A stretch of DNA of 64,000 bases, taken from the NCBI GenBank assembly GCA_965601925.1, contig OZ271854.1, forward strand, positions 2,304,001-2,368,000, written 5' to 3'. The stretch comes from Alkalispirochaeta sp. Lineage in GTDB: Bacteria; Spirochaetota; Spirochaetia; DSM-27196; Alkalispirochaetaceae. Positions 1 to 64,000 of this stretch are shown here, one piece after another. The translations under genes were made by a program, and so were the position numbers. Position 1 is the stretch's first letter, and each line of letters begins with the position of its first letter. A model generated the notes under the pieces. The model was given only the letters and a program-made list of their open reading frames with translations, made no database searches and was not told where the DNA came from.

Positions 1-3000
1 ACTGCGTTCACCAATGTCAGCGGCAGCGAATCGATTTCGTCCAACGCTTCGTGCATGAGTACCGCCGTTTCGGTCCCGTCGGCCGATGCCTCACACCGGA
101 ACACGCCGTCGGTTTCCAACAAGACCACGGCTCGATCGGCGCCGGCGTTCTCCATGACGACGGCGACGATTCGGCGTAAGAGCTGGGCGAGATCGATCTC
201 ACCGGCGATGACGCGCGACGCTTTTAGGATGGACGACAGGTCGACCTCGGAGTCCGTGGTGTGCGACGATTCCGTGCCGAGGATGCGTTCGGTGACCTGC
301 GGTGTTCGCTCTGTATAGTACGATTCTACATGCAGGACGACACCGCGCGCTCCCCACAGTGTGTAGTGGCGTATCGCGCGGGACAAGTACACCTCCGCAA
401 TCGCCGTTGCGCCGCGCTCGGCATAGAAGCGTGCGGCGCGTTCCTCCACAACCGCCTTCACGCGTAACGCCTCGCAGCCGGCCGCCGCCTCGACCGCCTC
501 CGTGTAGCGACCGGCGGCATCGGCGGTACGGTCGCGGACGCGGGCGATTTCGGCCTCGACGAGCAGTTGTTGAGCGGCGTACATGGGTCGATTGAGCTCC
601 GCAACGCGTGTAAGGCTACGACGCGCCGCGGCAAGGCGCTTCTGCGCACGACGTCTTTCACGTCCCGTAAGCATGGGAAGCGTCTCGGCGGCGGTAATGG
701 CCGAATACAGCCAGAAATCGTGCATGAATAACGATCCGCGGACCGAGGAGATGGTGCGCTCGAATCGGTCGGCCGCCTCGCGAGCCGCATCCCAACGGTC
801 GTATACCGTCGCGACCATCAGCTCATAGAGATGGATGATCGATACCCCGGAAAGGTACTGGGAAGCGTGAAACGCCCTGAGGGCCTCGGTGGGATCGAAC
901 GCGTTCTCGCCCGTCGCCACAGTGTCCGGTCCGTCCCGAAAGCGTCGCCACATGTGCGACGCGGCGCGAGCGGTAACGGCAGCCTCGCTGAAGGCCGTCT
1001 TTTCGATCTCCGGTATGTACCGTTCCTGTTCGGAGAGGAGCAGGTCGATATCGAGTGTGGGATGCCATAGATTGACGTAGTAGTAGGAGTGCGCTCGGTA
1101 GAGAAACTCGCCCGCGCGCTCGCTGGCTTCGGCGGCGTGTAAAAACATCGGACGCAAATTGCTCCACGGCTCGAACCAGCCGGCGCCGAATATGGCGTGC
1201 AGTACCTGTACCGCTCCGCGCCACCGCAGATCGTGAAACCGAGTGTTGATTTCAAGCGCCAGACGACCGAAGTCGTAGGCGCCTTGCGGGTCGTTCAACT
1301 GCGCGAGAAAGAGCGAGTATCCCACGTAGGCGGTTGCCGACTCGGGAGTGTTACCGTGGTAGGCCGAGAGCCGAGTCGAGCGCAGTACGGCCCAACCGAA
1401 CAGTTCGGGGCGGCCCGACAGCACCGCCGGTGGGATAAAACCGGCCAAGAGCCGCAACGCAACGCGGAGGCGAGGGGAGACGATTTCAGGGAGTTTTGCC
1501 AGATCGTCGCGCGATCGGCGCCCGATTCGCGCTCGTACCGAGGCGAGTTCCAAGAGGAGATGTGTCATGTTGGGTCTTTTGGGGACTCGTATACCCAACT
1601 CGCGTAGGCCGGCTGTACCCGCATCGGTCGATTCGTGAAACATACGAAGGTACGCCAAATGGACGGCGCGCATCTCGTGGACCGTTGCGCGCTCGACCGT
1701 GGTGCGCGCATTGGTAAGGAGCCCACGGCACCAGTGCTCCGCGGCCTCAACATCGCGATTCACGTACGCCGCTGCTGCGGCTTCGAAGAACGCCCTATAG
1801 GTGCGCTCGTAGTAATCGCTCCACCCGCCCTTCTCAAGCAAACGCGCAGCGTCCTCGAACAAGCGATAGGCGCGGCCGAACGCGCTTGCTCCTCGGGCGC
1901 GGATTCCGGCCGCGTAGTGAAGTTCGGCAACTACGGGGCGCTCGGCTGCGGAGAGTTCGTCGTGGGCGTAATGAAAATGCTCCGCCAGCTCGTCGGCGCG
2001 CTCGATTCGTCCGGCGTCATCCAATGCGGCGTACAACGCCCGCGCGGCACGCAGGTGCCACTCTCGCCGCTCCCCATCCGAGCTCAGGGCGTGGAACGAT
2101 TGGTGAATACGATCGTGGGCGAATCGAAACGCGCCGTCGGGGGCTTGGTCGTCCGAGAAGAAGAGTGCGAAGCCGTCGGATACGGCGACGGCGATGCCGT
2201 TCTCCAACGCGTATCTGACCGCCGACCGAACCCGTTCCTCCTCGCCACCGAAGACGGCCAAAAGCGTAGATAGTTCTACGGTAGGTCCGAGTAAGCCGGC
2301 GACTTGCAGGACCGTCCGCATCGATTCGGGGATGCTACGACTACGCTCTATAAGCAGATCGGCCACGTTTTCGCTGACCGGTATATCGGCGATCGCCTCT
2401 ATGTCCCACCGCCATCGTCCCGCTTCATAGTCGTAGTGGAGGCGTTCGGTGCGGGTGAGCTCTCCGATCAACGTGCGGAGAAAGAGCGGATTGCCCGCGG
2501 TTTTCCGGACGAGCGTGCGCGCTAAGCGGGAAATGTCGTCGTGCATTCCGGAGAAAAGATCCGAAAGCATCTCTGCCACGGCAGTCTCTTCGAGTGCGCC
2601 GATCGATATTTCCGTTACCGAAAGCGTACTCTCGACACGGCTGAGCATCGCACGAAATGGTGAGGTGTCGTCGACCTCATCGTCGCGATGGGCGCAGATT
2701 ATCAGGGTGTTGGGCGGTGTGCCGGTCGTTACGAGGCGCTCCAACACCGCAATATCCTCGCCATTCATTCGCTGCACGTCGTCGAGGTAGAGAACCAACG
2801 GTCGTTCGGCGTCGAACAGTGCGCGAAAAAGGGACGAGATCGCATTCTGAAAGCGATCTCGTGTCTCCGCCGGAGTCAGCGACTCCAACGGTTCCTGCGA
2901 CCCGATGATGCGTTCCATGGAAGGTGCGACGGCGTGAATAAAGGGTGCATTATCTCCTATCGCGCGACGCAGAGATCGCCGCCATTCCTCTCCGGCTACG

Positions 3001-4172
3001 GACGATCGGGATGCAATGTACTCCACGACACCGTCGATTGCCTGTACGACCGCTTGGTACGGGGTGCTGTTGTAGTATTGGTCGTATTTGCCCTCCACGA
3101 ATAAGGCGCCGGCATCCTCGATGAATCGTCTTTGCCGCTCGATCAACGCCGTCTTGCCGATGCCCGCGGGACCGGAGACGACCATGAGTTGGCGTCGCCC
3201 GGCGGCGGCGCGCTGAAAGACCTCTCGTATCCGCCGCGTATGCTCGTCCCGGCCGTATGAGGTCCGCAACACGGCGACGGTATCGCGAACATCCTGTACT
3301 CCCAAGGAGAACGGCTCCTCGACACGTTCGTGGTATCGACGTCGACACATCGCGACATCGAACTCCAAGCCTGCGGCCGTTCGGTAACGCTTCCCGGGCT
3401 CTTTTTCCAACAGTCTGTGGACTACGGCGGCAAACATTGCCGGCACGACGACGTCCCGACTCGCACCGACGGATATGAGGTCCTCGGGGACGACGGTCAT
3501 AACGGCGTGGAGCATTGCCGGTACGTCGTCGGCGGTAAGGGGTGCGCGTCCGGCCACCAATGCGTACATCGTCGCGCCGCACGAGTAGAGATCGCTCGCC
3601 TGACTGATCGCACCGGAGGCGCGTCCCGTCCTCTCCGGCGCCGAGTACGGTATTGCCGACACCGCCGGAGGCTCGACGTAATCGGCCGATTGCTGATCCG
3701 ACAAAAGTCGCGAGGACTCACAATCGACGAGATGGAGCCGCCGTGCGTCGACATCCCACAGGAGGTGCTCCGGACGAATATCACAATGGAGTACGCTGCG
3801 CTCGTGCATCGCCGCCACGATACGTGCAAGTTGAATCGAGATCTCGAAGATGTAATCCCACCTCAAGGCGGGACCCGCGATATACTCGGCGAGTGGTCGA
3901 CCGGGGACGTCGCGCATTTCGATAAACAGCGTACTCCCGGCATCTTCGACGCGATACGGCGCGGGAACCGCTACATCCGCCGAGGCCAAGACGTGGAGAA
4001 GTCGATACTCCTCGCGCAGTCGACGTACCGTCTCCGTAGATAGTGTGGCTGAGCGTACGACTTTGAAGAGCGACCGCCGATTGGTCGACCGGTCGGTTCC
4101 TCGTACCAGCTGCGTTCGATCGGTGTGAACTAACGTCTCGGTGACCGAAATAGGGCCGATCGTTTCAGGCAC
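1..4172 (-). CDS. Large Ser/Thr kinase-like + AAA ATPase + GAF multidomain signalling protein (trifunctional STK/ATPase/sensor-kinase family); 3' end outside the window
   Basis: Manual translation from GTG 4172 (MPETIGPISV...) gives a kinase loop VLHCDIRPEHLL, PYSAPERTG, SDLYSCG, Walker A GPAGIGKT (~3150-3174), Walker B LVLYLDDVQ (~2772-2798) and a GAF-like segment (VDLSSILKASRVIAGEIDL...MENAGADR) near the left edge. The frame is the same at every point checked; the ORF track omits it because no stop lies in the window. Confidence 0.88.
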   Translation of the reverse strand, partial: MPETIGPISVTETLVHTDRTQLVRGTDRSTNRRSLFKVVRSATLSTETVRRLREEYRLLHVLASADVAVPAPYRVEDAGSTLFIEMRDVPGRPLAEYIAGPALRWDYIFEISIQLARIVAAMHERSVLHCDIRPEHLLWDVDARRLHLVDCESSRLLSDQQSADYVEPPAVSAIPYSAPERTGRASGAISQASDLYSCGATMYALVAGRAPLTADDVPAMLHAVMTVVPEDLISVGASRDVVVPAMFAAVVHRLLEKEPGKRYRTAAGLEFDVAMCRRRYHERVEEPFSLGVQDVRDTVAVLRTSYGRDEHTRRIREVFQRAAAGRRQLMVVSGPAGIGKTALIERQRRFIEDAGALFVEGKYDQYYNSTPYQAVVQAIDGVVEYIASRSSVAGEEWRRSLRRAIGDNAPFIHAVAPSMERIIGSQEPLESLTPAETRDRFQNAISSLFRALFDAERPLVLYLDDVQRMNGEDIAVLERLVTTGTPPNTLIICAHRDDEVDDTSPFRAMLSRVESTLSVTEISIGALEETAVAEMLSDLFSGMHDDISRLARTLVRKTAGNPLFLRTLIGELTRTERLHYDYEAGRWRWDIEAIADIPVSENVADLLIERSRSIPESMRTVLQVAGLLGPTVELSTLLAVFGGEEERVRSAVRYALENGIAVAVSDGFALFFSDDQAPDGAFRFAHDRIHQSFHALSSDGERREWHLRAARALYAALDDAGRIERADELAEHFHYAHDELSAAERPVVAELHYAAGIRARGASAFGRAYRLFEDAARLLEKGGWSDYYERTYRAFFEAAAAAYVNRDVEAAEHWCRGLLTNARTTVERATVHEMRAVHLAYLRMFHESTDAGTAGLRELGIRVPKRPNMTHLLLELASVRARIGRRSRDDLAKLPEIVSPRLRVALRLLAGFIPPAVLSGRPELFGWAVLRSTRLSAYHGNTPESATAYVGYSLFLAQLNDPQGAYDFGRLALEINTRFHDLRWRGAVQVLHAIFGAGWFEPWSNLRPMFLHAAEASERAGEFLYRAHSYYYVNLWHPTLDIDLLLSEQERYIPEIEKTAFSEAAVTARAASHMWRRFRDGPDTVATGENAFDPTEALRAFHASQYLSGVSIIHLYELMVATVYDRWDAAREAADRFERTISSVRGSLFMHDFWLYSAITAAETLPMLTGRERRRAQKRLAAARRSLTRVAELNRPMYAAQQLLVEAEIARVRDRTADAAGRYTEAVEAAAGCEALRVKAVVEERAARFYAERGATAIAEVYLSRAIRHYTLWGARGVVLHVESYYTERTPQVTERILGTESSHTTDSEVDLSSILKASRVIAGEIDLAQLLRRIVAVVMENAGADRAVVLLETDGVFRCEASADGTETAVLMHEALDEIDSLPLTLVNA

Positions 4173-4181
4173 GGTTGAACC

Positions 4182-5393
4182 CTACCGCGTCTCGTCGAGT
4201 CGATGCACATCTATATCGGGAGAAAAGTTGAAGAGGTACGCCGCAATGAGCCACAGAATCCAACAGTTCACGCCGAAGAGAATATACCCGAAGTATCCGA
4301 GGAGGGGCATCTCGGAGAAGATGTGGATTACATCTACGTACGGAACCGAGTACTTCCAGTAGTTGGGATTGGTCGGGATATCGTTATGAAACCATTCGCT
4401 GCCGAAGTTCCACAGCTCCCAAAAAAACCCGTTGCAGAGAGTGGCCAGCCCCACGAGACTGACTCGCGACCAATCGCCGCTCCCGGAGATATCGCTCATC
4501 GGCGTCCAGTAGCCGGCGATAGACAACGCCGATCCCAACAGCGGAATCAGCGCTACCCATACCCCCCAGAACAATAGAAAGGGGAAATACCCCATCCCGA
4601 ACGACAGAGCGCCGGCCAGGATGTAGGCGATCCACAACGCCCACTTGGGGAGTGCTACGCGCGGTCCTCGACTGTAACGCGCGTCCAAGGACGGAACCGT
4701 TCGCAGTAGTGAGTACCACTCGAAAATCGCCGGCAGGACCGTCGTGTACGAGGCGGCAAAGAGGACGATGTTACCGAAGTTGGAGAATACTTCGTTGTTG
4801 GGATAGTACCAGTTCTCCAGTACAAAAAAGTTCAGAAACTCGAATGAGAACCAACTCATGCATGAGACGACGGCTAAAAGCTTCATCGTATCCGGCCGCG
4901 TTGCGACCAGCGATGCGCCTCCCGTTCTGCGATACACCAACCCGTCCAGCACCAGGACGAACGACCACCACAGCGGCACAAACGTGTAATGAGCTATCTC
5001 GAAAAAGATGCGGGGACGCGCCCAGGTGAAGAACCAACTCGCAATGAACAACGGTAGCGCGGCCCAGAACCATACCGGCAGGCGCGCGGGGTTCGGTCGC
5101 GACCGCTTCTCGACCCGCTTGAAGCCGAACAGGCGCGGCACGCTCAGAAAGATCGCCATAATGAGTGCGACCGATGCGAGAAAGATGAAGTACGGCCGGC
5201 TAAATCCGGGAGTGTCTGTGACCTTTTGTGCCGGAAACAGTCCGTATCCGGGGATCGATCCGCTCCATCGAATCGCACTCCCAATCCACGGAAGAATGAA
5301 TACCAAGATGGTGGTAACGATCAAAAACCACCGTTTTCGTCCGATGTCCCAAGGGTGCGGGTTCATGTCCCGCGATACATTTTTTACCGACAT
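4182..5393 (-). CDS. Multi-pass membrane protein, conserved hypothetical (Trp/Phe-rich)
   Basis: 403-aa ORF with about 10 hydrophobic segments and repeated FEFLN/WELWN...WxY motifs; function not recognised. Confidence 0.75.
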   Translation of the reverse strand: MSVKNVSRDMNPHPWDIGRKRWFLIVTTILVFILPWIGSAIRWSGSIPGYGLFPAQKVTDTPGFSRPYFIFLASVALIMAIFLSVPRLFGFKRVEKRSRPNPARLPVWFWAALPLFIASWFFTWARPRIFFEIAHYTFVPLWWSFVLVLDGLVYRRTGGASLVATRPDTMKLLAVVSCMSWFSFEFLNFFVLENWYYPNNEVFSNFGNIVLFAASYTTVLPAIFEWYSLLRTVPSLDARYSRGPRVALPKWALWIAYILAGALSFGMGYFPFLLFWGVWVALIPLLGSALSIAGYWTPMSDISGSGDWSRVSLVGLATLCNGFFWELWNFGSEWFHNDIPTNPNYWKYSVPYVDVIHIFSEMPLLGYFGYILFGVNCWILWLIAAYLFNFSPDIDVHRLDETR

Positions 5394-5477
5394 TTGATAA
5401 TAGTATTACCGACCAGCCGTCCTGAAGACAATCATTTTTTCACACGCGTTTGTCGATTACTCACATTTCATGACGCC

Positions 5478-6251
5478 TCATCGCTCGACCGGTTGGTCAC
5501 GGAGTGTTCTCAGCACGAGTCGCGCCGCCTCTACCCAGTCACCGTCCATCTCCTGCAGACTCCGTTGCTTGAGGTTCTCTTTCATGACCCATAGTACGTC
5601 GGGGTCGTTGCAGGTGAGCCAACGAGCCATCGTTTTTTTTCCGGCGGCCGGGTGCGCGGCCACGGCGACGCTCCAGCATCGGGCGAGACTTTTACGCAAC
5701 GTCTTGAAGTCGTCCCCGCGACGGTGTTCCACGGCGTATAACGCTTCGGTCACCCGATCGAGAACGGCGAGTACTTTGTCGACCTCGTGCGCTCTGCCCA
5801 GCAGTCGTCGCTCGCACAGTGCTTCGATCGCCGCCCGTTGTTCCCACAGAGTTCCCTCGGCCCACTTCACCATCTCGTGCGACAACGCGCTCATGTCATA
5901 CTCGCCCCAACGGTGTAACGATGCCGGGACGGCGTCGCGTATCAACGCCCGCTCGTCGGCGGCGTAAAGGCGGAGTCGCGGCAATGCGTCCCGCCGGCCG
6001 TCCACGAGCATCGACCCCAGACCCAGGACGCCGCAGAACGCCAGAAACTCCTCGGGCGAGCCCTCCGGAGCCGTTTCGCGGTTGAAAGAGAGAAGGCGTT
6101 CGAAGAGTGGGGCGTCACCCTCATCGGCTACGGCGCCGGCGAGTTCCATGTTGACGCTTCCGTCGGCGCGCCTCGACTCCTGCACGAGAAACGCGTCCCA
6201 ATGATCGAGCTCCTTCAGCCGCTCTCGATACGCATGCTTTTTCTTTTTCAT
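5478..6251 (-). CDS. HEAT-repeat-like alpha-helical protein
   Basis: 257-aa ORF with repeated helical motifs (LRLYAADERALIRDAV, DPDVLWVMKENLK). Confidence 0.6.
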   Translation of the reverse strand: MKKKKHAYRERLKELDHWDAFLVQESRRADGSVNMELAGAVADEGDAPLFERLLSFNRETAPEGSPEEFLAFCGVLGLGSMLVDGRRDALPRLRLYAADERALIRDAVPASLHRWGEYDMSALSHEMVKWAEGTLWEQRAAIEALCERRLLGRAHEVDKVLAVLDRVTEALYAVEHRRGDDFKTLRKSLARCWSVAVAAHPAAGKKTMARWLTCNDPDVLWVMKENLKQRSLQEMDGDWVEAARLVLRTLRDQPVER

Positions 6252-6454
6252 ACCTGGTTACGGTCAGTATTATCGCGCTTTCGTCGATACGCCAAGGATT
6301 TATCGCAAAAGAACCGGCCGATCATCCGAATATCGATGGAAGTCCGTCGTGAAAACGTGCTCACCATCGGTTTCGGGGCGCGTCCGGCGCCGCATGAGGT
6401 TTCGAGTCGGCTCACGGAGTATCCGACGGGCCGAATGGTGACCCGTCGGATCGG

Positions 6455-8260
6455 TTATTCGGTCTCGTCGACCCGAAACTTCTCCAGATTTTCCTGGAGC
6501 GTCTCTACGTTTTCCTTGGTAGAGCGACCGATCGATAGGACCTGATCGAGGGATTGCGCGATCTCTTGCGAGCGCGTCCCGATCTTCCCCAGATCGCGTA
6601 AGGTGTCGCCGGAGATGTCTTTTACCCGCAGGAGCGATGCGCTTATCTCGCGCGCGCCCGACTGCATCTCTTCCGATCCTCCGCGGATTTGCTCGGTGAT
6701 TTGCACCAGGTCGGTCGCGGAACGGAGTATCTCCTGACTTCCGTGGGAGAGCTCCTCGTTGCTGCCGGATATCTCCTGAAACGCCTCGGCGACGCCGCGT
6801 ACCCCTTCGCTGATACGGCCGAAGGCGTCGCCGCTCTCGACACTCGCATTCTGCGCCTGGTTGATTGCCTGCACGACCTCCGACAGCGTCGAAGAGATCG
6901 TACTCGAGTTCTGTGCGGTCGATTCGGCGAGCTTTCGTATCTCATCGGCGACGACCGCAAACCCGCGCCCCGCGTCACCGGCGTGCGCGGCCTCGATCGC
7001 CGCGTTCATGGACAACAGGTTGGTTTGCGACGCGATGCTATTGATGACCGAGATCATCTCCAGGATGCCGTCGACCGAACGGCTGATCGCCTCGATGTGA
7101 TCATTGGCAGTCCCCAGTTTCTCGCCGCCGCTTTGAGTCAGGGAAACTAGGTCTTGCGCCGCCGTACGTTTTGCTTGAGCGATACTCGACACGCTCTGAA
7201 TTGAGCTTGCCATCTGCTCAACCGCGGCGGATGTCGTCCGAATCGCGTTGGACTGATCTTCGATCCGCTTCACCAGCGACGATATGTTGGCCAGAATCTC
7301 TTCGGTCGCCGCCGAGGAGGAGGCGAGACTCTCGTCGAGTTCGGTGAACTGCGAGTTGATCGACTTGATGTTCGTATCGATCTCCGTCACCGCAGAAGAG
7401 AACGATTCGGTCTGCTCGCGTAACTTGTCGCTGGACCGCACCGTGCCGTCCGACGACGCCTTAACATTGATAATCAGGTCGCGGAGATTCTCGATCGCCC
7501 GATCGAAATCCGAGGCGAGTATGCCCAGCTCGTCGTTCCGGTTCATCGCGACCGACCGCGTCAGATCGCCTTGGGCGACGACGCCGGTGACGCCCAGAAT
7601 CTGGGCGAGGGGACGCGTAATGAATCGCGAGGTAATCGTCGAGAGAAAGATCGCGATAAACAGACCGACACTGCCGATGACCGAAAAGACCACGATGGAT
7701 CGCATGATGAGACCGTTGAGGTTGGCGTTCGTCACCGTGACGAACTCCTGCATACGATCGTCTATCTCGTTGAACGCTTGAATCGCCGGCCCGTCGCTGA
7801 TTCTGATCGCGGTGTCCACCTCATTCGTCGTCGCCCCTTGGGCAAAGAGTCTCTGCGCGGTCTCGAAGGCGGCGACGTACTCCTGGATAGTACTCTCGAT
7901 CGTACTCAAGGCTTCCATTTCCGCCTGCGTCACGCCTTCGTTCAATCGGTACGCTCGGATCGACTCTCTGAATTGCGAGAATGAGTTTGCGCCGCGATCG
8001 ACATATTGCGCTTCGTTTCTTATAACGTAGTTTTTGAAGTGGTGGATAGCTCCGCCGTATCCGAGAGCCGAGCGCATATCCAACAGCAGTTCGCGCCGCT
8101 GCTCCACGGTCTGTAGATCGGTCCAGTACTGCAGGAGTTCCTGCTCGAACCAGAAGATTCCTCCGCCCATTCCCAGAATTACCGCCGTGTTGACTATGAC
8201 GAGAAAGATGAGTCGTCCTCGTACGGTAGCGCCACGTTTCTTAGACCGTGTTGTATCCAT
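6455..8260 (-). CDS. Methyl-accepting chemotaxis protein (2 TM, periplasmic sensor, HAMP, signalling domain)
   Basis: Hairpin motif [39 protein letters not shown] segment (RNDELGILA), two TM helices. Confidence 0.95.
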
Positions 8261-8277
8261 AATTTTCCCGTTTCTTA

Positions 8278-8305
8278 ACTATACCGATCTTTCTCCGCAA
8301 GTCAA
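8278..8305 (-). promoter_or_regulatory. Putative sigma70 promoter of the MCP gene
   Basis: TTGACT-N16-TATAGT on the minus strand, 17 nt upstream of ATG 8260. Confidence 0.55.
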
Positions 8306-8379
8306 ATCGTCAGGACGCACACTATGCACGGCGATTGTTGGCGTTTCGTTAGCGTCTTGTGCGGCTCGATGCGCCGCGT

Positions 8380-10224
8380 TCACTTCGGGAGTTCGATTAC
8401 GAACATCGTCTCAGCCGTGTCGGCGACCGTCAGACGTCCTCCGTGGCGCCGCTCGATGATTTCCTTGGATAGCGAGAGTCCGAGACCCGTGCCGCGGCCG
8501 CTCATTTTGGTCGTAAAGAACGGCTCGAAGATCCGCTCACGTTCGTCCTCGGGTATCAACGGGCCCGAGTTGGCGATTGAGCAGTAGACGTTGTCGTCGT
8601 CCTCGTAGGTCTTGACCGTAATGGAACCGATAGCCCCCGCGTTTTCCCCGGAATGAAACGGCGCGTTCGGGCGGGATGCGCCGTGAACATCCGATTCGAT
8701 CGCCTGCACGGCGTTCAGAAGGATGTTGAGGACCACCTGAGCGATTTCGGTCGGGTAACATCGGGCCTGCGAAATGCTCGCCAACTCCCGCCTGATCGTT
8801 GCGACCCGGCGTATCTGCGGATTCGCGACGACGAGCGAGCGCTCCACGATCACGTTGATATCGCAGTGTTCCTGTTCCTGCTGAGAGGGTCGGGATAGGC
8901 TGAGGAGCGTCGACGTGACGGTCTGAATACGATCGATGCCCTCCTCGGAGTCGGCGATCGCCAGATTGATCTCCTCTTTCAGCATCGGATCATCCATATC
9001 TATGTTCGAGATGTAGTGCCCCAACGCCATGACGTTGCTCTGCAAGAACGAGAGCGGATTGTTGATCTCATGAGCTACGTTGGCCGCCAGCTGCCCCAAC
9101 GCGGCGAGCTTCTCCTGCTGATACATCTGCATCTGCATCTCCTGCCGCCGCTGCGTAGCCATGTGCGCATCTTCCAACGCGCGGTCGCGTTCCTGCACCA
9201 GGCGGACCCAACTCGTCACGTCGTACGCGGTAACGAGGGCCCCCGATGAGGCGCCTTGTCCGCGCTGTATGGGCACGATCTGAATGTCCAGTTCGATCGG
9301 TTCCCGGTTCCATTGTACCGTCCGTGACGTGCGGAGCCGCTGATCGATCGGAAGACCCCCGACCACTTTCTCGACCCGCACGATGCTCTCCAAATCGAGT
9401 CCCAGCATATTGGACTCCAGCGCAAAGAGGCTCCTCGCGACGGGGTTGAAATCGACCAGATGTCGCTCCGGATCGACGACCAGCAGAGCGGCGCGGAAGT
9501 CTTTGAATATCAAGTCGCGCGCTACCGGCGTCGCCTGAAAGAGACGAAACCAGTGGATTCCCACGAACGCGGCGCCCGCGGAGAATGCAAGGGTGAGCGG
9601 AGTGTAGTCCTTTCTCAGAAATGGGAATGCGCGGAAGACGTATGCCAAGTTGAACAAGAACGGTGTAACGGCGGCCAGGGCGATCCACCGCGCTTGTCTC
9701 GAATAGAGTCGATTGTGTCGGAGGGCGCTCCGCACGATGTACCATAGCCCCACCGCCGAGAGCGCGTAATGGTACGCCGCCGCAACCCAAAAGACCGAGC
9801 CGTACTCGCCTCGCATCGTGAGAAATCCTTCGATGCGCAAGAAGATGATTTCCTCCCAAATCAATCCGTGCCAACGGTTCGTTTGCACCATCGTCACGTA
9901 GATCGCGCTGATCCCTACAAACCACCACGTCTCCGGCGCGGGAAAGTGAGACTCCGGTTTGGCGTATCGTTTGGCGAAGGCGTACCATGTAATCGGGACG
10001 GCGGTGAGGAAGATATGATTTATCGACGCCCAGAACACCGTACCGCGTTCGTCGCTGGAAATAAGCTCGAAGGTGTTACTCAGCAACAGCGCCGCCACGA
10101 CCCCCATGTACCACAGGAGGGTTTGTGCGGCGGGTTGAGCCTTGTATTTCCACGAGGCGAGCGTCGCGATCATCAGCACGCCCGCCGCGAACGGTGCGAG
10201 CACTACGTAAAACACGTATTCCAC
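8380..10224 (-). CDS. Sensor histidine kinase (HisKA_7TM N-terminus, PAS-like region, HisKA, HATPase)
   Basis: Seven TM helices, H-box VAHEINNPL, N-box NILLNAVQA, FEPFFTTK and GTGLGL. Start placed at GTG 10224 after GGGAG. Confidence 0.93.
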   Translation of the reverse strand: MEYVFYVVLAPFAAGVLMIATLASWKYKAQPAAQTLLWYMGVVAALLLSNTFELISSDERGTVFWASINHIFLTAVPITWYAFAKRYAKPESHFPAPETWWFVGISAIYVTMVQTNRWHGLIWEEIIFLRIEGFLTMRGEYGSVFWVAAAYHYALSAVGLWYIVRSALRHNRLYSRQARWIALAAVTPFLFNLAYVFRAFPFLRKDYTPLTLAFSAGAAFVGIHWFRLFQATPVARDLIFKDFRAALLVVDPERHLVDFNPVARSLFALESNMLGLDLESIVRVEKVVGGLPIDQRLRTSRTVQWNREPIELDIQIVPIQRGQGASSGALVTAYDVTSWVRLVQERDRALEDAHMATQRRQEMQMQMYQQEKLAALGQLAANVAHEINNPLSFLQSNVMALGHYISNIDMDDPMLKEEINLAIADSEEGIDRIQTVTSTLLSLSRPSQQEQEHCDINVIVERSLVVANPQIRRVATIRRELASISQARCYPTEIAQVVLNILLNAVQAIESDVHGASRPNAPFHSGENAGAIGSITVKTYEDDDNVYCSIANSGPLIPEDERERIFEPFFTTKMSGRGTGLGLSLSKEIIERRHGGRLTVADTAETMFVIELPK

Positions 10225-10298
10225 CGTAATCTCCCAACATCGAGAATTGGATTGTTCGCCGCGAGGGCGTCTCACTGTTGTGTTTCAGTATATCCAAG

Positions 10299-11480
10299 CT
10301 ACAAGATACGCGCGCTAAAAATCGTTACGTCGTCTCGAAAAACCGGAGCGTGCCCGGTACCGTGCACGATCGAAACGGCCGTAAGCAGACGGTCGACCGT
10401 CTTGAGAAAGTCGGCCGAACGGGCGGCGCGACTGAACACCGAACGCAGAAACGGTTTCGGGGTGACGTCGCCGCCGGCAACGTCCCACAAGCCGTCGGTG
10501 AACATAACCACGCGATCTCCCGGTGATATCGAGAGTCGAATCTCCTCCAGGTCGGACAAGACGTTGAATCCCATCGCCGTACCGTGGGGAGACCAGAGCT
10601 CGCACTGTTCGTCGCGGATCGTACACACCGGGGAGTGGCCGGCGCTGGCGATGACGATCTCTTCGGATTTCGTGTCGAGGAGCACCGCCGCTAAGGAGAT
10701 CAGTACGTCGGAGTAGTTGTTCAGCTCCACGAACATCGAACGGCTTAGCGCCTCTAAGAACTGAGCTGGCGAGTGCGATGTTCCGCTCTGCTCTCGAGCT
10801 ATACGTCCCGACAGGAGCTTGAGTATGCCGGTGATGAATGCCGGCTTTACGCCGTGTCCCGATACGTCCCCGAGGAGGAGAAGATGGCGATCTTCGTCGA
10901 GAGGGATAACGTCGTAGTAGTCGCCGCTGCAGTACAGACCTTCAACCGGTCGGTACGCAACGTCGACCGCGATACCGGCGTTCTCCAGATCGGGAATTTT
11001 GAGAAGTCGACGCTGAAACTCGCCCGCCGCCTTGAGTTGTTGCTCGATCTCTTTGAGATAGCGACGACTGTTTCGTTTGGCGGTCACCGCCTCCAGCGTC
11101 TTGTCTATTTCCTGCACGAGTTGGGCCGGTTTCCACGGCTTCAGGACGAATGAGGAAATCGATGAGGCTATCGCATCCCGGATGGCGTCGATATCGGAGT
11201 ACGCGGTCACGAGCATCAGGCCGATCTCGGGATACCGTTTGCTGATTCGCGATAGAAGCTCGTTGCCCTGCATGCCGGGCATTCTGAGATCCGTCACGAC
11301 TGCGAGGACATCCTGGTGTTGGTCCTCGAGGAGCTCAAGGCACTCTTCGGCCGATCCGACCTGTAACGACGCGATATCCTCAAAGCGTGTATAGAGCGTA
11401 AAGTCTCGCCATAGCGCTCTGAGTACCTGCGGCTCGTCATCAACAAAAAAAACTGTGCCTTTGGGCTGTGTCGCTACCAT
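10299..11480 (-). CDS. Response regulator receiver fused to SpoIIE/PP2C-family phosphatase
   Basis: Receiver motifs FVDDE, TDLRMPGM and KPW; PP2C motifs SGDYYD, GDVSGHG, FTDG and DDVT. Confidence 0.93.
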   Translation of the reverse strand: MVATQPKGTVFFVDDEPQVLRALWRDFTLYTRFEDIASLQVGSAEECLELLEDQHQDVLAVVTDLRMPGMQGNELLSRISKRYPEIGLMLVTAYSDIDAIRDAIASSISSFVLKPWKPAQLVQEIDKTLEAVTAKRNSRRYLKEIEQQLKAAGEFQRRLLKIPDLENAGIAVDVAYRPVEGLYCSGDYYDVIPLDEDRHLLLLGDVSGHGVKPAFITGILKLLSGRIAREQSGTSHSPAQFLEALSRSMFVELNNYSDVLISLAAVLLDTKSEEIVIASAGHSPVCTIRDEQCELWSPHGTAMGFNVLSDLEEIRLSISPGDRVVMFTDGLWDVAGGDVTPKPFLRSVFSRAARSADFLKTVDRLLTAVSIVHGTGHAPVFRDDVTIFSARIL

Positions 11481-11623
11481 AATTACCTACAACTATTTTT
11501 ATCAGATATTTTGCGATAGTGAAAGGTAAACATCGATTCGGGATGCGAAAAAAGCATTTTCGCGGCTCGTATTTCCGTCGATCCGTATACCGGAATCGCA
11601 ATATGTCCCATACTCTTGTCAAT

Positions 11624-12787
11624 ATGGCGATTACGTCGGTATACGCCAAGACGATTCTTCGCAAACAGAAGCGTATCGAGTCGTGGTTTCTGAGTCGCTA
11701 CGGCATGAACCTCTACCGCGGTTGTGTCCACGATTGTATCTATTGCGACGGTCGCGCCGAGACGTATCGCGTCGACGGCAATTTCGGCCGTGACATACAG
11801 ATAAAAGAGAACGCGCCGGACGTGTTGGCCCGCGAACTCGATTCCACGCGGCGGCGGAGTCCGCTGCCGCGCGGACTCATGTTTCTCGGCGGCGGCGTGG
11901 CGGATTCCTATCAATCCCTCGAACGGCGATATCGCGTTACTCGTCGCGTACTGACGATCCTGCGGGATCGTCGCCTACCGGTGCACGTCCTCACGAAATC
12001 GACCCTCGTCGAGCGGGATATCGACCTCTTGAAAGCGATTAACGCCGATACCCGTGCAGTGGTGAGCTTCAGTTTTTCAACGGTGGACGACCGTACGGCG
12101 CGGTTCCTGGAGCCGGGTGTACCACCCCCGTCGGAACGGTTGGCCTCCATTCGTCGATTCTCGGCCGCGGGTCTGCCGTGCGGAGTCTATCTTCTGCCCA
12201 TCGTGCCGTTCTTTTCCGACGAGGGCGGTAAGATCGAGGAGTCGTTCGCCGCGTTTCGTGAAGCAGGCGCCTCGTTCGTCGTGACCGGCGGGCTCACCCT
12301 CAAGGAAGGGCGTCAGAAGGACCATTTTCTGACGGCGTTGCGACGCCGACGGCCGGATGTGATCCCGGCGTATCTCGATCTCTACCCCGCCGAGGCGGCG
12401 CGTCCGTACGGAGAGGCGGTCGGTGATCGAGACGGGACGATCGCCCCGCGAATCCTGGCCGCCTCCGAACGCTACCGACTACCGCTGTTTCCTCCGGTCT
12501 CGATCGTCGGGCGCTGCATAAGCGAGAACGACCGCGTGGTGGCGATCCTCGATCAGATCGGATCACTCCTGCGTCTCCGGGGTGTGACCTCGCCGTTCGG
12601 ATACGCGGCGCATTGCGTCGCGGCTTTCTCCGGTTCAAGCGGCGCGCAAGAACCGCTACCGCGCGGTATCGCGGCGCTGTGCGAGATTCCGGGGGTCGGC
12701 ACGGCGACCGCGCGCTTGATTCTGGACATCCTCAAGACCGGCTCGGTGCGACGCTACGACGAGCTGTTGCGTCCCTGGGCGCGGTGA
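11624..12787 (+). CDS. Radical SAM protein (spore-photoproduct-lyase-like family) with C-terminal helix-hairpin-helix
   Basis: CxxxCxxC (GCVHDCIYC), DSYQ, LTKS and C-terminal IPGVG HhH motif. Start inferred at ATG 11624 rather than 11519. Confidence 0.85.
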   Translation: MAITSVYAKTILRKQKRIESWFLSRYGMNLYRGCVHDCIYCDGRAETYRVDGNFGRDIQIKENAPDVLARELDSTRRRSPLPRGLMFLGGGVADSYQSLERRYRVTRRVLTILRDRRLPVHVLTKSTLVERDIDLLKAINADTRAVVSFSFSTVDDRTARFLEPGVPPPSERLASIRRFSAAGLPCGVYLLPIVPFFSDEGGKIEESFAAFREAGASFVVTGGLTLKEGRQKDHFLTALRRRRPDVIPAYLDLYPAEAARPYGEAVGDRDGTIAPRILAASERYRLPLFPPVSIVGRCISENDRVVAILDQIGSLLRLRGVTSPFGYAAHCVAAFSGSSGAQEPLPRGIAALCEIPGVGTATARLILDILKTGSVRRYDELLRPWAR

Positions 12788-12826
12788 AAGTGGCAAAGGG
12801 AGGGGCGTTTGCATTAACTATGAAGT

Positions 12827-15097
12827 ATGCGAGGTCTTCACGCATTGCGCCTACGCGCTCGAATCTTCATAATCGTTGCGATTCCGGTAGCGGGACTGCT
12901 CTATTTTGCGGCAAACGGTCTCATTGCTCGCGTCCGGCAGACCCGAGACGTTGCGGCCGTTTCCAGTTTGGTCGATTTTTCCATCCACGTAAGCTCTCTT
13001 CTTCACGAAACTCAGCGGGAGCGGGGAATGACGTCCGGTTTTCTCGGAAGCGAAGCGCGTCAGTTCGGCCCTGAGCTCCTCTCCCAGCGGACGCGCACCG
13101 ACAACCGCATCGAGGAGATACGCGATGTTATCTCGACGTTCTCGGCGCAAGACGACGCGACGTTCCTCGACGACTGGTCCGCAATCGATGAGGAGTTGGC
13201 GCGTATCGATACGGTCCGTCGGCGCGTAGACGACCTCGATATTCCGACGGCCGATGCGATAGGGTATTACACCGATCTTAACACCCGCATGCTCAATGTC
13301 ATCATGGAGCTCGAACGACTCAGCACCGACGTCGGGCTCACGACCCGCGCCGTGGCGTACGTCGGACTTCTCCAGGGAAAGGAGCGGGCCGGAATCGAAC
13401 GAGCGCTCCTCAGCAACGCCTTCGCCGCCGACCGATTTTCTCCGGGTCTGTTCATTCGGTTCAACTCATTGGTTACCGAGCAGGAACTCTTTTTTCATAC
13501 CTTCGAGTTCTTTGCTACCGACGAGCATCGACAGCTATACGGGGCGGCTATGTCGGGCGAAGCGGCGCGGGAGGTCGAGCGGCTGCGACGTATCGCAAAC
13601 CAAGCGGATGTGCGCGATACGATCATCTCCGAACTTGTCACCGCCATCGGATACGGCGGCATCATCCACGATTTTAAGAATTACGTGATTCGGGGAACGG
13701 AGCGTTACATCGACGAAGTCGTCGTGGGCTACGAGAGCGTAGCGGGGTTGATAGCGGCGTATCGCGCCCTTCCCGACGTATCGCGGGAGGCCGTAGAGAA
13801 GCTCGACGTCGTTCTGGAGACCATGGCCGCCTATCGGAGCAATGTCGACCGCGCGGTTGCGCTTCGTACCGGCGACGGCGATGTAGCCGCCGTGGACGCT
13901 GCGGTCGCGGTAAACGACGGCCCGGCGATCGCCGCCCTGAATGAGCTGTCGCTGGAAGATAACTTCGACGTGGATCCCACTTACTGGTTTGCCGTCGCGA
14001 CCGAACGGATTAACCTTCTCAAGGATGTCGAGGATGAGCTCGCCCGCGATATGGCCGAGTTTGCGACCTCTCTCAGGCGAGATGCGGAGAGACAGACCGT
14101 TCTGTTCGGCGTCTTGTCGGTACTCTTTCTCAGTTTGACCATCGTCCTCGCCGGGACCTCGGCGCGCCGTATCATCGTCCAAGTCGGCGGAGAGCCGAGC
14201 GATGTGATGGCCTACATGGCACGGGTTGCCGGGGGCGATCTCTCGAATACGCTGGTGTCCACAGGCTCTTCCGCCACCGGAATCCGCGCAAGCGCTCAGG
14301 AGATGGTCGTGCATCTCCGGTCTACCATCTCCTCGACATCCACGGCCGCGGGGTTGGTGAGCGCCGGAAGCGGTGAGCTTTCGGATATTTCGCAGCAGAT
14401 GTCCACCGACGCGACGAAACAGGCCGCCGGAGTAGAGGAGATTTCCGCGTCGATGGAAGAGATGAACGCATCGATTCAACAGAACGCCGATAACGCCGCG
14501 GAGACCGATCGGATGGCAAAACGGGCGGCCGAGGACGCCCGAGTCGGCGGTGAGTCGGTCAGAAAGACGGTCGACGCTATGCGGCGGATCTCCGAGCGAA
14601 TCACCATCGTTGAGGAGATCGCCCGCAGTACCGGTCTTCTGGCGCTCAACGCGGCGATCGAGGCGGCGCGCGCCGGCGAAGAGGGTAAAGGATTCGCGGT
14701 GGTCGCCGCGGAGGTACGCAAACTCGCCGAGCGGAGTCAGAACGCCGCCTCGGAGATTAACGAACTGTCGACGAACAGCGTCGAGGTCGCCGAGGAGGCG
14801 GGAGCGCTTCTCACGGCCTTGATCCCCTCTATCGAGCGCACGGCGGAGCTTGTGCAGGAGATTTCGGCGGCGAGCGCCGAACAGCGCTCGGGTACGCAGG
14901 CGGTAAACAGCGCGATTCAGCATTTCGACGGCGCAGTCCAGCAGTACGCCGCACAATCGGAAAAGATGGCCGCTATGGCCGCGGAACTCTCCTCGCAATC
15001 GCGGGTCTTGGAGGAGACGATTTCGTTTTTTCGCCTTGAACGGGACGACGTCGGCGAGCCTCCGCTATTGCCCGATTACACCGACGAAGCGATATGA
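12827..15097 (+). CDS. Methyl-accepting chemotaxis protein with NIT (nitrate/nitrite-sensing) domain interrupted by a second sensor domain
   Basis: NIT motifs [17 protein letters not shown] and [17 protein letters not shown]; signalling motif [23 protein letters not shown]. Confidence 0.92.
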
Positions 15098-15132
15098 CGC
15101 CCCCGGGGCCGAGCGCACCGACTCGTTTTGGG

Positions 15133-16281
15133 CTACCTGCCGCCTCGCATCGTCAACATGCGCACCGTACCCTGCAACTCCTGGATTTTCTTTCTTTGGG
15201 CGGCCAACACTTGGATGAACTCCTCCGCATCGGTGGCCGACGGCTCGGTTGCGGTCGAGCCGGCGCGCGCGTTGTTCAGCTCCGCCTCGTCATACTGGAG
15301 CTCGATGCGCGTCAGCTCGTATGAGTCCTCGTACAAGCTGCGCTCCAGCGCGAGGGTCGGAAACTCGGGGGATTGAACGATCTTCTGCGCGAGTCGATCG
15401 ATTTGGATCGCAAAAACCCCCGTCGGTTCGGCGACTATCATGGGCTGCGCGACGCGATAGCTCGCAGCCAAACGCTCGTCGAACATGACCGCTCCCAGAG
15501 ACTGCAAATACACATCCAAATTTTTCGATACGAGCTCTCGTAGACTCTCGGCGATGTTGAGGTCGTCGGTGCTGCGGGCGAGATTAAGCACCATGCTGGG
15601 CTGAAGAAGGTTCACGTAACGGCGCGCCTTGTCCGCGGCCTCCTGGTCGAGTCCTCGGATACCGTCGATGACCGACGCGACGCGTACCGGCTGTCCGGGC
15701 CGCACCTCGCGAATCTCCTTGCGAAGGTAGCGCGCTATCTCCGGTTGCTTCGCAAAGGCGCGGAAGAAAAAGCGGAATACCATGTTCTTGAGAAAACTGT
15801 ACGCGTTGAGCACGGCGCCTACATGGGGCGAACTCACGACGATCCCGGAGTTGGAGACGAGAAAAAAGTCCACCACGTTATTGGATGCACCGGAACCGAG
15901 GTCGAGAAGCACGTAGTCCGCGTCTATGTTTTCGACGTGCTTGAGAAGGCTTCGCTTTTGTCCGTAGGTGATATTGGGCATACCGGCGACCAGCACGTCT
16001 CCGGGAACGAAGAAGAGATTTTCGTACGGCGTTGCGGCGATGAGACCCTCGAAAGTTAGTTTGCGATCGGAAAAGAAGTTGCCGAGTCCCGGTTTCTTGT
16101 TTTTGATCGCCAGCGTGGAATGCAGATTGGAACCGCCCAGGTCGAGGTCGATGACGACCGTGCGGTATCCGAGCTGGCCCAGACGTACTCCGAGACCGGC
16201 GCACAACTCGGTCTTCCCGACACCACCCTTACCCCCTGCGATGGGAATAATCTTGCAATGCCGCCGCTGCGTAATGACCAT
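15133..16281 (-). CDS. MinD/FlhG-family P-loop ATPase
   Basis: Deviant Walker A GGKGGVGKT, IDLDLGGSNLH and LLDLGSG; C-terminal helical extension. Confidence 0.85.
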   Translation of the reverse strand: MVITQRRHCKIIPIAGGKGGVGKTELCAGLGVRLGQLGYRTVVIDLDLGGSNLHSTLAIKNKKPGLGNFFSDRKLTFEGLIAATPYENLFFVPGDVLVAGMPNITYGQKRSLLKHVENIDADYVLLDLGSGASNNVVDFFLVSNSGIVVSSPHVGAVLNAYSFLKNMVFRFFFRAFAKQPEIARYLRKEIREVRPGQPVRVASVIDGIRGLDQEAADKARRYVNLLQPSMVLNLARSTDDLNIAESLRELVSKNLDVYLQSLGAVMFDERLAASYRVAQPMIVAEPTGVFAIQIDRLAQKIVQSPEFPTLALERSLYEDSYELTRIELQYDEAELNNARAGSTATEPSATDAEEFIQVLAAQRKKIQELQGTVRMLTMRGGR

Positions 16282-16385
16282 ACAATAGAAAGGATAGCCG
16301 GAATTACGAACGTTGCAAACCGTCCAATTATGATGAAATCTGACGGAACCTATCGATTTGTGATATACTCCGTCGTGGAGTTGTA

Positions 16386-18827
16386 GTGCAAAGGTCTGAT
16401 GCGAAACGGTCGGGAGGACGGGTCTTTCGAATCGATCGAGAGTGCTACATCGTCTATGTAGGCTCCGATCACCACCACGTACGACCCTTTCTGCGGATAG
16501 GAACGTCGCCCGACATTCCCGATCGAATTCGGCAGTACATCGAAACGGTCGTGCTCACCGACAGACTCACCGGCGACCCGACGCAGGAGTCGGCGACGGT
16601 CGGCCCCTCAGTTCCCCGAAAACCGGACTACACGGGCTCACACGAGCTGATTCGCTCGGCAAAGCCCTTTTTTGCCGCCGCGCGCATTTCAGAACGCCCG
16701 ATCGACTCCCAGGGAGCGGATAAGAGCGAAGGGGCATTCGTCGAGTTTTTAACCGACGGAACGCTCAATGTGATGGTCAACGGGCATCGCGTCTTCGATT
16801 TGACGCGGCGCGAGCGCGACGATCGTCACGCCGCCTATCAACTCGATCGCATTGCGCAAACGGTCGAGTCGGCCTCTGGTCGCTACCGCGCCGAGGCGTT
16901 TGAACCGGCCGGCTTTCTCGTGACCGCCGACCGGTCGCTCTTCTTCTTCCGCGACGGCGAGATCGAAGCGCGCGCGTTGCGTCCCAAGGGTATTCGCGCT
17001 CTCGCGGAGCGGTTGGTACCGCTCTCGTTACTTACACACTTCTCAGGCCCCGTCGATCCGGACGGATTTCTTACCATTGCCAAGTGGGCGCTTCGGGCGG
17101 GGGCGACACATACCGCCGCCGACCGAACGATCCGCCTCTACGCCGACGGCACGCTGCCCGGAAAGTTGGCGCCGTTGGTCGAGTTGTTTCGCGCGGCGGG
17201 ACTCTCGGTTGAGGTCGCGTCTGCCGACGCCGCCTTTGCCGAGTTGCCGTCGCCCGCCTCCGGTGCTCCCGGTATCTCATTAGCCGTCGGTCGTACCATC
17301 GAATGGCCCCACACGAGCTCCATCAATGTGCCCGATGAGGCGGAGTGGGCTCACGGCGTCGTACCGCCGCTTTTACCGGGCGTGCCCTACCGGCTTCGCT
17401 CTTCGGTCTCCGAGATCCCCGAGACCGACGGAACGCTCGAGTCGCTGGCGGGTGACGAGCAAAGCGCACAGGGGCGGCTCGCGCGCGGTTTAGCGGCGTG
17501 GAACGAACACGGCGTCGCATCGGTCGATCACGCGGAGTTGGCCCGAGACGTGGAACGGCTCCTCGACGAGGCGCCGATACCCGTTCTCGCCGACGTATAT
17601 CCGACCGATGTGGGATATACCGTGCGATTCATGGTGCAGCACGGGTTCACCCTCGGCGACGTGACCGATAACCGTCGCGCCGTAACGCGTATCGGCGCAA
17701 TAACGTCGGAGGGCGTTGATGAGGCGTTTTTCCTCAGCGAGCGTCGCCGGCTCCTCGACTTCCTCGACGAACTCCTTCGGCAACGCCGAGCAACGGTCCG
17801 TAAAGAGACGCCGCCTCCGTCCAACAAGGACGACGGTTCGAAGGGCGGGAGACCGACCGGAGCCGACACATCCGCCGACTCGGCGGGAGGCGGCGCGCCC
17901 CGGGTAGAGCCCGCGGCGGCGGCTCGCAGCGCGACAACGAGGGGAGTCGGTTCACCCGTCGGAACGACCGCCCCCGGCGCACCCTCGTCGACGTCTCGCC
18001 GCTTCGGACCGGTGCCCGTCGCCGTCGCGGTCGGGCTGTTTCTGCTGCTCGCCGGCGGCGGGGCCTTTTTTTTGCTTCGCGGGCGTACCGTCGGCGAAAC
18101 CGAATCTCCCGGTGCCGTGGCGCTTCGTCCCGCCGACTCCGAATCGGGTTCCGACGGCGGTGTGCGAGAGACCGACCCCACCGTCGGGCCGGGAACGCTC
18201 GTCGACGAGGGCGCTCCCTCGGAGCCGATCGAGAGCGATTCCGTGTCGCGATCCGCCCCCGCTGGGCGAACCGGCGATGATGCGTCTTCAAACGATACGC
18301 CTTCTCGCTCGCAGCCGCGCTCGACCGAGGCTACCGACGCGCAGAACGGAGATCGAGCACGAGTCGCCGACGGCGAACCCGACCCCGACGGTGCGTCCCC
18401 GGCCGTCCTCGCCGCCCCGGAAAATCAACGTAACGAAGCGCCCACCTACGCGTTCGACGTGGAGCTGGAGATAACCGCGCTCGATGTGTTGATCCTGGTA
18501 AACGAGATCGCTCTGCGCAACGGCTACGCGCCCATCGGAGATTTTCAAACCGGCGCGCCGAGCCCCGATTGGATATACCCCGATAACATCTTCGTGTTGC
18601 CCGACGGGGCATCGTATCGAGTCGCGCGAGGCGACACACTCTGGGGAATCGCCTCGACGTTTCTTCGTGAGTCCATGAACCATAATCACACAACGCTCAC
18701 AAATATTGCGCATCGTATCGACCGCGGCGAGCGTCCGATCGATGAGTTGGAGGCGTTAGTTGAGGCGGCCCACATCGAGAGTATAAGGAGGGAAGCGCTG
18801 GAATTGATTCGACAGCTTGAGGTTTGA
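16386..18827 (+). CDS. Bitopic membrane protein with C-terminal LysM-like domain
   Basis: 813 aa with one TM (VAVAVGLFLLLAGGGAFFLL) flanked by low-complexity linkers, and LysM-like YRVARGDTLWGIA. Start position uncertain. Confidence 0.7.
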   Translation: MQRSDAKRSGGRVFRIDRECYIVYVGSDHHHVRPFLRIGTSPDIPDRIRQYIETVVLTDRLTGDPTQESATVGPSVPRKPDYTGSHELIRSAKPFFAAARISERPIDSQGADKSEGAFVEFLTDGTLNVMVNGHRVFDLTRRERDDRHAAYQLDRIAQTVESASGRYRAEAFEPAGFLVTADRSLFFFRDGEIEARALRPKGIRALAERLVPLSLLTHFSGPVDPDGFLTIAKWALRAGATHTAADRTIRLYADGTLPGKLAPLVELFRAAGLSVEVASADAAFAELPSPASGAPGISLAVGRTIEWPHTSSINVPDEAEWAHGVVPPLLPGVPYRLRSSVSEIPETDGTLESLAGDEQSAQGRLARGLAAWNEHGVASVDHAELARDVERLLDEAPIPVLADVYPTDVGYTVRFMVQHGFTLGDVTDNRRAVTRIGAITSEGVDEAFFLSERRRLLDFLDELLRQRRATVRKETPPPSNKDDGSKGGRPTGADTSADSAGGGAPRVEPAAAARSATTRGVGSPVGTTAPGAPSSTSRRFGPVPVAVAVGLFLLLAGGGAFFLLRGRTVGETESPGAVALRPADSESGSDGGVRETDPTVGPGTLVDEGAPSEPIESDSVSRSAPAGRTGDDASSNDTPSRSQPRSTEATDAQNGDRARVADGEPDPDGASPAVLAAPENQRNEAPTYAFDVELEITALDVLILVNEIALRNGYAPIGDFQTGAPSPDWIYPDNIFVLPDGASYRVARGDTLWGIASTFLRESMNHNHTTLTNIAHRIDRGERPIDELEALVEAAHIESIRREALELIRQLEV

Positions 18828-18882
18828 GCATTATTATTTATTTTCGAAGGGCAGAAAGTCGGAAACAGAAAAAAAATAGCCG

Positions 18883-18888
18883 TATAAT
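18883..18888 (+). promoter_or_regulatory. Candidate -10 box of the cfpA promoter
   Basis: Perfect TATAAT in an AT-rich intergenic region; GGGGG RBS before ATG 18930. Confidence 0.45.
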
Positions 18889-18929
18889 TCTTTAGGTGCA
18901 ACCAATGAAGCGATACGAAAGGGGGAATC

Positions 18930-20927
18930 ATGTCTGATCTATCACGCAGTCCAAACGTATTTCACCCGGAGCGCCCCTCCGCGGTCGGTTCGCGAAACAG
19001 CCTTGCGCAGGATGGTCGCGATCAGAAGCATGAATACGATCAACTGATTACCGAAGAGGCCGACAAAGTTTTACAAACGATTCAAACCAAACTTCCCGCC
19101 GAAGTTCTGGAACGTCTCGACGTCATGGGTGGTCTGAAGGAGAAGTTGTATAACTACTTCAACCAGAACTACCAGAACATGTTCAACCGGTACATCACCA
19201 CCACCGAAGACGAGATGGTGAAGAAGATCCGGAACTTCATCGACAAGGAAGAGAACAAAGCGCTCGCGCGGTACACGCCCAAAGAGATCGCCGAAATGCT
19301 CGACCAGATCGCCGGCGCAGACAAGTTCAACACCGGCGAGATCGAGAAGTCGATCGTCAACATGTACGGGCACCTCCAGGGGCACGTACAGCGCGGCATG
19401 AACGACCTGGAGACGCACACCAACTCGCTCTTGCGGCAGAAGACCGACGTCGGCGCCTTTATCCGCGGCGAGAATGCGTATTCGGTCGTCAAGTGCGCCT
19501 TCAAAGACAACATAATGAAGCCCAAGACGGTCAGCGACGCCAAGCTCTCGGTCAACATTCTCGACTCCGAGTTGATCAGCCCGATCTTCCAGTATCAGTC
19601 CACCGTCGAGTATTTGATCAAGGATCAGATCTCGCGCACGATCACCAACATGATCGAGCAGGAGGTCGAGCGCTTTCAGGACGAGCTCATCGACGAAGGA
19701 AAGGAGGAGCTGAGCGACACGGAGATCATCTTCGAGAAGATGAAGCGGGTCACCAACTTCACCGACGACAACCTCGAGGACGAGACCTCCAAGCGCTACT
19801 CTTTTCTCGCCAAAGAGCTTATCGAGAAGATCGAAGGACTCCGCGCCGAGATCGATCCGGCGCAGTTCGATCCCCTCAACATCCGCGAGAACTTGAAGAA
19901 GATCATCGACATGGAGAACATCCGTAACCGCGGCTTCAACACGTCGGTCAACTCGATCACCTCGATTCTCGACACTTCCAAAATGGGCTATCAGTTCGTT
20001 GAGAACCTCAAGAATGCTCGCGAGTTGATCATCCGCGAGTATGAGGACACCGACGCGCGCGAGCTCCCCGACGAGCGCTATCAGATTCGTCTCAAGTACT
20101 ACGATCCGGAGCAGCTCAAGAAGGAGCAGGAAGCCTACGATCTGCAGCTCGAATCATTTCGTCGCGAGATTCAGAATCTGTACGACATCGTCGAGGCGGT
20201 CTACGCCAGCGGCAAGTCGAGTTTCCGTGTGGACGACTTCGAGGATCTGGTTCGCAAGTTCGACAAGCGCGCCAAACGGCGCAAAGAGAGCATGACCTTT
20301 GAGGAGTCGGGCGACCCCTTAGTCGCCGAGCTGCGTCGCACCTGGAACGAGATCGTACGTATCAAGTCCGATATGACCGACGTGGAGAAGCTCAACCAGA
20401 CCTATCTCCACGAGAAGACGCTCTTCCGCAAGATGCTGATGGCCATCTCCGACCGTGTGAAACAGGTTTACGGCTTCCAGAATCCGAAGGAGAGAGTCGT
20501 GCTCGATCAGCGCATCAGCTTCCTGAAGACTCACTTCGAGGAGTTCGAGTACCTGATCAACCCGTATCACGTGCAGCCCGGGCTCCTCTTGGACGTCGAC
20601 ATTACGAGCATCAAGCGGAAGAAGTTCACTCTCAACGGCATGGCCAACGTGCTCAATGAGTTCCTTCATGGAATCTCCAAGGGATTCCAGGACGCCGCGT
20701 TTGCCGCCTTCAAGCGACGCCGCTCCACGGTGCGCGAGGATATCGGCATGAACTTCGAGACGGCCTACGATGAGGAGTCGACGGTCGTGGAGGGCGATCC
20801 GGCGGCGAACGCCAACACCAGCTTTGGCGCTGCGAGCGACAACGGACAGGCGGCGACGGTCAAAGGTCGAGCCGACGTATCGCCCAAGGCGGGTGAGATC
20901 GACGACGACGAGCTACAGGAACTGTAG
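18930..20927 (+). CDS. cfpA: Cytoplasmic filament protein A
   Basis: N-terminus [21 protein letters not shown], coiled-coil body and [21 protein letters not shown] match my recollection of treponemal CfpA; strongly biased codon usage. Confidence 0.9.
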
Positions 20928-20932
20928 TCGTT

Positions 20933-21868
20933 ATGCCAGGTAATCTGGATCTTCTTTCGCGCAGGGTCGGCTTCAACGCCGCCCTGCGCCATTTTAAGCG
21001 GGTATCTTCGTTCCTCCCGGTCGTTCCGAAAGGCGCCAACCTCGCCGATCTGTTGGCCGAGGAGGTCGATCAGGAACGCATGGGGCGCCATCAGATGGCC
21101 CCTGCGGTCAGCGCACTGTTGGTCGATAAGTTTGCCTATCGATATCGATCGGCCAACGCGGTGAGGACGGTCGAGGATGCCGGCGCGATCGTTACCAAAC
21201 TCGCCGAGTGGAGCGCGATCCAAATCGTACTCACCTACGAACATCCGCAAGCGGGTCTCTTTGTCATAAACCCCAAGCGTGAGGGTTCGTGGGAAGGTGC
21301 GCTTCCCATATTGCGCGACGAACTTATCGTCGTCTATGTGCAGGCGCTCGCGAAGTCCGTGACCGAGGAGACGTTGCTGAGGGCGCTCGACGACGTGCAC
21401 CGTTTGCTTGCCGGCGAGGCGGTCGAGACCTCTCCGGAGTACGTTTCCAAGCGGGCCGCAGCCTCCCCACCGGCGCCCGCCAAACCCGCCGCACCGGCTC
21501 CCCAAAAGGCGTCGGCGGCAGCGGCGTCCGGGAAAAAGCGACGCATGACGCCGCGATACTCCGTCGTTGTAACGAACGAGCTTTTTCACAACGGTAACGT
21601 TGAGGCGTGGAAACGCATTATCGCAAGCTACCGACAGAAGCACGGGGCTCTCGATGTGCTTATTTGGTACGATAACGAGCGCATCAACGACATCAATGCG
21701 CTTTTTAAGTGGGGGAAGGTCAAGCACGGCACACCGATTTTGGTGAGCGTCGTGGGCGATGAAATCAAAGACGTCTCCAAACTGCAACGCTACCTCTTCG
21801 AAGGCGCCAGTCCGCGCTTTGAGATGTTCCTGAAAGGCAGCATCGACCAACCCCTCGACCTGTTCTGA
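20933..21868 (+). CDS. Two-domain hypothetical protein; C-terminal domain resembles HPr
   Basis: 311 aa, 5 nt after cfpA. An Ala/Pro-rich linker precedes MTPRYSVVVTNELFH...KVKHGTPILVSVVGDE. Confidence 0.8.
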   Translation: MPGNLDLLSRRVGFNAALRHFKRVSSFLPVVPKGANLADLLAEEVDQERMGRHQMAPAVSALLVDKFAYRYRSANAVRTVEDAGAIVTKLAEWSAIQIVLTYEHPQAGLFVINPKREGSWEGALPILRDELIVVYVQALAKSVTEETLLRALDDVHRLLAGEAVETSPEYVSKRAAASPPAPAKPAAPAPQKASAAAASGKKRRMTPRYSVVVTNELFHNGNVEAWKRIIASYRQKHGALDVLIWYDNERINDINALFKWGKVKHGTPILVSVVGDEIKDVSKLQRYLFEGASPRFEMFLKGSIDQPLDLF

Positions 21869-21888
21869 CACCAAGGAGCTATGGAAAA

Positions 21889-24513
21889 ATGAGTGAAATC
21901 GTCCTGTTCGGCGATCGTAAGCATACTCTTGACCAGTCGACGCTGGATATCGTCGGTAGCCGCGGCGTGCGGGCCGTGTCGCTGGTCGATCTGGACGTCC
22001 CGATCTGTCCCGGCTTTGTCGTGCCGAACGGCTTTTTGGAGACGTTCCCGGACAATACGACCACCGCGTGGGCGGTCCTCAAGGAGCCGGTCGACGCCGT
22101 TGAGAAGGGGATGAAGCGGCGCTTCGGGAGTTCGGAGCAGGTGTTACTCCTCAAGGCGGTCGAGAGTCCCATGCTCAACGTGCGCAGTGCGCTCCCGTCG
22201 GTGCACCACGTGGGGCTGTGTGAGGGCACCATCGACGGAATCGCGGCGGCGGCCGGGGAGACCTTTGCATATCGGGAGTACGCATACCTCATTTCCAGTA
22301 TTCTGAAGCTTGAGATGGCCTCGGGTGTCGACGATACGAGGCAAAAAGCGCTCCAGGCGTTCGTCGACGATTTGCGTTCCGCTAAGCGCAAGGCGTCGGT
22401 ACTCAAGGTGCTTGAGCAGCATAAAGGCGTATTGCAGGAAGAGATATTTACCGAGCCCTTTTTTCAGCTCGCCTACGTACTCAAGCTCTTTCGCGCTGCG
22501 TTCAAGACGAGTCCGACCAGCGAGGACAGCGCCGTGCTCGTGCAGGCGATGGTGTACGGTAACTTCGACAAAGACAGCAGCTCCGGTTATCTCTACACGC
22601 ATAACATCATCTCCGGTGACGACGAGTTACAGGGTGAGTTCTTTCCCAAGGCGTTCGACGAGACCTCCGGCAAGGGCAAGGCGCTCGGCGGTCTTGCAAA
22701 AAAACACGTCGAAGAGCTGCAGACGATCGCGCGGACGCTGGAAGACCATTTTCGCGAGTTGCGTTTCGTCCGTTTTACGATCGAAAGCGGCAAGTTATGG
22801 CTCGTCGATCAAGGTGCCGTCAGCAACAAATCGACGCAGGCGGAGATCAAAACACTTCTCGACCTCATGCGACGCAAAGTCGTAAGCGAGGAGTACGTGA
22901 TAAACGCGATCAAACCGGGGCGTCTGGCGGAGATTCTCCACCCGACTCTCGATCGATCTTCGGTGTCTTCGTTCAAAGCGATACAGGGCGGTATCGCGGG
23001 TTCGGTCGGCGCCGCGATCGGACGAGTCTATTTTTCCACGGACCGTCTCATAGCCGCCCACCGACAAGCACAGATCGAAGGCGAGGATACGGACGTGATT
23101 CTCGCGATGCCGGCGACCTTTGCCGGAGACGTCAAGGGGATCGAAGTCGCTCAAGGCGTACTCTCCTCCGAGGGCGGCTACGCGTCCCACGCACCGGTTG
23201 TCGCGCGCAGCTTGGGAAAAGTGGCGCTCGTTTGGTCGGATGTCACGTTCAAGGCAAAGTCGATGGTGATCGACGGCAACGAGATCAAAGAGGGCGACTA
23301 TCTCACGCTTGATGTTCCGTACTATGAGGATCCGTCCATTTTTATAGGGCGCGGATCGCTGACGAAACCCACGCCTGAGGATTCGGGACTTCTCGACCTG
23401 CTGGAGGTGATCCAGCCGCGGATCAGGGATATGGACGTCCACGCCAACGCCGACCAACCGCGCGATGCGAAGCTGGCGCGCACCTTCGGCGCCCGGGGGA
23501 TCGGTTTGTGCCGCACCGAGCACATGTTCTTCGACGAGTCGCGCATCAATCGCTTCCGCTACATGATCCTCGCCGATTCCGAGGAGAAGCGGCTTGAGAT
23601 CCTGGAAGATTTGCGCGACGATCAAACCGAAGACTTCTACGGTCTATTCAAGATCATGGAGGGTTTGCCGGTTACGATTCGGCTTCTCGACGCGCCGCTG
23701 CACGAGTTTCTTCCGGCGACGCGCGAGACGATGGCGGCCTTCATCAAGCAGGCCGCGGCGGACAAGGTCGGACTTTCCAAGGCGACCATCGAGGCGCGAT
23801 CGCGATTGCTCCGGGAGTTTAACCCGATGCTCGGCCATCGGGGCATCCGGATCGCCATCTCATATCCTGAGATCTACCGAATGCAGATTCGTGCGATCTT
23901 CGATGCGGCGTATCGGCTCAAGAAGGAGGGCATTGAGGCGAAGCCGGAAATCATGATTCCCCTCGTAATGACGCCGAATGAGCTGAAGGTCGTCCGTAAC
24001 GGTAAGCGGATCGAAGGAAAGCAAATCCTCGGTGTCCGCGATATCGAAGAGGAGATTCGTGCGAAATATGAGATCGACTCGATTGAGTATCGCGTCGGCA
24101 CGATGATCGAGTTGCCCGCCGCTGCACTCAACGGGGGCGGGATCGCCCGGTATGCCGATTTCTTCTCGTTCGGGACCAACGATCTGACCCAAACGACCTA
24201 CGGAATCTCACGGGACGACTTCAACAACTTCTTCTCGGACTACAATGAGTTCGATCTGCTGCCGAGCAATCCTTTCAAAGTATTGCAGCCGCAAGTCCGA
24301 GAACTCGTGCAGACCGCCGCGCTGAGGGGGCGTATGGTGCGCCCCGATCTTAAGCTCGGACTATGTGGCGAGCACGGGGCGGAGCCCGAGAACGTCACCT
24401 TTTTTCGGGATTCAGGTCTGAACTACGTGTCGGTGTCGCCGTACGGCATTCCCATTGCAAAATTGGCCATTGCTCAGATGAATCTCAAGGAAGAGGCTGC
24501 GCAGAAGGGCTGA
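21889..24513 (+). CDS. Pyruvate phosphate dikinase-like protein with degenerate nucleotide-binding domain
   Basis: Phospho-His motif GGYASHAPVVAR and PEP-domain motifs GIGLCRTEHMF, IRLLD, NPMLGHRG, SFGTNDLTQ and GLCGEH are present; ATP-grasp motifs are altered. Confidence 0.9.
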   Translation: MSEIVLFGDRKHTLDQSTLDIVGSRGVRAVSLVDLDVPICPGFVVPNGFLETFPDNTTTAWAVLKEPVDAVEKGMKRRFGSSEQVLLLKAVESPMLNVRSALPSVHHVGLCEGTIDGIAAAAGETFAYREYAYLISSILKLEMASGVDDTRQKALQAFVDDLRSAKRKASVLKVLEQHKGVLQEEIFTEPFFQLAYVLKLFRAAFKTSPTSEDSAVLVQAMVYGNFDKDSSSGYLYTHNIISGDDELQGEFFPKAFDETSGKGKALGGLAKKHVEELQTIARTLEDHFRELRFVRFTIESGKLWLVDQGAVSNKSTQAEIKTLLDLMRRKVVSEEYVINAIKPGRLAEILHPTLDRSSVSSFKAIQGGIAGSVGAAIGRVYFSTDRLIAAHRQAQIEGEDTDVILAMPATFAGDVKGIEVAQGVLSSEGGYASHAPVVARSLGKVALVWSDVTFKAKSMVIDGNEIKEGDYLTLDVPYYEDPSIFIGRGSLTKPTPEDSGLLDLLEVIQPRIRDMDVHANADQPRDAKLARTFGARGIGLCRTEHMFFDESRINRFRYMILADSEEKRLEILEDLRDDQTEDFYGLFKIMEGLPVTIRLLDAPLHEFLPATRETMAAFIKQAAADKVGLSKATIEARSRLLREFNPMLGHRGIRIAISYPEIYRMQIRAIFDAAYRLKKEGIEAKPEIMIPLVMTPNELKVVRNGKRIEGKQILGVRDIEEEIRAKYEIDSIEYRVGTMIELPAAALNGGGIARYADFFSFGTNDLTQTTYGISRDDFNNFFSDYNEFDLLPSNPFKVLQPQVRELVQTAALRGRMVRPDLKLGLCGEHGAEPENVTFFRDSGLNYVSVSPYGIPIAKLAIAQMNLKEEAAQKG

Positions 24514-24527
24514 TCGCACAGTGCGTC

Positions 24528-25409
24528 CTATGCGGCGTCCAGGACGTCGCATAGGCGATTGAACGTTTCGAGAAGGTACAGTTTGATCAGCGTCTCCGGC
24601 GTGTACTGACACTTAGGATAGTGTGCGACCACCAGCATGAGCGCCCGCTCGCACGTAGAGAGTGTGGCGGGGTACGGAGCTTTATTCCCCAGTTGATTGC
24701 CGAAGAGTCTGGCGCGAATCGCATCGTCCAGCGTCTCGGAACCTTGGCGATACAGACGATATGCTCGGTACTCGTTGCCGCTCAGAACTTGGTGGCTATG
24801 CGGTTTTATCAGAAGATTCTCATAAAATGCCGCGGCAAACGCGTGTACCGTCGTCACCTGATGGCGTTGGATTTTGCTGCCCGGCCACTGCTTGAGTTCC
24901 TGAAACCTGGCGACGACGTTTCGCAGTTGCTTGAAAATAGTGCGGAATCGGTACCGGAAACTCCCCTCGCTGCGTAGGTGTAGGTTTTCCAAACCGAAGG
25001 AATAAAAGACGAATAGCTGATCCAAGAGGAGATCGTACTCGGCGGCAAGACGCATCTGCAATGTTACGCTATAGGCCGGATCGACCTGCGACTCGTCGGC
25101 TCTCTCGGTATATTGACTTTCGTCCGTTGTATATCCCGAACGTTGCCGACCGACGCCCGATCCGTATACGTCCGCCGTTTCGGTTATGGGTTCGTCAACG
25201 GCGACCGTGTCGCCGCCGTTTCGCAGATAGTCGGTTGCCGCCAGATATGCCTCGTTGAGCTCGACGGTTCTTTCGTGTGACCACTCGGTCCGGTCAAGAT
25301 TGCGGTCGGGGTGATATATTTTAAGAAGCCTCCTAAATGAGAGGCTGACATCTTCTAATGTGGCGCCGTTGGAAAGCTCCAATACTTTGAATGCAACAGC
25401 GATATCCAT
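24528..25409 (-). CDS. J-domain (DnaJ-like) protein
   Basis: N-terminal J domain: FRRLLKIYHPDRN...LNEAY. Confidence 0.85.
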   Translation of the reverse strand: MDIAVAFKVLELSNGATLEDVSLSFRRLLKIYHPDRNLDRTEWSHERTVELNEAYLAATDYLRNGGDTVAVDEPITETADVYGSGVGRQRSGYTTDESQYTERADESQVDPAYSVTLQMRLAAEYDLLLDQLFVFYSFGLENLHLRSEGSFRYRFRTIFKQLRNVVARFQELKQWPGSKIQRHQVTTVHAFAAAFYENLLIKPHSHQVLSGNEYRAYRLYRQGSETLDDAIRARLFGNQLGNKAPYPATLSTCERALMLVVAHYPKCQYTPETLIKLYLLETFNRLCDVLDAA

Positions 25410-25512
25410 TACCGTTTATCATACGGCACGCTGTCTGCAAACACAATGCTTTGCAAAAGGTGGATCGGACGGCTACCATGTACAATATCACCGACGATCG
25501 GAGGAAGACTGC

Positions 25513-26070
25513 ATGGCGAACGCGAAAGAATTGTTTCCCGCATATCAGGCAGGCGAGCTACCGAGGGAGCACGGCTATGTAGTGAGTACCTTCTATCATG
25601 ATGGTTCCAACTACACGCGCTACGAACTCATTTCCTTCGACAACGTAAAAGACATCTTTGTCGGCGAGGAGGGGCTCACCTTTCAGGCCGAAGGGCGGAA
25701 GCTCTACGTGTTGGTGGAACCGGCCGGCTGGCCCAATAACCACACGGAGCCGGCCTACCGGTCCGAAGCCGAGCGCATTCCCTACAGGCTCAAGGAGCTT
25801 ATCGACTATAGAACGCGTCGACAGGACCATGTGTATGTCGGCCGCGAGCCCGTCGTTACCTACAGCGCCTTTACGATCATGAAACCGGTAGGCCAAGACG
25901 CCTCCTACGTCTTTTACCCCGTCGAGGACGTGCGCAAAAACATTATGGAATTTTTTCGCCTCTCCCTCTGGAAACAGGCGCGCGTGCCTCAGGGCGATGT
26001 TCGCGAGGTCGTAAAGATTATCGACGAGGTCTTCGAAAAAATCGTTGTGGGGCGCGGCGAGTTCCGCTGA
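25513..26070 (+). CDS. Hypothetical protein
   Basis: ATG 25513 follows GGAGGA; 185-aa globular-looking ORF. Confidence 0.7.
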   Translation: MANAKELFPAYQAGELPREHGYVVSTFYHDGSNYTRYELISFDNVKDIFVGEEGLTFQAEGRKLYVLVEPAGWPNNHTEPAYRSEAERIPYRLKELIDYRTRRQDHVYVGREPVVTYSAFTIMKPVGQDASYVFYPVEDVRKNIMEFFRLSLWKQARVPQGDVREVVKIIDEVFEKIVVGRGEFR

Positions 26071-26100
26071 GCTTACGGCGTAGAACCGCTCGGCGTTCCG

Positions 26101-27165
26101 TCAATCGCGGCGCGTGCCGTCTCCCGGGTCGTTTGCCGCGACGCGGTTTTTGCCGCCGCGCTTGGCGGCATACAAAGCGGCGTCAGCCTCGTGGAGCACC
26201 GTCTCAAACGAGCCGGCCGTCGCGAGTTCTTGGAGAGTTCCGCTTGATGCGATCGGAAAGGCGATTGCAGCGACGCCGATACTCACGGTGACTGCGATCG
26301 TATCGCCTCCGTGGGACGCTTTCATCGCCGCAACCAACGCGCGAAAACGTTCGGCCAGCGCGAGCGCGCCGACTAAGGGAGTGTGCGGGAGTATGATACC
26401 GAACTCTTCTCCTCCTAGACGCGCGACGACGTCGCTCTCCCGAAAACTCTCTCCCAGCGCCCGGGCTATCCGGCGTAGTACCTCGTCTCCCGCGGCGTGT
26501 CCAAACTCGTCGTTGATCCCTTTGAAGTCGTCGGCGTCGATCATCAGCACGGAAAACTCTTCGCCGTATCGCCGCGCTCGCGCCGTTGTACTCTCACCGA
26601 CGGAGAAAAAGTGTCTTCGATTCCAAAGCCCCGTAAGTTCGTCCGTAACGACTTGCGTCAACAGCCGCTCTTCCATCTCTTTGCGATCACTGATATCTAC
26701 CATCGACACGATAAGCGAGGATCGATCGTTAAAGGTAATGATCGATGCGGCGAGGGACGCCCAAAACACGCGATTCTCACCGGTCCGCAGTTGCACCTCG
26801 AATCCTCTGGCGTGCCCGTAGCGTCTTATGGTGTCCAAGAGGCGCGCCTGATCCTCTCTCTTCACGTAGTAGTCGTCGATGGGGCGTCCCACCGCATACT
26901 CTCGGTTGATGTGGAACGTACTGGCGGCGAGGAGATTGGCAAATTGAATGACTCCCGACTCGAGATCGATGATCACAATCGGGCTCGGCGCGTTCTCCGT
27001 CAGAGTACGGTATCGATGTTGTACCATCGTCAACTCGTGCTCCGTCGTCGACCGACTGCGCGCCTCGTTGCGTAGCATGCGGGAGAGATACGCCATACGA
27101 AGTACTATAAGAAGCAGTACGGGTACGGTAATCATGAGGGCAGGTACGATTCTTAACGCGATCAT
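26101..27165 (-). CDS. PAS-GGDEF diguanylate cyclase
   Basis: N-terminal TM, PAS, DELTGLWNRR, I-site RESD and active-site RLGGEEF. Confidence 0.93.
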   Translation of the reverse strand: MIALRIVPALMITVPVLLLIVLRMAYLSRMLRNEARSRSTTEHELTMVQHRYRTLTENAPSPIVIIDLESGVIQFANLLAASTFHINREYAVGRPIDDYYVKREDQARLLDTIRRYGHARGFEVQLRTGENRVFWASLAASIITFNDRSSLIVSMVDISDRKEMEERLLTQVVTDELTGLWNRRHFFSVGESTTARARRYGEEFSVLMIDADDFKGINDEFGHAAGDEVLRRIARALGESFRESDVVARLGGEEFGIILPHTPLVGALALAERFRALVAAMKASHGGDTIAVTVSIGVAAIAFPIASSGTLQELATAGSFETVLHEADAALYAAKRGGKNRVAANDPGDGTRRD

Positions 27166-27178
27166 GAAGGTTTGGCCT

Positions 27179-28645
27179 CTACAATAGGAGGTGCGCCTCC
27201 AGCCCCGCGGCGCGATGTAACAGTTGCTCGTCCGATCCGTATCTCGAGGCGATCTGTATACCGAGCGGTAGCCCCGCGGGACCGCGTCCGTTGGGTAAAC
27301 CGGCTATCGGAACGCTGACCGTAGGAACGCCCGCATAGGTCCACGGTAGATTCATCGTGGGGTCGCCGGTCGTCTCTATTCCGCGAGGCGCCTCGCCGAC
27401 GGTCGCAGGCGCGATCCAGACGGCGGCTCCGTGTCGTTCCAATGCGCGCTCGATGCGCTCCCGTACGCGTATCCTTCCCACCCGCGCTTGCTCGCGTCGC
27501 TCGTCCGTGACGGCGGCTCCCCGTTCGATGAGTTGTGCACTCCGGGAATGATACAGCTCGCCGTGTTCCTCGTACCACCGCGTGTGGACGTCGGCGAAGT
27601 CTCGAGCAATCATGTCTTTGTGCGCCTCGTTGATGCTCTCAATATCCGAGAAGATCGATACTCGCTGTACCTCGACGCCGAGACCGACGAGTCGTTCGAT
27701 CACCGCGTCCAAGCCCCGGAGACCCGTCGTATCGGCTTGCGCAAGATAGGCGTCGTCGGGGACGAGGACGGTGCCGAGAAGGTGGCGTAGATCGGAGCCC
27801 GCTCGGGACGTATGCCGGGATTCTCCGTTCGTCGGAGGCGCCGCTTCATGTGCGCGGTCTCGCGACCATCCGGTAACCGTCACCGAGGCCGACCGAGCGA
27901 GGGCGTCTACGTCGGCGGCGATGATACCGACGTGATCGGCATCAACCGAGAACGGTATCACCCCGTCGGCGGCGATCCGTCCGTAGCTCGGCTTGTATCC
28001 CGCGACGCCGCAAAAGGAGGCCGGGCGCGATATGGAGCCGATCGTCTGCGTACCGAGAGCAATGTGGCAGAACCCCGCCGCGACCGCCGCGGCCGAGCCG
28101 CTCGAGGACCCTCCGGGAGTGTGGTCCGGGTTCCAGGGGTTCCGTGTCGGACCGGGGCCGAAATAGGCGAACTCCGTGGTGACGGTCTTGCCGAGGATCA
28201 AGGCGCCCGCTTCCCGAAGGGCGCTCACGACCGACGCCTCGTCTCGATTCTCGTCGGGTCGACCGGGGGCTCCCTCGCGCGTGAACACGTCCGGCGGGAG
28301 GGCGGAACCTCCGCGGGTGGGGAATCCTGCGGTGTGAAACAGATCTTTCACACCGAGTAAGGCACCGAACAGCGGCGGACGATCCGTCGGGTCGGGCCAA
28401 CGCTTCTCGAGGGACGCCGCCTCGCGAAGAATGCGTGCTCTCCGCCGGGACGCGGTCTCGTCGGGAAGGAGCGTTCCAAGTACCGGTTCATGACGATCGA
28501 GTCGATCGAGAAGCGGCGAAAGCTCCTCCGTGAGATTCGTCTCACGCGACTCGAGACGCTTGTGAAGCCCCTCGAGTGATTGTGGGGCGACTCTGTCCGA
28601 CGTCTCGGCGCGCTTCGTTGAAGGGCGCGAGCTCCTGCGATCCAT
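27179..28645 (-). CDS. Amidase-signature family enzyme (malonamidase E2-like motif)
   Basis: GVKD, GKTVTTEF, PGGSSSGS and ALGTQTIGSISRP; start overlaps the CoA-transferase stop (TAATG). Confidence 0.9.
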   Translation of the reverse strand: MDRRSSRPSTKRAETSDRVAPQSLEGLHKRLESRETNLTEELSPLLDRLDRHEPVLGTLLPDETASRRRARILREAASLEKRWPDPTDRPPLFGALLGVKDLFHTAGFPTRGGSALPPDVFTREGAPGRPDENRDEASVVSALREAGALILGKTVTTEFAYFGPGPTRNPWNPDHTPGGSSSGSAAAVAAGFCHIALGTQTIGSISRPASFCGVAGYKPSYGRIAADGVIPFSVDADHVGIIAADVDALARSASVTVTGWSRDRAHEAAPPTNGESRHTSRAGSDLRHLLGTVLVPDDAYLAQADTTGLRGLDAVIERLVGLGVEVQRVSIFSDIESINEAHKDMIARDFADVHTRWYEEHGELYHSRSAQLIERGAAVTDERREQARVGRIRVRERIERALERHGAAVWIAPATVGEAPRGIETTGDPTMNLPWTYAGVPTVSVPIAGLPNGRGPAGLPLGIQIASRYGSDEQLLHRAAGLEAHLLL

Positions 28646-29838
28646 TATACGGCTCCTCGTTCTCGGATCGTGTTAATCTGGTTCTCGTCGTAGCCGAGCT
28701 CGGCAAGGATCTCCGCGGTGTGCTCGCCGAGTTCCGGTACCGGGGGTCTCGTAGTATCGTCGTCCATGGAGCTCATTTTTATCGGATTTCCCGCAACCCG
28801 GACCGTTCCCGCCAGGCGATCTTCGACCGTGGCGATCATGTTGCGTGCATGGATTTGACGGTTCTGCATCACTTGCTCGATCTGGTTGATTCTGCTATGC
28901 GGGATACCGCGCTCGCTGAAGACTCCCGACCATTCACCGACGGTGCGCTGCGCAAGGAGGGACTCGACTACGGCGTTGAGCTCTTCCAGATTCTCGGTAC
29001 GTTTGGGGTTGGTCGCGAAGCGCGCGTCGGTGGCGAGATCGGTACGCTCGACAACCTCGCAAAAGGTCTGCCACAGCCCGTCGTTGCCGATTGCGATTAC
29101 GATCCAATCGTCTTTGGCTTTGTACGCTTGGAACGGACTTATGGTCGGATGGCGGTTGCCGAGGGGTTCCGGACTCGTCCCGTCGACCTGGTAGCGTGCG
29201 AGGGCGTTCTCGAGTATTGCCACCTGGCAGTCGAGCATTGCAACATCTATCTTCTGGCCGACGCCCGTCTCATGGCGTCGACTAACGGCGGCCAATATAC
29301 CGATGGCGGTAAAGAGCGCCGCCCCGATGTCTCCGATGGAGCACCCGACGCGCGTAGGCGGGGCCCCCGGCCAGCCGGTGACACTCATGAGGCCGCCGGC
29401 GGCCTGGGCGAGGATATCGTAGGCCGGTTTGCGGCTGTCCGGGCCGGTGTGACCGTACCCCGATGACGCTGCGTATATCAAACGGGGATTGATCTCGCGG
29501 AGCGCTTCGTATCCGAATCCGAGTTTTTCCATTACCCCGGGGCGGAAGTTTTCAACGAGAATGTCATGCTCTTCGACCAGCCGTCGAAATATCTCCTTGC
29601 CCGTCTCCGTCTTGAGGTTGAGCGTCATACTTCGCTTACCGCGGTTGATGCTGACGAAATAGAGGCTGCGTCCGTTCTTGAAGGGACCGAAGTGTCGGGA
29701 GTCGTCTCCTATCCCGGGCATCTCGATCTTGAGTACCTCGGCACCGAGGTCGGCCAGGAGCATGGTTGCGAAGGGACCTGCCAGGACGCGCGTCATATCC
29801 AACACCCGCAGGCCCGCAAGCGGTTTCTCTTTTGACAT
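28645..29838 (-). CDS. Family III CoA-transferase (CaiB/BaiF/Frc family)
   Basis: LAGPFATMLLADLGAEVLKIE, NRGKRS, ENFRPG and conserved Asp in SIGDIGA. Confidence 0.93.
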   Translation of the reverse strand: MSKEKPLAGLRVLDMTRVLAGPFATMLLADLGAEVLKIEMPGIGDDSRHFGPFKNGRSLYFVSINRGKRSMTLNLKTETGKEIFRRLVEEHDILVENFRPGVMEKLGFGYEALREINPRLIYAASSGYGHTGPDSRKPAYDILAQAAGGLMSVTGWPGAPPTRVGCSIGDIGAALFTAIGILAAVSRRHETGVGQKIDVAMLDCQVAILENALARYQVDGTSPEPLGNRHPTISPFQAYKAKDDWIVIAIGNDGLWQTFCEVVERTDLATDARFATNPKRTENLEELNAVVESLLAQRTVGEWSGVFSERGIPHSRINQIEQVMQNRQIHARNMIATVEDRLAGTVRVAGNPIKMSSMDDDTTRPPVPELGEHTAEILAELGYDENQINTIRERGAV

Positions 29839-30004
29839 GGTACATCTCCGTTGGTGGATGAAGCATAGTATATCATGGGAGGAGACTCCGCGTTAATAAC
29901 GAGTAAATCGACTCGACAGCGTTGAGAGTACGGCGTCGTTCCTCGGTATCATAGCGTACGAACCGCGTACCGGCGTCGCGACGATTTGGTGTTCGGGAGA
30001 GATT

Positions 30005-31117
30005 ATGAATAGACATGTCATACGAGCGCTGCGTACCGGCGATGCGCCCGAAGCGGCCCGAATTTTACTCAACGCATTTGCGGCGGACTTTCCTCTTGCG
30101 TGGCCGACCTTGGACTCCGCTCGCCGCGAGGTGGATGAAGCGTTGGATCGGGAACGGCTCGCCCTCGGGGCGTGGACTCGCGACGATACGCTCGTCGGAT
30201 GGATCGGAGCGATCCCGCAATATCGTAAACAAGAAGTGACAACGGGCTGGGAACTCCACCCGTTTTGCGTCGATCCGTCGAGCCACGGGCGAGGAGTCGG
30301 CCGGATGCTCGTGCGCTCGTTGGAGAAAGAGCTACACCGCCGCGGGGCTACGGTGGTATACCTTGGTACCGACGACGAGTCGGGTAGGACGATCGCCGCC
30401 GATAGAGAGCTTCCAGACATTCCGCAGGTAATAACGGAGCTCGAACGGCGAACCGATTCGGGATCACGAGTCGATCATCCCTATGCGTTCTACCGGCGGT
30501 GCGGCTATCGGATCGTCGGTGTGATTCCCGACGCAAGCGGTATCGGTCGTCCCGACATCCTCATGGCTCATCGTCTGGTTGAGCACCCCGCGGTTGCCCA
30601 CACAGATCGAGCGGCGCCTACCGAGGCGCCGGACTCACGGATCGATGGTATCGATCGGAGCGATGGTATCGATCGGATCGAAGCTATCGATCCGGCGGAG
30701 GCTCCGTTGGATCTTCTGATGGAAGCCGATCCGTCGGAGGAACGTATACGGTCGAATCTGAAGGATGCTCGCTGCTACGCCGTCCGTATCGCCGACTCGA
30801 TTGCGGCGATATGCGTCGTTGTGGACCTCTCCGGCGACCGCGCGGAGCTCGTCAACATCGCCGTACGTCCCACGCTGCGGGGTCGCGGTCTCGGTTCGCG
30901 TCTGCTCGATGCCGCGATCGATCGTACCCGCGAGCGTGGGATGGCTCACATGGAAGTGGGCACCGGCACGTTCGGCTACCAGCTTGCCTTCTACCAGCGC
31001 CGCGGATTTCGTGTGGCGTCGATCGTGCACGATTTTTTTCTCGATAATTATCATGAACCGGTCTTTGAGGCGGGGTTGCGCCACGTGGACATGATACGCT
31101 TGAGCCTGTCGTTGTGA
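30005..31117 (+). CDS. Tandem double-GNAT acetyltransferase; N-terminal domain AAC(6')-I-like
   Basis: Domain 1: WELHP, YLGTDDE, FYRRCGY, PDILMA. Domain 2: LMEADPS, RGRGLG, AFYQRRGF. Confidence 0.85.
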   Translation: MNRHVIRALRTGDAPEAARILLNAFAADFPLAWPTLDSARREVDEALDRERLALGAWTRDDTLVGWIGAIPQYRKQEVTTGWELHPFCVDPSSHGRGVGRMLVRSLEKELHRRGATVVYLGTDDESGRTIAADRELPDIPQVITELERRTDSGSRVDHPYAFYRRCGYRIVGVIPDASGIGRPDILMAHRLVEHPAVAHTDRAAPTEAPDSRIDGIDRSDGIDRIEAIDPAEAPLDLLMEADPSEERIRSNLKDARCYAVRIADSIAAICVVVDLSGDRAELVNIAVRPTLRGRGLGSRLLDAAIDRTRERGMAHMEVGTGTFGYQLAFYQRRGFRVASIVHDFFLDNYHEPVFEAGLRHVDMIRLSLSL

Positions 31118-31172
31118 TGCGGTTTGAGCAACGGCACGTGATCCGGTATTATGACGACGAGAGGTATATCGC

Positions 31173-32249
31173 ATGATCACACTCCGTCCCGACTCCCGAT
31201 ACGCCCTCGTCGTACCGACAAGTATGGGAGTGCGCATTACGCCCGTGGCGGGCCAGCCGGCGTACGCGTCCACAACCTTTGAGATGCACGCCACGAGCGC
31301 CGAAACGAATGCTGCCAGCGTCGTCTCGTATTTGGGATTGCCGGTTAAGATTCTGACCGCTTTCGTAAAAGATAGCCCGATTGCCCGGCTGATCAAGGAC
31401 AATCTCGCCTCACGCCACATCGAGTACGAGGGGCCGGAGCGCGATCAAGGCGGCCCGTGGGGTTACCGTCACCAGTTTAACATCGCCGACAGCGGTTTCG
31501 GCTCCCGGGGTCCACGCGTCCACAATGACCGTGCCGGTGAGGTCGGACGCACCCTCACCGTCGAAGATTTCGATTTACAGCGACTCTTCGACGACGACGG
31601 TGTGCAGATTCTCCACGTGTCGGGACTTTTTGCCGCGCTATCGGAACAGACGGGGCGGTTCTCCCTGGAGCTCGCCCGGGCGGCCAAGCGGTACGGGACA
31701 CGCATATCGTTCGATCTCAACTATCGCTCGTCGTTCTGGCGAAATCGGGAGAGAGAATTGCGCGAGATATTCCACGAGATCGCCGGGATTTCGGATGTTC
31801 TCGTCGGTAACGAGGAGGACTTTCAGCTGTGCCTAGGACTCCAGGGCCCTGAGGCGGGCGGGAAAGCGATAGCCGACAAAATCGACAGCTTTCAGTCCAT
31901 GATCGCCGAAGTACGGCGAAGCTATCCGCAGGTTGCGGCGTGCGCAACGACGCTCCGCGAGGTCATAAACACGAATCGTCATCTATGGGGTGCCGTGCTC
32001 TCCTACATGGACGATTGGCATGTCGTTGAGCCGCGTGAGATAGCTGTGCTCGATCGAATCGGCGGAGGCGACGGATTTGTCGGCGGTATGCTGTACGCCC
32101 TTTTGCGCGGTTGGGATCCGGAACGGTGGATTCAGTTCGGATGGGCCTCCGGTGCGCTCGCGGCGACGTTCCTCACCGACTACGGCCAGCCGGCCGACGA
32201 GGATCAAGTCTGGGCTATCTGGAAGGGCAACGCCCGCGTTCAGCGATAG
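31173..32249 (+). CDS. PfkB-family sugar kinase (KDG-kinase-like)
   Basis: SFDLNYR, GNEED and DRIGGGDGF. Confidence 0.88.
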   Translation: MITLRPDSRYALVVPTSMGVRITPVAGQPAYASTTFEMHATSAETNAASVVSYLGLPVKILTAFVKDSPIARLIKDNLASRHIEYEGPERDQGGPWGYRHQFNIADSGFGSRGPRVHNDRAGEVGRTLTVEDFDLQRLFDDDGVQILHVSGLFAALSEQTGRFSLELARAAKRYGTRISFDLNYRSSFWRNRERELREIFHEIAGISDVLVGNEEDFQLCLGLQGPEAGGKAIADKIDSFQSMIAEVRRSYPQVAACATTLREVINTNRHLWGAVLSYMDDWHVVEPREIAVLDRIGGGDGFVGGMLYALLRGWDPERWIQFGWASGALAATFLTDYGQPADEDQVWAIWKGNARVQR

Positions 32250-32399
32250 CGAAGCGATCAGCCTCGGCGCGCTCCAGTCCGGTTTGCCGCGCGGAGCGGC
32301 GCCGTATCATGTGGCGTGCGGGAGCCGGTAGGATAGCGATACGGGGCCGACTCGCCGAACGGGCGAGTCGACGCGAAACCGCTACACGGCGGGAGTGGT

Positions 32400-33296
32400 T
32401 CAGCGGGCGTTCTTCGCTCTTTTACGACCCTCTTCCACGAGCCAGTCGTTTTTGGCGCGCGCTACGTCGCCGAATCGGGTGAGCTCCGCCTTCGCTTTGA
32501 GCGCCATCTTCTCTTCGTAGGTCGCCTCGTCCACGAACGCGACGATTCTCGCGATCGAAGACTCACCGTCCACGAATCTCCATGGAAAACAGCCGATCGT
32601 GACGCGTTCGTTGAGCAACAGATCGATATCGCCTCCGAGGCACTCGGCGTGCACGATGCCGTGTGGAAACATCTCGATGTGCATGAGCTGGTACTTGTCG
32701 TCGGTGAAGACGTCGGTGAGCCCTTTGCCGTATTTCTTGCGAAAGTGTGCGTCGCATTCCCCCGCCTGTCGCGGCATCCAATCGCGGATTTTCGTATTCA
32801 TCGGGTGGTCGGCGCTCCCGCAGTCGACACCGATCCAGCGCAGTTTTTTCTCCTTCGCCCACTCGGCAAACGCGCGATCGGGACCGGGGTGCTTAACCAT
32901 GTAGGTTACCTCGTCGGCACTCGGCTGATCCCAGCCGTACCGATGGTAGCCGGTGGAGATGATGAGAATATCACCCTCCTTGACATCGACGCGTTCCTCC
33001 ACCATTTCCGGCGTATAGATATCGTATTCGCCCGCCGCATCGGATAGATCGACGATGACCCCCTCGTGAACCAGGAAGTCCATATCGAGATTCGCGATGT
33101 CCTTACCGGGCGTATAAAAGTGAATCTCGCCGTCGAGATGCGTTCCGACGTGGTTGGAGTGAGTTACGAGCTGACCGTTTGCACCGTTGGGAGCGAGACG
33201 CTTGAAGTATTTGACCTGTAACGGCTCGTAGGTCGGCCATGCGGGCGTGCCGATGCCGAGGGGAATGCTGAGATCAATGATCCTCATGTTGTTCAT
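32400..33296 (-). CDS. Cyclase-family metal-dependent amidohydrolase (kynurenine formamidase/isatin hydrolase fold)
   Basis: IIDLS, NHVGTHLD, GVDCGSAD and HAECL. Start at ATG 33296 after AAGGAG. Confidence 0.88.
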   Translation of the reverse strand: MNNMRIIDLSIPLGIGTPAWPTYEPLQVKYFKRLAPNGANGQLVTHSNHVGTHLDGEIHFYTPGKDIANLDMDFLVHEGVIVDLSDAAGEYDIYTPEMVEERVDVKEGDILIISTGYHRYGWDQPSADEVTYMVKHPGPDRAFAEWAKEKKLRWIGVDCGSADHPMNTKIRDWMPRQAGECDAHFRKKYGKGLTDVFTDDKYQLMHIEMFPHGIVHAECLGGDIDLLLNERVTIGCFPWRFVDGESSIARIVAFVDEATYEEKMALKAKAELTRFGDVARAKNDWLVEEGRKRAKNAR

Positions 33297-33434
33297 CCGA
33301 GTTCTCCTTGTAGCGAGTGTATCAACGTAAATATGCGCGTCATTGTATACCGAAACGGTCTGAACGTGCAGTTTCTCAGGTGCTAAGTTCGGTGCTGAAT
33401 CTCGCCGATATACGAGGGAAGACAGGAGGATACG

Positions 33435-33650
33435 ATGAAACAGTACAGTATTAAGGCGACTACCGGATGTTGTGCTACCCTCGATGTGCTCTGTGAAGTG
33501 CCCGATGGATACTTCGTGCGCGTCACCCACGCCTTCGACGGGTACGAGGAGGTCAAAGAGAGCGTTATGAGTCGAGAGCTTTTTGAGCTATGCCTCAGAA
33601 CGCATTTCATTCGTGAGCGCAATGAGGAGGTCGTCGAGCGGGTGGCGTAG
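33435..33650 (+). CDS. Small hypothetical protein (71 aa)
   Basis: Strong AGGAGG RBS; divergent from the cyclase gene. Confidence 0.65.
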   Translation: MKQYSIKATTGCCATLDVLCEVPDGYFVRVTHAFDGYEEVKESVMSRELFELCLRTHFIRERNEEVVERVA

Positions 33651-33783
33651 TAGGCACAGATAGCTACTATAATTATTTGATTTTCATTCTTATTTAAAAA
33701 ATGATTCTATAATATTGCATCATGTTCCACCCTGTGTAAAAAAATCATTAGGATTTTCCAGCGTTTTATCTTATCCTTTCCCC

Positions 33784-34017
33784 ATGAAAGAAATTGCCCG
33801 TCATACGGCAGGCCGGATTTATTTGGTGCTGCTCTTGCTGTCGGTCGTCGGGTTCATCGTCTTCTTGGCGATGGGCGGAACGGATGTCGCCGAGAATGGT
33901 GAGCCGATCGTGCTATTCGGTTGGATGACGATGCCGCTGGTCTCGGGAGTCGCCTTCGTTGCATTCTGGCTCATAACCTACATCGTCTACTACTTCTTCT
34001 TTTGGCCGTACCGATAG
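33784..34017 (+). CDS. Small 2-TM protein, likely accessory subunit of the Na+/solute symporter
   Basis: 77 aa with two hydrophobic helices, directly upstream of the SSS gene, an arrangement common for this transporter family. Confidence 0.7.
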   Translation: MKEIARHTAGRIYLVLLLLSVVGFIVFLAMGGTDVAENGEPIVLFGWMTMPLVSGVAFVAFWLITYIVYYFFFWPYR

Positions 34018-34025
34018 GAGGGCAC

Positions 34026-35570
34026 ATGGTATTTTCCATCTCGGCATTGAGCCTGTTCGGCATCGTGATCGTTCTTATGGCCGCATACGGCTATCGCATA
34101 TCGGCCAAGACCGCAGAGGACTATATGCTCGGCGGGCGAACGATCGGCGTCGTGGTGATGTTTTTCTTCGTTCTCTTTGCGATTTCTTCCGCATGGACGT
34201 TTTACGGGTTTCCCGGTCTCCTCTATACCCAAGGTCCCGGATACGTGATGTTCATTTGGGGCAGTGTCGCCGGTTTTGCCGGCCTCTACATGTTCTTGGG
34301 ACCACGTTTGTGGGCGTTGGCCAAGATCAATCGATTTCTCAGCCCGGTCGAGGTGCTTGCGGAGCGATACCGGTCGCCGATGCTACGCCTCATTTTGAGC
34401 TTAAGTATTCTCGCCTTTATCGTCCCCTATGTTGGAATCCAGCCCTTGGGAGTCGGCGCCGGATTTGAGGCGCTTACGGGGTTGCCCGCCTTTTGGGGAG
34501 CGTTGTATACGACGGTCATCCTCGTCGTCCTGGTTCTGCTGGGTGGGATGCGCATCGTCGCATGGGTCAACATTTTTCTCGGTGTCGTGTATATGACCGC
34601 CCTGTTGGGGAGTTTGTTGTGGGGCGTGCAAGTGCTCTTTCCCGACGGCGGGTTGACTCAGGCTGTGGCTACCTTGGCCGAGACGCGACCGGCGATGCTC
34701 TCAACCCCGGGACCGACGGGCGACTACACGCCCGTAGTGTTGGGAGGTACCTTCGTCGTCGGTATTCTCGCGTTCAGCTGGCCGCACGTGGCGATCGGTT
34801 GCATGACCGCGCGTGACAAGTCGCTCTTCAAGTGGTTTCCGATGCTGATTTTCATCTTCGGAGGGCTCTTTTTCTACATCATTCCCTTTATCTGGGGGTC
34901 GATCGTCGCTCCTGCCGCTTTACCGCTTCAGGAACTGGAGGCGCTTGCCGTCCAAAACGGCGTGGAACTCCAGACCGAGGCCGATAGAGTCGTACAGACG
35001 ATCATTTCACGGAGCTTACCCGAATGGTTCGGCGTCTTCGTTCTGCTCGGCGTCATTGCCGCTGCGGTAAGCACCGCGGCGGTGCAGCTCATGACCTCGA
35101 GCGTCATCGTAAGTCGTGACGTGATTCAAGGACTCTTTTTGCCCGATGCTCGAGACGAGCAAATCACCCGTTGGGCGCGTTTGGCGGTCGTTGCGATCGT
35201 TGTGCTCAGTCTGATCGTAAGCTTTCTCTACCGCGGCGCTATGGCGCTTTATCTGACCGACGTAAGTGTTCCGGGATTCGCGCAGTGGGCTCCCGCGCTG
35301 GTAGGCGGGCTCTTGTGGAAGCGCGGCACCAAACAGGGGGCGGTGGCCGGTACCCTTGCCGGCGTCATCTACCTCGTAGCGAGTCTTCTCGTCGTCGTCG
35401 GCGGAGAGCGGATTCTGGTAGTCGGCCACCCGGTGATCGCGAGCCTTTTGGTGAATACCCTCGTGTATATCATCGTGAGTTTCGCGACACCTCGTCCGGA
35501 CGAGGAGATCGAGACCGTATTCTTCGACGAGGTCGACGCGTATCTCGCCGCCGAGTCGGGATCGCGCTGA
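34026..35570 (+). CDS. Sodium:solute symporter (SSS) family transporter
   Basis: EDYMLGGR, SAWTFYGFPG, GGMR and AAAVSTA; about 13 TM; GGAGG RBS. Confidence 0.92.
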   Translation: MVFSISALSLFGIVIVLMAAYGYRISAKTAEDYMLGGRTIGVVVMFFFVLFAISSAWTFYGFPGLLYTQGPGYVMFIWGSVAGFAGLYMFLGPRLWALAKINRFLSPVEVLAERYRSPMLRLILSLSILAFIVPYVGIQPLGVGAGFEALTGLPAFWGALYTTVILVVLVLLGGMRIVAWVNIFLGVVYMTALLGSLLWGVQVLFPDGGLTQAVATLAETRPAMLSTPGPTGDYTPVVLGGTFVVGILAFSWPHVAIGCMTARDKSLFKWFPMLIFIFGGLFFYIIPFIWGSIVAPAALPLQELEALAVQNGVELQTEADRVVQTIISRSLPEWFGVFVLLGVIAAAVSTAAVQLMTSSVIVSRDVIQGLFLPDARDEQITRWARLAVVAIVVLSLIVSFLYRGAMALYLTDVSVPGFAQWAPALVGGLLWKRGTKQGAVAGTLAGVIYLVASLLVVVGGERILVVGHPVIASLLVNTLVYIIVSFATPRPDEEIETVFFDEVDAYLAAESGSR

Positions 35571-35584
35571 GACGGAGCGTCGGT

Positions 35585-37135
35585 ATGCCTTTCGGCAGGA
35601 AGAACAAGAAGGCCGGCGTAGCGGCCGAAAGGAGCACGGATCGCCCGTTAGCGAACCGGAATGAGAGGGCGTGGCGTCTCATCTATAATCCCGAGGGCGA
35701 TCCGGCCGATGTAGTCGCCTACGGCGCGGCGGTAGCGGAAGGGCGTATCGCGGGCAAGTATCAACTGAGCAATATCAAGGTTCCCAACACGGTGATCGTG
35801 CAGCGCAGCCGCGTCCCCGGCATCATCGTCGGAGCCGATGTACGCATCGATCGCGCGAACGCGTCACGAGAAGGTATCGAGATCGCGCGCACCCAACGTC
35901 AGGGACGAAACGCCGCCAAAACCGTCGGTACGGTGAGTCTGAGCGAGCTCATGGCGCATTCGTCACGAACTTTCGAGGCGGTCCCGATCGAACCCGACGA
36001 TCCGGCGGTGCTCATTTATACCTCCGGTACGACCGGCAACCCCAAAGGCGTGACACTGACTCACCGCAACTTCCATTTTCAGCTCAATACGATTGTTCGG
36101 TCTCTCGTTTCGTTTACTCAAGACGACCGTGTCATCGGAGTCCTGCCGATGTACCACGTCTTCGGATTGGCCAACTCGCTGGTAGCGGCGATCAATTTCG
36201 GAGCGTGTATCGTTCTCGTTCCCCAGTACAGTCCCGCGGCGCTCCTCGCGGCAATCGCCGATAACAACGCGACGATCATGCCGGCGGTCCCGACGATGTA
36301 CCAGCATCTATTGGCCGTCGCGCGGGCGAGAAAGATCGACATTCCTAAGAGTCTTCGTTTTTGCATATCCGGGGGCGCCGCCCTGCCGGTTACCGTGCTG
36401 CGCAGGTTCATGGACTCATTTGAGACGCAGCTCCTCGAAGGATACGGTCTGACCGAAACGACCTCAAGCGTCTGCGCCAACGGCCAGGGAGGCGTGTTTA
36501 AAGAGGGTAGTATCGGGCCGGCTGCAGACGGGGCCGAGATGAGAATCGTCGACGAGGACGGGAGCGAACTCCCCGACGGCGAGGTCGGTGAGATCGTCAT
36601 TCGTAGCACCACCGTTTTCGCCGGTTACTGGGGCAACCCTCAGGCCACGGACGAAGTGATGAGTGACGACGGATGGTTTCATACCGGCGATTTGGCGTAT
36701 CGCGATGAAGACGGTTTTTTCTTCATAACGGATCGAAAAAAGGACATCATCATTACGCGCGGCTATAACGTGAGCCCCCGAGAGGTCGAGGAGGTTCTCA
36801 TGAGCCATCCTATGATTGCCGACGCTGCGGTGGTCGGATTGCCCGGGCGCAAAGATGACGGCGAGTCTATCGTCGCCTTTGTCGTTACCCACGAGGGCGA
36901 GGTAATGGAAGAGAGCGATGTCGCCGCATTTTGTGACGCCGAGTTGGCACCCTACAAACGTCCGAGAACGATCAATATCGTCACCGCTCTCCCCAAGAGC
37001 GCGACCGGCAAGGTGTTGCGAACGCACCTTCGGGGGGAAGCGGATGATCGACGACTGGTGCAACGCGACGACGCCGAGCCTACCGAGCCCACGCAATCGC
37101 GCCGGGCGGCGGCACCCAATGCGGAGGAGGAGTAG
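35585..37135 (+). CDS. Chimera: lipoate-ligase-like N-terminal fragment + core and C-terminus of an acyl-CoA ligase (ANL family)
   Basis: YTSGTTGNPKG, EGYGLTET, WFHTGD, DRKKD and PKSATGK are intact. The first ~105 aa are not ANL-like (WRLI...PNTVIV...GIEIAR). Confidence 0.85.
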   Translation: MPFGRKNKKAGVAAERSTDRPLANRNERAWRLIYNPEGDPADVVAYGAAVAEGRIAGKYQLSNIKVPNTVIVQRSRVPGIIVGADVRIDRANASREGIEIARTQRQGRNAAKTVGTVSLSELMAHSSRTFEAVPIEPDDPAVLIYTSGTTGNPKGVTLTHRNFHFQLNTIVRSLVSFTQDDRVIGVLPMYHVFGLANSLVAAINFGACIVLVPQYSPAALLAAIADNNATIMPAVPTMYQHLLAVARARKIDIPKSLRFCISGGAALPVTVLRRFMDSFETQLLEGYGLTETTSSVCANGQGGVFKEGSIGPAADGAEMRIVDEDGSELPDGEVGEIVIRSTTVFAGYWGNPQATDEVMSDDGWFHTGDLAYRDEDGFFFITDRKKDIIITRGYNVSPREVEEVLMSHPMIADAAVVGLPGRKDDGESIVAFVVTHEGEVMEESDVAAFCDAELAPYKRPRTINIVTALPKSATGKVLRTHLRGEADDRRLVQRDDAEPTEPTQSRRAAAPNAEEE

Positions 37136-37141
37136 CGACCG

Positions 37142-38071
37142 ATGGCGCTCTTTAAGAAGACTGTTGATATCGACGTACCGATCGGCCTCGGGCACGCGTT
37201 GGAGGCCGTAGTCGCCGCCAGAAAAAAGGGCGAGGCGATCCGCATGGAGGGGCGCGTCTGGACGTATCAAGAGTTGGATGAGCACTCGAGTCGCGTCGCC
37301 GGCGGTCTCGCGTCTCTCGGGATCGGTCGCGGCGATCGCGTTGCGATGATGCTCCCCAACATTCCGGAGTTCGTGTTTACCTTTTTCGGCGTCCAGAAGC
37401 TGGGAGCAGTAGCGGTGCCGTTCAATACAATGTACAAGGGACGGGAGATCAGCTTCATTCTCAAAGACTCGGGCGCGAAGGCGATCGTGTGTCTTTCGAG
37501 CTTCGCCAATCTCATTAACGAGATCAAGAGCGACTGCCCGGATCTCGAGCACGTCGTTGTGACCGGGCAACGCACCCTCGTATTCGTCGACCCCGACGCC
37601 ACGGTCAACATTCAGATGGTCGTTGAGGCGACGACCTTCGATTCCGCCGATGATGCGTTTCGCACCATGGGGGAGGTTTTGGTCGAGACCTACCACTCCC
37701 TCGGCGTCGAGGACGTCTGGTACAAGCATCAAGGCGCAATCCGTTCGCGCGGTAAAAAACTCGCCGTAATGCTGCTGCGTGAGATCGAAGGGCTTTACAT
37801 CTTCAACATAGTAACGTACCTGCGCCAGATGAGTACCGACTCGCTCTTCAAGGTGATCTACGTACCGCCGGAGATCAAAGAACGCGCTCTGGAACCGATG
37901 ACCAGCATCGAGGAACAGACCGGTACCGCGCCCGGTTTGGACACTTTTCGCGATACGTTATCAGCGGCTCTTGAAAAACGGCTCGCTGTGAACTTGGAAC
38001 CGGGGCAGCTGACTCGCGATGAGATTTTGGCGTATGAGAAAAATCGTGCTTTGGCGGCGCGGAGTGTTTGA
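37142..38071 (+). CDS. Chimera: N-terminal ~140 aa of an acyl-CoA ligase + C-terminal half of a lipoate-ligase-like fold
   Basis: TYQELD, GDRVAMMLPN and GAVAVPFN, followed by RGKKLA, VIYVPPE, MTSIEE and LEPGQLTRDE. Confidence 0.8.
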   Translation: MALFKKTVDIDVPIGLGHALEAVVAARKKGEAIRMEGRVWTYQELDEHSSRVAGGLASLGIGRGDRVAMMLPNIPEFVFTFFGVQKLGAVAVPFNTMYKGREISFILKDSGAKAIVCLSSFANLINEIKSDCPDLEHVVVTGQRTLVFVDPDATVNIQMVVEATTFDSADDAFRTMGEVLVETYHSLGVEDVWYKHQGAIRSRGKKLAVMLLREIEGLYIFNIVTYLRQMSTDSLFKVIYVPPEIKERALEPMTSIEEQTGTAPGLDTFRDTLSAALEKRLAVNLEPGQLTRDEILAYEKNRALAARSV

Positions 38072-38096
38072 CCGATCGCTCGACGGTTAGCACCGT

Positions 38097-38735
38097 CTAT
38101 CGCGCTACGGCCTCGAAGTTGGCAAGGTCCATGGTGTCGTCGGACATTTGCATGGCGTGCATACCGCGTTCGGTAATGCGCGCTACCGTGTCGGGTTCCA
38201 GATAGAGCGAGCTCATGATCGGTACGACGTCACGGCCGCCGTACTCAGGAAAGTAGTCTAAAACTTCGAGATATGTGTCGGCAAACGAGTCGATGTACTC
38301 GCGACGCATCGTCGCTTTCGTTTCGTTGACGTAGAGCGTGCCGGCCGTTACGGCGATCACATCGAACTCGCGCCGTTTGCCCGGAGTGTTCGGATGTCGC
38401 CGGCGGGGGCGCACCATGAGGAGGTCGAGGTCCTCCTCCGCCACGTTGAAGTAACGACCGAGCACGCCCGGGACGTTGGGGGCTACGATGTCCTCCACGA
38501 TGGTCCCTAAACGATTCGCGAGGTCTCCCCACCGGCGATTAAGAGATCTCCTATCGGCGCGCATTTCATCTTTGAAGGTGTGCATCTCTTCCTTAAATGT
38601 GCGCATTTCCTCCTTGAACTCCTTCATCTCGTGAGAGAGGAGCTCGATCGACCGCTCGGTACGCAATTGGGCGTACGCGAGCTCTTTTAACGCCCATTCG
38701 ATCTCGGAGACGCGGGGTTCCAGCGCCGACGACAT
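38097..38735 (-). CDS. Coiled-coil heptad-repeat protein with PD-(D/E)XK-like C-terminal domain (DUF3782-like)
   Basis: EMKEFKEEMRTFKEEMHTFKDEM repeats, WGDLANRLGTIVED and EFDVIA...NETK; RBS GGAGG. Confidence 0.7.
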   Translation of the reverse strand: MSSALEPRVSEIEWALKELAYAQLRTERSIELLSHEMKEFKEEMRTFKEEMHTFKDEMRADRRSLNRRWGDLANRLGTIVEDIVAPNVPGVLGRYFNVAEEDLDLLMVRPRRRHPNTPGKRREFDVIAVTAGTLYVNETKATMRREYIDSFADTYLEVLDYFPEYGGRDVVPIMSSLYLEPDTVARITERGMHAMQMSDDTMDLANFEAVAR

Positions 38736-38834
38736 GTCTTCCCTCCGCCTAGTGGCCACGGTATACAGTGTATAGCACCGCAAAGCGGAACGTCACGCTT
38801 TTTGTGTACCGGCGATACGTGTCGCGTCCGTGTA

Positions 38835-40268
38835 TTACCCGTATGTTTCGACGTAGGCCTCAAAGGCGTCGTGGAAGCACGTTTCCGGCGGCTTTACGAG
38901 ACCTGCGCCGACCATTCCGACACCCGGGTCTTTGTGCGCGATACCGGTATTGATCGCGGGGAGTACGCCCGTTTCCACCACCTTGACGACGTCGATCGCC
39001 GTCGGCGTGCCGCGAAAATCCATCGCCGGAATCTGATACGCATCGTTCTCGGCCATCGTAATCTCATACATCTGACGGGTAACGTTCAACGCATCGGCCG
39101 GCTTGCCGCCTACGAACTTGACGATCGCCGGGGCCGCCGCCATCGCAAAGCCCCCGATACCGCTCGTTTCGGTGATGACTGAGTCTCCGATGTCTCGCGC
39201 TGCGTCGTCTGCGGTGAAACCGGGAAGATAGAGCCCGTCGATCACCGACGCCGGTCCGGTGAACCATCGATCGGGCATCGATGAGATGCGGATACCGAAC
39301 TCCGTTCCGTTACGCGCCATGGTATAGATGAACGAACTCCCATCGATACCGGCCGCCGCGTCGACGGTGCACTTCGCCGCCGGCATCGTCAGGTTGAGAA
39401 AGAAGTGATCGTTCTCGTGCATGAAGCGCAGTACGCGCGCGATCTTCTCCCGCGGCTCCTCAAGCATCACCAAGTACGGCGCCGTCTCCCGAATGAAAAG
39501 ACTCGTGCCGGCGCGATTACGATTGTGTCCCTCATCGCCCATTTGAAGCACTTGGGCGATGAGGTTTTTCATATCTATCGGGCCGTGGGCCCGCAACGCT
39601 GCGCCCAAGATCGGCGCGAGTTCGTCCGCCATCCACCTAAGGCGGTCGATCACCTCTTGTGAGTTGGCTCCGTAGCGCAGCACCTTGCCCAGTCCTTCGT
39701 TGAGTGTGCAGTAGGCACGGTTACCGAACGCGGCGTTCTCCATGATCCATACGGGCATACTGGCGGTCACCACGCCCGCCATGGGGCCGACGGCGCTATG
39801 GTGATGACACGGATCGAACGTTATCTCTCCGGACGCCGCGAGCTTCTCGGCTTCCTCTCGATCGGATGCCAGTCCTTCGTATATCAGACCGCCGATTACC
39901 GCACCGCGCAGCGGACCGGACATGTCGAACCACTCCACCGGCGGCCCGGCGTGGAGGATGAGTTTCTTGTGCATACCGGGAACCACGTCGGCGGCGATGC
40001 CGATATCGACGAGGGTAGGCTTGCCGGCCTGCACGCGTCGTACCGCCTCTGCGTTGGCCTCCTTGCGGTTGAGCGTACCCGACGCTTCGGCCGCCTCGAG
40101 ACGATCGAAGAGCGAGATCAAATGAGCGTTGCCCCCGGCCGGCGGTCGCCAGTCCACCTGAAGCGTTCGTACGTCCAGGGACCGAAGTGTATCCGCAAAT
40201 CCTTCGAGTCCCAGATTGACGACTTTGAGATCTTGTTTGAATAGATCGTTAATGCTCTTGACGTTCAT
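38835..40268 (-). CDS. ylbE: DUF1116 protein (YlbE/YahG; AllG-like carbamoyltransferase subunit)
   Basis: ILHAGPP, PCHHHSAVGPMAG, LQMGDEGHNRN, MARNG, DIGDSVITET and INTGIAH. Confidence 0.88.
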   Translation of the reverse strand: MNVKSINDLFKQDLKVVNLGLEGFADTLRSLDVRTLQVDWRPPAGGNAHLISLFDRLEAAEASGTLNRKEANAEAVRRVQAGKPTLVDIGIAADVVPGMHKKLILHAGPPVEWFDMSGPLRGAVIGGLIYEGLASDREEAEKLAASGEITFDPCHHHSAVGPMAGVVTASMPVWIMENAAFGNRAYCTLNEGLGKVLRYGANSQEVIDRLRWMADELAPILGAALRAHGPIDMKNLIAQVLQMGDEGHNRNRAGTSLFIRETAPYLVMLEEPREKIARVLRFMHENDHFFLNLTMPAAKCTVDAAAGIDGSSFIYTMARNGTEFGIRISSMPDRWFTGPASVIDGLYLPGFTADDAARDIGDSVITETSGIGGFAMAAAPAIVKFVGGKPADALNVTRQMYEITMAENDAYQIPAMDFRGTPTAIDVVKVVETGVLPAINTGIAHKDPGVGMVGAGLVKPPETCFHDAFEAYVETYG

Positions 40269-40279
40269 GGTGTGCTCCT

Positions 40280-41845
40280 TCAGCGCGATCCCAATGCGGC
40301 CATAATCCGCCCCGCGAGCCGTGCCGCTTGATGGTTCGACGGCATGACGACCGCTCCCGCATCTTCCAGCGTACTGCGTTGCGTCGACAGACGTTGGACG
40401 TCTCCCTCGGTGCCGGTTACGCTCGCCACGACGGCCAGATAGCCGCCGCGTTGTGCCGCCGCCTCTTTCATCATCCGGATCGCCGGGGCGAGCGCGCCCG
40501 CGGGGTCGGGATGGCTGCCGTATCCGATAACGCAGTCCAAAATGACGACCGCCACCTCGGTGTCGGCAGCCTCTCGCTCCATGCGTTCGGTGCGTATGGA
40601 CGGATCGATCATCGGGTGCGGCCGTCCGACGGTAAAGATATCTTCGCCCAGATCCACGATCGTGTGTTGTTGCGAGACGTGCGGATCGCGCAGCGCAAAT
40701 TGTCGGTCCGCGGGATCGAAGGAGTGCACGCCGCCCAACGCATCGTTGAGCACGAAGACGGCCTCGTCGGTGAGCGTTCCGCCGGTGAAGTAACCGCGCA
40801 GATACCGTTGGCCCGATGCGATGCTCGCGGTCTCCCGTTCGACAATTGCGTCGATGTGTTCGTCCGAGAGCGCAAAGGGCCGTTCACGATATGATCTCCC
40901 TTTCGCGAGCGCAACGGCCGAGAGGGCGGCCTCTTCCAGGTTGCCGGCGTAGTGGAGTGTGCTGCCGGTCGCCGACGCGTCTCGTTGTAACCCGATGAGG
41001 TGCACGACCGCCGGCTTACCCGTCTTCTCGAGCGAGGCGAGCACCGTGTCGGCCACCGCCGGCGCAGGGGGCTTCGAGATGACGACGATGACCTTCGTCT
41101 CATCGTCCGCGGCAAGCGCCTCGATGGCCATCAGCGTCGTCGATCCGCCGACCTCTTCACTTTTGAGATCACGGCCTCCGGTACCGATCGCCTGCCGTAC
41201 TCCGCCTCCCGCCTTCGCAATCAGACTCGTAACTTCCTGTAATCCGGTGCCGGACGCGCTCACAACGCCGATCGATCCCTCCGGCACTACATTGGCGAAG
41301 CACAGAGGCTTACCGTTAATGATTGCCGTGCCGCAGTCGGGACCCATCATGAGTAAGCCTCGCTCGCGGGCGATTCGCTTGAGTGCGACCTCCTCGTCGA
41401 GCCCGACATTGTCGGAGAACATCATAACGTGACGGCCGGATACGAGCGCCTTGCGCGCCTCACGTGCGGCGTACTGTCCGGGGAGCGATATTACAACCAG
41501 GTTCGCGTCGCTCATCGCCTCGAACGCCGCGGCCGTGCTCGCCGGACGCCATCGCTCTCCTTCGCCCTCGTCGGCTTTTTTGCGGAGGAGCGCGTCGACC
41601 GTCTCTTCGGCGATCGATGCAACGTCCGCGGAGTCCGCATCGACGGCGATGATAAGATCGTTGGCGGTCGCGCCGTCAAGCTCGGTTCCGCCCAGCTTCA
41701 TGTCGTTCAGAAGATCGAGGTTCATCTCGGTTCCCATAGCGACGACCGCCTCCGAGATACCCTCCATCTTTTTTATGTCGGCGCTGATCAACATGAGGAA
41801 CACCGAATCGTAGTATGAGTCCTTGCGTAGGATGATCCGCTTCAT
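40280..41845 (-). CDS. fdrA: FdrA/YahF acyl-CoA-synthetase-like protein (AllF-like)
   Basis: YYDSVFLM, MFSDNV, MGPDCGT, SASGTG, GTGGRD and GRPHPMIDP. Start at ATG 41845. Confidence 0.9.
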   Translation of the reverse strand: MKRIILRKDSYYDSVFLMLISADIKKMEGISEAVVAMGTEMNLDLLNDMKLGGTELDGATANDLIIAVDADSADVASIAEETVDALLRKKADEGEGERWRPASTAAAFEAMSDANLVVISLPGQYAAREARKALVSGRHVMMFSDNVGLDEEVALKRIARERGLLMMGPDCGTAIINGKPLCFANVVPEGSIGVVSASGTGLQEVTSLIAKAGGGVRQAIGTGGRDLKSEEVGGSTTLMAIEALAADDETKVIVVISKPPAPAVADTVLASLEKTGKPAVVHLIGLQRDASATGSTLHYAGNLEEAALSAVALAKGRSYRERPFALSDEHIDAIVERETASIASGQRYLRGYFTGGTLTDEAVFVLNDALGGVHSFDPADRQFALRDPHVSQQHTIVDLGEDIFTVGRPHPMIDPSIRTERMEREAADTEVAVVILDCVIGYGSHPDPAGALAPAIRMMKEAAAQRGGYLAVVASVTGTEGDVQRLSTQRSTLEDAGAVVMPSNHQAARLAGRIMAALGSR

Positions 41846-41898
41846 CGTGAACCTCTCTTTCCGTGGTACGTAGACGCTATACCCGCCGGCGATTCGTG

Positions 41899-42759
41899 TC
41901 AAACCGACGGCACGGTGTCGTCTCGCGGTCGAACCTGTAGTCCCCATAAGAGCCCCGTCAGAGCGTCGAGTCCGGAGCTGTGGCCGTGCGAACGTGCGAT
42001 TCTAATAGCCTCCGCGACGCGTCCCGTGGCGAGCGCATCTACGATGCGCAGTTGGTAGGTCGGCGGATAGCCGGCCAGCGCGACGCGCAAGAGCGAGGCG
42101 CCGCCGGCGGTAGTCTTGGACAACGCGCGTTCTACCTCGTCGTGGTCTACGAGCCGTGTGCCGAGGAGGATTTCGGCGGCGAGCACACCGCTGACGAAAT
42201 CGTCTCCCGACGGTGTAAACCCGCCGCCCAACCCCACCAGGCGGGCGATCGCACGGGATCGTGGGGTCGACCCGCCGTACAGCGTCGCGACGGCACGGTG
42301 GACGAAGGGGTCGTCGTCGAATCGACGGCTGTGTTCCGAGGACGCGGGATCGATAAGGAGTGCTACGAAGCCGATCGTCCCGTGGTCGATAAGGAGGCGG
42401 TCCCGGGCCGTCGATATCGTGCGTGTCGACGGACGGGTCGTCGGTGAGGGGCGCGGCGGCGTCGGCCCGCGCTCAACGGGGAACGACGTCTCAGCGTTTC
42501 CGACGACGAGCACTCCCTCGGCCGTTAAGAGCACCGGAACGGTCGTCCCTTCGCTCCGCGTCGCCGTCGTAATGACGGGCCACATCGCGTGGGGCACCGC
42601 AATGGATAGTTCGGTCCAATCTCCGCGATCGCGCGTCAATGAGACGAAGTACGCGCCGCGCCGGTCCCGTAGCGCGATATTGACGGCTGCGTCGTGAACA
42701 CTCGCGACGGTTCCCGCGAAGCGTTCGGGGACGAGCTTTCCACGCGTTAGCTGGGCCAT
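41899..42759 (-). CDS. ylbF: DUF2877 protein (YlbF/YahE; AllH-like)
   Basis: LVGLGGGFTPSGDD and GHSSGLD. Confidence 0.85.
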   Translation of the reverse strand: MAQLTRGKLVPERFAGTVASVHDAAVNIALRDRRGAYFVSLTRDRGDWTELSIAVPHAMWPVITTATRSEGTTVPVLLTAEGVLVVGNAETSFPVERGPTPPRPSPTTRPSTRTISTARDRLLIDHGTIGFVALLIDPASSEHSRRFDDDPFVHRAVATLYGGSTPRSRAIARLVGLGGGFTPSGDDFVSGVLAAEILLGTRLVDHDEVERALSKTTAGGASLLRVALAGYPPTYQLRIVDALATGRVAEAIRIARSHGHSSGLDALTGLLWGLQVRPRDDTVPSV

Positions 42760-42797
42760 GGCGCCTCCGCTTCTCCGTCGGCCGATGCCGGAGAATG

Positions 42798-42825
42798 AAA
42801 AACCTCCGCCGGTTCGGCGGAGGTT
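42798..42825 (-). terminator. Rho-independent terminator after the permease gene
   Basis: 11-bp stem AACCTCCGCCG/CGGCGGAGGTT with a 3-nt loop and a T run on the minus strand. Confidence 0.75.
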
Positions 42826-42890
42826 CGGCAGGTTGTCGATGAGGGATACGAGTCGCCTCTCGTCGGTACGGGCGGCTCGCTTACTCGCGG

Positions 42891-44114
42891 TCAGGCGCTC
42901 TTGAAGCTCTTGAAGTTGATGAGGATGTTGAGAGCGATTCCGACGATCGCCGACAGGGCGAGGCCGGAGAAGGTCACCTGGCCGAGACTGAACTCGGCTC
43001 CGCCGAGACCGAGCACGAGCATAGCTGCGGATATGATCAGCGGTTGCGGCTTGTTCATGTCGACCTGCGCCTCAACCATGTTGCGGATACCGATCGCCGA
43101 GATCATACCGAAGAGCAGGATCGATATACCGCCGATGACCGAGCCCGGTATGGTGCCGATGAGTGCCGTGAACTTGGGAATCACCGAGAGCACGATCGCG
43201 AAGATCGCGGCGATGCGCATAACGAGCGGATTGTATACTCCGGTCAAGGCGACCGCGCCGGTGTTCTCGCTATAGGTGGTGTTTGCTGGGCCACCGAGAA
43301 GTGCGGAGAGCGACGTCGCGAGACCGTCACCGAGGAGGGTGCGATTGACGCCCGGATCGTCCAGGAAGTCTTTCTTTACGACGTTTCCGATAGCGATCAC
43401 GTCGCCGAAGTGTTCCACCATCGTCACCAACGCGACGGGAACGATCAACGCCATGGCGCCGCCGGCGAACTTGGGAAACATAAACTCGGGGAGTCCTATC
43501 CAACGCGCCTCACCGACGCTCGAAAAGTCGACCGCACCGGCGATGAGGGCGATGACGTACCCGATCACGAGGGCGAATAAGACGGGAAGCATCGAGAGAA
43601 ACTTGAAGCCGATACGCTCGAATCCGACCTTCACGAATACGCCGACCGCGAATGTAATGACGGCGATCGTCCAGTTGCTGCTGGCGCTGCCGACGGCGAC
43701 CGGTGCGAGGCTCATACCGATGAGGATGATGATCGGCCCGGTAACGTGGGGGGGCAGGATTTTGTGCAAGACGTCGTGGGAGACGAAGGTAAAGATGAGC
43801 GATACCACGGCATACACGAGACCCGCGATGAGGATACCTCCGGTCGCGTAGGCAAGGTCGCCGCCGAAGTTTTCGGCTACGGCCAGTATCGGCGGTATGA
43901 ACGCGAACGAGCTGCCCAAAAAGACGGGGACTTTGAATTTCGTCAGTACGTGGAATAACAGCGTTCCCAGCCCCGCAGCGAATAGCGCCACGCCGACGCT
44001 GAGCCCGGTGATTATCGGCACCAGAACGGTAGCACCGAACATCACGAAGGTGTGCTGCAAGCCCAGGATTACCGTCTGTCCGCTAATCCCTTCCTGTTTG
44101 ATCGTGTCGGACAT
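42891..44114 (-). CDS. NCS2 nucleobase permease, UraA/PyrP (uracil) type
   Basis: GLQH, FLGSSFAF, EHFGD and signature NTTYSEN. Glu at this position matches UraA; xanthine/urate transporters have Gln. Confidence 0.88.
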   Translation of the reverse strand: MSDTIKQEGISGQTVILGLQHTFVMFGATVLVPIITGLSVGVALFAAGLGTLLFHVLTKFKVPVFLGSSFAFIPPILAVAENFGGDLAYATGGILIAGLVYAVVSLIFTFVSHDVLHKILPPHVTGPIIILIGMSLAPVAVGSASSNWTIAVITFAVGVFVKVGFERIGFKFLSMLPVLFALVIGYVIALIAGAVDFSSVGEARWIGLPEFMFPKFAGGAMALIVPVALVTMVEHFGDVIAIGNVVKKDFLDDPGVNRTLLGDGLATSLSALLGGPANTTYSENTGAVALTGVYNPLVMRIAAIFAIVLSVIPKFTALIGTIPGSVIGGISILLFGMISAIGIRNMVEAQVDMNKPQPLIISAAMLVLGLGGAEFSLGQVTFSGLALSAIVGIALNILINFKSFKSA

Positions 44115-44180
44115 AGAAGCGACTCCTTACCTCTTGGTATGTTGAAGGCCGACGGCCCTCGTGAACGTAGTAATCATTTC

Positions 44181-44208
44181 AGTGTACATGCCATTTCGTA
44201 TTAATCAA
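44181..44208 (-). promoter_or_regulatory. Putative sigma70 promoter of the permease-ylbF-fdrA-ylbE unit
   Basis: TTGATT-N16-TACACT on the minus strand. Confidence 0.5.
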
Positions 44209-44289
44209 GGGCATTCGGCCCACAGCCGACACCATTGCGGGACCGCTTCCATTCCCGTGCGGCGGCTCGGCGAGCTCAGTTGCACTTTC

Positions 44290-44318
44290 TTGACAACCCC
44301 GAGGAGTGGGCGTACCGT
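44290..44318 (+). promoter_or_regulatory. Putative sigma70 promoter of the decarboxylase operon
   Basis: TTGACA-N17-TACCGT, 35 nt upstream of TTG 44354. Confidence 0.6.
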
Positions 44319-44353
44319 TCAGATACTCATCACGATAGAGAGAAGGAGAACGT

Positions 44354-45916
44354 TTGGACAGGCGAGAGGCGATCCGACATATGCGCGAGATGCGCGAGCG
44401 TGTGTCGCGCGGCGGCGGCGAAGCGCGTATCGATGCGCAACACGCGAAGGGTAAGTTGAGCGTCCGGGAACGCCTGGATCTTCTCCTCGACGAGTCGAGC
44501 CTCATAGAACACCAAACGTACATGAAAGGGCGATTCACCGCCTTCGGCCTCGACGAGCGACGCTTACCCGGAGACGGCGTCGTAAGCGGAAGCGGTCTCG
44601 TCGACGGCAGGCAGATTTTTTTCTCGTCCCAAGACTTCACCGTCCTGGGAGGTTCGCTGGGGGAGCAACACGCCGAGCGTATCGCCGAGGCGCTGACGCT
44701 CTCTCTCAAGACCGGTACACCCTTCGTGCAGATCAACGATTCCGGGGGCGCGCGCATTCAAGAAGGTGTACTCTCGCTCCACGGCTACGCCAAGATTTTT
44801 CGCGCCAATACACTCGCCTCCGGTGTGGTCCCGCAGATTTCGGTCATTCTCGGACCGTGCGCCGGGGGTGCCGTGTACTCGCCGGGTATCACCGATTTCG
44901 TCTTCATGGTGGACGGCATAAGCAACATGTACATCACCGGCCCCGACGTCATTCGCGCGGTCACCGGCGAGGAGATCACCCACGAGGAGTTGGGGGGCGC
45001 CGCGGCCCACGCGGTCAAAAGCGGGGTAGCACACTTTCGGTACGCTACCGAGGAGGCGTGCATGGTAGGGGTCAGGCGGCTCCTGTCGTACCTTCCGTCC
45101 AATAATCGGGAGGCTCCACCGCGTATCGGGAGCGATGAGACCGGTCGGGACGACCCGGATCGCAGCGTACCGGAGGTGCTCGATATCGTCGCCGACGACG
45201 AACGCACCGGGTACGACGTGCGAGCGCTCATCGGCGTCGTGTTCGATGCGAAGAGTTTTATGGAGGTCCACGCCGAGTACGCCGCCAATGTGGTGGTCGG
45301 CTTCGCTCGACTGGCGGGGCGCACCGTCGGGATATTTGCCAACCAGCCGATGGTGACCGCCGCCGCGCTCGACGTCAACGCGAGCGACAAGGGGTCGCGT
45401 TTCATTCGGTTCTGCGACGCCTTCGGCATTCCGGTCGTTACCCTCGTCGACGTCCCCGGCTTTCTGCCCGGTGTGGCGCAGGAACACGGTGGGATCATCC
45501 GTCACGGCGCCAAGATTCTCTATGCCATCGCCGAGGCGACCGTACCCAAAATAGCCATGGTGATTCGCAAAGCGTACGGCGGCGCGTACATCGCGATGGC
45601 GGCAAAGGGACTGGGGTACGATCGCGTGTTGGCGTGGCCGACGGCGCAGATCGCCGTAATGGGACCCGAGGGCGCCGCCAACGTCGTGTTTCGCAAGGAA
45701 ATAGCGGCGGCCGACGATCCGGCCGAGATGCGGCGCCGCAAAATCGTCGAGTTTACCGAGAGCGTGACCGACCCGTTCGTCGCCGCCGGCTACGGGTACG
45801 TCGACGAGGTAATCGACCCGGTCCATAGTCGCGCGGAGTTGATTCGCTCCCTCGAGATGCTCGCCCGCAAGGACGAAGAGCGTCCGTGGCGTAAACACGG
45901 GAACATACCCCTATAG
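44354..45916 (+). CDS. mmdA: Acyl-CoA carboxyltransferase (methylmalonyl-CoA decarboxylase alpha subunit)
   Basis: QDFTVLGGSLG, DSGGARIQEG, GPCAGGAVYSP and KHGNIPL; AAGGAG RBS. Confidence 0.9.
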   Translation: MDRREAIRHMREMRERVSRGGGEARIDAQHAKGKLSVRERLDLLLDESSLIEHQTYMKGRFTAFGLDERRLPGDGVVSGSGLVDGRQIFFSSQDFTVLGGSLGEQHAERIAEALTLSLKTGTPFVQINDSGGARIQEGVLSLHGYAKIFRANTLASGVVPQISVILGPCAGGAVYSPGITDFVFMVDGISNMYITGPDVIRAVTGEEITHEELGGAAAHAVKSGVAHFRYATEEACMVGVRRLLSYLPSNNREAPPRIGSDETGRDDPDRSVPEVLDIVADDERTGYDVRALIGVVFDAKSFMEVHAEYAANVVVGFARLAGRTVGIFANQPMVTAAALDVNASDKGSRFIRFCDAFGIPVVTLVDVPGFLPGVAQEHGGIIRHGAKILYAIAEATVPKIAMVIRKAYGGAYIAMAAKGLGYDRVLAWPTAQIAVMGPEGAANVVFRKEIAAADDPAEMRRRKIVEFTESVTDPFVAAGYGYVDEVIDPVHSRAELIRSLEMLARKDEERPWRKHGNIPL

Positions 45917-45923
45917 GGACGCT

Positions 45924-46226
45924 ATGAATACCGAGTCGTTCGGATATGCGGTGCTTTCCGCGCTCGTCGGCATGGCGATCGTGTTTATCTTTCTCGTCGT
46001 CCTGAGCGCGATCATGGTCGTGCTCCGACGGGTGTTTGACGCTCCGGCGAGGAACGAGTCTTCCTCTCGCGGCGAGGCGGCCGCCGTAGACCTGATGCGG
46101 GAGACGCCCTCCTCGGCCGGCGATCCGCCGCAGTGGGTAATCGCAGGCGTCATGGCCTACTTGTCGTCGGAGGAGCAGAACAGCGCGCCGCACGCCGGTG
46201 TATGGACGAAATGGGGAAGGCAATGA
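45924..46226 (+). CDS. mmdD: OadG/MmdD-family decarboxylase membrane anchor subunit
   Basis: GMAIVFIFLVVL TM, VIAGVMAY and C-terminal W..WGR; operon position. Confidence 0.8.
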   Translation: MNTESFGYAVLSALVGMAIVFIFLVVLSAIMVVLRRVFDAPARNESSSRGEAAAVDLMRETPSSAGDPPQWVIAGVMAYLSSEEQNSAPHAGVWTKWGRQ

Positions 46227-46690
46227 AGCGAGAGTTTACGCTCGATATCGACGGTCGACAGGTCACCGTAACGGTCGTGCGCGAAGGTGACACGATTCGC
46301 GTCGAGCGCGACGGAGAGGAGTATCGCGTACGCGTCCTCGCCGAGTCGGTAATCGGGGTGCAGTCGGCCCTCCGAGAACCGACCGGTAACGCCGGGCCCG
46401 CCGCCGAGGGGGTGATCGGCCGCCAACGGCCGGACTCCGTCTCCTCCGAGCACGACGAGGGTGGACGGTGGGAGGTCGCCTCCCCCATGACCGGCGTAGT
46501 CGACCAAATTCTGGTGAGTAAGGGGACGCGCGTCGTCGAGGGCGAGCGTATTGTCGTACTCGAGGCGATGAAGATGTTCATCGACGTCATGGCACCTGCG
46601 ACCGGTCGCGTTACGGAGATCTCCGTAACGCTGGGAGACAGCGTCCGCGAGAAGCAACCGCTACTCGTAATCGACGGTACGGCGGGATAG
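46223..46690 (+). CDS. mmdC: Biotin carboxyl carrier subunit
   Basis: SPMTG and EAMKM biotinylation motif; ATGA overlap with the upstream gene. Confidence 0.9.
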
Positions 46691-46694
46691 CCCC

Positions 46695-47804
46695 GTGGAG
46701 ATACTCCAGGACTTCATTCGGTCCACCGCCTTTCCGGCCCTGAGTTGGCAGACGGTGGTCATGCTTGCCGTGAGCGTGCTGTTACTCTATCTGGGAATAG
46801 CCCGCAAGTACGAGCCGCTCTTGTTGGTTCCGATCGGATTCGGCGCCCTTCTCGCAAACATTCCCCTCGCCGATATGACCGTCGAGGGCGGCTTACTGTA
46901 CTATTTTTATTTCGGCATCGACGCCGGTATATTCCCGCCTCTGATCTTTCTGGGTGTCGGTGCGATGACCGATTTCGGGCCGCTTCTGGCAAAGCCCAAC
47001 ACCTTTTTACTCGGTGCGGCGGCGCAGTTCGGTATTTTCGGTACGCTCCTCGGCGCGCGTTTGCTGGGTTTCGACTTTGCCGAGGCCGCATCGATCGCGA
47101 TCATCGGGGGCGCGGACGGCCCCACGGCAATCTATCTGACCTCGCGGCTTGCCGACCACCTCTTGGGGCCGATCGCGGTGGCCGCCTACTCCTACATGGC
47201 GCTCGTTCCGGTGATCCAGCCGCCCATTATTCGGCTCCTTACCTCGAAAAAAGAGCGTATGGTCGTCATGAGCGACGTCACACCGGTGTCGCAGCGGGTA
47301 AAGATCGTATTCCCGATCGCCACCACGATCGTGATCGCTCTCTTTGTGCCGGCGGCCACCCCGTTGGTGGGTATGCTCATGCTCGGAAATCTTCTCCGTG
47401 AGGCGGGAGTCGTGGAGCGCCTTTCAAAGACGGCGCAAAACGAGCTCATTAACATCGTGACCATCCTTTTGGGAGTGAGCGTCGGAAGCCAGATGTCCGC
47501 AGCCGAGTTTCTCTCCGTGGAAACGCTCTTGATCATCGGTCTGGGCCTGCTCGCCTTCTCGGTGGGAACCGCGAGCGGAGTTCTTTTGGGTAAGCTCATG
47601 TACGTGCTCTCCGGGGGCACGATTAATCCTATGATCGGCGCCGCCGGCGTCTCCGCGGTACCGATGGCCGCCCGGGTAGTGCAAAAGGTCGGCCAAGAGG
47701 ACAATCCGCGTAACTTTCTTCTCATGAATGCTATGGGCCCGAACGTTGCCGGTGTGATAGGTTCGGCCGTCGCCGCCGGTGTCCTGTTGGCGTTGGCGCG
47801 TTAA
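46695..47804 (+). CDS. mmdB: Na+-translocating decarboxylase beta subunit
   Basis: [30 protein letters not shown] and MGPNVAG. Confidence 0.95.
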
Positions 47805-48175
47805 GCGCCGTTTACCGCACCGATACCGACGTAGCTCACGGCCGCAACCGGACATCCGGCGGACCCGTTGTACCGCCCGTAGACTCGATTCGCTCCCATG
47901 GACATCAAGGTCAACGCCCCGCGCCCTCGATGCCCCGCGGGGCGTTTTGGTAGGCGGTGCTCGAAGATGGAGCCTGTGGTGCATGGGCAACTCATCGCGC
48001 GTCGTTTGCCGTCCGTGAATATCCCACGATATTATTCAACATACTCCACGTGCGTCGCGCTGGGGTCGATCGGACGTTTGTATGCCGACGGACCGATACC
48101 GACGCCGAGTGATACCAGTAGGAGACGCGTCCGGATCGCCCGACGAGCGTCGCCGGATGGAGCAGAGGAGATCGC

Positions 48176-50560
48176 ATGAATGATGCACGCCGTCGACAGT
48201 CGAACCTCGGAGTGAGCGTCGAGCGTAAGGACGCGGCGGACAAGACAACCGGACGTACTCGATACACCGACGACTTCTCGATACCCGGGATGCTCTACGC
48301 CGCCATAGTCAATAGCCGCACCGCTCACGGTCTCGTTACCGCGATCGACGATGCGGAGGCGCGATCCATGCCGGGAGTGCGCGGCGTCTTTTCGGGAAAG
48401 GATTTTCCGGTGAGGGTCGGGCTCTACCTCGGCGACAAGCCGGCTCTTGCGGTGGATCGCGTACGGTACTTCGGCGAGCCGGTAGTGGCCGTGGTGGCCG
48501 ATGACGAGCGTACGGCCGCCGCCGCCGCCGCGACCGTTCGTGTGGAATACGAGGAGCTTCCGTTGGTCCGTAGCCCGCGGGAGGCCATCGCCGCCGACGC
48601 GCCCGTGATCCACCCCGCGATGCACGAGTACGTACACATCCCGGCGATTCTCCCCGAGCCCGGGACCAACATCGCCCACCATACGAGGATGCGCAAGGGC
48701 GATCCCGATACAGCCTTCGCCGAGGCGGACGTAACGATTCAAGGTCGTTACACATTTCCGCCGAAGGACCACGCCGCGATGGAACCGCGCGTCTCCGTCG
48801 CCGAAGTCAGAAGCGACGGACAGGTTGTGATTCGTACCTCGACGCAGAGTCCGTACGGCGTGCGTGGGATCATGAGTCGCGTCTTCGGCATTCCACCCGG
48901 GAAACTTACCATTCAGGTCGCCGAAATCGGCGGAGGGTTCGGCGGTAAAGCGGGGATTCAGCTGGAGCCCCTGGCGTATCTGCTCTCGCGAGAGCTCGGA
49001 GGGCGGCCGGTGCGCGTGGCAAACACCCGGGAGCAGGATATCGTCGGCTCCCCGGGGGGGCCGGGATTGGACGCCGTCGTCAAACTCGCTGCGCTGGCCG
49101 ACGGCACGATCACCGCGGCCGACATCGAGTTTCTCTTCGATTCGGGAGGGTACGCCGACTACGCCGTCAACGTGAGTCGCGCTGCGGGCTACGCCTCCAC
49201 GGGGCCGTACAACATTCCCAACCTGAAGACCGATAGCTATTGCGTGTATACCAATCACCCCTTCGCCACCGCCTACCGCGGTTTCGGACACATAGAGATG
49301 AGTTACGCGATCGAGCGATCGATGGAGCTTTTGGCGGACAAGCTGGGCATGGACGCGGTGGCGCTGCGACGCAAGAATGCGATTCAGCGGGGCGATCGGA
49401 CCCCGGCGCAGGACGCTCTCGACGCCAACACCGGCGATCTCAGGGAGTGCCTGGATCGTGTCGTCGGATATCTCGACTGGGACGCGGGGCAACGAGAAGA
49501 GATAAGCGAGCACCGGATACGCGCCAAAGGCATATCGTGCTACTGGAAAGCGCCGGCGATTCCGACGTTCACCGATGCCGGGGCGATTGTGAGCTTCAAT
49601 GAGGACGGATCGGTCAATATCGTGACCGGAGCCGTTGAGATGGGACAAGGTATCTATACCGGGTTGGCCCAGATTGTCGCGGAACGTCTTCGCATGCGCC
49701 CCGATGACGTGCACGTCGTACAGGAGGTCATGACCGACCGTGCGACCCACGACTGGACGAGCGCCGCGAGTCGCACGCTCTTCATGGTGGGACGCGCCGC
49801 GATCAACGCGGTAGACGATGCGGTCGCGCAGATCAAGCGCGTCGCCTCGGCGCCGTTGCGCTGTCCCGAAGAGGATCTCGACGTTGCGGACGGGCGTGTC
49901 TACCTTCGAGACGATCCCGAGCAAGGGCTTGCGCTCTCAGAGGTCGTGTTGGGATACGTCTATCCCAACGGGAACGCCGTCGGGGGTCCCGTCATCGGGC
50001 GCGGTAAGTACATTGCACGGCATCTGAGTCACATCGATCCCGAAACCGGCAAGGGTCGGCCGGGACTGGAGTGGACGCTCGGCGCTATGGGCGTCGAGGT
50101 GGAGGTCGATCTCAGAGACGGCAGTTTTCGCGTACTCAAGGGTGTCTGCTCGATGGATGTCGGCAGAGTCATAAATCCCGCGTTAGCGAGGGGGCAACTC
50201 GTCGGCGCCATGGCGATGGGGATCGGCTACACTACACGCGAGGCATTCGAGTTCGACTCCCACGGGCGTGTGCTCAACTACAAGCTGAGGGACTATAAGC
50301 TATTGCGCTACGGCGAACACCCCGAGTACATCGTCGATTTTGTCGAGACGCCCCAGGGAGACGGTCCCTTCGGCGCTCGAGGGCTCGGAGAGCAGGGCAT
50401 CATCGGCGTACCGGGCGCCCTCGCGGCGGCCTTCTCGCGGGCCGTCGGCGTACCGTTAAACCGCCTGCCGATCACTCCGGAGTATCTGTGGCGGAGCGCG
50501 AGAGAGGGAGGTCCCGTCTTGGGCGATGTGCATGCCGCCGTGGCGGAGGAGCGGGAATGA
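48176..50560 (+). CDS. Xanthine-dehydrogenase-family molybdenum hydroxylase, Mo-binding subunit
   Basis: GGGFGGK, AYRGFG, EMGQG and catalytic Glu motif RGLGEQG. Confidence 0.93.
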   Translation: MNDARRRQSNLGVSVERKDAADKTTGRTRYTDDFSIPGMLYAAIVNSRTAHGLVTAIDDAEARSMPGVRGVFSGKDFPVRVGLYLGDKPALAVDRVRYFGEPVVAVVADDERTAAAAAATVRVEYEELPLVRSPREAIAADAPVIHPAMHEYVHIPAILPEPGTNIAHHTRMRKGDPDTAFAEADVTIQGRYTFPPKDHAAMEPRVSVAEVRSDGQVVIRTSTQSPYGVRGIMSRVFGIPPGKLTIQVAEIGGGFGGKAGIQLEPLAYLLSRELGGRPVRVANTREQDIVGSPGGPGLDAVVKLAALADGTITAADIEFLFDSGGYADYAVNVSRAAGYASTGPYNIPNLKTDSYCVYTNHPFATAYRGFGHIEMSYAIERSMELLADKLGMDAVALRRKNAIQRGDRTPAQDALDANTGDLRECLDRVVGYLDWDAGQREEISEHRIRAKGISCYWKAPAIPTFTDAGAIVSFNEDGSVNIVTGAVEMGQGIYTGLAQIVAERLRMRPDDVHVVQEVMTDRATHDWTSAASRTLFMVGRAAINAVDDAVAQIKRVASAPLRCPEEDLDVADGRVYLRDDPEQGLALSEVVLGYVYPNGNAVGGPVIGRGKYIARHLSHIDPETGKGRPGLEWTLGAMGVEVEVDLRDGSFRVLKGVCSMDVGRVINPALARGQLVGAMAMGIGYTTREAFEFDSHGRVLNYKLRDYKLLRYGEHPEYIVDFVETPQGDGPFGARGLGEQGIIGVPGALAAAFSRAVGVPLNRLPITPEYLWRSAREGGPVLGDVHAAVAEERE

Positions 50561-51564
50561 TTCCGTTTGAGTTCGATTTCGTTCGCGCCGAGTCGGTGGA
50601 GGAAGCGGCCGCGGCGTGGCGTGACGCCGAACGAGCCGGTAAATCGGCCGCCTACTTCGGCGGCGGCACCGAGTTGGTAACCTTGGCTCGCGACGCCAAG
50701 CGTCGATTTGACGTGGCGGTCGATTACAAAGCCGTTCACGAGGCGCGCCGAGCGGCGCGTGAGTCCGATTCGTACGTGCTGGGTTCAGCGCTCCGGTTGA
50801 GCGACCTCACCGACCGAGCCGGCGCGGGACTGGTCGGGTACTGCTGTAGAGGCGTTGCGGATCGCACGGCGCGTAACTCGATCACGCTCGGCGGCAATAT
50901 CTGCGGGCAGCTCGCCTACCGCGAGGCGGTGCTTCCCTTTCTCCTGCTCGACGGGAGCGTGGAGGTCGCCTCGACCGACGGCCGGCGTTGGGAGTATCTC
51001 CGTGACCTCTTTGATAAACGGCTGCGTCTCGATGCCGGTGAACTTGCCGTGGCGTGGGCGATCCCTGCCGATACACTCGCCGGACTCGGCCTTCTCGACG
51101 TCGGTGATCCGAGTGGCGGAGGGGGGAATGTGCAGACCGAGCGTGCCGATCTCGGCTACGGTGCCGTCGCCGCGGTCGGATCGGGAGGGCGAGGAGCGTG
51201 GTACTATTGCCGGCGAACCCGCGAATCCCGGCTCGATTATCCCCTCGCCACCGTTGCCGTGGCGTCGATCGACGGCGTCGTGCGCGTAGCCGTGGCCGGT
51301 GCGTGGGGATACCCAGCGCGGGCTCTCCGCGTCGAGGAGGTACTCAACGCTGAGTCGGTTGTAGCGGATGCGTTGGCGGCGGCCGGTTCCGGCTCGTCCG
51401 TCGAAATCGACGGCCCGTCGCTTCGTCGCGTCGTCGGTCGCGCTCTCGACGCCGAGGAACGACCGTTCAAACAAGATCAACGCGGCAGCCGCGAGTATCG
51501 TCGCGAGATGACCATTCGAGCCGTCACCGACGGAATCGTCGCTCTGTCCGGAGGGAGCCTATGA
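50557..51564 (+). CDS. Mo hydroxylase FAD-binding subunit
   Basis: YFGGGTEL, RNSITLGGN and GSREYR; ATGA overlap. Confidence 0.88.
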   Translation: MIPFEFDFVRAESVEEAAAAWRDAERAGKSAAYFGGGTELVTLARDAKRRFDVAVDYKAVHEARRAARESDSYVLGSALRLSDLTDRAGAGLVGYCCRGVADRTARNSITLGGNICGQLAYREAVLPFLLLDGSVEVASTDGRRWEYLRDLFDKRLRLDAGELAVAWAIPADTLAGLGLLDVGDPSGGGGNVQTERADLGYGAVAAVGSGGRGAWYYCRRTRESRLDYPLATVAVASIDGVVRVAVAGAWGYPARALRVEEVLNAESVVADALAAAGSGSSVEIDGPSLRRVVGRALDAEERPFKQDQRGSREYRREMTIRAVTDGIVALSGGSL

Positions 51565-52046
51565 AGGAGTATGCGGGAAAGGTGAAGCTCTCGCTCCGCG
51601 TTAACGGCGAGGTGCGGACCGTATGGGTCTCTCCCGCCGATACGCTCTTGTGGACGCTTCGCAACCCCTTGGGGCTGACGGGGACGAAGCTGGGGTGCGA
51701 GAACGGCGACTGCGGAGCGTGTACCGTCCACGTCGATGGAGTACCCGTCAAGTCGTGCTATACGCTCGTCGTCGACGTCGACGAACGGGAGATCACTACG
51801 ATCGAAGGACTGCGCGACAGCCCCGTGCAGGAGGGTTTTCGCGTCGAGTACGGCTTTCAGTGCGGATATTGCACCTCGGGATTCATCATGAACGGCCATG
51901 CACTGCTCGATGCGCACCCCGACGCGGACGCCCCAACGCGCGTAGAATGGTTGCAATCGAACATCTGTCGCTGCACGGGTTACGAGGGTATCGAACGTGC
52001 CCTCGATCACGCCGGACGAGCGATTGCCGAGAACGACGGTGAATAG
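51561..52046 (+). CDS. Mo hydroxylase 2x[2Fe-2S] subunit
   Basis: GCENGDCGACTV, QCGYCTSG and NICRCTGY. Confidence 0.95.
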   Translation: MKEYAGKVKLSLRVNGEVRTVWVSPADTLLWTLRNPLGLTGTKLGCENGDCGACTVHVDGVPVKSCYTLVVDVDEREITTIEGLRDSPVQEGFRVEYGFQCGYCTSGFIMNGHALLDAHPDADAPTRVEWLQSNICRCTGYEGIERALDHAGRAIAENDGE

Positions 52047-52136
52047 CGCCGTCGGAGCGTCGCTGCGAGGAGTCCGGACGGCATCCGGGACGGTCCTCGA
52101 CGACGTACGACGCGCGGCTGCGCGATGTAGCGTCAC

Positions 52137-52739
52137 ATGGCGACGAGACGGATGACGAAAGCCGAACAGGCGACACAGACGCGCGCCCTGGTCATCGGCG
52201 CCGCGAGGGCGTTGTTTGCGGAGCGAGGATACGACGGTGTCGGCTTGGATGACATCGTCGCGGCACTTCCGGTGACGAAGGGGGCGATTTACCACCACTT
52301 CGGCGATAAACACGGCCTCTTTCGTGCGGTTGTGGAGGACGCCCAAAGGGAGCTGGTCGAGATCGTCTCTACGGCCGGCGAGGCGACGGTCGATCCGTGG
52401 GCCGCCCTGGAGGCGGCGTGCGACGCCTTCTTCGAGGCCTTGGCACACCCCGGGCTCATGCGCATCGTATGCGCCGAGGCCGGACTGTTTCTCGCATATC
52501 ACGAGTTAAGTGCCATCGACGACGCCTACGGTATGAAGGTCCTCCACCGCTTTCTCGATCCGGCCTTTGCCGGCGGGCTCATATCCGCCGACCTCGATTC
52601 CGAGGCGATCGCGAGGCTTCTGAGCGGCGCAATCTATTACGGCGCCGAATGGGCCGCCGGAGGAGACCGGCCGGCCGAGCGACTCGAGCGGGTACGCCAC
52701 GACTTCCGGCTCATGTTGCGGTCTCTCAGACAAACATAA
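52137..52739 (+). CDS. TetR/AcrR-family regulator
   Basis: ARALFAERGY...TKGAIYHHFGDK. Confidence 0.92.
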   Translation: MATRRMTKAEQATQTRALVIGAARALFAERGYDGVGLDDIVAALPVTKGAIYHHFGDKHGLFRAVVEDAQRELVEIVSTAGEATVDPWAALEAACDAFFEALAHPGLMRIVCAEAGLFLAYHELSAIDDAYGMKVLHRFLDPAFAGGLISADLDSEAIARLLSGAIYYGAEWAAGGDRPAERLERVRHDFRLMLRSLRQT

Positions 52740-52741
52740 CA

Positions 52742-52776
52742 GGCAATTTCAAAAATCGAAGATTTTTGGAAATGCC
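52742..52776. repeat. Imperfect inverted repeat (hairpin) after tetR
   Basis: GGCAATTTCAAAAATC-GAA-GATTTTTGGAAATGCC, 14 of 16 positions Watson-Crick paired. Confidence 0.75.
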
Positions 52777-52831
52777 AGGACCTTTAGAAATCATAATTAT
52801 ATACTTTGTATGTAATTATGATTTCGACCCA

Positions 52832-53214
52832 GACGCGTACCGCAGCGGCATGGTGCCGGTGCGAGGAACGCGTGCTCTGCCCCCGGACGCGTACCGCAGC
52901 GGCATGGTGCCGGTGCGAGGAACGCGTGCTCTGCCCCCGGACGCGTACCGCAGCGGCATGGTGCCGGTGCGAGGAACGCGTGCTCTGCCCCCGGACGCGT
53001 ACCGCAGCGGCATGGTGCCGGTGCGAGGAACGCGTGCTCTGCCCCCGGACGCGTACCGCAGCGGCATGGCGCCGGTGCGAGGAACGCGTGCTCTGCCCCC
53101 GGACGCGTACCGCAGCGGCATGGCGCCGGTGCGAGGAACGCGTGCTCTGCCCCCGGACGCGTACCGCAGCGGCATGGCGCCGGTGCGAGGAACGCGTGCT
53201 CTGCCCCCGGACGC
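52832..53214. repeat. 54-bp tandem repeat x7 (VNTR)
   Basis: Unit GACGCGTACCGCAGCGGCATGGYGCCGGTGCGAGGAACGCGTGCTCTGCCCCCG at 52832, 52886, 52940, 52994 (T variant) and 53048, 53102, 53156 (C variant), then a 5-nt partial copy. Confidence 0.97.
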
Positions 53215-53298
53215 ATCTGGATGCGTTCCTCAGGGCTTCGCCCCTCCGGTACGCATCCGCGCCGAGCAACAGCCGAAGGCTGTGACCAGCCCCAATAT

Positions 53299-53335
53299 TG
53301 AGGCTCTTGTAAAATGTAATTTTGAAAGAGCCTCA
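53299..53335. repeat. Inverted repeat (hairpin)
   Basis: TGAGGCTCTT-gt-AAAAT-gta-ATTTT-ga-AAGAGCCTCA. Confidence 0.75.
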
Positions 53336-53412
53336 TAAGGTCGAAGTGCGACCTCGAGAGTGGTATCGCGACGATATCGCTTTACCATAGTCTTTTTGTA
53401 CGTTATTTTAAG

Positions 53413-53429
53413 ATACGTAATTTACGTAT
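53413..53429. promoter_or_regulatory. Perfect 8-1-8 palindrome, candidate repressor operator of the SDR-MATE operon
   Basis: ATACGTAA-T-TTACGTAT, 18 nt upstream of ATG 53448. Confidence 0.5.
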
Positions 53430-53447
53430 GTATCTTGAGGGAGAGAG

Positions 53448-54143
53448 ATGATCGAATCAATGCTTATCGTCGGAGGGAGCCGCGGAGTGGGAGCGGCCGT
53501 AGCCGAGTACTTCGTTTCGCGGGTGACGACACTTTACACAGTCTCTCGTACGCCCTCGTCGACGGGCGAGTGGATCGCGGCCGATCTCGCGACGCAGAGC
53601 GGTATCGACACCGTCGTAGATCGTGTGGCGGAGTTACCGCTCGACGCACTGGTCTTTGCCGGCGGCACGTGGGAGACCGACGCTTTTACCGATGAGTACG
53701 ACTTTCTGCACGGTCCGGCCGACGATATCGATCGAGTTATCGCGGTCAATCTCGTTGCACCGATCAAGCTCGTCCGTGGTCTGCTGCCGGCTCTCAGGCG
53801 CGCCCGAAATCCGCGGGCACTCCTGGTCGGCGCCCTTTCGGGCCTCGATAACAACGCCACGCGGGAAGTGGCCAACACCGCTTCGAAGGCGGGCCTTCGC
53901 GGAGCCGCGCAAGCGATGCACCGCGAGCTCGCCGGGCACGGCCTCGCCGTTACCGTAGTCAATCCCGGTAATCTCGCGACGGGCGAGGTGGCGGCGGACA
54001 TCGCGGAGGGGCGTTTCGAGCCGCAGATGCCGATACCGCTGACCGATTTTCTTGCCGTTCTGGAGTGTGCCCTCTCCTTGTCGCCGGCTACCGTCGCGAC
54101 CGAGATCAACCTGGCTCAGATGGACGGGGGGCGCGACGTATGA
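53448..54143 (+). CDS. Short-chain dehydrogenase/reductase (atypical, NxxxK)
   Basis: VGGSRGVG, VNL, NTASK and VNPG; GAGGAG RBS. Confidence 0.88.
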   Translation: MIESMLIVGGSRGVGAAVAEYFVSRVTTLYTVSRTPSSTGEWIAADLATQSGIDTVVDRVAELPLDALVFAGGTWETDAFTDEYDFLHGPADDIDRVIAVNLVAPIKLVRGLLPALRRARNPRALLVGALSGLDNNATREVANTASKAGLRGAAQAMHRELAGHGLAVTVVNPGNLATGEVAADIAEGRFEPQMPIPLTDFLAVLECALSLSPATVATEINLAQMDGGRDV

Positions 54144-55594
54144 ATGGGACGGAGCTCGGCGATGCGCGCGCTACTCTCATACCGCTGGTACGGTTGGCGT
54201 TCCCGATAGCGCTTCAGGTGCTCATGCAAACGCTCCTGAACCTGATTGATACCGTTATGGTGGGACAGTTGGGGGAGGTGCAGATCGCCTCGATCGCGTT
54301 GGGTAATCAGATTTACTTCCTACTGATTCTCTTTCTCTTTGGGGTCGGTAGCGGCTCGGCCGTGTTCGCATCGCAGTACTGGGGCGCGGGGGACGTTGGT
54401 GGGGTTCGTCGTTCCATGGGACTCGCTCTCATCATCGGCGTGGCGGGAGCGGCGGTTTTCACTGCCGGTGCCGTCTTTTTCCCCTCGTCGGTCCTATCGG
54501 TGTTCACGACCGATACCTCGGTAGTCGGCGAAGGAACGGGGTATCTACGCGTCGTCGGCCCGAGTTATCTCTTCACCGCCGTCACCCTGGGCTACACGCA
54601 CGGCTTGCGGAGTGTCGGACAGACGCGCCTCCCGATGTACGCCACCGCGTTCTCCATCGCCCTCAATGTTGTGGGAAACTACGTGCTGATCTTCGGTGTG
54701 TGGGGATTTCCCGCCCTCGGCGTTACCGGCGCCGCCCTCGCTACGGCCGTCGCCCGCGCCGTGGAGATGGCGATCATCCTGACGGTCGTCTATCGTCGTC
54801 GAGGACCGGTCGCTGCCTCTTTGCGCCAGCTCACGGCTTGGAACCGATCGTTTCTTGCCGTATTCGTTCGTCGTGCCAGTCCCGTCGTGGCGAACGAGAT
54901 TCTATGGTCCACCGGATTCACGATGTATACGGTGGTCTTTGCCCGCATGGGAACGGAGTTTCTCGCGGCGTATAATATCGCCGATACTGTATCGCGGTTA
55001 ATGTTGGTGTTCTTCATCGGTACCGCTCAGGCGAGCCAAATCACCATCGGTAACGCCGTCGGGGCAGGTGCGATGGACGAGGCGCGGAATATCGGGCGAA
55101 CGTTGATGCGGGTCGTACCGATCGTGTCGGCTCTTGTCGGTATGGTAGTCTTTTTTGTCGTAGCGCCGTTAGTACCGGCCGCCTTTGCAGTTCGCTCCGA
55201 GGTGCGAGTGCTGATTCGACAGTTCTTGCGACTCTTTGCAGCCCTGCTCGTCGCGAAGGTAATAAATATCCATCTGATCGTCGGCATCCTCCGGGGAGGG
55301 GCCGATACGCGGTTTGCTCTTATGATCGATATTCTTCCCTTGTGGCTCATCGGAGTCCCTGCAGCGATGCTCGCGGGGCTCGTTCTGGGACTCCCGGCGC
55401 CGGCTGTCTATCTCGCCTTGCAGCTCGAAGAGGTCGTGCGGCTGACCCTGGGTGTCGTTCGCGTCCGGTCCGGGGCGTGGGTCCACGATCTTACCGGGGG
55501 CGCGACGCGACGACCCGCCGAGGTCGATGTGGCGGCCTCCCCGTGTCCCGAAGGACTGCACCCCTACGACACAACCCCGGGCTGCCCCGACTGA
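54140..55594 (+). CDS. MATE-family efflux transporter
   Basis: DTVMVGQLG, SQYWGA, GVTGAALAT and LRGGADT; ATGA overlap with the SDR gene. Confidence 0.92.
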   Translation: MNGTELGDARATLIPLVRLAFPIALQVLMQTLLNLIDTVMVGQLGEVQIASIALGNQIYFLLILFLFGVGSGSAVFASQYWGAGDVGGVRRSMGLALIIGVAGAAVFTAGAVFFPSSVLSVFTTDTSVVGEGTGYLRVVGPSYLFTAVTLGYTHGLRSVGQTRLPMYATAFSIALNVVGNYVLIFGVWGFPALGVTGAALATAVARAVEMAIILTVVYRRRGPVAASLRQLTAWNRSFLAVFVRRASPVVANEILWSTGFTMYTVVFARMGTEFLAAYNIADTVSRLMLVFFIGTAQASQITIGNAVGAGAMDEARNIGRTLMRVVPIVSALVGMVVFFVVAPLVPAAFAVRSEVRVLIRQFLRLFAALLVAKVINIHLIVGILRGGADTRFALMIDILPLWLIGVPAAMLAGLVLGLPAPAVYLALQLEEVVRLTLGVVRVRSGAWVHDLTGGATRRPAEVDVAASPCPEGLHPYDTTPGCPD

Positions 55595-56012
55595 ATGGAA
55601 CGACGATCCATGTAGCGACGTGGGGACGGTCGTAGTCTTATCGGTTGCTCGCCTATGCAATCGTCGCCGTGGCTGCGAACGCGAGGGATCGCCGCGGCTG
55701 GTCGGAAGCTTCGCTTCCTACTCGCCCATGCATCCGGGATACCCCGCAGGGATGCACGGAGATGTAGGGCGATCGGCAGTGAGCCCGTTCACATCCCCGC
55801 TTGCTCGACGACAATAGTCGTCGAGTGCGTCCCGAGGAGTACAAGCGAAGAGCCCGGTCTCCCCCAACAAACCACCTGAGGACGAGACACCCCTGCGCTG
55901 TTGCATCGGGAACGGGAGACGGTGGCGGGCGCGACTCCAAGCCGCCCCGGCTTGCTGAGTGACCGACACCGCCTCCCGGGCTCCACTGATGAGAACCGGG
56001 GAGACGCGCCCG

Positions 56013-56660
56013 TCACAGATAACCATACACGCCCCAAAAAAAGGAGGCGGCTCCGCCTAACACAAACAGATGCCAGATCGCGTGGTGGTACCGAAGGCGC
56101 TTCATGGCGTATACGATGGTGCCGAGGCTGTAGAATATGCCACCTGCCAGAAGTAGGAAAAAGAACGGACGCGGCACGGTCGCGAGGACGGTGTCGAGCC
56201 TGACGGCGGCGAGCCACCCCATGCCCAGAAAGAAGACGATCTGCCACCTGCGAAAACGGTCCCAAAGGAGCACCTTGAGGGTCATTCCGACGATCGCCAA
56301 CGCCCAGACCGCCGCCAACGTCCCGTGGGCCCACGGCGTTCCGATCGCACCCATGACCGGTGTGTAGGTGCCGGCGATCAACAGGAAGATCGACATGTGA
56401 TCGAACAGGCGAAAGAGGCGTTTCCATCGCGAGCCTGCGGGACTCAGGTGATACGCGGTCGATACCGAAAACAGAAGCACCATCGACGTCCCGAAGACGA
56501 TTCGGGATAGAAGATGAAAGCCGCCGGGACTCCGCGCCGCAAGCAGTACCGTACCCACGACCGCGCCCACGGCGCCGACCGCGTGCGTCAACCCATTGGC
56601 GAGTTCTTCCCCCGGACTATCGTTGGAGTGGAGCGATATACGCGTCTCAAGCCAGCTCAT
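56013..56660 (-). CDS. Hemolysin III / PAQR-family membrane protein
   Basis: EELANGLTH, STAYH, DHMSIFLLIAGTYTP and HAIWHLFV. Confidence 0.93.
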   Translation of the reverse strand: MSWLETRISLHSNDSPGEELANGLTHAVGAVGAVVGTVLLAARSPGGFHLLSRIVFGTSMVLLFSVSTAYHLSPAGSRWKRLFRLFDHMSIFLLIAGTYTPVMGAIGTPWAHGTLAAVWALAIVGMTLKVLLWDRFRRWQIVFFLGMGWLAAVRLDTVLATVPRPFFFLLLAGGIFYSLGTIVYAMKRLRYHHAIWHLFVLGGAASFFWGVYGYL

Positions 56661-56783
56661 AGCGCGATGGTATCAGAGCGACGCACCTTTGCCGATGCGG
56701 GCGGCGCGGCCTCGAGTGGAGCGATATGCGCGCCTCAAGCCGGCTCACGGTGCGATAGTATCGGAGCAACACGGCCTTGCCGA
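56626..56783. repeat. Imperfect 70-bp direct repeat (period 88)
   Basis: 56626-56695 and 56714-56783 share 57 of 70 positions by manual alignment. Confidence 0.85.
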
Positions 56784-56797
56784 CGGCGCGCGCACGG

Positions 56798-57766
56798 TCA
56801 GTACGCGACGATGTGCGTCCCGGCGTTGCCTTCCACCGCTTCCAGGAGATTCTCCTCGTTGGTGATGATGACTCGATTGCCCGGGTCGGCCTGCACGAAC
56901 TCGATCGCCGCCATCATTTTGGGGCCCATCGAGCCCGGCGGGAACTGCCCGTCCTGATAGTAGTGCCGTGCCTGGGCGAGGGTAATGCGGTCCAGCGGTT
57001 TTTCGTCGCTCTTGCCGAAGTTGATCGTAACCTTCGGGACGCCGGTAATGACGATGAGGGTACGCGCGTGAACGGCGATTGCCAGTTTCATACTGGCAAG
57101 ATCCTTGTCTATGACGCAGTCGACACCCTGTATTGTCCCGTTTTCGTCGTACGCAACGGGAATGCCGCCGCCGCCGCCGGTGATCAGCATGTAGTGTTCC
57201 TTGAGAAGGTTGCGGATCGCATCCTTTTCCACGATATCGATCGGATAGGGCGAGGCGACGAATCGACGCCATCCGCGCCCGGCATCCTCTTTCACCAACC
57301 ATCCCCGCTCCTCGATGAGCTTTTGCGCCTGCTCCTCAGTGTAGAAGGGACCGATCGGCTTGGTCGGGTTATCCATCGCAGGATCGCGGCGGTCGACGAT
57401 GATCTGCGCGGGAATCGTCACCACGTTGCGCCACATCCCCTGGGCGATCATCTCGTTTTGCAGACACTGCTCGATCATGTATCCCATCGAACCGCAGGTC
57501 ATCGAGTCGAGCACACCGAGGGGCACCTCGGGCACCTCATCTTTGGCAAGCTCGTTTTGAAGGAGGAGATTGCCCACCTGCGGGCCGTTACCGTGGGTAA
57601 CGATGAAGTTGTAGCTCCGCTTCATCAACTCGACGACGGGTCGCACCGTACGACGCACGTTCTCGAACTGCTCGGCGACGGTGCCGCGCTGGCCCTTTGC
57701 GATAATCGAATTGCCGCCCAGGGCGATGACGGCAAGGCTTGCGTTGTGTTCCGTTTGTCGATTCAT
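56798..57766 (-). CDS. arcC: Carbamate kinase
   Basis: ALGGNS, THGNGPQVG, NPTKPIGPFY, GGGGIPV, VIDKD and GSMGPK. Confidence 0.95.
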   Translation of the reverse strand: MNRQTEHNASLAVIALGGNSIIAKGQRGTVAEQFENVRRTVRPVVELMKRSYNFIVTHGNGPQVGNLLLQNELAKDEVPEVPLGVLDSMTCGSMGYMIEQCLQNEMIAQGMWRNVVTIPAQIIVDRRDPAMDNPTKPIGPFYTEEQAQKLIEERGWLVKEDAGRGWRRFVASPYPIDIVEKDAIRNLLKEHYMLITGGGGGIPVAYDENGTIQGVDCVIDKDLASMKLAIAVHARTLIVITGVPKVTINFGKSDEKPLDRITLAQARHYYQDGQFPPGSMGPKMMAAIEFVQADPGNRVIITNEENLLEAVEGNAGTHIVAY

Positions 57767-57839
57767 GGTGCGTCAAGTGTAGCACCGCGCCGATCAACGT
57801 GCCAGAGAAAACGCTTCGCCGGTGAGCACGCCCGCCCCG

Positions 57840-58742
57840 CTACCACATCACGACCGGACGACCGTCCACGTGGGCGATCGTCAACGGGACATCGAAGAGG
57901 AGTCCCAGCAGATCTTCCCGCATGACCTCGGAGGTCGGTCCGTGAGCCAGACACCCGCCGTCGTGGAGCAGAATCAACCGATCCGCGCAAATAGAGGCAA
58001 ATTCCGGGTCGTGGGTGGAGAAGATCGTCGTAACCCCGTCGTCCCGGAGAGAATGGAGAAGATCGACCAAGCGACGCTTGTTGAAGATATCCAGGTGCGA
58101 GGTCGGTTCGTCCATGAGGAGAAGACGCGGTTGTTGTGCCAGGCAACGGGCGAGCATCACCAGTTGCTTTTCACCGCCGCTCATCTCGGTAACGGGAGTA
58201 TGTGCGCGGCCGGCCATTCCGACGCGGTCGAGCGCCTCAAAGGCGATATCGCGGTCGGTCGTCCCGGGAGCCTCAAGCGGGGAGAGGTAGGGCGCGCGGG
58301 CGAGGAGCACGTAGTCAATCAGCCGATATTCAAACGCAATATGCTCGTCTTGCGGAAGGAGCGATACGGTGCGGCCCATACCGCGACGACCGAGGGAGGC
58401 GATTCTCTCGCCGAAGAGGGTGATATGTCCCCGGCGCGGTCTGAGCCATCCCAGTATCAGGCTCAACAGCGTCGTTTTTCCCACCCCGTTCGGCCCGAGT
58501 ATCGCATTGATGCCTCCGGACGGAACGGCGAGCGTGACGTCGCGTAGAATCTCTCTCGCATCGGAGACCGCGCGCGGCTTGTCCGGTGTTGCGGCATAGG
58601 AGAATCCGACGCCGTCGATTGCGACCGCCGGGTCATGCGTCGTTATGCCGGGTCGAGTCATCGAGCCACCCCTCCCGTGGTGAGTCATCGAGCCACCCCT
58701 CCCGTGGTGAGTCATCGAGCCACCCCTCCCGTGGTGAGTCAT
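57840..58742 (-). CDS. Fec/Btu-type ABC transporter ATP-binding subunit (four in-frame alternative starts)
   Basis: GPNGVGKT, MSGGEKQ and MDEPTSHLD; ATGs at 58742, 58715, 58688 and 58661. Confidence 0.9.
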   Translation of the reverse strand: MTHHGRGGSMTHHGRGGSMTHHGRGGSMTRPGITTHDPAVAIDGVGFSYAATPDKPRAVSDAREILRDVTLAVPSGGINAILGPNGVGKTTLLSLILGWLRPRRGHITLFGERIASLGRRGMGRTVSLLPQDEHIAFEYRLIDYVLLARAPYLSPLEAPGTTDRDIAFEALDRVGMAGRAHTPVTEMSGGEKQLVMLARCLAQQPRLLLMDEPTSHLDIFNKRRLVDLLHSLRDDGVTTIFSTHDPEFASICADRLILLHDGGCLAHGPTSEVMREDLLGLLFDVPLTIAHVDGRPVVMW

Positions 58743-58752
58743 CGAGCCACCC
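58655..58752. repeat. 27-bp tandem repeat x3.6 over the permease stop and ATPase start
   Basis: GAGTCATCGAGCCACCCCTCCCGTGGT at 58655, 58682 and 58709, plus a 17-nt partial copy at 58736. Confidence 0.95.
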
Positions 58753-59707
58753 GTATGTTGTGCGTCATCATGAGCGCGACAAACGCCGGCGCGCCTAAAA
58801 GAGCGGTAATGACGCCGAGCGGTATCTCCCCCGCGATGACGGTGCGGGCGGCGCCGTCGGCGAGGAGCACGAATGTCGCTCCCAGGAGTGCCGCGGCGGG
58901 GAGCGACGCCGCGGCGTCGGCCCGAAAGAGTCGGCGCGCGGCGTGGGGTACGATGAGCCCGACCCACCCTACGATACCGGCTACGGAAATCACCGACGCC
59001 ACCGCCACCGTCGCCGCAACGAGTATTGCGGCGCGCTCGCGTCCGGGAGCCGCTCCCAGAGAGAACGAGACCCGGTCCTCCAAGGAGAGGAGGTTTACGC
59101 GCCATCTGGCAAGGTACAGCACTACCAGCGATATCGCCACGGGTGGGAACACCCTTGCCAACTCCGGCCATCCGACGTTCCATAGGCCGCCGAGCAACCA
59201 GAAGGTGATTGCCGGCAGTTGCTCCAACGGGTCGGCGACGAACTTTATGAGTCCGACTCCGGCCGAGAGTATCGCCGAGACCGCGATGCCGGACAGCACC
59301 AAGCGGAGTATCCACCCGCCGAAGCGCAATCGACGCGCGATCGTATAGGCGCATCCCAGTCCGATGAGGGCGCCCGCAGCCGCGGCCCCTTGTACCGCCC
59401 ACGGACGCGCTCCGACGATGACGATCATGAGTGAGGCCCCGAACGCGGCTCCTTGAGAGACACCGATGAGTCCCGGCTCCACAAGCGGGTTGGCAAAGAG
59501 CATTTGCATGACTACGCCGGCAACGGCCAAAGCCGATCCCAAAAAGATAGCGGCAAGTGCCCGCGGTAGGCGTAGTTCTAGGACGAGACGCAGCGCCAAC
59601 GGATCGTCGAACAGGATCGACGGTGAGATAAAGCCGGTATTCGGGTATCGTCCCGCGAGAAGCACACTCAACAGCGCGACGGGAAGGGCCGCCGTCAGAA
59701 CGACCAT
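58739..59707 (-). CDS. FecCD/BtuC-family ABC permease
   Basis: LRLPR, NPLVEP, FWLLG, GWVGLIVPH and EIPLG. Confidence 0.93.
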   Translation of the reverse strand: MVVLTAALPVALLSVLLAGRYPNTGFISPSILFDDPLALRLVLELRLPRALAAIFLGSALAVAGVVMQMLFANPLVEPGLIGVSQGAAFGASLMIVIVGARPWAVQGAAAAGALIGLGCAYTIARRLRFGGWILRLVLSGIAVSAILSAGVGLIKFVADPLEQLPAITFWLLGGLWNVGWPELARVFPPVAISLVVLYLARWRVNLLSLEDRVSFSLGAAPGRERAAILVAATVAVASVISVAGIVGWVGLIVPHAARRLFRADAAASLPAAALLGATFVLLADGAARTVIAGEIPLGVITALLGAPAFVALMMTHNIRVAR

Positions 59708-59739
59708 CTTCCAACGCCCGCCGGCGGGTTCTCCGGCGG

Positions 59740-60873
59740 TCAGTCGATATCTCCGGTAAGGATGGGCGAAATCGTCTCGGCGTATGCCGCCTCATTCATC
59801 CCGTACACCACGCGAAAAAACTCCTCGGCTCGGTCGGTGATATCGATATCGCCGAAGAGCTCCGGCTGGAGACGCGTCGCGAGCCACTGCAGACCGAGAA
59901 TCCACCGTGTGTCCGGCTGATCCCAACTGTAGTAGTCGACCGGAAAGGCGTGAAACCGGTCGCTTTGCACCGCCGCAAGCGCCTGCCAACGCGGTTGCTC
60001 CGAGAGACGGTCGCGCACTTCCGGGCCCGAACCGTCGTACGCGATCAGCACGATCTCCTCGGGGTTCCATGCGGCGATCTCTTCGAAGCCGACGGTAATC
60101 CAGCCGCGGCCGGAGACGGCCTCGGGCCAGACGGGTGCACCGCCGGCACTTTCTACGAGCTGTGTTTGTATCCAACCGGCCGGTGGTACCTGAAAGGAGA
60201 CGTCGCCGTCGGTCGAGCGGTAGTACACCAAGAGCGTCCGCGGTCGTCGGTCCGCCGAAAGAGTTGCGGTGCGCTCTTCAATCTCCGCGGCGCGTCGGCG
60301 GTACCAATCCGCAAGAGAGGCTGCGCGAACCTCCTCGTCGAATACTTCCCCGAGGGTGAGAATGTCGCGTTGGTACTGTTCCGGCGTCTCCAACTCTATG
60401 TACAGGACCGGAATGTCCAGCCGCTCGAGTCCCATGCCCAATGTCTCGCGCATAAAGGTCTTGAGAACGACCAGATCGGGAGAAAGGGCGGCGATCTGTT
60501 CGGGGCCGACGTTGCGCTCCAAGACGGCCTTCTCGTCGTAGTCCCGGTCGATTGCGCGAAGGAAGTTACCGCGCCCCTGGTTGATCCTACCGATGCCGAC
60601 CAGCCGCTCCGGCGCCTCCTCGAAGGCGTATATGACGTCGGCGATCATCAACACCGCCCGTCCGGCGAGAACCACTCTCCGAGGATCGGTACTCACCGAG
60701 ACCTCACGACCCAACGCATCGGTTACCACACGCCGCTCGACGACCGCCGCATCGGCGCTCGCACGCTCGTCCTCTTCCGACGCGCCTGAGCCGAAGACCG
60801 GCACCGACAACCCGAGCATCACGGTGCACAGAAGAAGGAAACCCGTTCGCGCAGCCGGCGCGACGGAGTCCAC
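59740..60873 (-). CDS. Fec/Btu-type ABC substrate-binding protein
   Basis: Signal peptide ending FGSGASEE, VTDALGREV, EQIAALSPDLV and WQALAAVQ. Start uncertain (60873-60903). Confidence 0.88.
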   Translation of the reverse strand: MDSVAPAARTGFLLLCTVMLGLSVPVFGSGASEEDERASADAAVVERRVVTDALGREVSVSTDPRRVVLAGRAVLMIADVIYAFEEAPERLVGIGRINQGRGNFLRAIDRDYDEKAVLERNVGPEQIAALSPDLVVLKTFMRETLGMGLERLDIPVLYIELETPEQYQRDILTLGEVFDEEVRAASLADWYRRRAAEIEERTATLSADRRPRTLLVYYRSTDGDVSFQVPPAGWIQTQLVESAGGAPVWPEAVSGRGWITVGFEEIAAWNPEEIVLIAYDGSGPEVRDRLSEQPRWQALAAVQSDRFHAFPVDYYSWDQPDTRWILGLQWLATRLQPELFGDIDITDRAEEFFRVVYGMNEAAYAETISPILTGDID

Positions 60874-61006
60874 GCAAGATACTTCTTTCATAGCGGTGGT
60901 CATTGTGAAAGGCGCTTTCGAGCTGGTCAAGAGCGACGGTGCCCTTCCCGCGATCAAGCGCCGTGGCCGGACGTCGTAACGTCCGCGAAGCTCGATTACG
61001 CAGGCT

Positions 61007-62104
61007 TCAGATCGCGAACGCGTCCGGTTCAAGTCGACGCGCCGTCTCCTCGACGTTGCCGACAAATTGAGACAGCCAGGTCATGCCCAGGACAAATGCA
61101 ATGACCTCGAGCCCGACGAAATTGATGCGACCAAGGAGCGTCAGAACCGATGCCGCCACCAAAATCGCGGTAAAGATCCATGATTCGACGAAGAACTCGT
61201 ACGAGAACCCGGGCACCAACCACCGGACGCCGACCATCAACAAGCCCAGCACCCCTGCGGCGGAGTACGTCCCGACAGCGTGCATAAAGCGGGTAAACGG
61301 AGTGAGGTTGGCCCGAAAGGCACCGACAAGTGCAAGTGCCACGGCCAACACGACGAAACCGACGCGTAACGGCCGAACGCTACGCGTGTTGGCGACGCCG
61401 TGACGCACGACGATCTCGTAGTCGCTCATCGCGTACCCCAGCCAAACGAGAAACATGATCCCCACAAAAATGAGCGTCGAGTTAAAGATTACGCTGACGT
61501 TGGACTCCATTTCACCCATGTAGCTAAACGAGACTTGCCACCACAGCGGGTCGTCGATGTTGGTCATAGTGAGATATAGGCCACCGCCCATGATTACCAG
61601 AATGAGCTTCAACAGGCGCGTACTGTCGACGTATATCGTCTGGCTCACGATCCAGCCGGCACATACGCCGGTTCCCATCCCCGCCAGTAGAGCGCTTTGC
61701 AGCGTGTTGAGCGCCAGAAACTGAAACGCCGCTTCAATGATCGTCAGCAGCAGCACCGCGATCGCGGCAGCGAAGAGCATGTATGCGATCGCGATCGGCA
61801 CAACCGTTATCGCCCAGCGTCTTTGGCGTTCCGGACCAACTCGCTCGTTCCACGCTTTCACACCCACGATGAAGCCGAATCCGGCGGCGAACAATGAGAT
61901 GGGAAACATACCGAGAAACGCGAGAACTCCGAACGACCGCACATCTTCCAGGAGCGGAATTGGGTTACGGCCGATGTTGAACACGATGACCGAGACGCCC
62001 ACGAGGACCCCGACCGTCAATGCGACGCGTGTCGATACTCGCTCCGCGTAACCTTTGAGTGAAGACTTCGATTCAACCTTACCCGAGGCTTCGATTTTGC
62101 TCAT
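61007..62104 (-). CDS. Multi-pass membrane protein (DUF998-like C-terminal half)
   Basis: About 10 TM; DPLWWQVSFSYMG, FNSTLI, H and GLE motifs. Confidence 0.7.
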   Translation of the reverse strand: MSKIEASGKVESKSSLKGYAERVSTRVALTVGVLVGVSVIVFNIGRNPIPLLEDVRSFGVLAFLGMFPISLFAAGFGFIVGVKAWNERVGPERQRRWAITVVPIAIAYMLFAAAIAVLLLTIIEAAFQFLALNTLQSALLAGMGTGVCAGWIVSQTIYVDSTRLLKLILVIMGGGLYLTMTNIDDPLWWQVSFSYMGEMESNVSVIFNSTLIFVGIMFLVWLGYAMSDYEIVVRHGVANTRSVRPLRVGFVVLAVALALVGAFRANLTPFTRFMHAVGTYSAAGVLGLLMVGVRWLVPGFSYEFFVESWIFTAILVAASVLTLLGRINFVGLEVIAFVLGMTWLSQFVGNVEETARRLEPDAFAI

Positions 62105-62224
62105 TGCGACGCTCCCAGTTCTGCGTAATTTTGATCCATATGGTACCCTTTGAAACCGTTCGTCAAGAGCGCGGCAACGACACGGGCGCAGGGAGTAGAG
62201 GCGGTGCTTGCGGAGGGGGTAACG

Positions 62225-62665
62225 ATGACTGTGAGAAAACTTTGGCCGGCGGTGCTGCTCGCATTAGCGGTCAACGGGTTTGCCGAAACGACGTGCGATC
62301 CGGCAACTGAAGAAGCCGCCGGCGACGCCGACGGCTGTCCGGTTCTATCCAGTTCCGACTGGAACGCATGGATCGATCACACGCCCGGTACCGGCGAACC
62401 CACGCTCAATGTCACCGGTGTTGTGGAGCTCCCTACACCCGGTTTCACGTTTGTGTGGCGAGAGGGTCCGTTGGATCGCCGCAGTCCGCCCACGCAGCGT
62501 TTGGTGCTCGTGCCCGAGTCGCCGACCGGGCTCGTCGCCCAAGTTTTGACGACCGAGACCGTCCAGTACCGGGCACATGCGCTCGCGACGGACTATCGTT
62601 CGATCCACATCGTGTGTGGTTCGCACACGCTGGCGATCATCGACGAGGTTGCAGCGGTTTACTAA
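62225..62665 (+). CDS. Secreted hypothetical protein
   Basis: GGAGG RBS, signal peptide (RKLWPAVLLALAVNGFA), WNAWID..PG and LPTPG; three Cys. Confidence 0.65.
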   Translation: MTVRKLWPAVLLALAVNGFAETTCDPATEEAAGDADGCPVLSSSDWNAWIDHTPGTGEPTLNVTGVVELPTPGFTFVWREGPLDRRSPPTQRLVLVPESPTGLVAQVLTTETVQYRAHALATDYRSIHIVCGSHTLAIIDEVAAVY

Positions 62666-62776
62666 CGGGCCGATTGCTCAAACGCGCCGATTCGGCGGTC
62701 GAGTCTGTTTCGGCGCGCCATTTGCGATGACGGGAATCGCGCCGTGTGCGTCGATTGGATACGTTTCTCGATCGCA

Positions 62777-63967
62777 TCACCACACGATCCCGAGGTTGAC
62801 GCCGGCCATAACGGTATTTCCGTCGGGCTCGAAGAAGAGCATCACGGGGATATCGAGCTTTGCCGGACCGATGTTGAATCCGATTCCCGATGTGAGGCGC
62901 GGTCGAAGTAATCGTGGACTCGCCGTATTGGTGATGTTGAACGCTACTGAACCGGGGACGATAACCACCGCATCATCAAACGCCGGATCGGGGTCCGCAT
63001 CCAACCCAACATCGGTACCGAACTCGAGTCGGGACCGCCCAAACACTAAATCGACGCCGGCACCCAGGTTGATATCGAGTAACCAGAAGATACGGAGCCC
63101 GGTGGTGACCTCAAAGGGAATCGAATAGGTGCGCGATTCGACGACCGCCGTGATCGTCGGCGAAACGACCAAGTCCAAGAACGAATCGTCGGCGCTACGA
63201 CCGAGCGCGGCAAGCGCGGCCGGACTGAATCCCAAATCGCCGTAGGTGATCGGCTGGGAAAAGTCCTCATCTTGGATCGTGACGGTGAGGTCGGTTCGAC
63301 TACGCTGAAACAGCAGACCCGTAGCCAGCGTCAGGCCGCGCCACCGAAGGACGCCGAGCGGTGCTTGGCGCGATGCGAGTAGTTGGTAGTTGAGATTCAT
63401 ACCGACGCTGAGTGAGCTATAGGCGATACCGGTCGAAACGGTCCCTTGTGCGATATCGGCAAGACCGACTTTGGCGTCGACGCGTGTCTTTGGGATCCAC
63501 CGGCTGAGATTGAAGCCGATCGAAGCGACAATCGGTTGAATCGACGCTCCCACGTAAATGTCGCCTTCGGTCTCGAGATCGGCAACTGCGGTTTGGAATG
63601 CCAGAGGATCGAGCCCGGGGACCGAAACGCCGACTCCGGCGCCCACGACCACGGCGAGTATCCGGTAGTCGCTAAACGCGCGTTGTGTCCCCAGATGCGC
63701 CGCCGCCGCACCGGCGTGCGCCGCGGCGGTTGCGAGTTCCGGCAGCGACGCAAAGCGTTGTATGTCCTCGTCGCTATTAAGTTGCGTTTCAAGTTCGGCA
63801 ATGGTCGACATCGTGTTGTCCACATCGAGTAGGCTATCGAGGACCGGCTGAAGTGGGATCAAGGACCCCAGGAGCCGGACTTCGGGCGCGTCGATCGTAA
63901 TCTCGAACGGTTGGGCCGACACACCTCCGTTCATCGACAGCGCGAGGGCCAGCGCGGTACACGCCAC
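62777..63967 (-). CDS. Secreted/outer-membrane protein, beta-strand-rich (spirochaetal Lsa36-like); true start may lie upstream
   Basis: Signal peptide, amphipathic beta strands, C-terminal GVNLGIVW; family assignment from recollection only. Confidence 0.6.
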   Translation of the reverse strand: MACTALALALSMNGGVSAQPFEITIDAPEVRLLGSLIPLQPVLDSLLDVDNTMSTIAELETQLNSDEDIQRFASLPELATAAAHAGAAAAHLGTQRAFSDYRILAVVVGAGVGVSVPGLDPLAFQTAVADLETEGDIYVGASIQPIVASIGFNLSRWIPKTRVDAKVGLADIAQGTVSTGIAYSSLSVGMNLNYQLLASRQAPLGVLRWRGLTLATGLLFQRSRTDLTVTIQDEDFSQPITYGDLGFSPAALAALGRSADDSFLDLVVSPTITAVVESRTYSIPFEVTTGLRIFWLLDINLGAGVDLVFGRSRLEFGTDVGLDADPDPAFDDAVVIVPGSVAFNITNTASPRLLRPRLTSGIGFNIGPAKLDIPVMLFFEPDGNTVMAGVNLGIVW

Positions 63968-64000
63968 GATACATCGTCTGTGCCTGCGCGGCGGTATACC

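Follow-up and report, generated by a model that had tools for sequence, protein, structure and literature searches.

The question raised by this locus is whether the genes that surround an AllFGH-like trio serve a single pathway and, if so, what that pathway consumes. The window, that is the whole 64-kb stretch of DNA analysed, had been proposed in a sequence-only reading to encode one route that breaks a pyrimidine ring down to a CoA ester, decarboxylates this ester and releases carbamoyl phosphate as a by-product. The core of this proposal, a single pathway, survived all computational tests capable of refuting it and is partly supported. Co-location, co-occurrence and protein affinities speak for it, while the individual chemical steps and the substrate are proposed from gene families and gene neighbourhood. 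As judged from sequence, the island probably serves the oxidative, oxygen-independent degradation of uracil and/or thymine and would conserve energy at two steps (probability about 0.6).

Gene content and layout of the island

Analysis of ORFs with Pfam and NCBIfam placed the genes where they had been described (Table 1). A permease gene heads the ylbF-fdrA-ylbE unit and is divergent from a Na+-pumping biotin decarboxylase, which is followed by a Mo hydroxylase. A carbamate kinase, a cyclase-family hydrolase, an amidase and a CoA-transferase lie near the trio. The window contains neither allantoin-pathway genes (Pfam) nor a methylmalonyl-CoA mutase, also in agreement with the earlier description, and a search of all 5.05 Mb of the genome gave no match to the mutase family.

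In the window the pathway genes are scattered over more than 40 kb, interspersed with unrelated ones, and belong to at least five transcription units. Comparison with relatives shows that two insertions split an ancestral operon. The GNAT acetyltransferase and the PfkB kinase, which are probably outside the pathway, are missing at this position in L054, L057, L058 and other loci where the cyclase, CoA-transferase and amidase genes are contiguous. The symporter and acyl-CoA synthetase occupy the place between allG and the cyclase gene in the window's genus only (L041, L050, L052, L054, L057); they are missing there in L053, L055, L058 and L033, where allG adjoins the cyclase gene. The sequence comparison makes it likely that the window represents most of a conserved catabolic island, one ancestral operon broken by insertions and rearrangement. 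The scatter noted earlier is thus real, but is no longer an objection, because relatives keep the same genes in compact operons.

Table 1. Features of the island and neighbouring genes in the window
Feature	Position	Strand	Evidence and remarks
Amidase-signature amidase	27179-28645	-	PF01425, E 3.2e-63
Family III CoA-transferase	28645-29838	-	PF02515, E 1.1e-134
GNAT acetyltransferase	30005-31117	+	Pfam; insertion between CoA-transferase and cyclase
PfkB kinase	31173-32249	+	Pfam; insertion between CoA-transferase and cyclase
Cyclase-family metal hydrolase	ORF 32400-33530	-	PF04199, E 2.6e-31
Na+/solute symporter	33921-35570	+	Pfam, NCBIfam; insertion on strand opposite to cluster
Two-gene acyl-CoA synthetase	ORFs 35171-37135, 37142-38071	+	Pfam, NCBIfam; same insertion as symporter
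AllG/DUF1116 subunit	38835-40268	-	PF06545, E 5.9e-101
FdrA/AllF-family subunit	40280-41947	-	NF004760, 519 bits (cut-off 433, passed)
AllH/DUF2877 subunit	41899-42759	-	PF11392, E 7.3e-16
NCS2 permease, UraA/RutG type	42891-44114	-	Best model uracil permease NF007995, 350 bits (below cut-off 477)
Carboxyltransferase (mmdA)	44354-45916	+	Pfam; TIGR01117, 743 bits (below cut-off 998.8)
OAD_gamma small subunit	45924-46226	+	Pfam
Biotin carrier	about 46202-46690	+	EAMKM motif
Na+-pump beta subunit	46695-47804	+	TIGR01109, 506.6 bits (cut-off 190.6, passed)
Second Mo hydroxylase, large subunit	48176-50560	+	Pfam; XdhA model, 497.6 bits (below cut-off 780)
Second Mo hydroxylase, FAD subunit	50488-51564	+	Pfam
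Second Mo hydroxylase, 2Fe-2S subunit	51561-52046	+	Pfam
TetR-family protein (candidate local regulator)	52137-52739	+	PF00440, PF21351; downstream of hydroxylase
Carbamate kinase (arcC)	56798-57766	-	TIGR00746, 370.9 bits (cut-off 358.25, passed)
Fused ABC permease/ATPase	57840-59795	-	Pfam; adjoins arcC
Peripla_BP_2 binding protein	59740-61065	-	Pfam; ABC transporter with 57840-59795

Conservation of the gene set in relatives

In many other anaerobes the gene set is organised as compact operons. For the best 80 of 255 relatives the locus around the cyclase gene was compared, many of the fetched stretches ending at contig ends. AllG is present in 65 of these 80 loci, adjoining the cyclase, and AllF in 47. 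The cluster-type hydroxylase occurs in 40 and an NCS2 permease in 39, of which 27 have orthologues of the window permease with at least 60% identity. The CoA-transferase adjoins the cyclase in 28 loci, and in 27 an amidase orthologue comes after these two. The usual order is hydroxylase M-S-L, permease, (AllH), AllF, AllG, cyclase, CoA-transferase, amidase, and most compact operons have one hydroxylase only. The grouping is far beyond chance, since the same genes adjoin in dozens of other genomes. In 23 of the 80 loci, a set of thiolase-like, DUF35-like and third uncharacterised proteins replaces the amidase and CoA-transferase and never occurs together with them. Carriers of the cluster thus differ in what becomes of the amide product, which counts against the main reading.

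Across two phyla, the decarboxylase is found beside or within the cluster in five distinct arrangements. The permease gene is divergent from mmdA (own genus, L053, L055); the cyclase gene is followed by mmdA (G017); a hydroxylase and mmdA-C-B precede allF (L094, L106, L119); the amidase and a second CoA-transferase lie beside mmdA (L122, G040); and, in Anaerolineae, mmdADCB precedes the cyclase gene (L121, L126). In G017 a single strand runs unbroken from allH through the 2Fe-2S hydroxylase subunit.

The phyletic pattern was surveyed in 61 relatives of the window's organism, in which the decarboxylase, CoA-transferase and hydroxylases were found to track AllG. AllG is present in 34 and mmdA in 28; 26 have both, two mmdA alone, eight AllG alone and 25 neither, so that 26 of the 28 carriers of mmdA also have AllG. 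The CoA-transferase occurs in 24 relatives, every one AllG-positive. Hydroxylases are present in 33 of the 34 AllG-positive relatives and in none of the 27 AllG-negative ones. That mmdA was not found in eight of the 34 AllG-positive relatives counts against the main reading.

Predicted steps of the pathway

The base would be imported by the UraA-type permease. E. coli UraA (3QE7) is its best solved relative, with 264.6 bits against 62-67 bits for uric acid-xanthine permease entries, and the xanthine permease model scores only 211 bits, compared with 350 for the uracil permease model. By bit scores the carrier is thus UraA-like rather than purine-like. The uracil-binding residues Phe73, Glu241 and Glu290 of UraA are kept, and Gly289 is replaced by Ser. 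Import of uracil/thymine is predicted. Position His245 of UraA is occupied by Asp, an observation against this assignment.

A Mo hydroxylase would then oxidise C6, giving barbiturate or 5-methylbarbiturate, and the cyclase-family metal hydrolase would open the ring to ureido(methyl)malonate, an N-acylurea. No other marker of the cluster is as well conserved as the cyclase. Across Spirochaetota, Chloroflexota, Eisenbacteria and Caldisericota its orthologues share 71-91% identity, with a mean column identity of 77%. The window protein, whose true start is probably Met79 (gene 32400-33296), retains the HxGTHxDxxxH motif. Foldseek matches its structure model best to isatin hydrolases, which open a lactam and head the list, and to kynurenine formamidases; the model is weak right at the metal-binding motif (pLDDT <50, residues 14-56), a point against the main reading. 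The protein is predicted to be a ring-opening (methyl)barbiturate amidohydrolase.

With phosphate, the FdrA/DUF1116/DUF2877 trio would split ureido(methyl)malonate into carbamoyl phosphate and (methyl)malonamate. The trio had been equated with E. coli AllFGH (FdrA/YlbE/YlbF), but orthology is not borne out. It is about equally distant from AllFGH (46/41/38% identity) and from YahEFG (48/44/27%), with a slight lean towards the latter, a point against the main reading. The AllG-family protein is 48% identical to YahG and 46% to YlbE/AllG, and the FdrA/AllF-family protein 44% to YahF and 41% to FdrA. The gene order H-F-G is that of E. coli yahEFG, genes with no known function. In a quick tree, AllG and the other cyclase-linked copies form a separate clade that groups weakly with YahG. 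An analogous reaction, acylurea to amide and carbamoyl phosphate, is catalysed by E. coli AllFGH, the sole characterised member of the family, which works on oxalurate/oxamate (PMC11326118). The window trio is predicted to be a ureido(methyl)malonate:phosphate carbamoyltransferase.

Carbamate kinase would convert the carbamoyl phosphate into ATP, NH3 and CO2. The window enzyme, which is predicted to make ATP from the product of the AllFGH-like enzyme, is the only TIGR00746 match above cut-off in the genome and may also serve an arginine-deiminase-like gene present there, a further point against the main reading. Its orthologues adjoin the cluster in L039, L042, L046, L136 and L138; remoter copies (44-46%) occur in L068, L073, L097, L107 and L116, and a 67% copy in L111. 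An ABC transporter travels with arcC: the binding protein, ABC protein and arcC are found together again in G001, G007 and G054, and the binding protein and arcC without the third member in G004.

The amidase would yield (methyl)malonate. Its best solved relative is malonamidase E2 (1OCK; 152.6 bits), of which Lys62, Ser131, Ser155 and Arg158, among them the catalytic triad, align and are kept; the window protein is predicted to be a malonamate/methylmalonamate amidohydrolase. The CoA-transferase would form the CoA ester, probably at the cost of acetyl- or propionyl-CoA. Its best solved relative is E. coli YfdE (339 bits), an acetyl-CoA:oxalate transferase, and the CoA:oxalate transferase model NF008511 scores 379.7, under its cut-off of 522. 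The predicted activity is that of an acetyl-CoA:(methyl)malonate CoA-transferase. This shortfall and those of the uracil permease, mmdA and XdhA models (Table 1) count against the main reading.

Finally, the biotin-dependent membrane decarboxylase would convert the CoA ester to acetyl- or propionyl-CoA with export of Na+. The best solved relatives of the carboxyltransferase are propionyl-CoA carboxylase beta, methylmalonyl-CoA decarboxylase alpha and transcarboxylase 12S, and it is the sole full-length acyl-CoA carboxyltransferase of the genome. The complex is predicted to be a malonyl-/methylmalonyl-CoA decarboxylase. Energy conservation by Na+-translocating decarboxylases is established (PMC8085960).

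Two hydroxylases and the choice of substrate

The Mo hydroxylase of the window had been taken as the pathway enzyme. It is indeed linked to the cluster and confined to AllG-positive relatives: 29 of the 61 have an orthologue with at least 62% identity, and the gene lies directly 3' of mmdB in G001, G017, G022, G040, G054, G056, G060 and L122. However, the usual cluster hydroxylase is a paralogue, encoded just past the 3' end of the window and 41-43% identical to the enzyme in the decarboxylase operon. The two possibly divide labour, thymine versus uracil.

The same pathway logic might instead act on another pyrimidine-like ring ending in a malonate-type acid, such as barbiturate, a 5-substituted uracil, a deaminated cytosine derivative or an unidentified heterocycle needing two hydroxylations. 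The paralogous pair is co-inherited in 26 of the 61 relatives, while a simple uracil/thymine pathway needs one hydroxylase, and a cytosine-deaminase-like amidohydrolase lies 3' of the cluster-type enzyme in the window's genome, G001 and G004. The nearest solved structures to the cluster-type hydroxylase are 4-hydroxybenzoyl-CoA reductase and CO dehydrogenase; sequence searches turned up no characterised uracil dehydrogenase sequence, and so no resemblance to one for either hydroxylase. The permease, with its score under the uracil-permease cut-off and its Asp at His245, fits such a ring as well. Nevertheless we consider another ring unlikely, as no other rings able to fit a UraA-type carrier and to give malonate or methylmalonate come near uracil and thymine in abundance, most compact operons have a single hydroxylase, and the uracil-binding residues named above are retained.

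An oxalurate route is improbable. In that case the trio would be a genuine oxamate carbamoyltransferase supplied by the breakdown of purines/allantoin, the amidase would convert oxamate to oxalate, and the YfdE-like transferase would form oxalyl-CoA. The substrate of the characterised AllFGH and the CoA:oxalate transferases that are the best named relatives of the CoA-transferase agree with this route. So does an oxidative purine/allantoin cluster 58-70 kb upstream of the window, which encodes uricase, OHCU decarboxylase, allantoinase, an allantoate amidohydrolase-family protein and ureidoglycine aminohydrolase, and whose presence in the same genome counts against the main reading. However, the genome shows neither a match to the oxalurate-making Ldh_2/AllD family nor an oxalyl-CoA decarboxylase (Oxc) above cut-off (best 178 against 739 bits). 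The cluster embeds a biotin enzyme of (methyl)malonyl-CoA type, which by established chemistry cannot decarboxylate oxalyl-CoA. The UraA-like transporter and the affinity of the amidase to malonamidase E2 also disagree with oxalurate, and the hydroxylase and cyclase, the most constant cluster members, would be left without a role. Allantoin genes are absent beside the cluster in about 100 loci, a weak point because labelling used the window's proteins only and would miss them.

That the decarboxylase belongs to another fermentation and arcC to arginine breakdown, their nearness to AllFGH-like genes being coincidental in this lineage, is hardly credible: the scattered transcription units, the arginine-deiminase-like gene and three more Na+-decarboxylase beta subunits elsewhere in the genome would suit it, but the five juxtapositions, the unbroken strand in G017, the co-occurrence of mmdA and the hydroxylases with AllG, and the lack of a mutase supplying methylmalonyl-CoA by the usual route stand against it.

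The rest of the genome gives the parts of the cluster no alternative use: it has no mutase, no AllD family and no Oxc above cut-off, its one full-length acyl-CoA carboxyltransferase is that of the cluster, and its purine/allantoin genes lie elsewhere. Literature searches did not find the proposed uracil/thymine route in print. If the uracil/thymine reading is true, the cell would gain ATP from carbamoyl phosphate and, at the membrane decarboxylase, a sodium gradient, two separate points of energy recovery.

Gene layout and a candidate pathway

The window has a G+C content of about 60% and belongs to a host genome of 5.05 Mb in a single contig. Among named organisms, its genes have their nearest relatives in Alkalispirochaeta and other free-living Spirochaetota. 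A sequence-only reading had proposed an energy-conserving oxidative pathway for uracil and thymine in this region, and all of the genes it listed were recovered in place as ORFs and with Pfam and NCBIfam models. The remainder of the window consists of chemotaxis, signalling and unassigned genes.

Features of the island, of the rest of the host genome and of related loci (window coordinates unless a locus, L, or the genome is named)
Feature	Position	Strand	Evidence or remark
Amidase	27179-28645	-	ORF, Pfam
Family III CoA-transferase	28645-29838	-	ORF, Pfam
GNAT and PfkB genes	30005-32249		No evident connection to the pathway
Cyclase-family hydrolase (cyclase)	32400-33530 (ORF)	-	PF04199
Na+/solute symporter and two-gene acyl-CoA synthetase	33921-38071	Opposite to cyclase and allG	No evident connection
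Acyl-CoA synthetase genes	35171-38071	+	Two adjacent genes, permuted order
228-aa ORF	38097-38783	-	No Pfam or NCBIfam match
DUF1116/AllG (allG)	38835-40268	-	PF06545
FdrA/AllF (allF)	40280-41947	-	NF004760
DUF2877/AllH (allH)	41899-42759	-	PF11392
NCS2 permease	42891-44114	-
Four-gene biotin decarboxylase (mmdADCB)	44354-47804	Opposite to permease	Diverging from permease
Three-subunit Mo hydroxylase (hydroxylase 2)	48176-52046	Same as decarboxylase	Downstream of decarboxylase; a TetR regulator gene comes next
Carbamate kinase (arcC)	56798-57766	-	TIGR00746
Peripla_BP_2 binding protein and fused ABC permease/ATPase	57840-61065	-	Upstream of arcC
SDR, MATE exporter, HlyIII-family protein			Interspersed among the units; no evident connection
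Hydroxylase 1 operon	L133:7630-13778 = genome 2368630-2374778		0.6-6.8 kb beyond the window's 3' end
Oxidative purine/allantoin cluster	L139:7646-19569 = genome 2233646-2245569		58-70 kb upstream of the window
Second FdrA/DUF1116 system	L031:16224-17678 and L032:163-7433 (genome 5051224-5053413, then 1-7433)		Across the contig junction
Carbamate kinase fragments and arginine-deiminase-like gene	Genome 3500705-3501040 and 3487525-3488724		The fragments are two short second-arcC remnants
Second CoA-transferase, related loci	L137:10952-13658 and L138:6832-10146
Alternative cluster form, related loci	L068:6813-14881 and L087:6824-14802		About 20 further loci

The cyclase probably starts at Met79 of its ORF, which gives a gene spanning 32400-33296. 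An ORF in the gap between mmdB and the hydroxylase (47898-48179) has no family match and is Arg-rich with a low-complexity look; it was treated as non-coding. In the acyl-CoA synthetase the first ORF covers positions 151-384 of the AMP-binding profile and the C-terminal domain, and the second covers positions 5-126. Both genes are 67-72% identical in five relatives, in which the upstream Na+/solute symporter is also kept.

The island probably encodes an oxidative breakdown of uracil and thymine by non-homologous, energy-conserving enzymes, with every reaction predicted; we put the probability at roughly 0.6. In this reading the parts join into a single series of reactions with no step missing. 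The permease would import uracil or thymine, the Mo hydroxylase would act at C6 to give barbiturate or 5-methylbarbiturate, and the cyclase would open the ring to ureido(methyl)malonate, an N-acylurea like oxalurate, one carbon apart. With phosphate, the trio of AllF, AllG and AllH family proteins would convert this compound into carbamoyl phosphate, a source of ATP, and (methyl)malonamate. The latter would be hydrolysed, the resulting acid would be activated by CoA transfer, and the CoA ester would be decarboxylated with export of Na+, regenerating the acetyl- or propionyl-CoA donor. These last three steps would follow the logic of the malonate and succinate fermentations described in the available text of PMC8085960. 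Against this reading, several models score under their cut-offs, and mmdA was not found in 8 of the 34 AllG-positive relatives.

The classical pathway of aerobes, worked out by Soong, Ogawa and Shimizu, reportedly consists of uracil/thymine dehydrogenase, barbiturase and ureidomalonase. The proposed intermediates uracil, barbiturate and ureidomalonate are shared with it, as is its end product, malonate. There the ring is opened by a barbiturase of the AtzD/TrzD family, whereas here an enzyme of the PF04199 cyclase family would do so; the AtzD/TrzD family (PF09663) has no match in the host genome, which is weak evidence since it has none in 14 control genomes either. The classical pathway hydrolyses the ureide to urea, whereas here phosphate would give carbamoyl phosphate, with a yield of ATP, and malonate would proceed to a Na+-pumping decarboxylation.

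Substrate clues from the individual enzymes

The permease had been called UraA-type, and its scores agree: E. coli UraA gives 264.6 bits, whereas the uric acid-xanthine permease entries give 62-67 bits. With NF007995 the permease reaches 350, below the uracil-permease cut-off of 477, and it passes the NCS2 superfamily model. Of the residues that we take to be the uracil-binding positions of UraA, Phe73, Glu241 and Glu290 are kept, His245 is changed to Asp and Gly289 to Ser.

The cyclase matches PF04199 with a score of 109.2 (cut-off 23.1). Its HxGTHxDxxxH metal motif is invariant in 19 aligned sequences, which have a mean column identity of 77%. The predicted structure has a mean pLDDT of 74.6 and is weak at residues 14-65; the value drops under 50 in the stretch 14-56, within which the metal site lies. 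A Foldseek search with this model returned isatin hydrolase (5NNA, E 2.7e-08) followed by kynurenine formamidase (4CO9, E 1.2e-07), at 13-20% identity; it confirms family membership only and says nothing on the substrate. Both enzymes share the fold and the metal-binding motif of the cyclase, which is set apart from them by its length of about 295 residues, by a C-terminal extension that is conserved, and by its extreme conservation across phyla (71-91% identity). Isatin hydrolase opens a cyclic amide.

Two Mo hydroxylases of the XDH family are present, one in the window (hydroxylase 2) and one just beyond it (hydroxylase 1). The hydroxylases of compact operons in other genomes share only 41-43% identity with the large subunit in the window, and for 38 of 40 of them the best match in the host genome is an ORF at 2369935-2372433, about 2 kb past the window's 3' end. 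The operon of this ORF encodes FAD, 2Fe-2S and large subunits, a cytosine-deaminase-like Amidohydro_3 protein, a FlK-type hotdog thioesterase and a MocA-type cytidylyltransferase. Orthologues in the compact clusters have 43-73% identity to the large subunit of this operon (66-73% for most spirochaete loci). The earlier choice of the window's hydroxylase as the pathway enzyme therefore needs amending: the cluster's usual hydroxylase lies outside the window, although the one in the window is also linked to the cluster. Among 61 relatives of the same order, orthologues of hydroxylase 2 (at least 62% identity) occur in 29 and those of hydroxylase 1 in 30. One or the other is present in 33 of the 34 AllG-positive genomes, both in 26, and neither in any of the 27 AllG-negative genomes. 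Hydroxylase 2 is on the contig of mmdA, at most 15 kb away, in 11 genomes; in 8 of these the gap is 2.0-2.3 kb and is filled by the three small mmd genes.

The simplest idea for the co-inheritance of the two hydroxylases is a split between uracil and thymine. It is possible, though this is put forward tentatively, that free-living spirochaetes and other anaerobes ferment pyrimidine bases for energy, with a yield per ring of one ATP from substrate-level phosphorylation via carbamoyl phosphate and of a sodium-motive force from decarboxylation of the remaining malonyl- or methylmalonyl-CoA, using enzymes unrelated to the barbiturase pathway, with hydroxylase 1 acting on uracil and hydroxylase 2 on thymine. 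Action on thymine would fit the position of hydroxylase 2 in the decarboxylase operon, since the product methylmalonyl-CoA is the classical substrate of the decarboxylase. Rather unlikely is a different pyrimidine-like ring as the natural substrate of the same pathway logic, which the two hydroxylases and the deaminase-like gene would then reflect.

For the downstream steps of the proposed uracil and thymine breakdown, the amidase has as its top solved match the Bradyrhizobium japonicum malonamidase E2 (PDB 1OCK and others), with 152.6 bits over about 390 residues, the next family scoring 129. No NCBIfam amidase model is at or over its cut-off. The Lys, cis-Ser, Ser triad and the following Arg align with those of malonamidase E2 (Lys62, Ser131, Ser155 and Arg158), but this Arg is common to many amidase-signature enzymes and is thus no proof of a malonamidase substrate. 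The CoA-transferase is closest to E. coli YfdE and succinate-hydroxymethylglutarate CoA-transferase, both of which are dicarboxylate transferases.

Like the known MmdABCD (EC 7.2.4.3), the decarboxylase is a four-subunit biotin enzyme, with a carboxyltransferase, a small subunit, an AMKM carrier and a pump. The pump (beta) subunit scores 506.6 with TIGR01109 (cut-off 190.6) and matches PF03977 with an E-value of 6.2e-159. The biotin carrier has an EAMKM biotinylation motif, and PF00364 and PF04277 (small OAD_gamma-type subunit) both match. Unlike in MmdABCD, the alpha subunit scores under the mmdA equivalog cut-off (743.1 against 998.8 for TIGR01117), and the operon runs on into a Mo hydroxylase. 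Among solved structures, the carboxyltransferase comes closest to propionyl-CoA carboxylase beta, methylmalonyl-CoA decarboxylase alpha and transcarboxylase 12S, which handle malonyl- or methylmalonyl-CoA. The residue aligned with position 422 of S. coelicolor PccB is uninformative on the choice between these two substrates, being Ile here and Ile or Leu in several relatives of differing substrates. No other full-length acyl-CoA carboxyltransferase is encoded in the host genome. The methylmalonyl-CoA mutase family (PF01642) has no match in the 5.05-Mb genome, while the same model found matches in 8 of 14 control genomes. The CoA ester therefore cannot come from succinate, and a role in the conversion of succinate to propionate is excluded.

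Na+-translocating methylmalonyl-CoA decarboxylase and malonate fermentation are both treated in the available text of the review PMC8085960. As in the malonate fermentations of Malonomonas rubra and Sporomusa malonica, decarboxylation of a malonate-type acid is here predicted to be an energy source; a family III CoA-transferase would activate the acid, whereas M. rubra uses an acyl-carrier protein system. In the related genomes G040, G054 and G055 and at locus L122, mmdA has as its direct neighbour another family III CoA-transferase, a paralogue with 42-51% identity to that of the window; the decarboxylase may thus have a CoA-transfer step of its own.

The three trio genes are contiguous (38835-42759) and match NF004760 with a score of 519 (cut-off 433), PF06545 with an E-value of 5.9e-101 and PF11392 with one of 7.3e-16. 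E. coli AllF-AllG-AllH is an oxamate (oxamic) carbamoyltransferase, associated with the carbamate kinase AllK (PMC11326118; PMC9843812), and according to PMC11326118 it interconverts oxalurate with oxamate and carbamoyl phosphate. The window has the same three families and an associated carbamate kinase, and by analogy the chemistry would be alike, an N-acylurea and phosphate giving an amide and carbamoyl phosphate and then ATP, with ureido(methyl)malonate as the proposed substrate in place of oxalurate. The trio had been seen as the counterpart of E. coli FdrA/YlbE/YlbF, which holds for the families, whereas orthology to AllFGH over the YahEFG paralogues is not supported. The proteins are only 46/41/38% identical to AllG/AllF/AllH and slightly closer to YahG and YahF (AllG copy, YahG 48% and YlbE 46%; AllF copy, YahF 44% and FdrA 41%). 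The genes stand in the order H-F-G, as in E. coli yahEFG, the products of which are uncharacterised. In a quick tree, tentative because of its long branches, the cyclase-linked AllG copies form their own clade that joins YahG (support 83), with YlbE distant.

The context also differs, with a Mo hydroxylase, a UraA-type permease and a cyclase-family hydrolase here and allECD around E. coli AllFGH. Oxalurate itself is an improbable substrate. In its favour is the purine/allantoin cluster of the host genome, which limits to the window the earlier statement that allantoin-pathway genes are absent. The cluster encodes allantoinase, factor-independent urate hydroxylase, OHCU decarboxylase, an allantoate amidohydrolase-family protein, (S)-ureidoglycine aminohydrolase, a fused 965-aa XDH-like enzyme and 8-oxoguanine deaminase. 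It appears, however, to lack a dehydrogenase: the Ldh_2/AllD family, that of the ureidoglycolate dehydrogenase supplying oxalurate, has no match in the host genome, nor does any oxalyl-CoA decarboxylase score over its cut-off there. Furthermore, a biotin enzyme of the (methyl)malonyl-CoA type cannot act on oxalyl-CoA, and the hydroxylase, the cyclase and the UraA-like carrier would be left without a role. That the cluster includes a uricase, an enzyme that needs O2, is surprising, since the lineage is known for anaerobes.

The carbamate kinase, named as such from the sequence, passes the arcC equivalog model TIGR00746 (370.9, cut-off 358.25) and is the sole match over the cut-off in the genome. 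No other carbamate kinase of the genome is intact, and this one may work for an arginine-deiminase-like gene and for a second FdrA/DUF1116 system as well. The two arcC remnants lie 12 kb from the arginine-deiminase-like gene (454.8 bits, just below the cut-off), and the window's arcC may have taken over from this decayed copy. The ABC transporter genes upstream of arcC are likewise found in the relatives G001, G007 and G054, and G004 keeps the binding protein; an iron/cobalamin-type uptake system has no evident rationale beside a carbamate kinase.

The second, paralogous FdrA/DUF1116 system has the order AllG-like gene, two cyclase-family genes, PnrA/Bmp-type ABC transporter and FdrA-like gene. 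One of its cyclase-family genes is 90% identical to a paralogue in the complete genome G017. A 308-aa ORF (genome 33-959) considered as the cyclase beside the second AllG shows no similarity, the true cyclase-family genes being in other frames. The pairing of DUF1116 with a cyclase therefore recurs with a different transporter, which suggests that the two form a general module for cyclic ureides.

Conservation of the island across genomes

Two sets of loci were anchored independently and labelled by BLASTP with the window's proteins. The first started from AllG-family matches in the 61 relatives (34 positive), of which 20 neighbourhoods were taken, and the second from relatives of the cyclase, with one genome per GTDB species, of which the best 80 of 255 loci were used. 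Outside the window's family the genes form compact operons. Locus L046 has the order hydroxylase L-M-S, arcC, allF, allG, cyclase, CoA-transferase, amidase; L042 has arcC, hydroxylase, allH, allF, allG, cyclase, amidase, CoA-transferase; and L090 and many others have hydroxylase M-S-L, permease, allH, allF, allG, cyclase, CoA-transferase, amidase. In the best 80 of the 255 cyclase-anchored loci, many of which end at contig ends, allG is present in 65, allF in 47, the large subunit of the cluster-type hydroxylase in 40, the NCS2 permease in 39 (27 at 60% identity or more), the CoA-transferase in 28, the amidase in 27, mmdA in 8 and arcC in 6.

Genes of the cluster and of the decarboxylase are neighbours in five distinct layouts. 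The decarboxylase genes diverge from the permease (own genus, L053, L055); follow the cyclase immediately, with allH through to the hydroxylase 2Fe-2S subunit all on the same strand (G017); lie between the hydroxylase and allF (L094, L106, L119); flank the amidase, a second CoA-transferase and a small thioesterase (L122, G040); or immediately precede the cyclase (two Anaerolineae, L121 and L126). Orthologues of mmdA occur in 28 of the 61 relatives. Both mmdA and AllG are found in 26 genomes, mmdA only in 2 (at 53-57% identity), AllG only in 8 and neither in 25, a cross-table that is descriptive only because the genomes are not independent by descent. The gene-neighbourhood and co-occurrence analysis that the sequence-only reading had suggested as a check thus favours it, with compact operons in other families and with mmdA and the hydroxylases tracking AllG. 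Nothing in the finding is more specific to it than this link between the decarboxylase and the cluster. That the units are functionally independent is very improbable, being contradicted by their repeated, reshuffled juxtapositions.

It had been noted as a doubt that the genes lie in several operons with unrelated genes between them. They are indeed scattered in the window, but not separate, since relatives pack them together. In the own genus (L054, L057) the order is permease, allH, allF, allG, the opposite-strand symporter and synthetase, cyclase, CoA-transferase, amidase, whereas allG directly adjoins the cyclase in close relatives without this insertion (L053, L055, L058). Because the genes are kept packed or adjacent in relatives, the window layout is read as an ancestral operon with two insertions, symporter/synthetase and GNAT-PfkB. 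The 228-aa ORF occupies the cyclase's usual place in other genomes, directly downstream of allG, and is probably part of the operon-splitting insertion. The relatives G001, G004 and G007 preserve the gene order of the entire island, and G054 does so in part; this order comprises cyclase, allG, allF, allH and permease; mmdADCB and hydroxylase 2; HlyIII, arcC and the ABC transporter; and hydroxylase 1, the deaminase-like gene, thioesterase and MocA. Among 401 sampled Spirochaetota genomes, a cyclase orthologue (at least 76% identity) was found in 4, including the window's own, with one partial copy, and a paralogue (52-54% identity) in another 12; with so few positives this sample is uninformative for co-occurrence.

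A thiolase-like protein, a DUF35-like zinc-ribbon protein and a 233-aa uncharacterised protein take the place of the CoA-transferase and amidase in 23 of the 80 loci. The CoA-transferase/amidase form occurs in 30 loci and never together with the thiolase-like form, which is also found in none of the 8 mmdA-bearing loci. In this alternative form a single fusion protein of about 1050 aa combines AllF with AllG, and the cyclase is followed by the 233-aa protein, the thiolase-like and DUF35-type proteins, a GntR regulator and AllH.

Relation to known pyrimidine catabolism and significance

To our knowledge, the oxidative pyrimidine route has been described in aerobes only, and no gene is assigned to two of its three enzymes. 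Four routes of pyrimidine breakdown, the reductive, oxidative, Rut and URC routes, are recognised in the available text of a 2025 preprint (bioRxiv 10.1101/2025.05.19.654654). A literature search, largely of openly available papers, found no published link of AllFGH/FdrA/DUF1116 proteins, the cyclase-family enzyme or carbamate kinase with barbiturate, ureidomalonate or uracil/pyrimidine catabolism. The window adds the downstream half of the proposed pathway, with the malonamidase-like amidase, the YfdE-like CoA-transferase and the Na+-pumping decarboxylase, supported by co-location and co-occurrence. It also adds a second hydroxylase tied to the decarboxylase and an example of operon scattering by insertions. 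The pathway is directly testable because there are cultured carriers: Alkalispirochaeta alkalica DSM 8900, Sphaerochaeta halotolerans and Gracilinema caldarium.

If the proposal is true, there would be an oxygen-independent, energy-yielding oxidative route made up of different enzyme families. The newly discovered AllFGH-type carbamoyltransferases would gain a second substrate class, and the very highly conserved cyclase-family protein a physiological role. The presence of a methylmalonyl-CoA-type sodium pump in genomes without the mutase would be explained. Nucleobases would join the short list of substrates for decarboxylation-driven energy conservation, which would bear on the recycling of nutrients from nucleic acids in sediments, mats and guts.

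Follow-up and report, generated by a model that had tools for sequence, protein, structure and literature searches.

Two adjacent genes on the forward strand of an Alkalispirochaeta genome, referred to here as A (35585..37135, 516 aa) and B (37142..38071, 309 aa), are reciprocal chimeras of a lipoate-protein ligase (LplA) and an acyl-CoA ligase. Gene A joins the N-terminal part of LplA to the C-terminal part of the ligase, and gene B joins the N-terminal part of the ligase to the C-terminal part of LplA. All positions refer to the window, that is, the whole 64,000-nucleotide stretch of contig OZ271854.1 that was analysed, in which 6 nt separate the two genes. This arrangement had been proposed in a first-pass annotation, and is confirmed by complementary Pfam matches, by hhalign alignment of both LplA-derived segments (97.1% and 99.9%) and by a fold match for B.

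Two folds divided between two genes

Residues 115–492 of A (35927..37060) correspond to the part of an acyl-CoA ligase that begins immediately ahead of the P-loop and runs to the end of the enzyme. As had been claimed, all ANL catalytic motifs are present (YTSGTTGxPKG, PxxH, SGG, EGYGLTE, TGD, DRKKD..G and PKSATGK), and their core residues are near-invariant, at 96–100% across 171 sequences. I take these to be the P-loop (a3), the a4 His, the a5 YGxTE, the a7 Asp, the a8 hinge Arg/Gly and the a10 Lys. The N-terminal subdomain absent from A is found at the start of B (residues 1–142, 37142..37567), also in agreement with the first-pass annotation: in Pfam, A covers positions 151–384 of the AMP-binding profile together with AMP-binding_C, and residues 24–139 of B cover the complementary positions 5–126. 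Foldseek matched B residues 1–142 to ANL N-terminal domains, with an rmsd of 1.6–2.5 Å for many of the top matches. Pfam spans, end-to-end alignment and the predicted interface all indicate that a complete ANL N-terminal domain is reached by A and B jointly only. Once rejoined, the two ligase parts can be aligned with intact ligases over their full length, with ∼40% identity and a 5-residue gap. In the tree, which is a biased sample, all intact ligases but three are at least 542 aa long, and the nearest ones score best against long-chain-fatty-acid--CoA ligase families, under the cut-offs; A alone, scored without the part carried by B, reaches 391 against a cut-off of 476 for NCBIfam PRK06187.

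Residues 30–110 of A (35672..35914) form the start of a catalytic domain of LplA type, terminating in a remodelled lipoate-binding loop, RxxRxGR. No Pfam match was obtained for this segment in the five copies scanned; it aligns to the N-terminus of intact LplA-like proteins with hhalign (97.1%) and with BLASTP (31% over 77 aa, E 1e-8). The remainder of the catalytic domain, without an LplB domain, is in residues 143–309 of B (37568..38068), which align to the same intact proteins starting one residue past the GGG loop (hhalign 99.9%). Residues 147–277 of B match positions 68–199 of the Pfam family LplA-B_cat (E 2.7e-4), under the cut-off in the window copy and over it in three of the four relatives' B tails scanned, and in the ESM Atlas the B tail leads to LplA-B_cat clusters at 0.80–0.81, as leads under 0.9. 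The predicted C-terminal half of B superposes on LipB (Z 14.1, rmsd 2.2, 126 aligned), on LplA (Z 12.2, rmsd 3.3, 151 aligned) and on biotin ligases. Profile searches of both LplA segments against PDB sequences gave no significant match, and the LplA piece of A did not show up among the Foldseek matches, a list taken up by ANL matches. Overall, the earlier assignment of the non-ANL segments to the LplA fold is upheld by hhalign for both, and by superposition for the C-terminal half of B.

The alignment also bears out a split within the lipoate-binding loop: the junction interrupts the motif RRxTGGG(A/G)(V/I)xxD, written RRxxGGG-AVxxD in the first-pass annotation, and its second Arg and last Gly are altered. 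The ND Asp is present in 24/24 intact LplA-like rows, and absent from at least 25 of the 26 split rows. Also missing from the split family are the final GGG glycine, the Lys of PEK and the C-terminal domain. Among 77 complete copies, 75 have a B that stops 163–166 aa past the junction, where the catalytic domain ends. The LplA lysine, Lys206 of B (codon at 37757–37759), is retained in 25/26 split rows. The Gly of KxxG is kept in all eight early-branching rows and lost in 18 later-branching ones including the window copy, where the G(R/K)K(I/L/V)SG motif retains its Lys and lacks that Gly. The site had been described as degenerate with a kept Lys, which matches this pattern. Arginines R105, R108, R144, R201 and R292 are new and invariant in the split family. 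A conserved catalytic Cys is found in the LipM/LipL acyl transferases; the LplA-derived segments of window A and B contain zero Cys, and none is conserved in the alignment columns shown. For LipB, C169 is named in the available text of PMC9307952. No conserved LplB-like gene was found around the cassette in 80 loci. The mean column identity of the LplA parts (74% and 70%) is close to that of the ligase parts (72% and 79%).

A conserved cassette and its origin

The same split architecture is found in other genomes. The B chimera is a single ORF in 80/80 loci from different species genomes, and A is upstream of it in 65/68 loci, with a gap of at most 15 nt in 53/67 (median −1). All three frame offsets occur, which speaks against readthrough from A into B or a programmed frameshift there. 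The swapped layout beside a transporter recurs in dozens of species from at least three phylum-level groups, and the window genome carries two diverged A+B copies. The four segments have a dN/dS of at most 0.09 (0.05–0.09 for the LplA part, with 0.052 for A residues 30–110); that of the symporter is 0.03. The whole cassette, including both junctions, is covered by two public contigs with zero differences; as these could be the source of the window itself, they do not count as independent support. That the two genes are dead products of misassembly, or of a recent rearrangement in one strain, is refuted by this conservation, by the two diverged copies and by the low dN/dS, with the spanning contigs in agreement; nothing was found in favour of this reading, which has next to no probability.

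The cassette starts with a gene for a small hydrophobic protein of 77 aa (33784..34017, forward strand), followed by a sodium:solute symporter of the SSS family (34023..35570, forward strand, 515 aa, PF00474). The symporter is present in 57/60 loci with room for it, and the small-protein gene precedes it in 52/55 with room. Both genes belong to the unit, a point that the first-pass annotation missed, as it did the wide spread of the design and the second genomic copy. The 77-aa protein matches no significant Pfam or NCBIfam family, and from its position is likely a partner subunit of the symporter. The symporter has a generic SSS label in the ESM Atlas, and its NCBIfam scores are all far under the cut-offs: panF is best (116 against 328 bits), followed by PutP (103 against 515), MctP (66 against 625) and ActP (37 against 750). 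By inspection, its tree agrees with those of A and B. Around the cassette no lipoyl carrier gene is conserved in the 80 loci, and the cassette itself contains no ACP gene and no other carrier or NRPS genes. Scanning for promoters and terminators gave results no better than chance.

Related arrangements were identified outside the canonical cassette. In two genomes (G112 and G278), in which gene B was not found, a related symporter, 44–47% identical to the query, lies directly 3′ of an intact acyl-CoA ligase, in a neighbourhood that includes ETF- and HdrA-like genes (the ETF assignment being Pfam/NCBIfam-tested in G112 only), with an acyl-CoA dehydrogenase in G112. Two A+B copies lack the symporter: one (L022) adjoins thiolase, FadB and acyl-CoA dehydrogenase genes, and the other, the second copy of the window genome, a CoA-transferase pair. 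Docking of the LplA fold on the acidic C-terminal helix of the symporter is not supported, as the motif also occurs in L192, a related symporter beside an intact ligase, and is therefore not cassette-specific.

The A/B family forms one clade in both the ligase and the LplA trees, and its LplA part descends from within a mostly archaeal clade of LplA-like proteins of ∼365 aa (P0241, P0244). Both junctions are clean. A natural single-chain A-B fusion exists (P0318), known from a single record in which the ligase motifs are altered and a short stretch is duplicated internally; this only full-length fusion found nests deep in both trees and is therefore likely secondary, so that a fused ancestor is not supported. 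The clean junctions, the single origin and the deep-nested fusion are consistent with one reciprocal crossover, as the first-pass annotation had suggested, there in the form of a ligase-bearing circle entering lplA. Its breakpoints would be the loop preceding the P-loop in a FadD-like ligase and, in an lplA gene of archaeal type, the GGG loop, with loss of the LplA C-terminal domain.

Predicted complex and possible functions

A and B are predicted to fold jointly into one obligate, doubly interlocked heterodimer. The A+B prediction scored 0.86, a mark met by 116/157 solved pairs and by 2/215 mismatched pairs, against 0.00 for the best control; runs share at least 90% of contacts, with a partner pLDDT of 86–87. 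The heterodimer proposed in the first-pass annotation survived this test, with the caution that halves of split genes are expected to resemble solved ANL and LplA folds, and that this resemblance may lie behind the score. The predicted interface spans both rebuilt folds and includes many invariant residues, for example in A 40–56 and B 282–307. The near-invariant polar residues Y194, H196, R201, K206, E244 and E251 of B are outside the listed interface residues, bearing in mind that an unlisted residue is not proven non-contacting.

With moderate confidence, I propose that A+B is an obligate heterodimeric acyl-CoA ligase acting on the acid imported by the symporter. The symporter would bring in a carboxylic acid, which A+B would convert to its CoA thioester, and the rebuilt LplA fold, having lost key ligase residues, would serve as clamp and binding module. 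The new arginine-rich surface of this fold around Lys206 may be a site for a ligand that carries phosphate, namely CoA or acyl-CoA, or for a protein of acidic character; CoA binding and acceptance of C8-CoA are reported for LipB (PMC9307952), whose fold is the same. The first-pass annotation left open a scaffold or an acyl-transfer role for the LplA part; its degeneracy stands, and a strongly selected module that does not adenylate is the reading best backed by the evidence. Retention of Lys206 counts against a pure binding module, which need not keep it.

From the nearest intact ligases, the best guess for the substrate is a medium- or long-chain fatty acid. The window's genome contains at least five further ANL matches, so a generic fatty-acid role looks redundant. 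The beta-oxidation marker 3HCDH_N occurs in 21/42 B-carrying genomes against 8/19 others, with at most 46 candidates scored per genome, and was not found in the single-contig genomes G017 or G028. It shows no association with B, which leaves a beta-oxidation link unsupported, and catabolism is therefore not what the pair is generally for. Uptake of pimelate for making biotin was rejected (BioB in 2/61 genomes), and uptake of biotin itself is not needed, with BioY in 5/5 single-contig genomes. The symporter is the sole panF-model match in three genomes (G017, G030 and G038), and may possibly take up pantothenate; replacement of pantothenate synthetase is unsupported (PanC in 5/61, PanB in 1/5, and G028 has both together with the cassette).

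The LplA fold may instead have kept a transfer role. That the pair is a new machine with two active sites, in which the ligase activates the imported acid and the re-tooled fold transfers it to an acceptor (a lipoyl domain, an ACP or an unknown amine), is a tentative proposal that I consider possible, if doubtful; if true, the crossover swapped LplA's own adenylation step for that of an unrelated enzyme family. A rival reading, which I regard as unlikely, is a two-step lipoate or octanoate salvage, with import by the symporter, activation by the ANL part to acyl-AMP or acyl-CoA, and transfer by the LplA fold to a Lys of GcvH/E2 or another acceptor. Yeast Lip3, which works with an acyl-CoA synthetase, offers a precedent, and the retained Lys206, the KxxG Gly of the early-branching rows and the presence of GcvH in 55/61 relatives agree with it, as does the frequent position of intact relatives after a transporter, with a DctM-like gene just upstream in ∼17/24 loci of one near-copy intact clade (Pfam-tested in two). 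In the text available, Thermoplasma LplA without LplB still performs lipoyl transfer (PMC7186572), and lipoyl-AMP synthesis requires the C-terminal domain (PMC7253636), which the split family has lost. Against salvage, the ligase is inserted into the lipoate-binding loop itself, and the changed core Arg and Gly of RRxTGGG are those that define LplA (PMC3904984) and matter for LipB activity (PMC9307952), as far as the accessible parts of these papers go. The KxxG Gly is lost in the later-branching rows, the alignments showed no conserved Cys for a thioester route, no conserved lipoyl carrier gene accompanies the cassette, and an intact gene of the LplA/LipB family is present in each of the 42 genomes with B (the window genome has LplA, LipB and LipA).

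Equally improbable, and more so than salvage, are two further readings. In one, the pair is an acyl-ACP synthetase, whose basic LplA-derived surface docks acidic ACP so that imported fatty acid is loaded on ACP, not CoA, for membrane lipids. The new invariant arginines would fit this, as would binding of acyl-ACP by the LplA/LipB fold (reported in the part of PMC9307952 available), and FabA/FabZ genes occur in 59/61 relatives, whereas no beta-oxidation link was found; yet the conserved cassette has no ACP gene, and the two symporter-less copies adjoin CoA-dependent genes. In the other, the LplA halves are a frozen accident, a dimerisation clamp that binds nothing else. In its favour, few LplA catalytic motifs survive, the predicted interface takes in many invariant residues, and a clamp essential for activity would itself face purifying selection; however, the LplA parts are as conserved as the catalytic core, and the six polar B residues named above are absent from the listed interface, with the same caution on unlisted residues.

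Comparison with known systems

In the literature searched, which left most subscription journals outside its coverage, no description of the A/B layout was found. The main text of PMC10332631 does not contain 'AMP-binding', 'acyl-CoA' or 'Spirochaet', nor that of bioRxiv 10.64898/2026.10.01.755906 'acyl-CoA', 'fusion' or 'Spirochaet'. What is new is the architecture; the chemistry could turn out to be ordinary. Theories of gene fusion usually take domains as units, whereas here two unrelated folds are cut mid-domain and dealt reciprocally over two genes. The pair is a natural example of a probable reciprocal crossover; by prediction neither of the two products folds without the other, and both are under strong selection. 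Annotation pipelines miscall the family as two long-chain acyl-CoA synthetases. The full cassette is carried by the cultured Alkalispirochaeta alkalica DSM 8900 (L076), making direct testing feasible.

The acs-yjcH-actP operon provides a layout with which this SSS cassette can be compared. Like the SSS carboxylate permease units (ActP, MctP, MctC; available text of PMC7918813), the cassette combines a small membrane protein, an SSS symporter and a putative acyl-CoA-forming enzyme, but its symporter is far from ActP, MctP, PanF and PutP, and its ligase is an interlocked pair. As in the FadD/LcfA ligases (PRK06187, PRK05605, PRK06710), all catalytic motifs are present, with ∼40% identity over the rejoined length; unlike these, A/B is split before the P-loop and has its halves fused to LplA halves, and A, scored alone, is under every curated cut-off shown.

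Insertion into an ANL fold has a parallel in the interrupted adenylation domains of NRPS, which, in the part of PMC8341866 available, have a foreign domain embedded ahead of the P-loop motif (a3), with an a2–a3 insertion in families 3 and 4. There the insert is a methyltransferase within a single chain, and that text uses neither 'split' nor 'two genes'; in A/B the insert is of LplA type, and the enzyme is of the free-standing acyl-CoA-ligase type encoded by two genes. This site is a tolerated ANL insertion point, and could serve split-enzyme design. The A/B insert entered through its own ligand loop and was opened at its natural termini, which spreads both folds over two genes. With LplA, including the bipartite Thermoplasma LplA/LplB (PDB 2ars, 3r07), the pair shares the catalytic-domain fold and the invariant Lys, and differs in its altered Asp, RR core and GGG and in having no C-terminal domain. 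Known split LplAs divide between whole domains, whereas A/B is cut inside the lipoate-binding loop.

Two reciprocally chimeric genes

Gene A (35585–37135, + strand, 516 aa) adjoins gene B (37142–38071, + strand, 309 aa). By Pfam, A covers AMP-binding profile positions 151–384 plus the ligase C-terminal domain, and the start of B covers positions 5–126; these complementary spans bear out the first-pass annotation, which had A lacking the N-terminal part of the ligase and B beginning with it. The remainder of B matches LplA-B_cat positions 68–199, while the leading segment of A had no match in the Pfam scan. I then searched a profile built from 16 B tails against 1.84 billion representatives. 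Among the 65 matches, the family itself and its fragments rank first, followed by intact LplA-like proteins of ∼365 aa, named ones coming from Jordarchaeia/Freyarchaeota, Sulfolobus and Bathyarchaeota. Against such intact proteins, the leading segment of A aligns over the first 76 residues (hhalign 97.1%) and the B tail over residues 82–245 (hhalign 99.9%), so that the two tile the LplA catalytic domain with their junction in the GGG loop. In a model of B alone, one half matches ANL N-terminal domains, and the other LipB, biotin ligase and LplA. The non-ANL pieces thus do correspond to LplA halves split at the GGG motif, as had been proposed.

Directly downstream of B, a 228-aa coiled-coil protein (38097–38783, − strand) has a nuclease-like C-terminal part and weak DUF3782 and NERD matches, and is not conserved with the cassette (small membrane gene, sodium:solute symporter, A and B). 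Beyond it lie genes for an FdrA-like protein and AllG (oxamate carbamoyltransferase) plus a third ORF (38835–42759, − strand), and then a permease-like gene (42891–44114); this FdrA-like/AllG group adjoins the cassette in only 5 of 80 loci.

Distribution, pairing and origin

Of 61 related genomes, that of the window included, 42 have a match to B at E < 1e-90. A GTDB genome scan confirmed 91 loci, of which 80 were kept (73 labelled Spirochaetota), and the split architecture recurs there, with both parts of B in one ORF in 80/80. Where the sequence extends far enough, A is a single ORF directly upstream of B in 65 of 68 loci, 57/60 carry the symporter and 52/55 the small membrane gene. The exceptions comprise two loci with runs of N (L087, L102), L032 (A and B without symporter) and the deletion-like L100, where a truncated symporter precedes one ORF that fuses the final part of A to B and lacks what normally lies between; L100 is either degraded or misassembled. 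No neighbours conserved beyond the cassette were seen in the 80 loci. The family is patchy across the phylum (12/401 genomes), and the full cassette occurs in 5 of 301 genomes sampled from the phylum of G061 (G061, G078, G191, G341, G276) and 4 of 201 from that of G062. Two contigs, which may be the window's own source, span the cassette unchanged.

The genome of the window carries a second, diverged A–B pair (G000:C1:1096463–1098909, − strand; L016:12464–14925; 44–67% identity by segment), which lacks a symporter, is divergent from an adjoining two-subunit CoA-transferase and, in each of the two trees described below, falls with the Alkalispirochaeta alkalica type.

The A stop lies within 15 nt of the B start in 53 of 67 loci. 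The predicted A–B complex scored 0.86 against 0.00 for the best control, a mark met by 116/157 solved and 2/215 mismatched pairs, although, as each of the rebuilt folds is similar to structures already solved, this pass speaks for likeness and not for binding. Contact agreement between runs was at least 90% and partner pLDDT 86–87. Predicted contacts, read as residue ranges, join A 27–120 to B 137–307 and A 122–227 to B 10–126, that is, across both rebuilt folds, and so favour the doubly interlocked heterodimer suggested earlier, as far as modelling goes.

For both halves I computed quick LG+G4 trees (50 rows for the LplA part, 43 for the ligase part). In each, the 26 split rows come out as a single clade (SH-aLRT 100 and 99, respectively) with similar internal order, and the symporter tree agrees by inspection. 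The split LplA part is nested within a mostly archaeal intact clade (96), and the sister group of the ligase part (89) consists of proteins scoring best to long-chain-fatty-acid–CoA ligase families. When rejoined, the ligase can be aligned with intact ligases over its full length at ∼40% identity, the junction showing a gap of 5 residues. One reciprocal crossover, for example a ligase-bearing circle recombining into lplA, is, by inference, the simplest account, and the single clade and clean junctions fit the crossover of the first-pass annotation.

Among 120 longer proteins listed, one is a full-length A–B fusion (P0318, 825 aa, order A then B). In this one record, LplA harbours an acyl-CoA ligase in circularly permuted order on the same chain; a short stretch is duplicated internally and two ligase motifs are altered. 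Being deeply nested, P0318 is likely a later fusion. Separately, an unrelated acyl-CoA ligase is divided into ORFs of 201 and 307 aa within a ligase cluster (L027:228–1760, − strand; G029:C11), which may reflect a frameshift, an error of assembly or a genuine split.

Role of the rebuilt folds

The ANL catalytic motifs are all near-invariant in 171 A sequences. Comparing 26 split with 24 intact rows, the split LplA part has lost the second Arg and last Gly of RRxxGGG, the ND Asp, a four-residue lid, the PEK Lys and the entire C-terminal domain. The KxxG Gly persists only in 8 early-branching split rows, and Lys206 in 25/26, in keeping with the earlier view of a degenerate LplA part that kept its Lys. 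New near-invariant residues are Q73, R105 and R108 in A, and R144, Q158, R201, E251-P252 and R292-D293 in B. The lost motifs are those defining LplA, according to PMC3904984. In Thermoplasma LplA, adenylation requires the C-terminal domain and transfer does not, though full activity is reported in the same paper for the large domain of the Mycoplasma enzyme (PMC7186572; PMC7253636). With defining motifs and C-terminal domain gone, a role as lipoate ligase is unlikely for the rebuilt module. Its conservation nevertheless equals that of the ligase core, suggesting that it is not just a vestige. In 10 disjoint pairs of closely related loci (fewer for the symporter), dN/dS was 0.052 for LplA-N, 0.075 for ligase-C, 0.049 for ligase-N, 0.086 for LplA-C and 0.03 for the symporter.

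I lean, by a modest degree, towards an obligate heterodimeric acyl-CoA ligase, in which the two chains would join into one enzyme working for the symporter and the rebuilt LplA fold would be reused as clamp and binding module. An LplA-type fold is capable of the binding role, since LipB binds CoA and acyl-ACP (PMC9307952). A related symporter lies directly 3′ of an intact acyl-CoA ligase in ETF/HdrA-like clusters of G112 and G278, the former also holding an acyl-CoA dehydrogenase; a search for B there found none. The G112 symporter (L192:7507–8775) has only 423 aa, lacking the stretch matching ∼266–393 of the window symporter. Thiolase and FadB lie downstream of A and B in L022. A beta-oxidation marker was found in 21/42 B-carrying and 8/19 other genomes, which counts against a catabolic role. 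That the fold is purely a clamp seems quite improbable, given that the module matches the ligase core in conservation, and loading of ACP is an equally long shot. Two-step lipoyl or octanoyl transfer is somewhat less remote, though still doubtful; the hosts retain ordinary lipoylation genes.

Intact LplA-like relatives were located in 38 metagenome loci, and none of 39 neighbouring ORFs scanned, from 13 loci, was a lipoyl-domain protein. In ∼17/24 loci of a near-copy clade (L128–L151, P0250 group) the intact gene directly follows a TRAP DctPQM transporter, a candidate bacterial operon for uptake and ligation of lipoate or another carboxylate. In 3 loci of the Sulfolobus-like group (L121–L123; P0244, Sulfolobus sp. 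A20 cluster) its neighbours include genes for acyl-CoA dehydrogenase, SCP2 and a thiolase-like protein with a zinc-ribbon partner, joined in L122 by enoyl-CoA hydratase. With the gene set in an acyl-CoA degradation cluster and not beside lipoyl-domain genes, lipoyl domains may not be the substrate of this clade.

A tie of the cassette to biotin or pantothenate synthesis was unsupported by surveys of BioB, BioY, PanC and PanB. BioB was found in only 2/61 related genomes and PanC in only 5/61, suggesting widespread auxotrophy for both vitamins within this group.

No description of this layout was found among the papers listed by the literature searches, whose coverage took in passages of PMC10332631, PMC7918813 and bioRxiv 10.64898/2026.10.01.755906. 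The closest known parallel is offered by interrupted adenylation domains carrying an a2–a3 insert (PMC8341866); these are single chains with a methyltransferase, whereas A and B are two genes with an LplA-type insert. Known split LplAs are cut between whole domains, in contrast to the cut within the GGG loop seen here.
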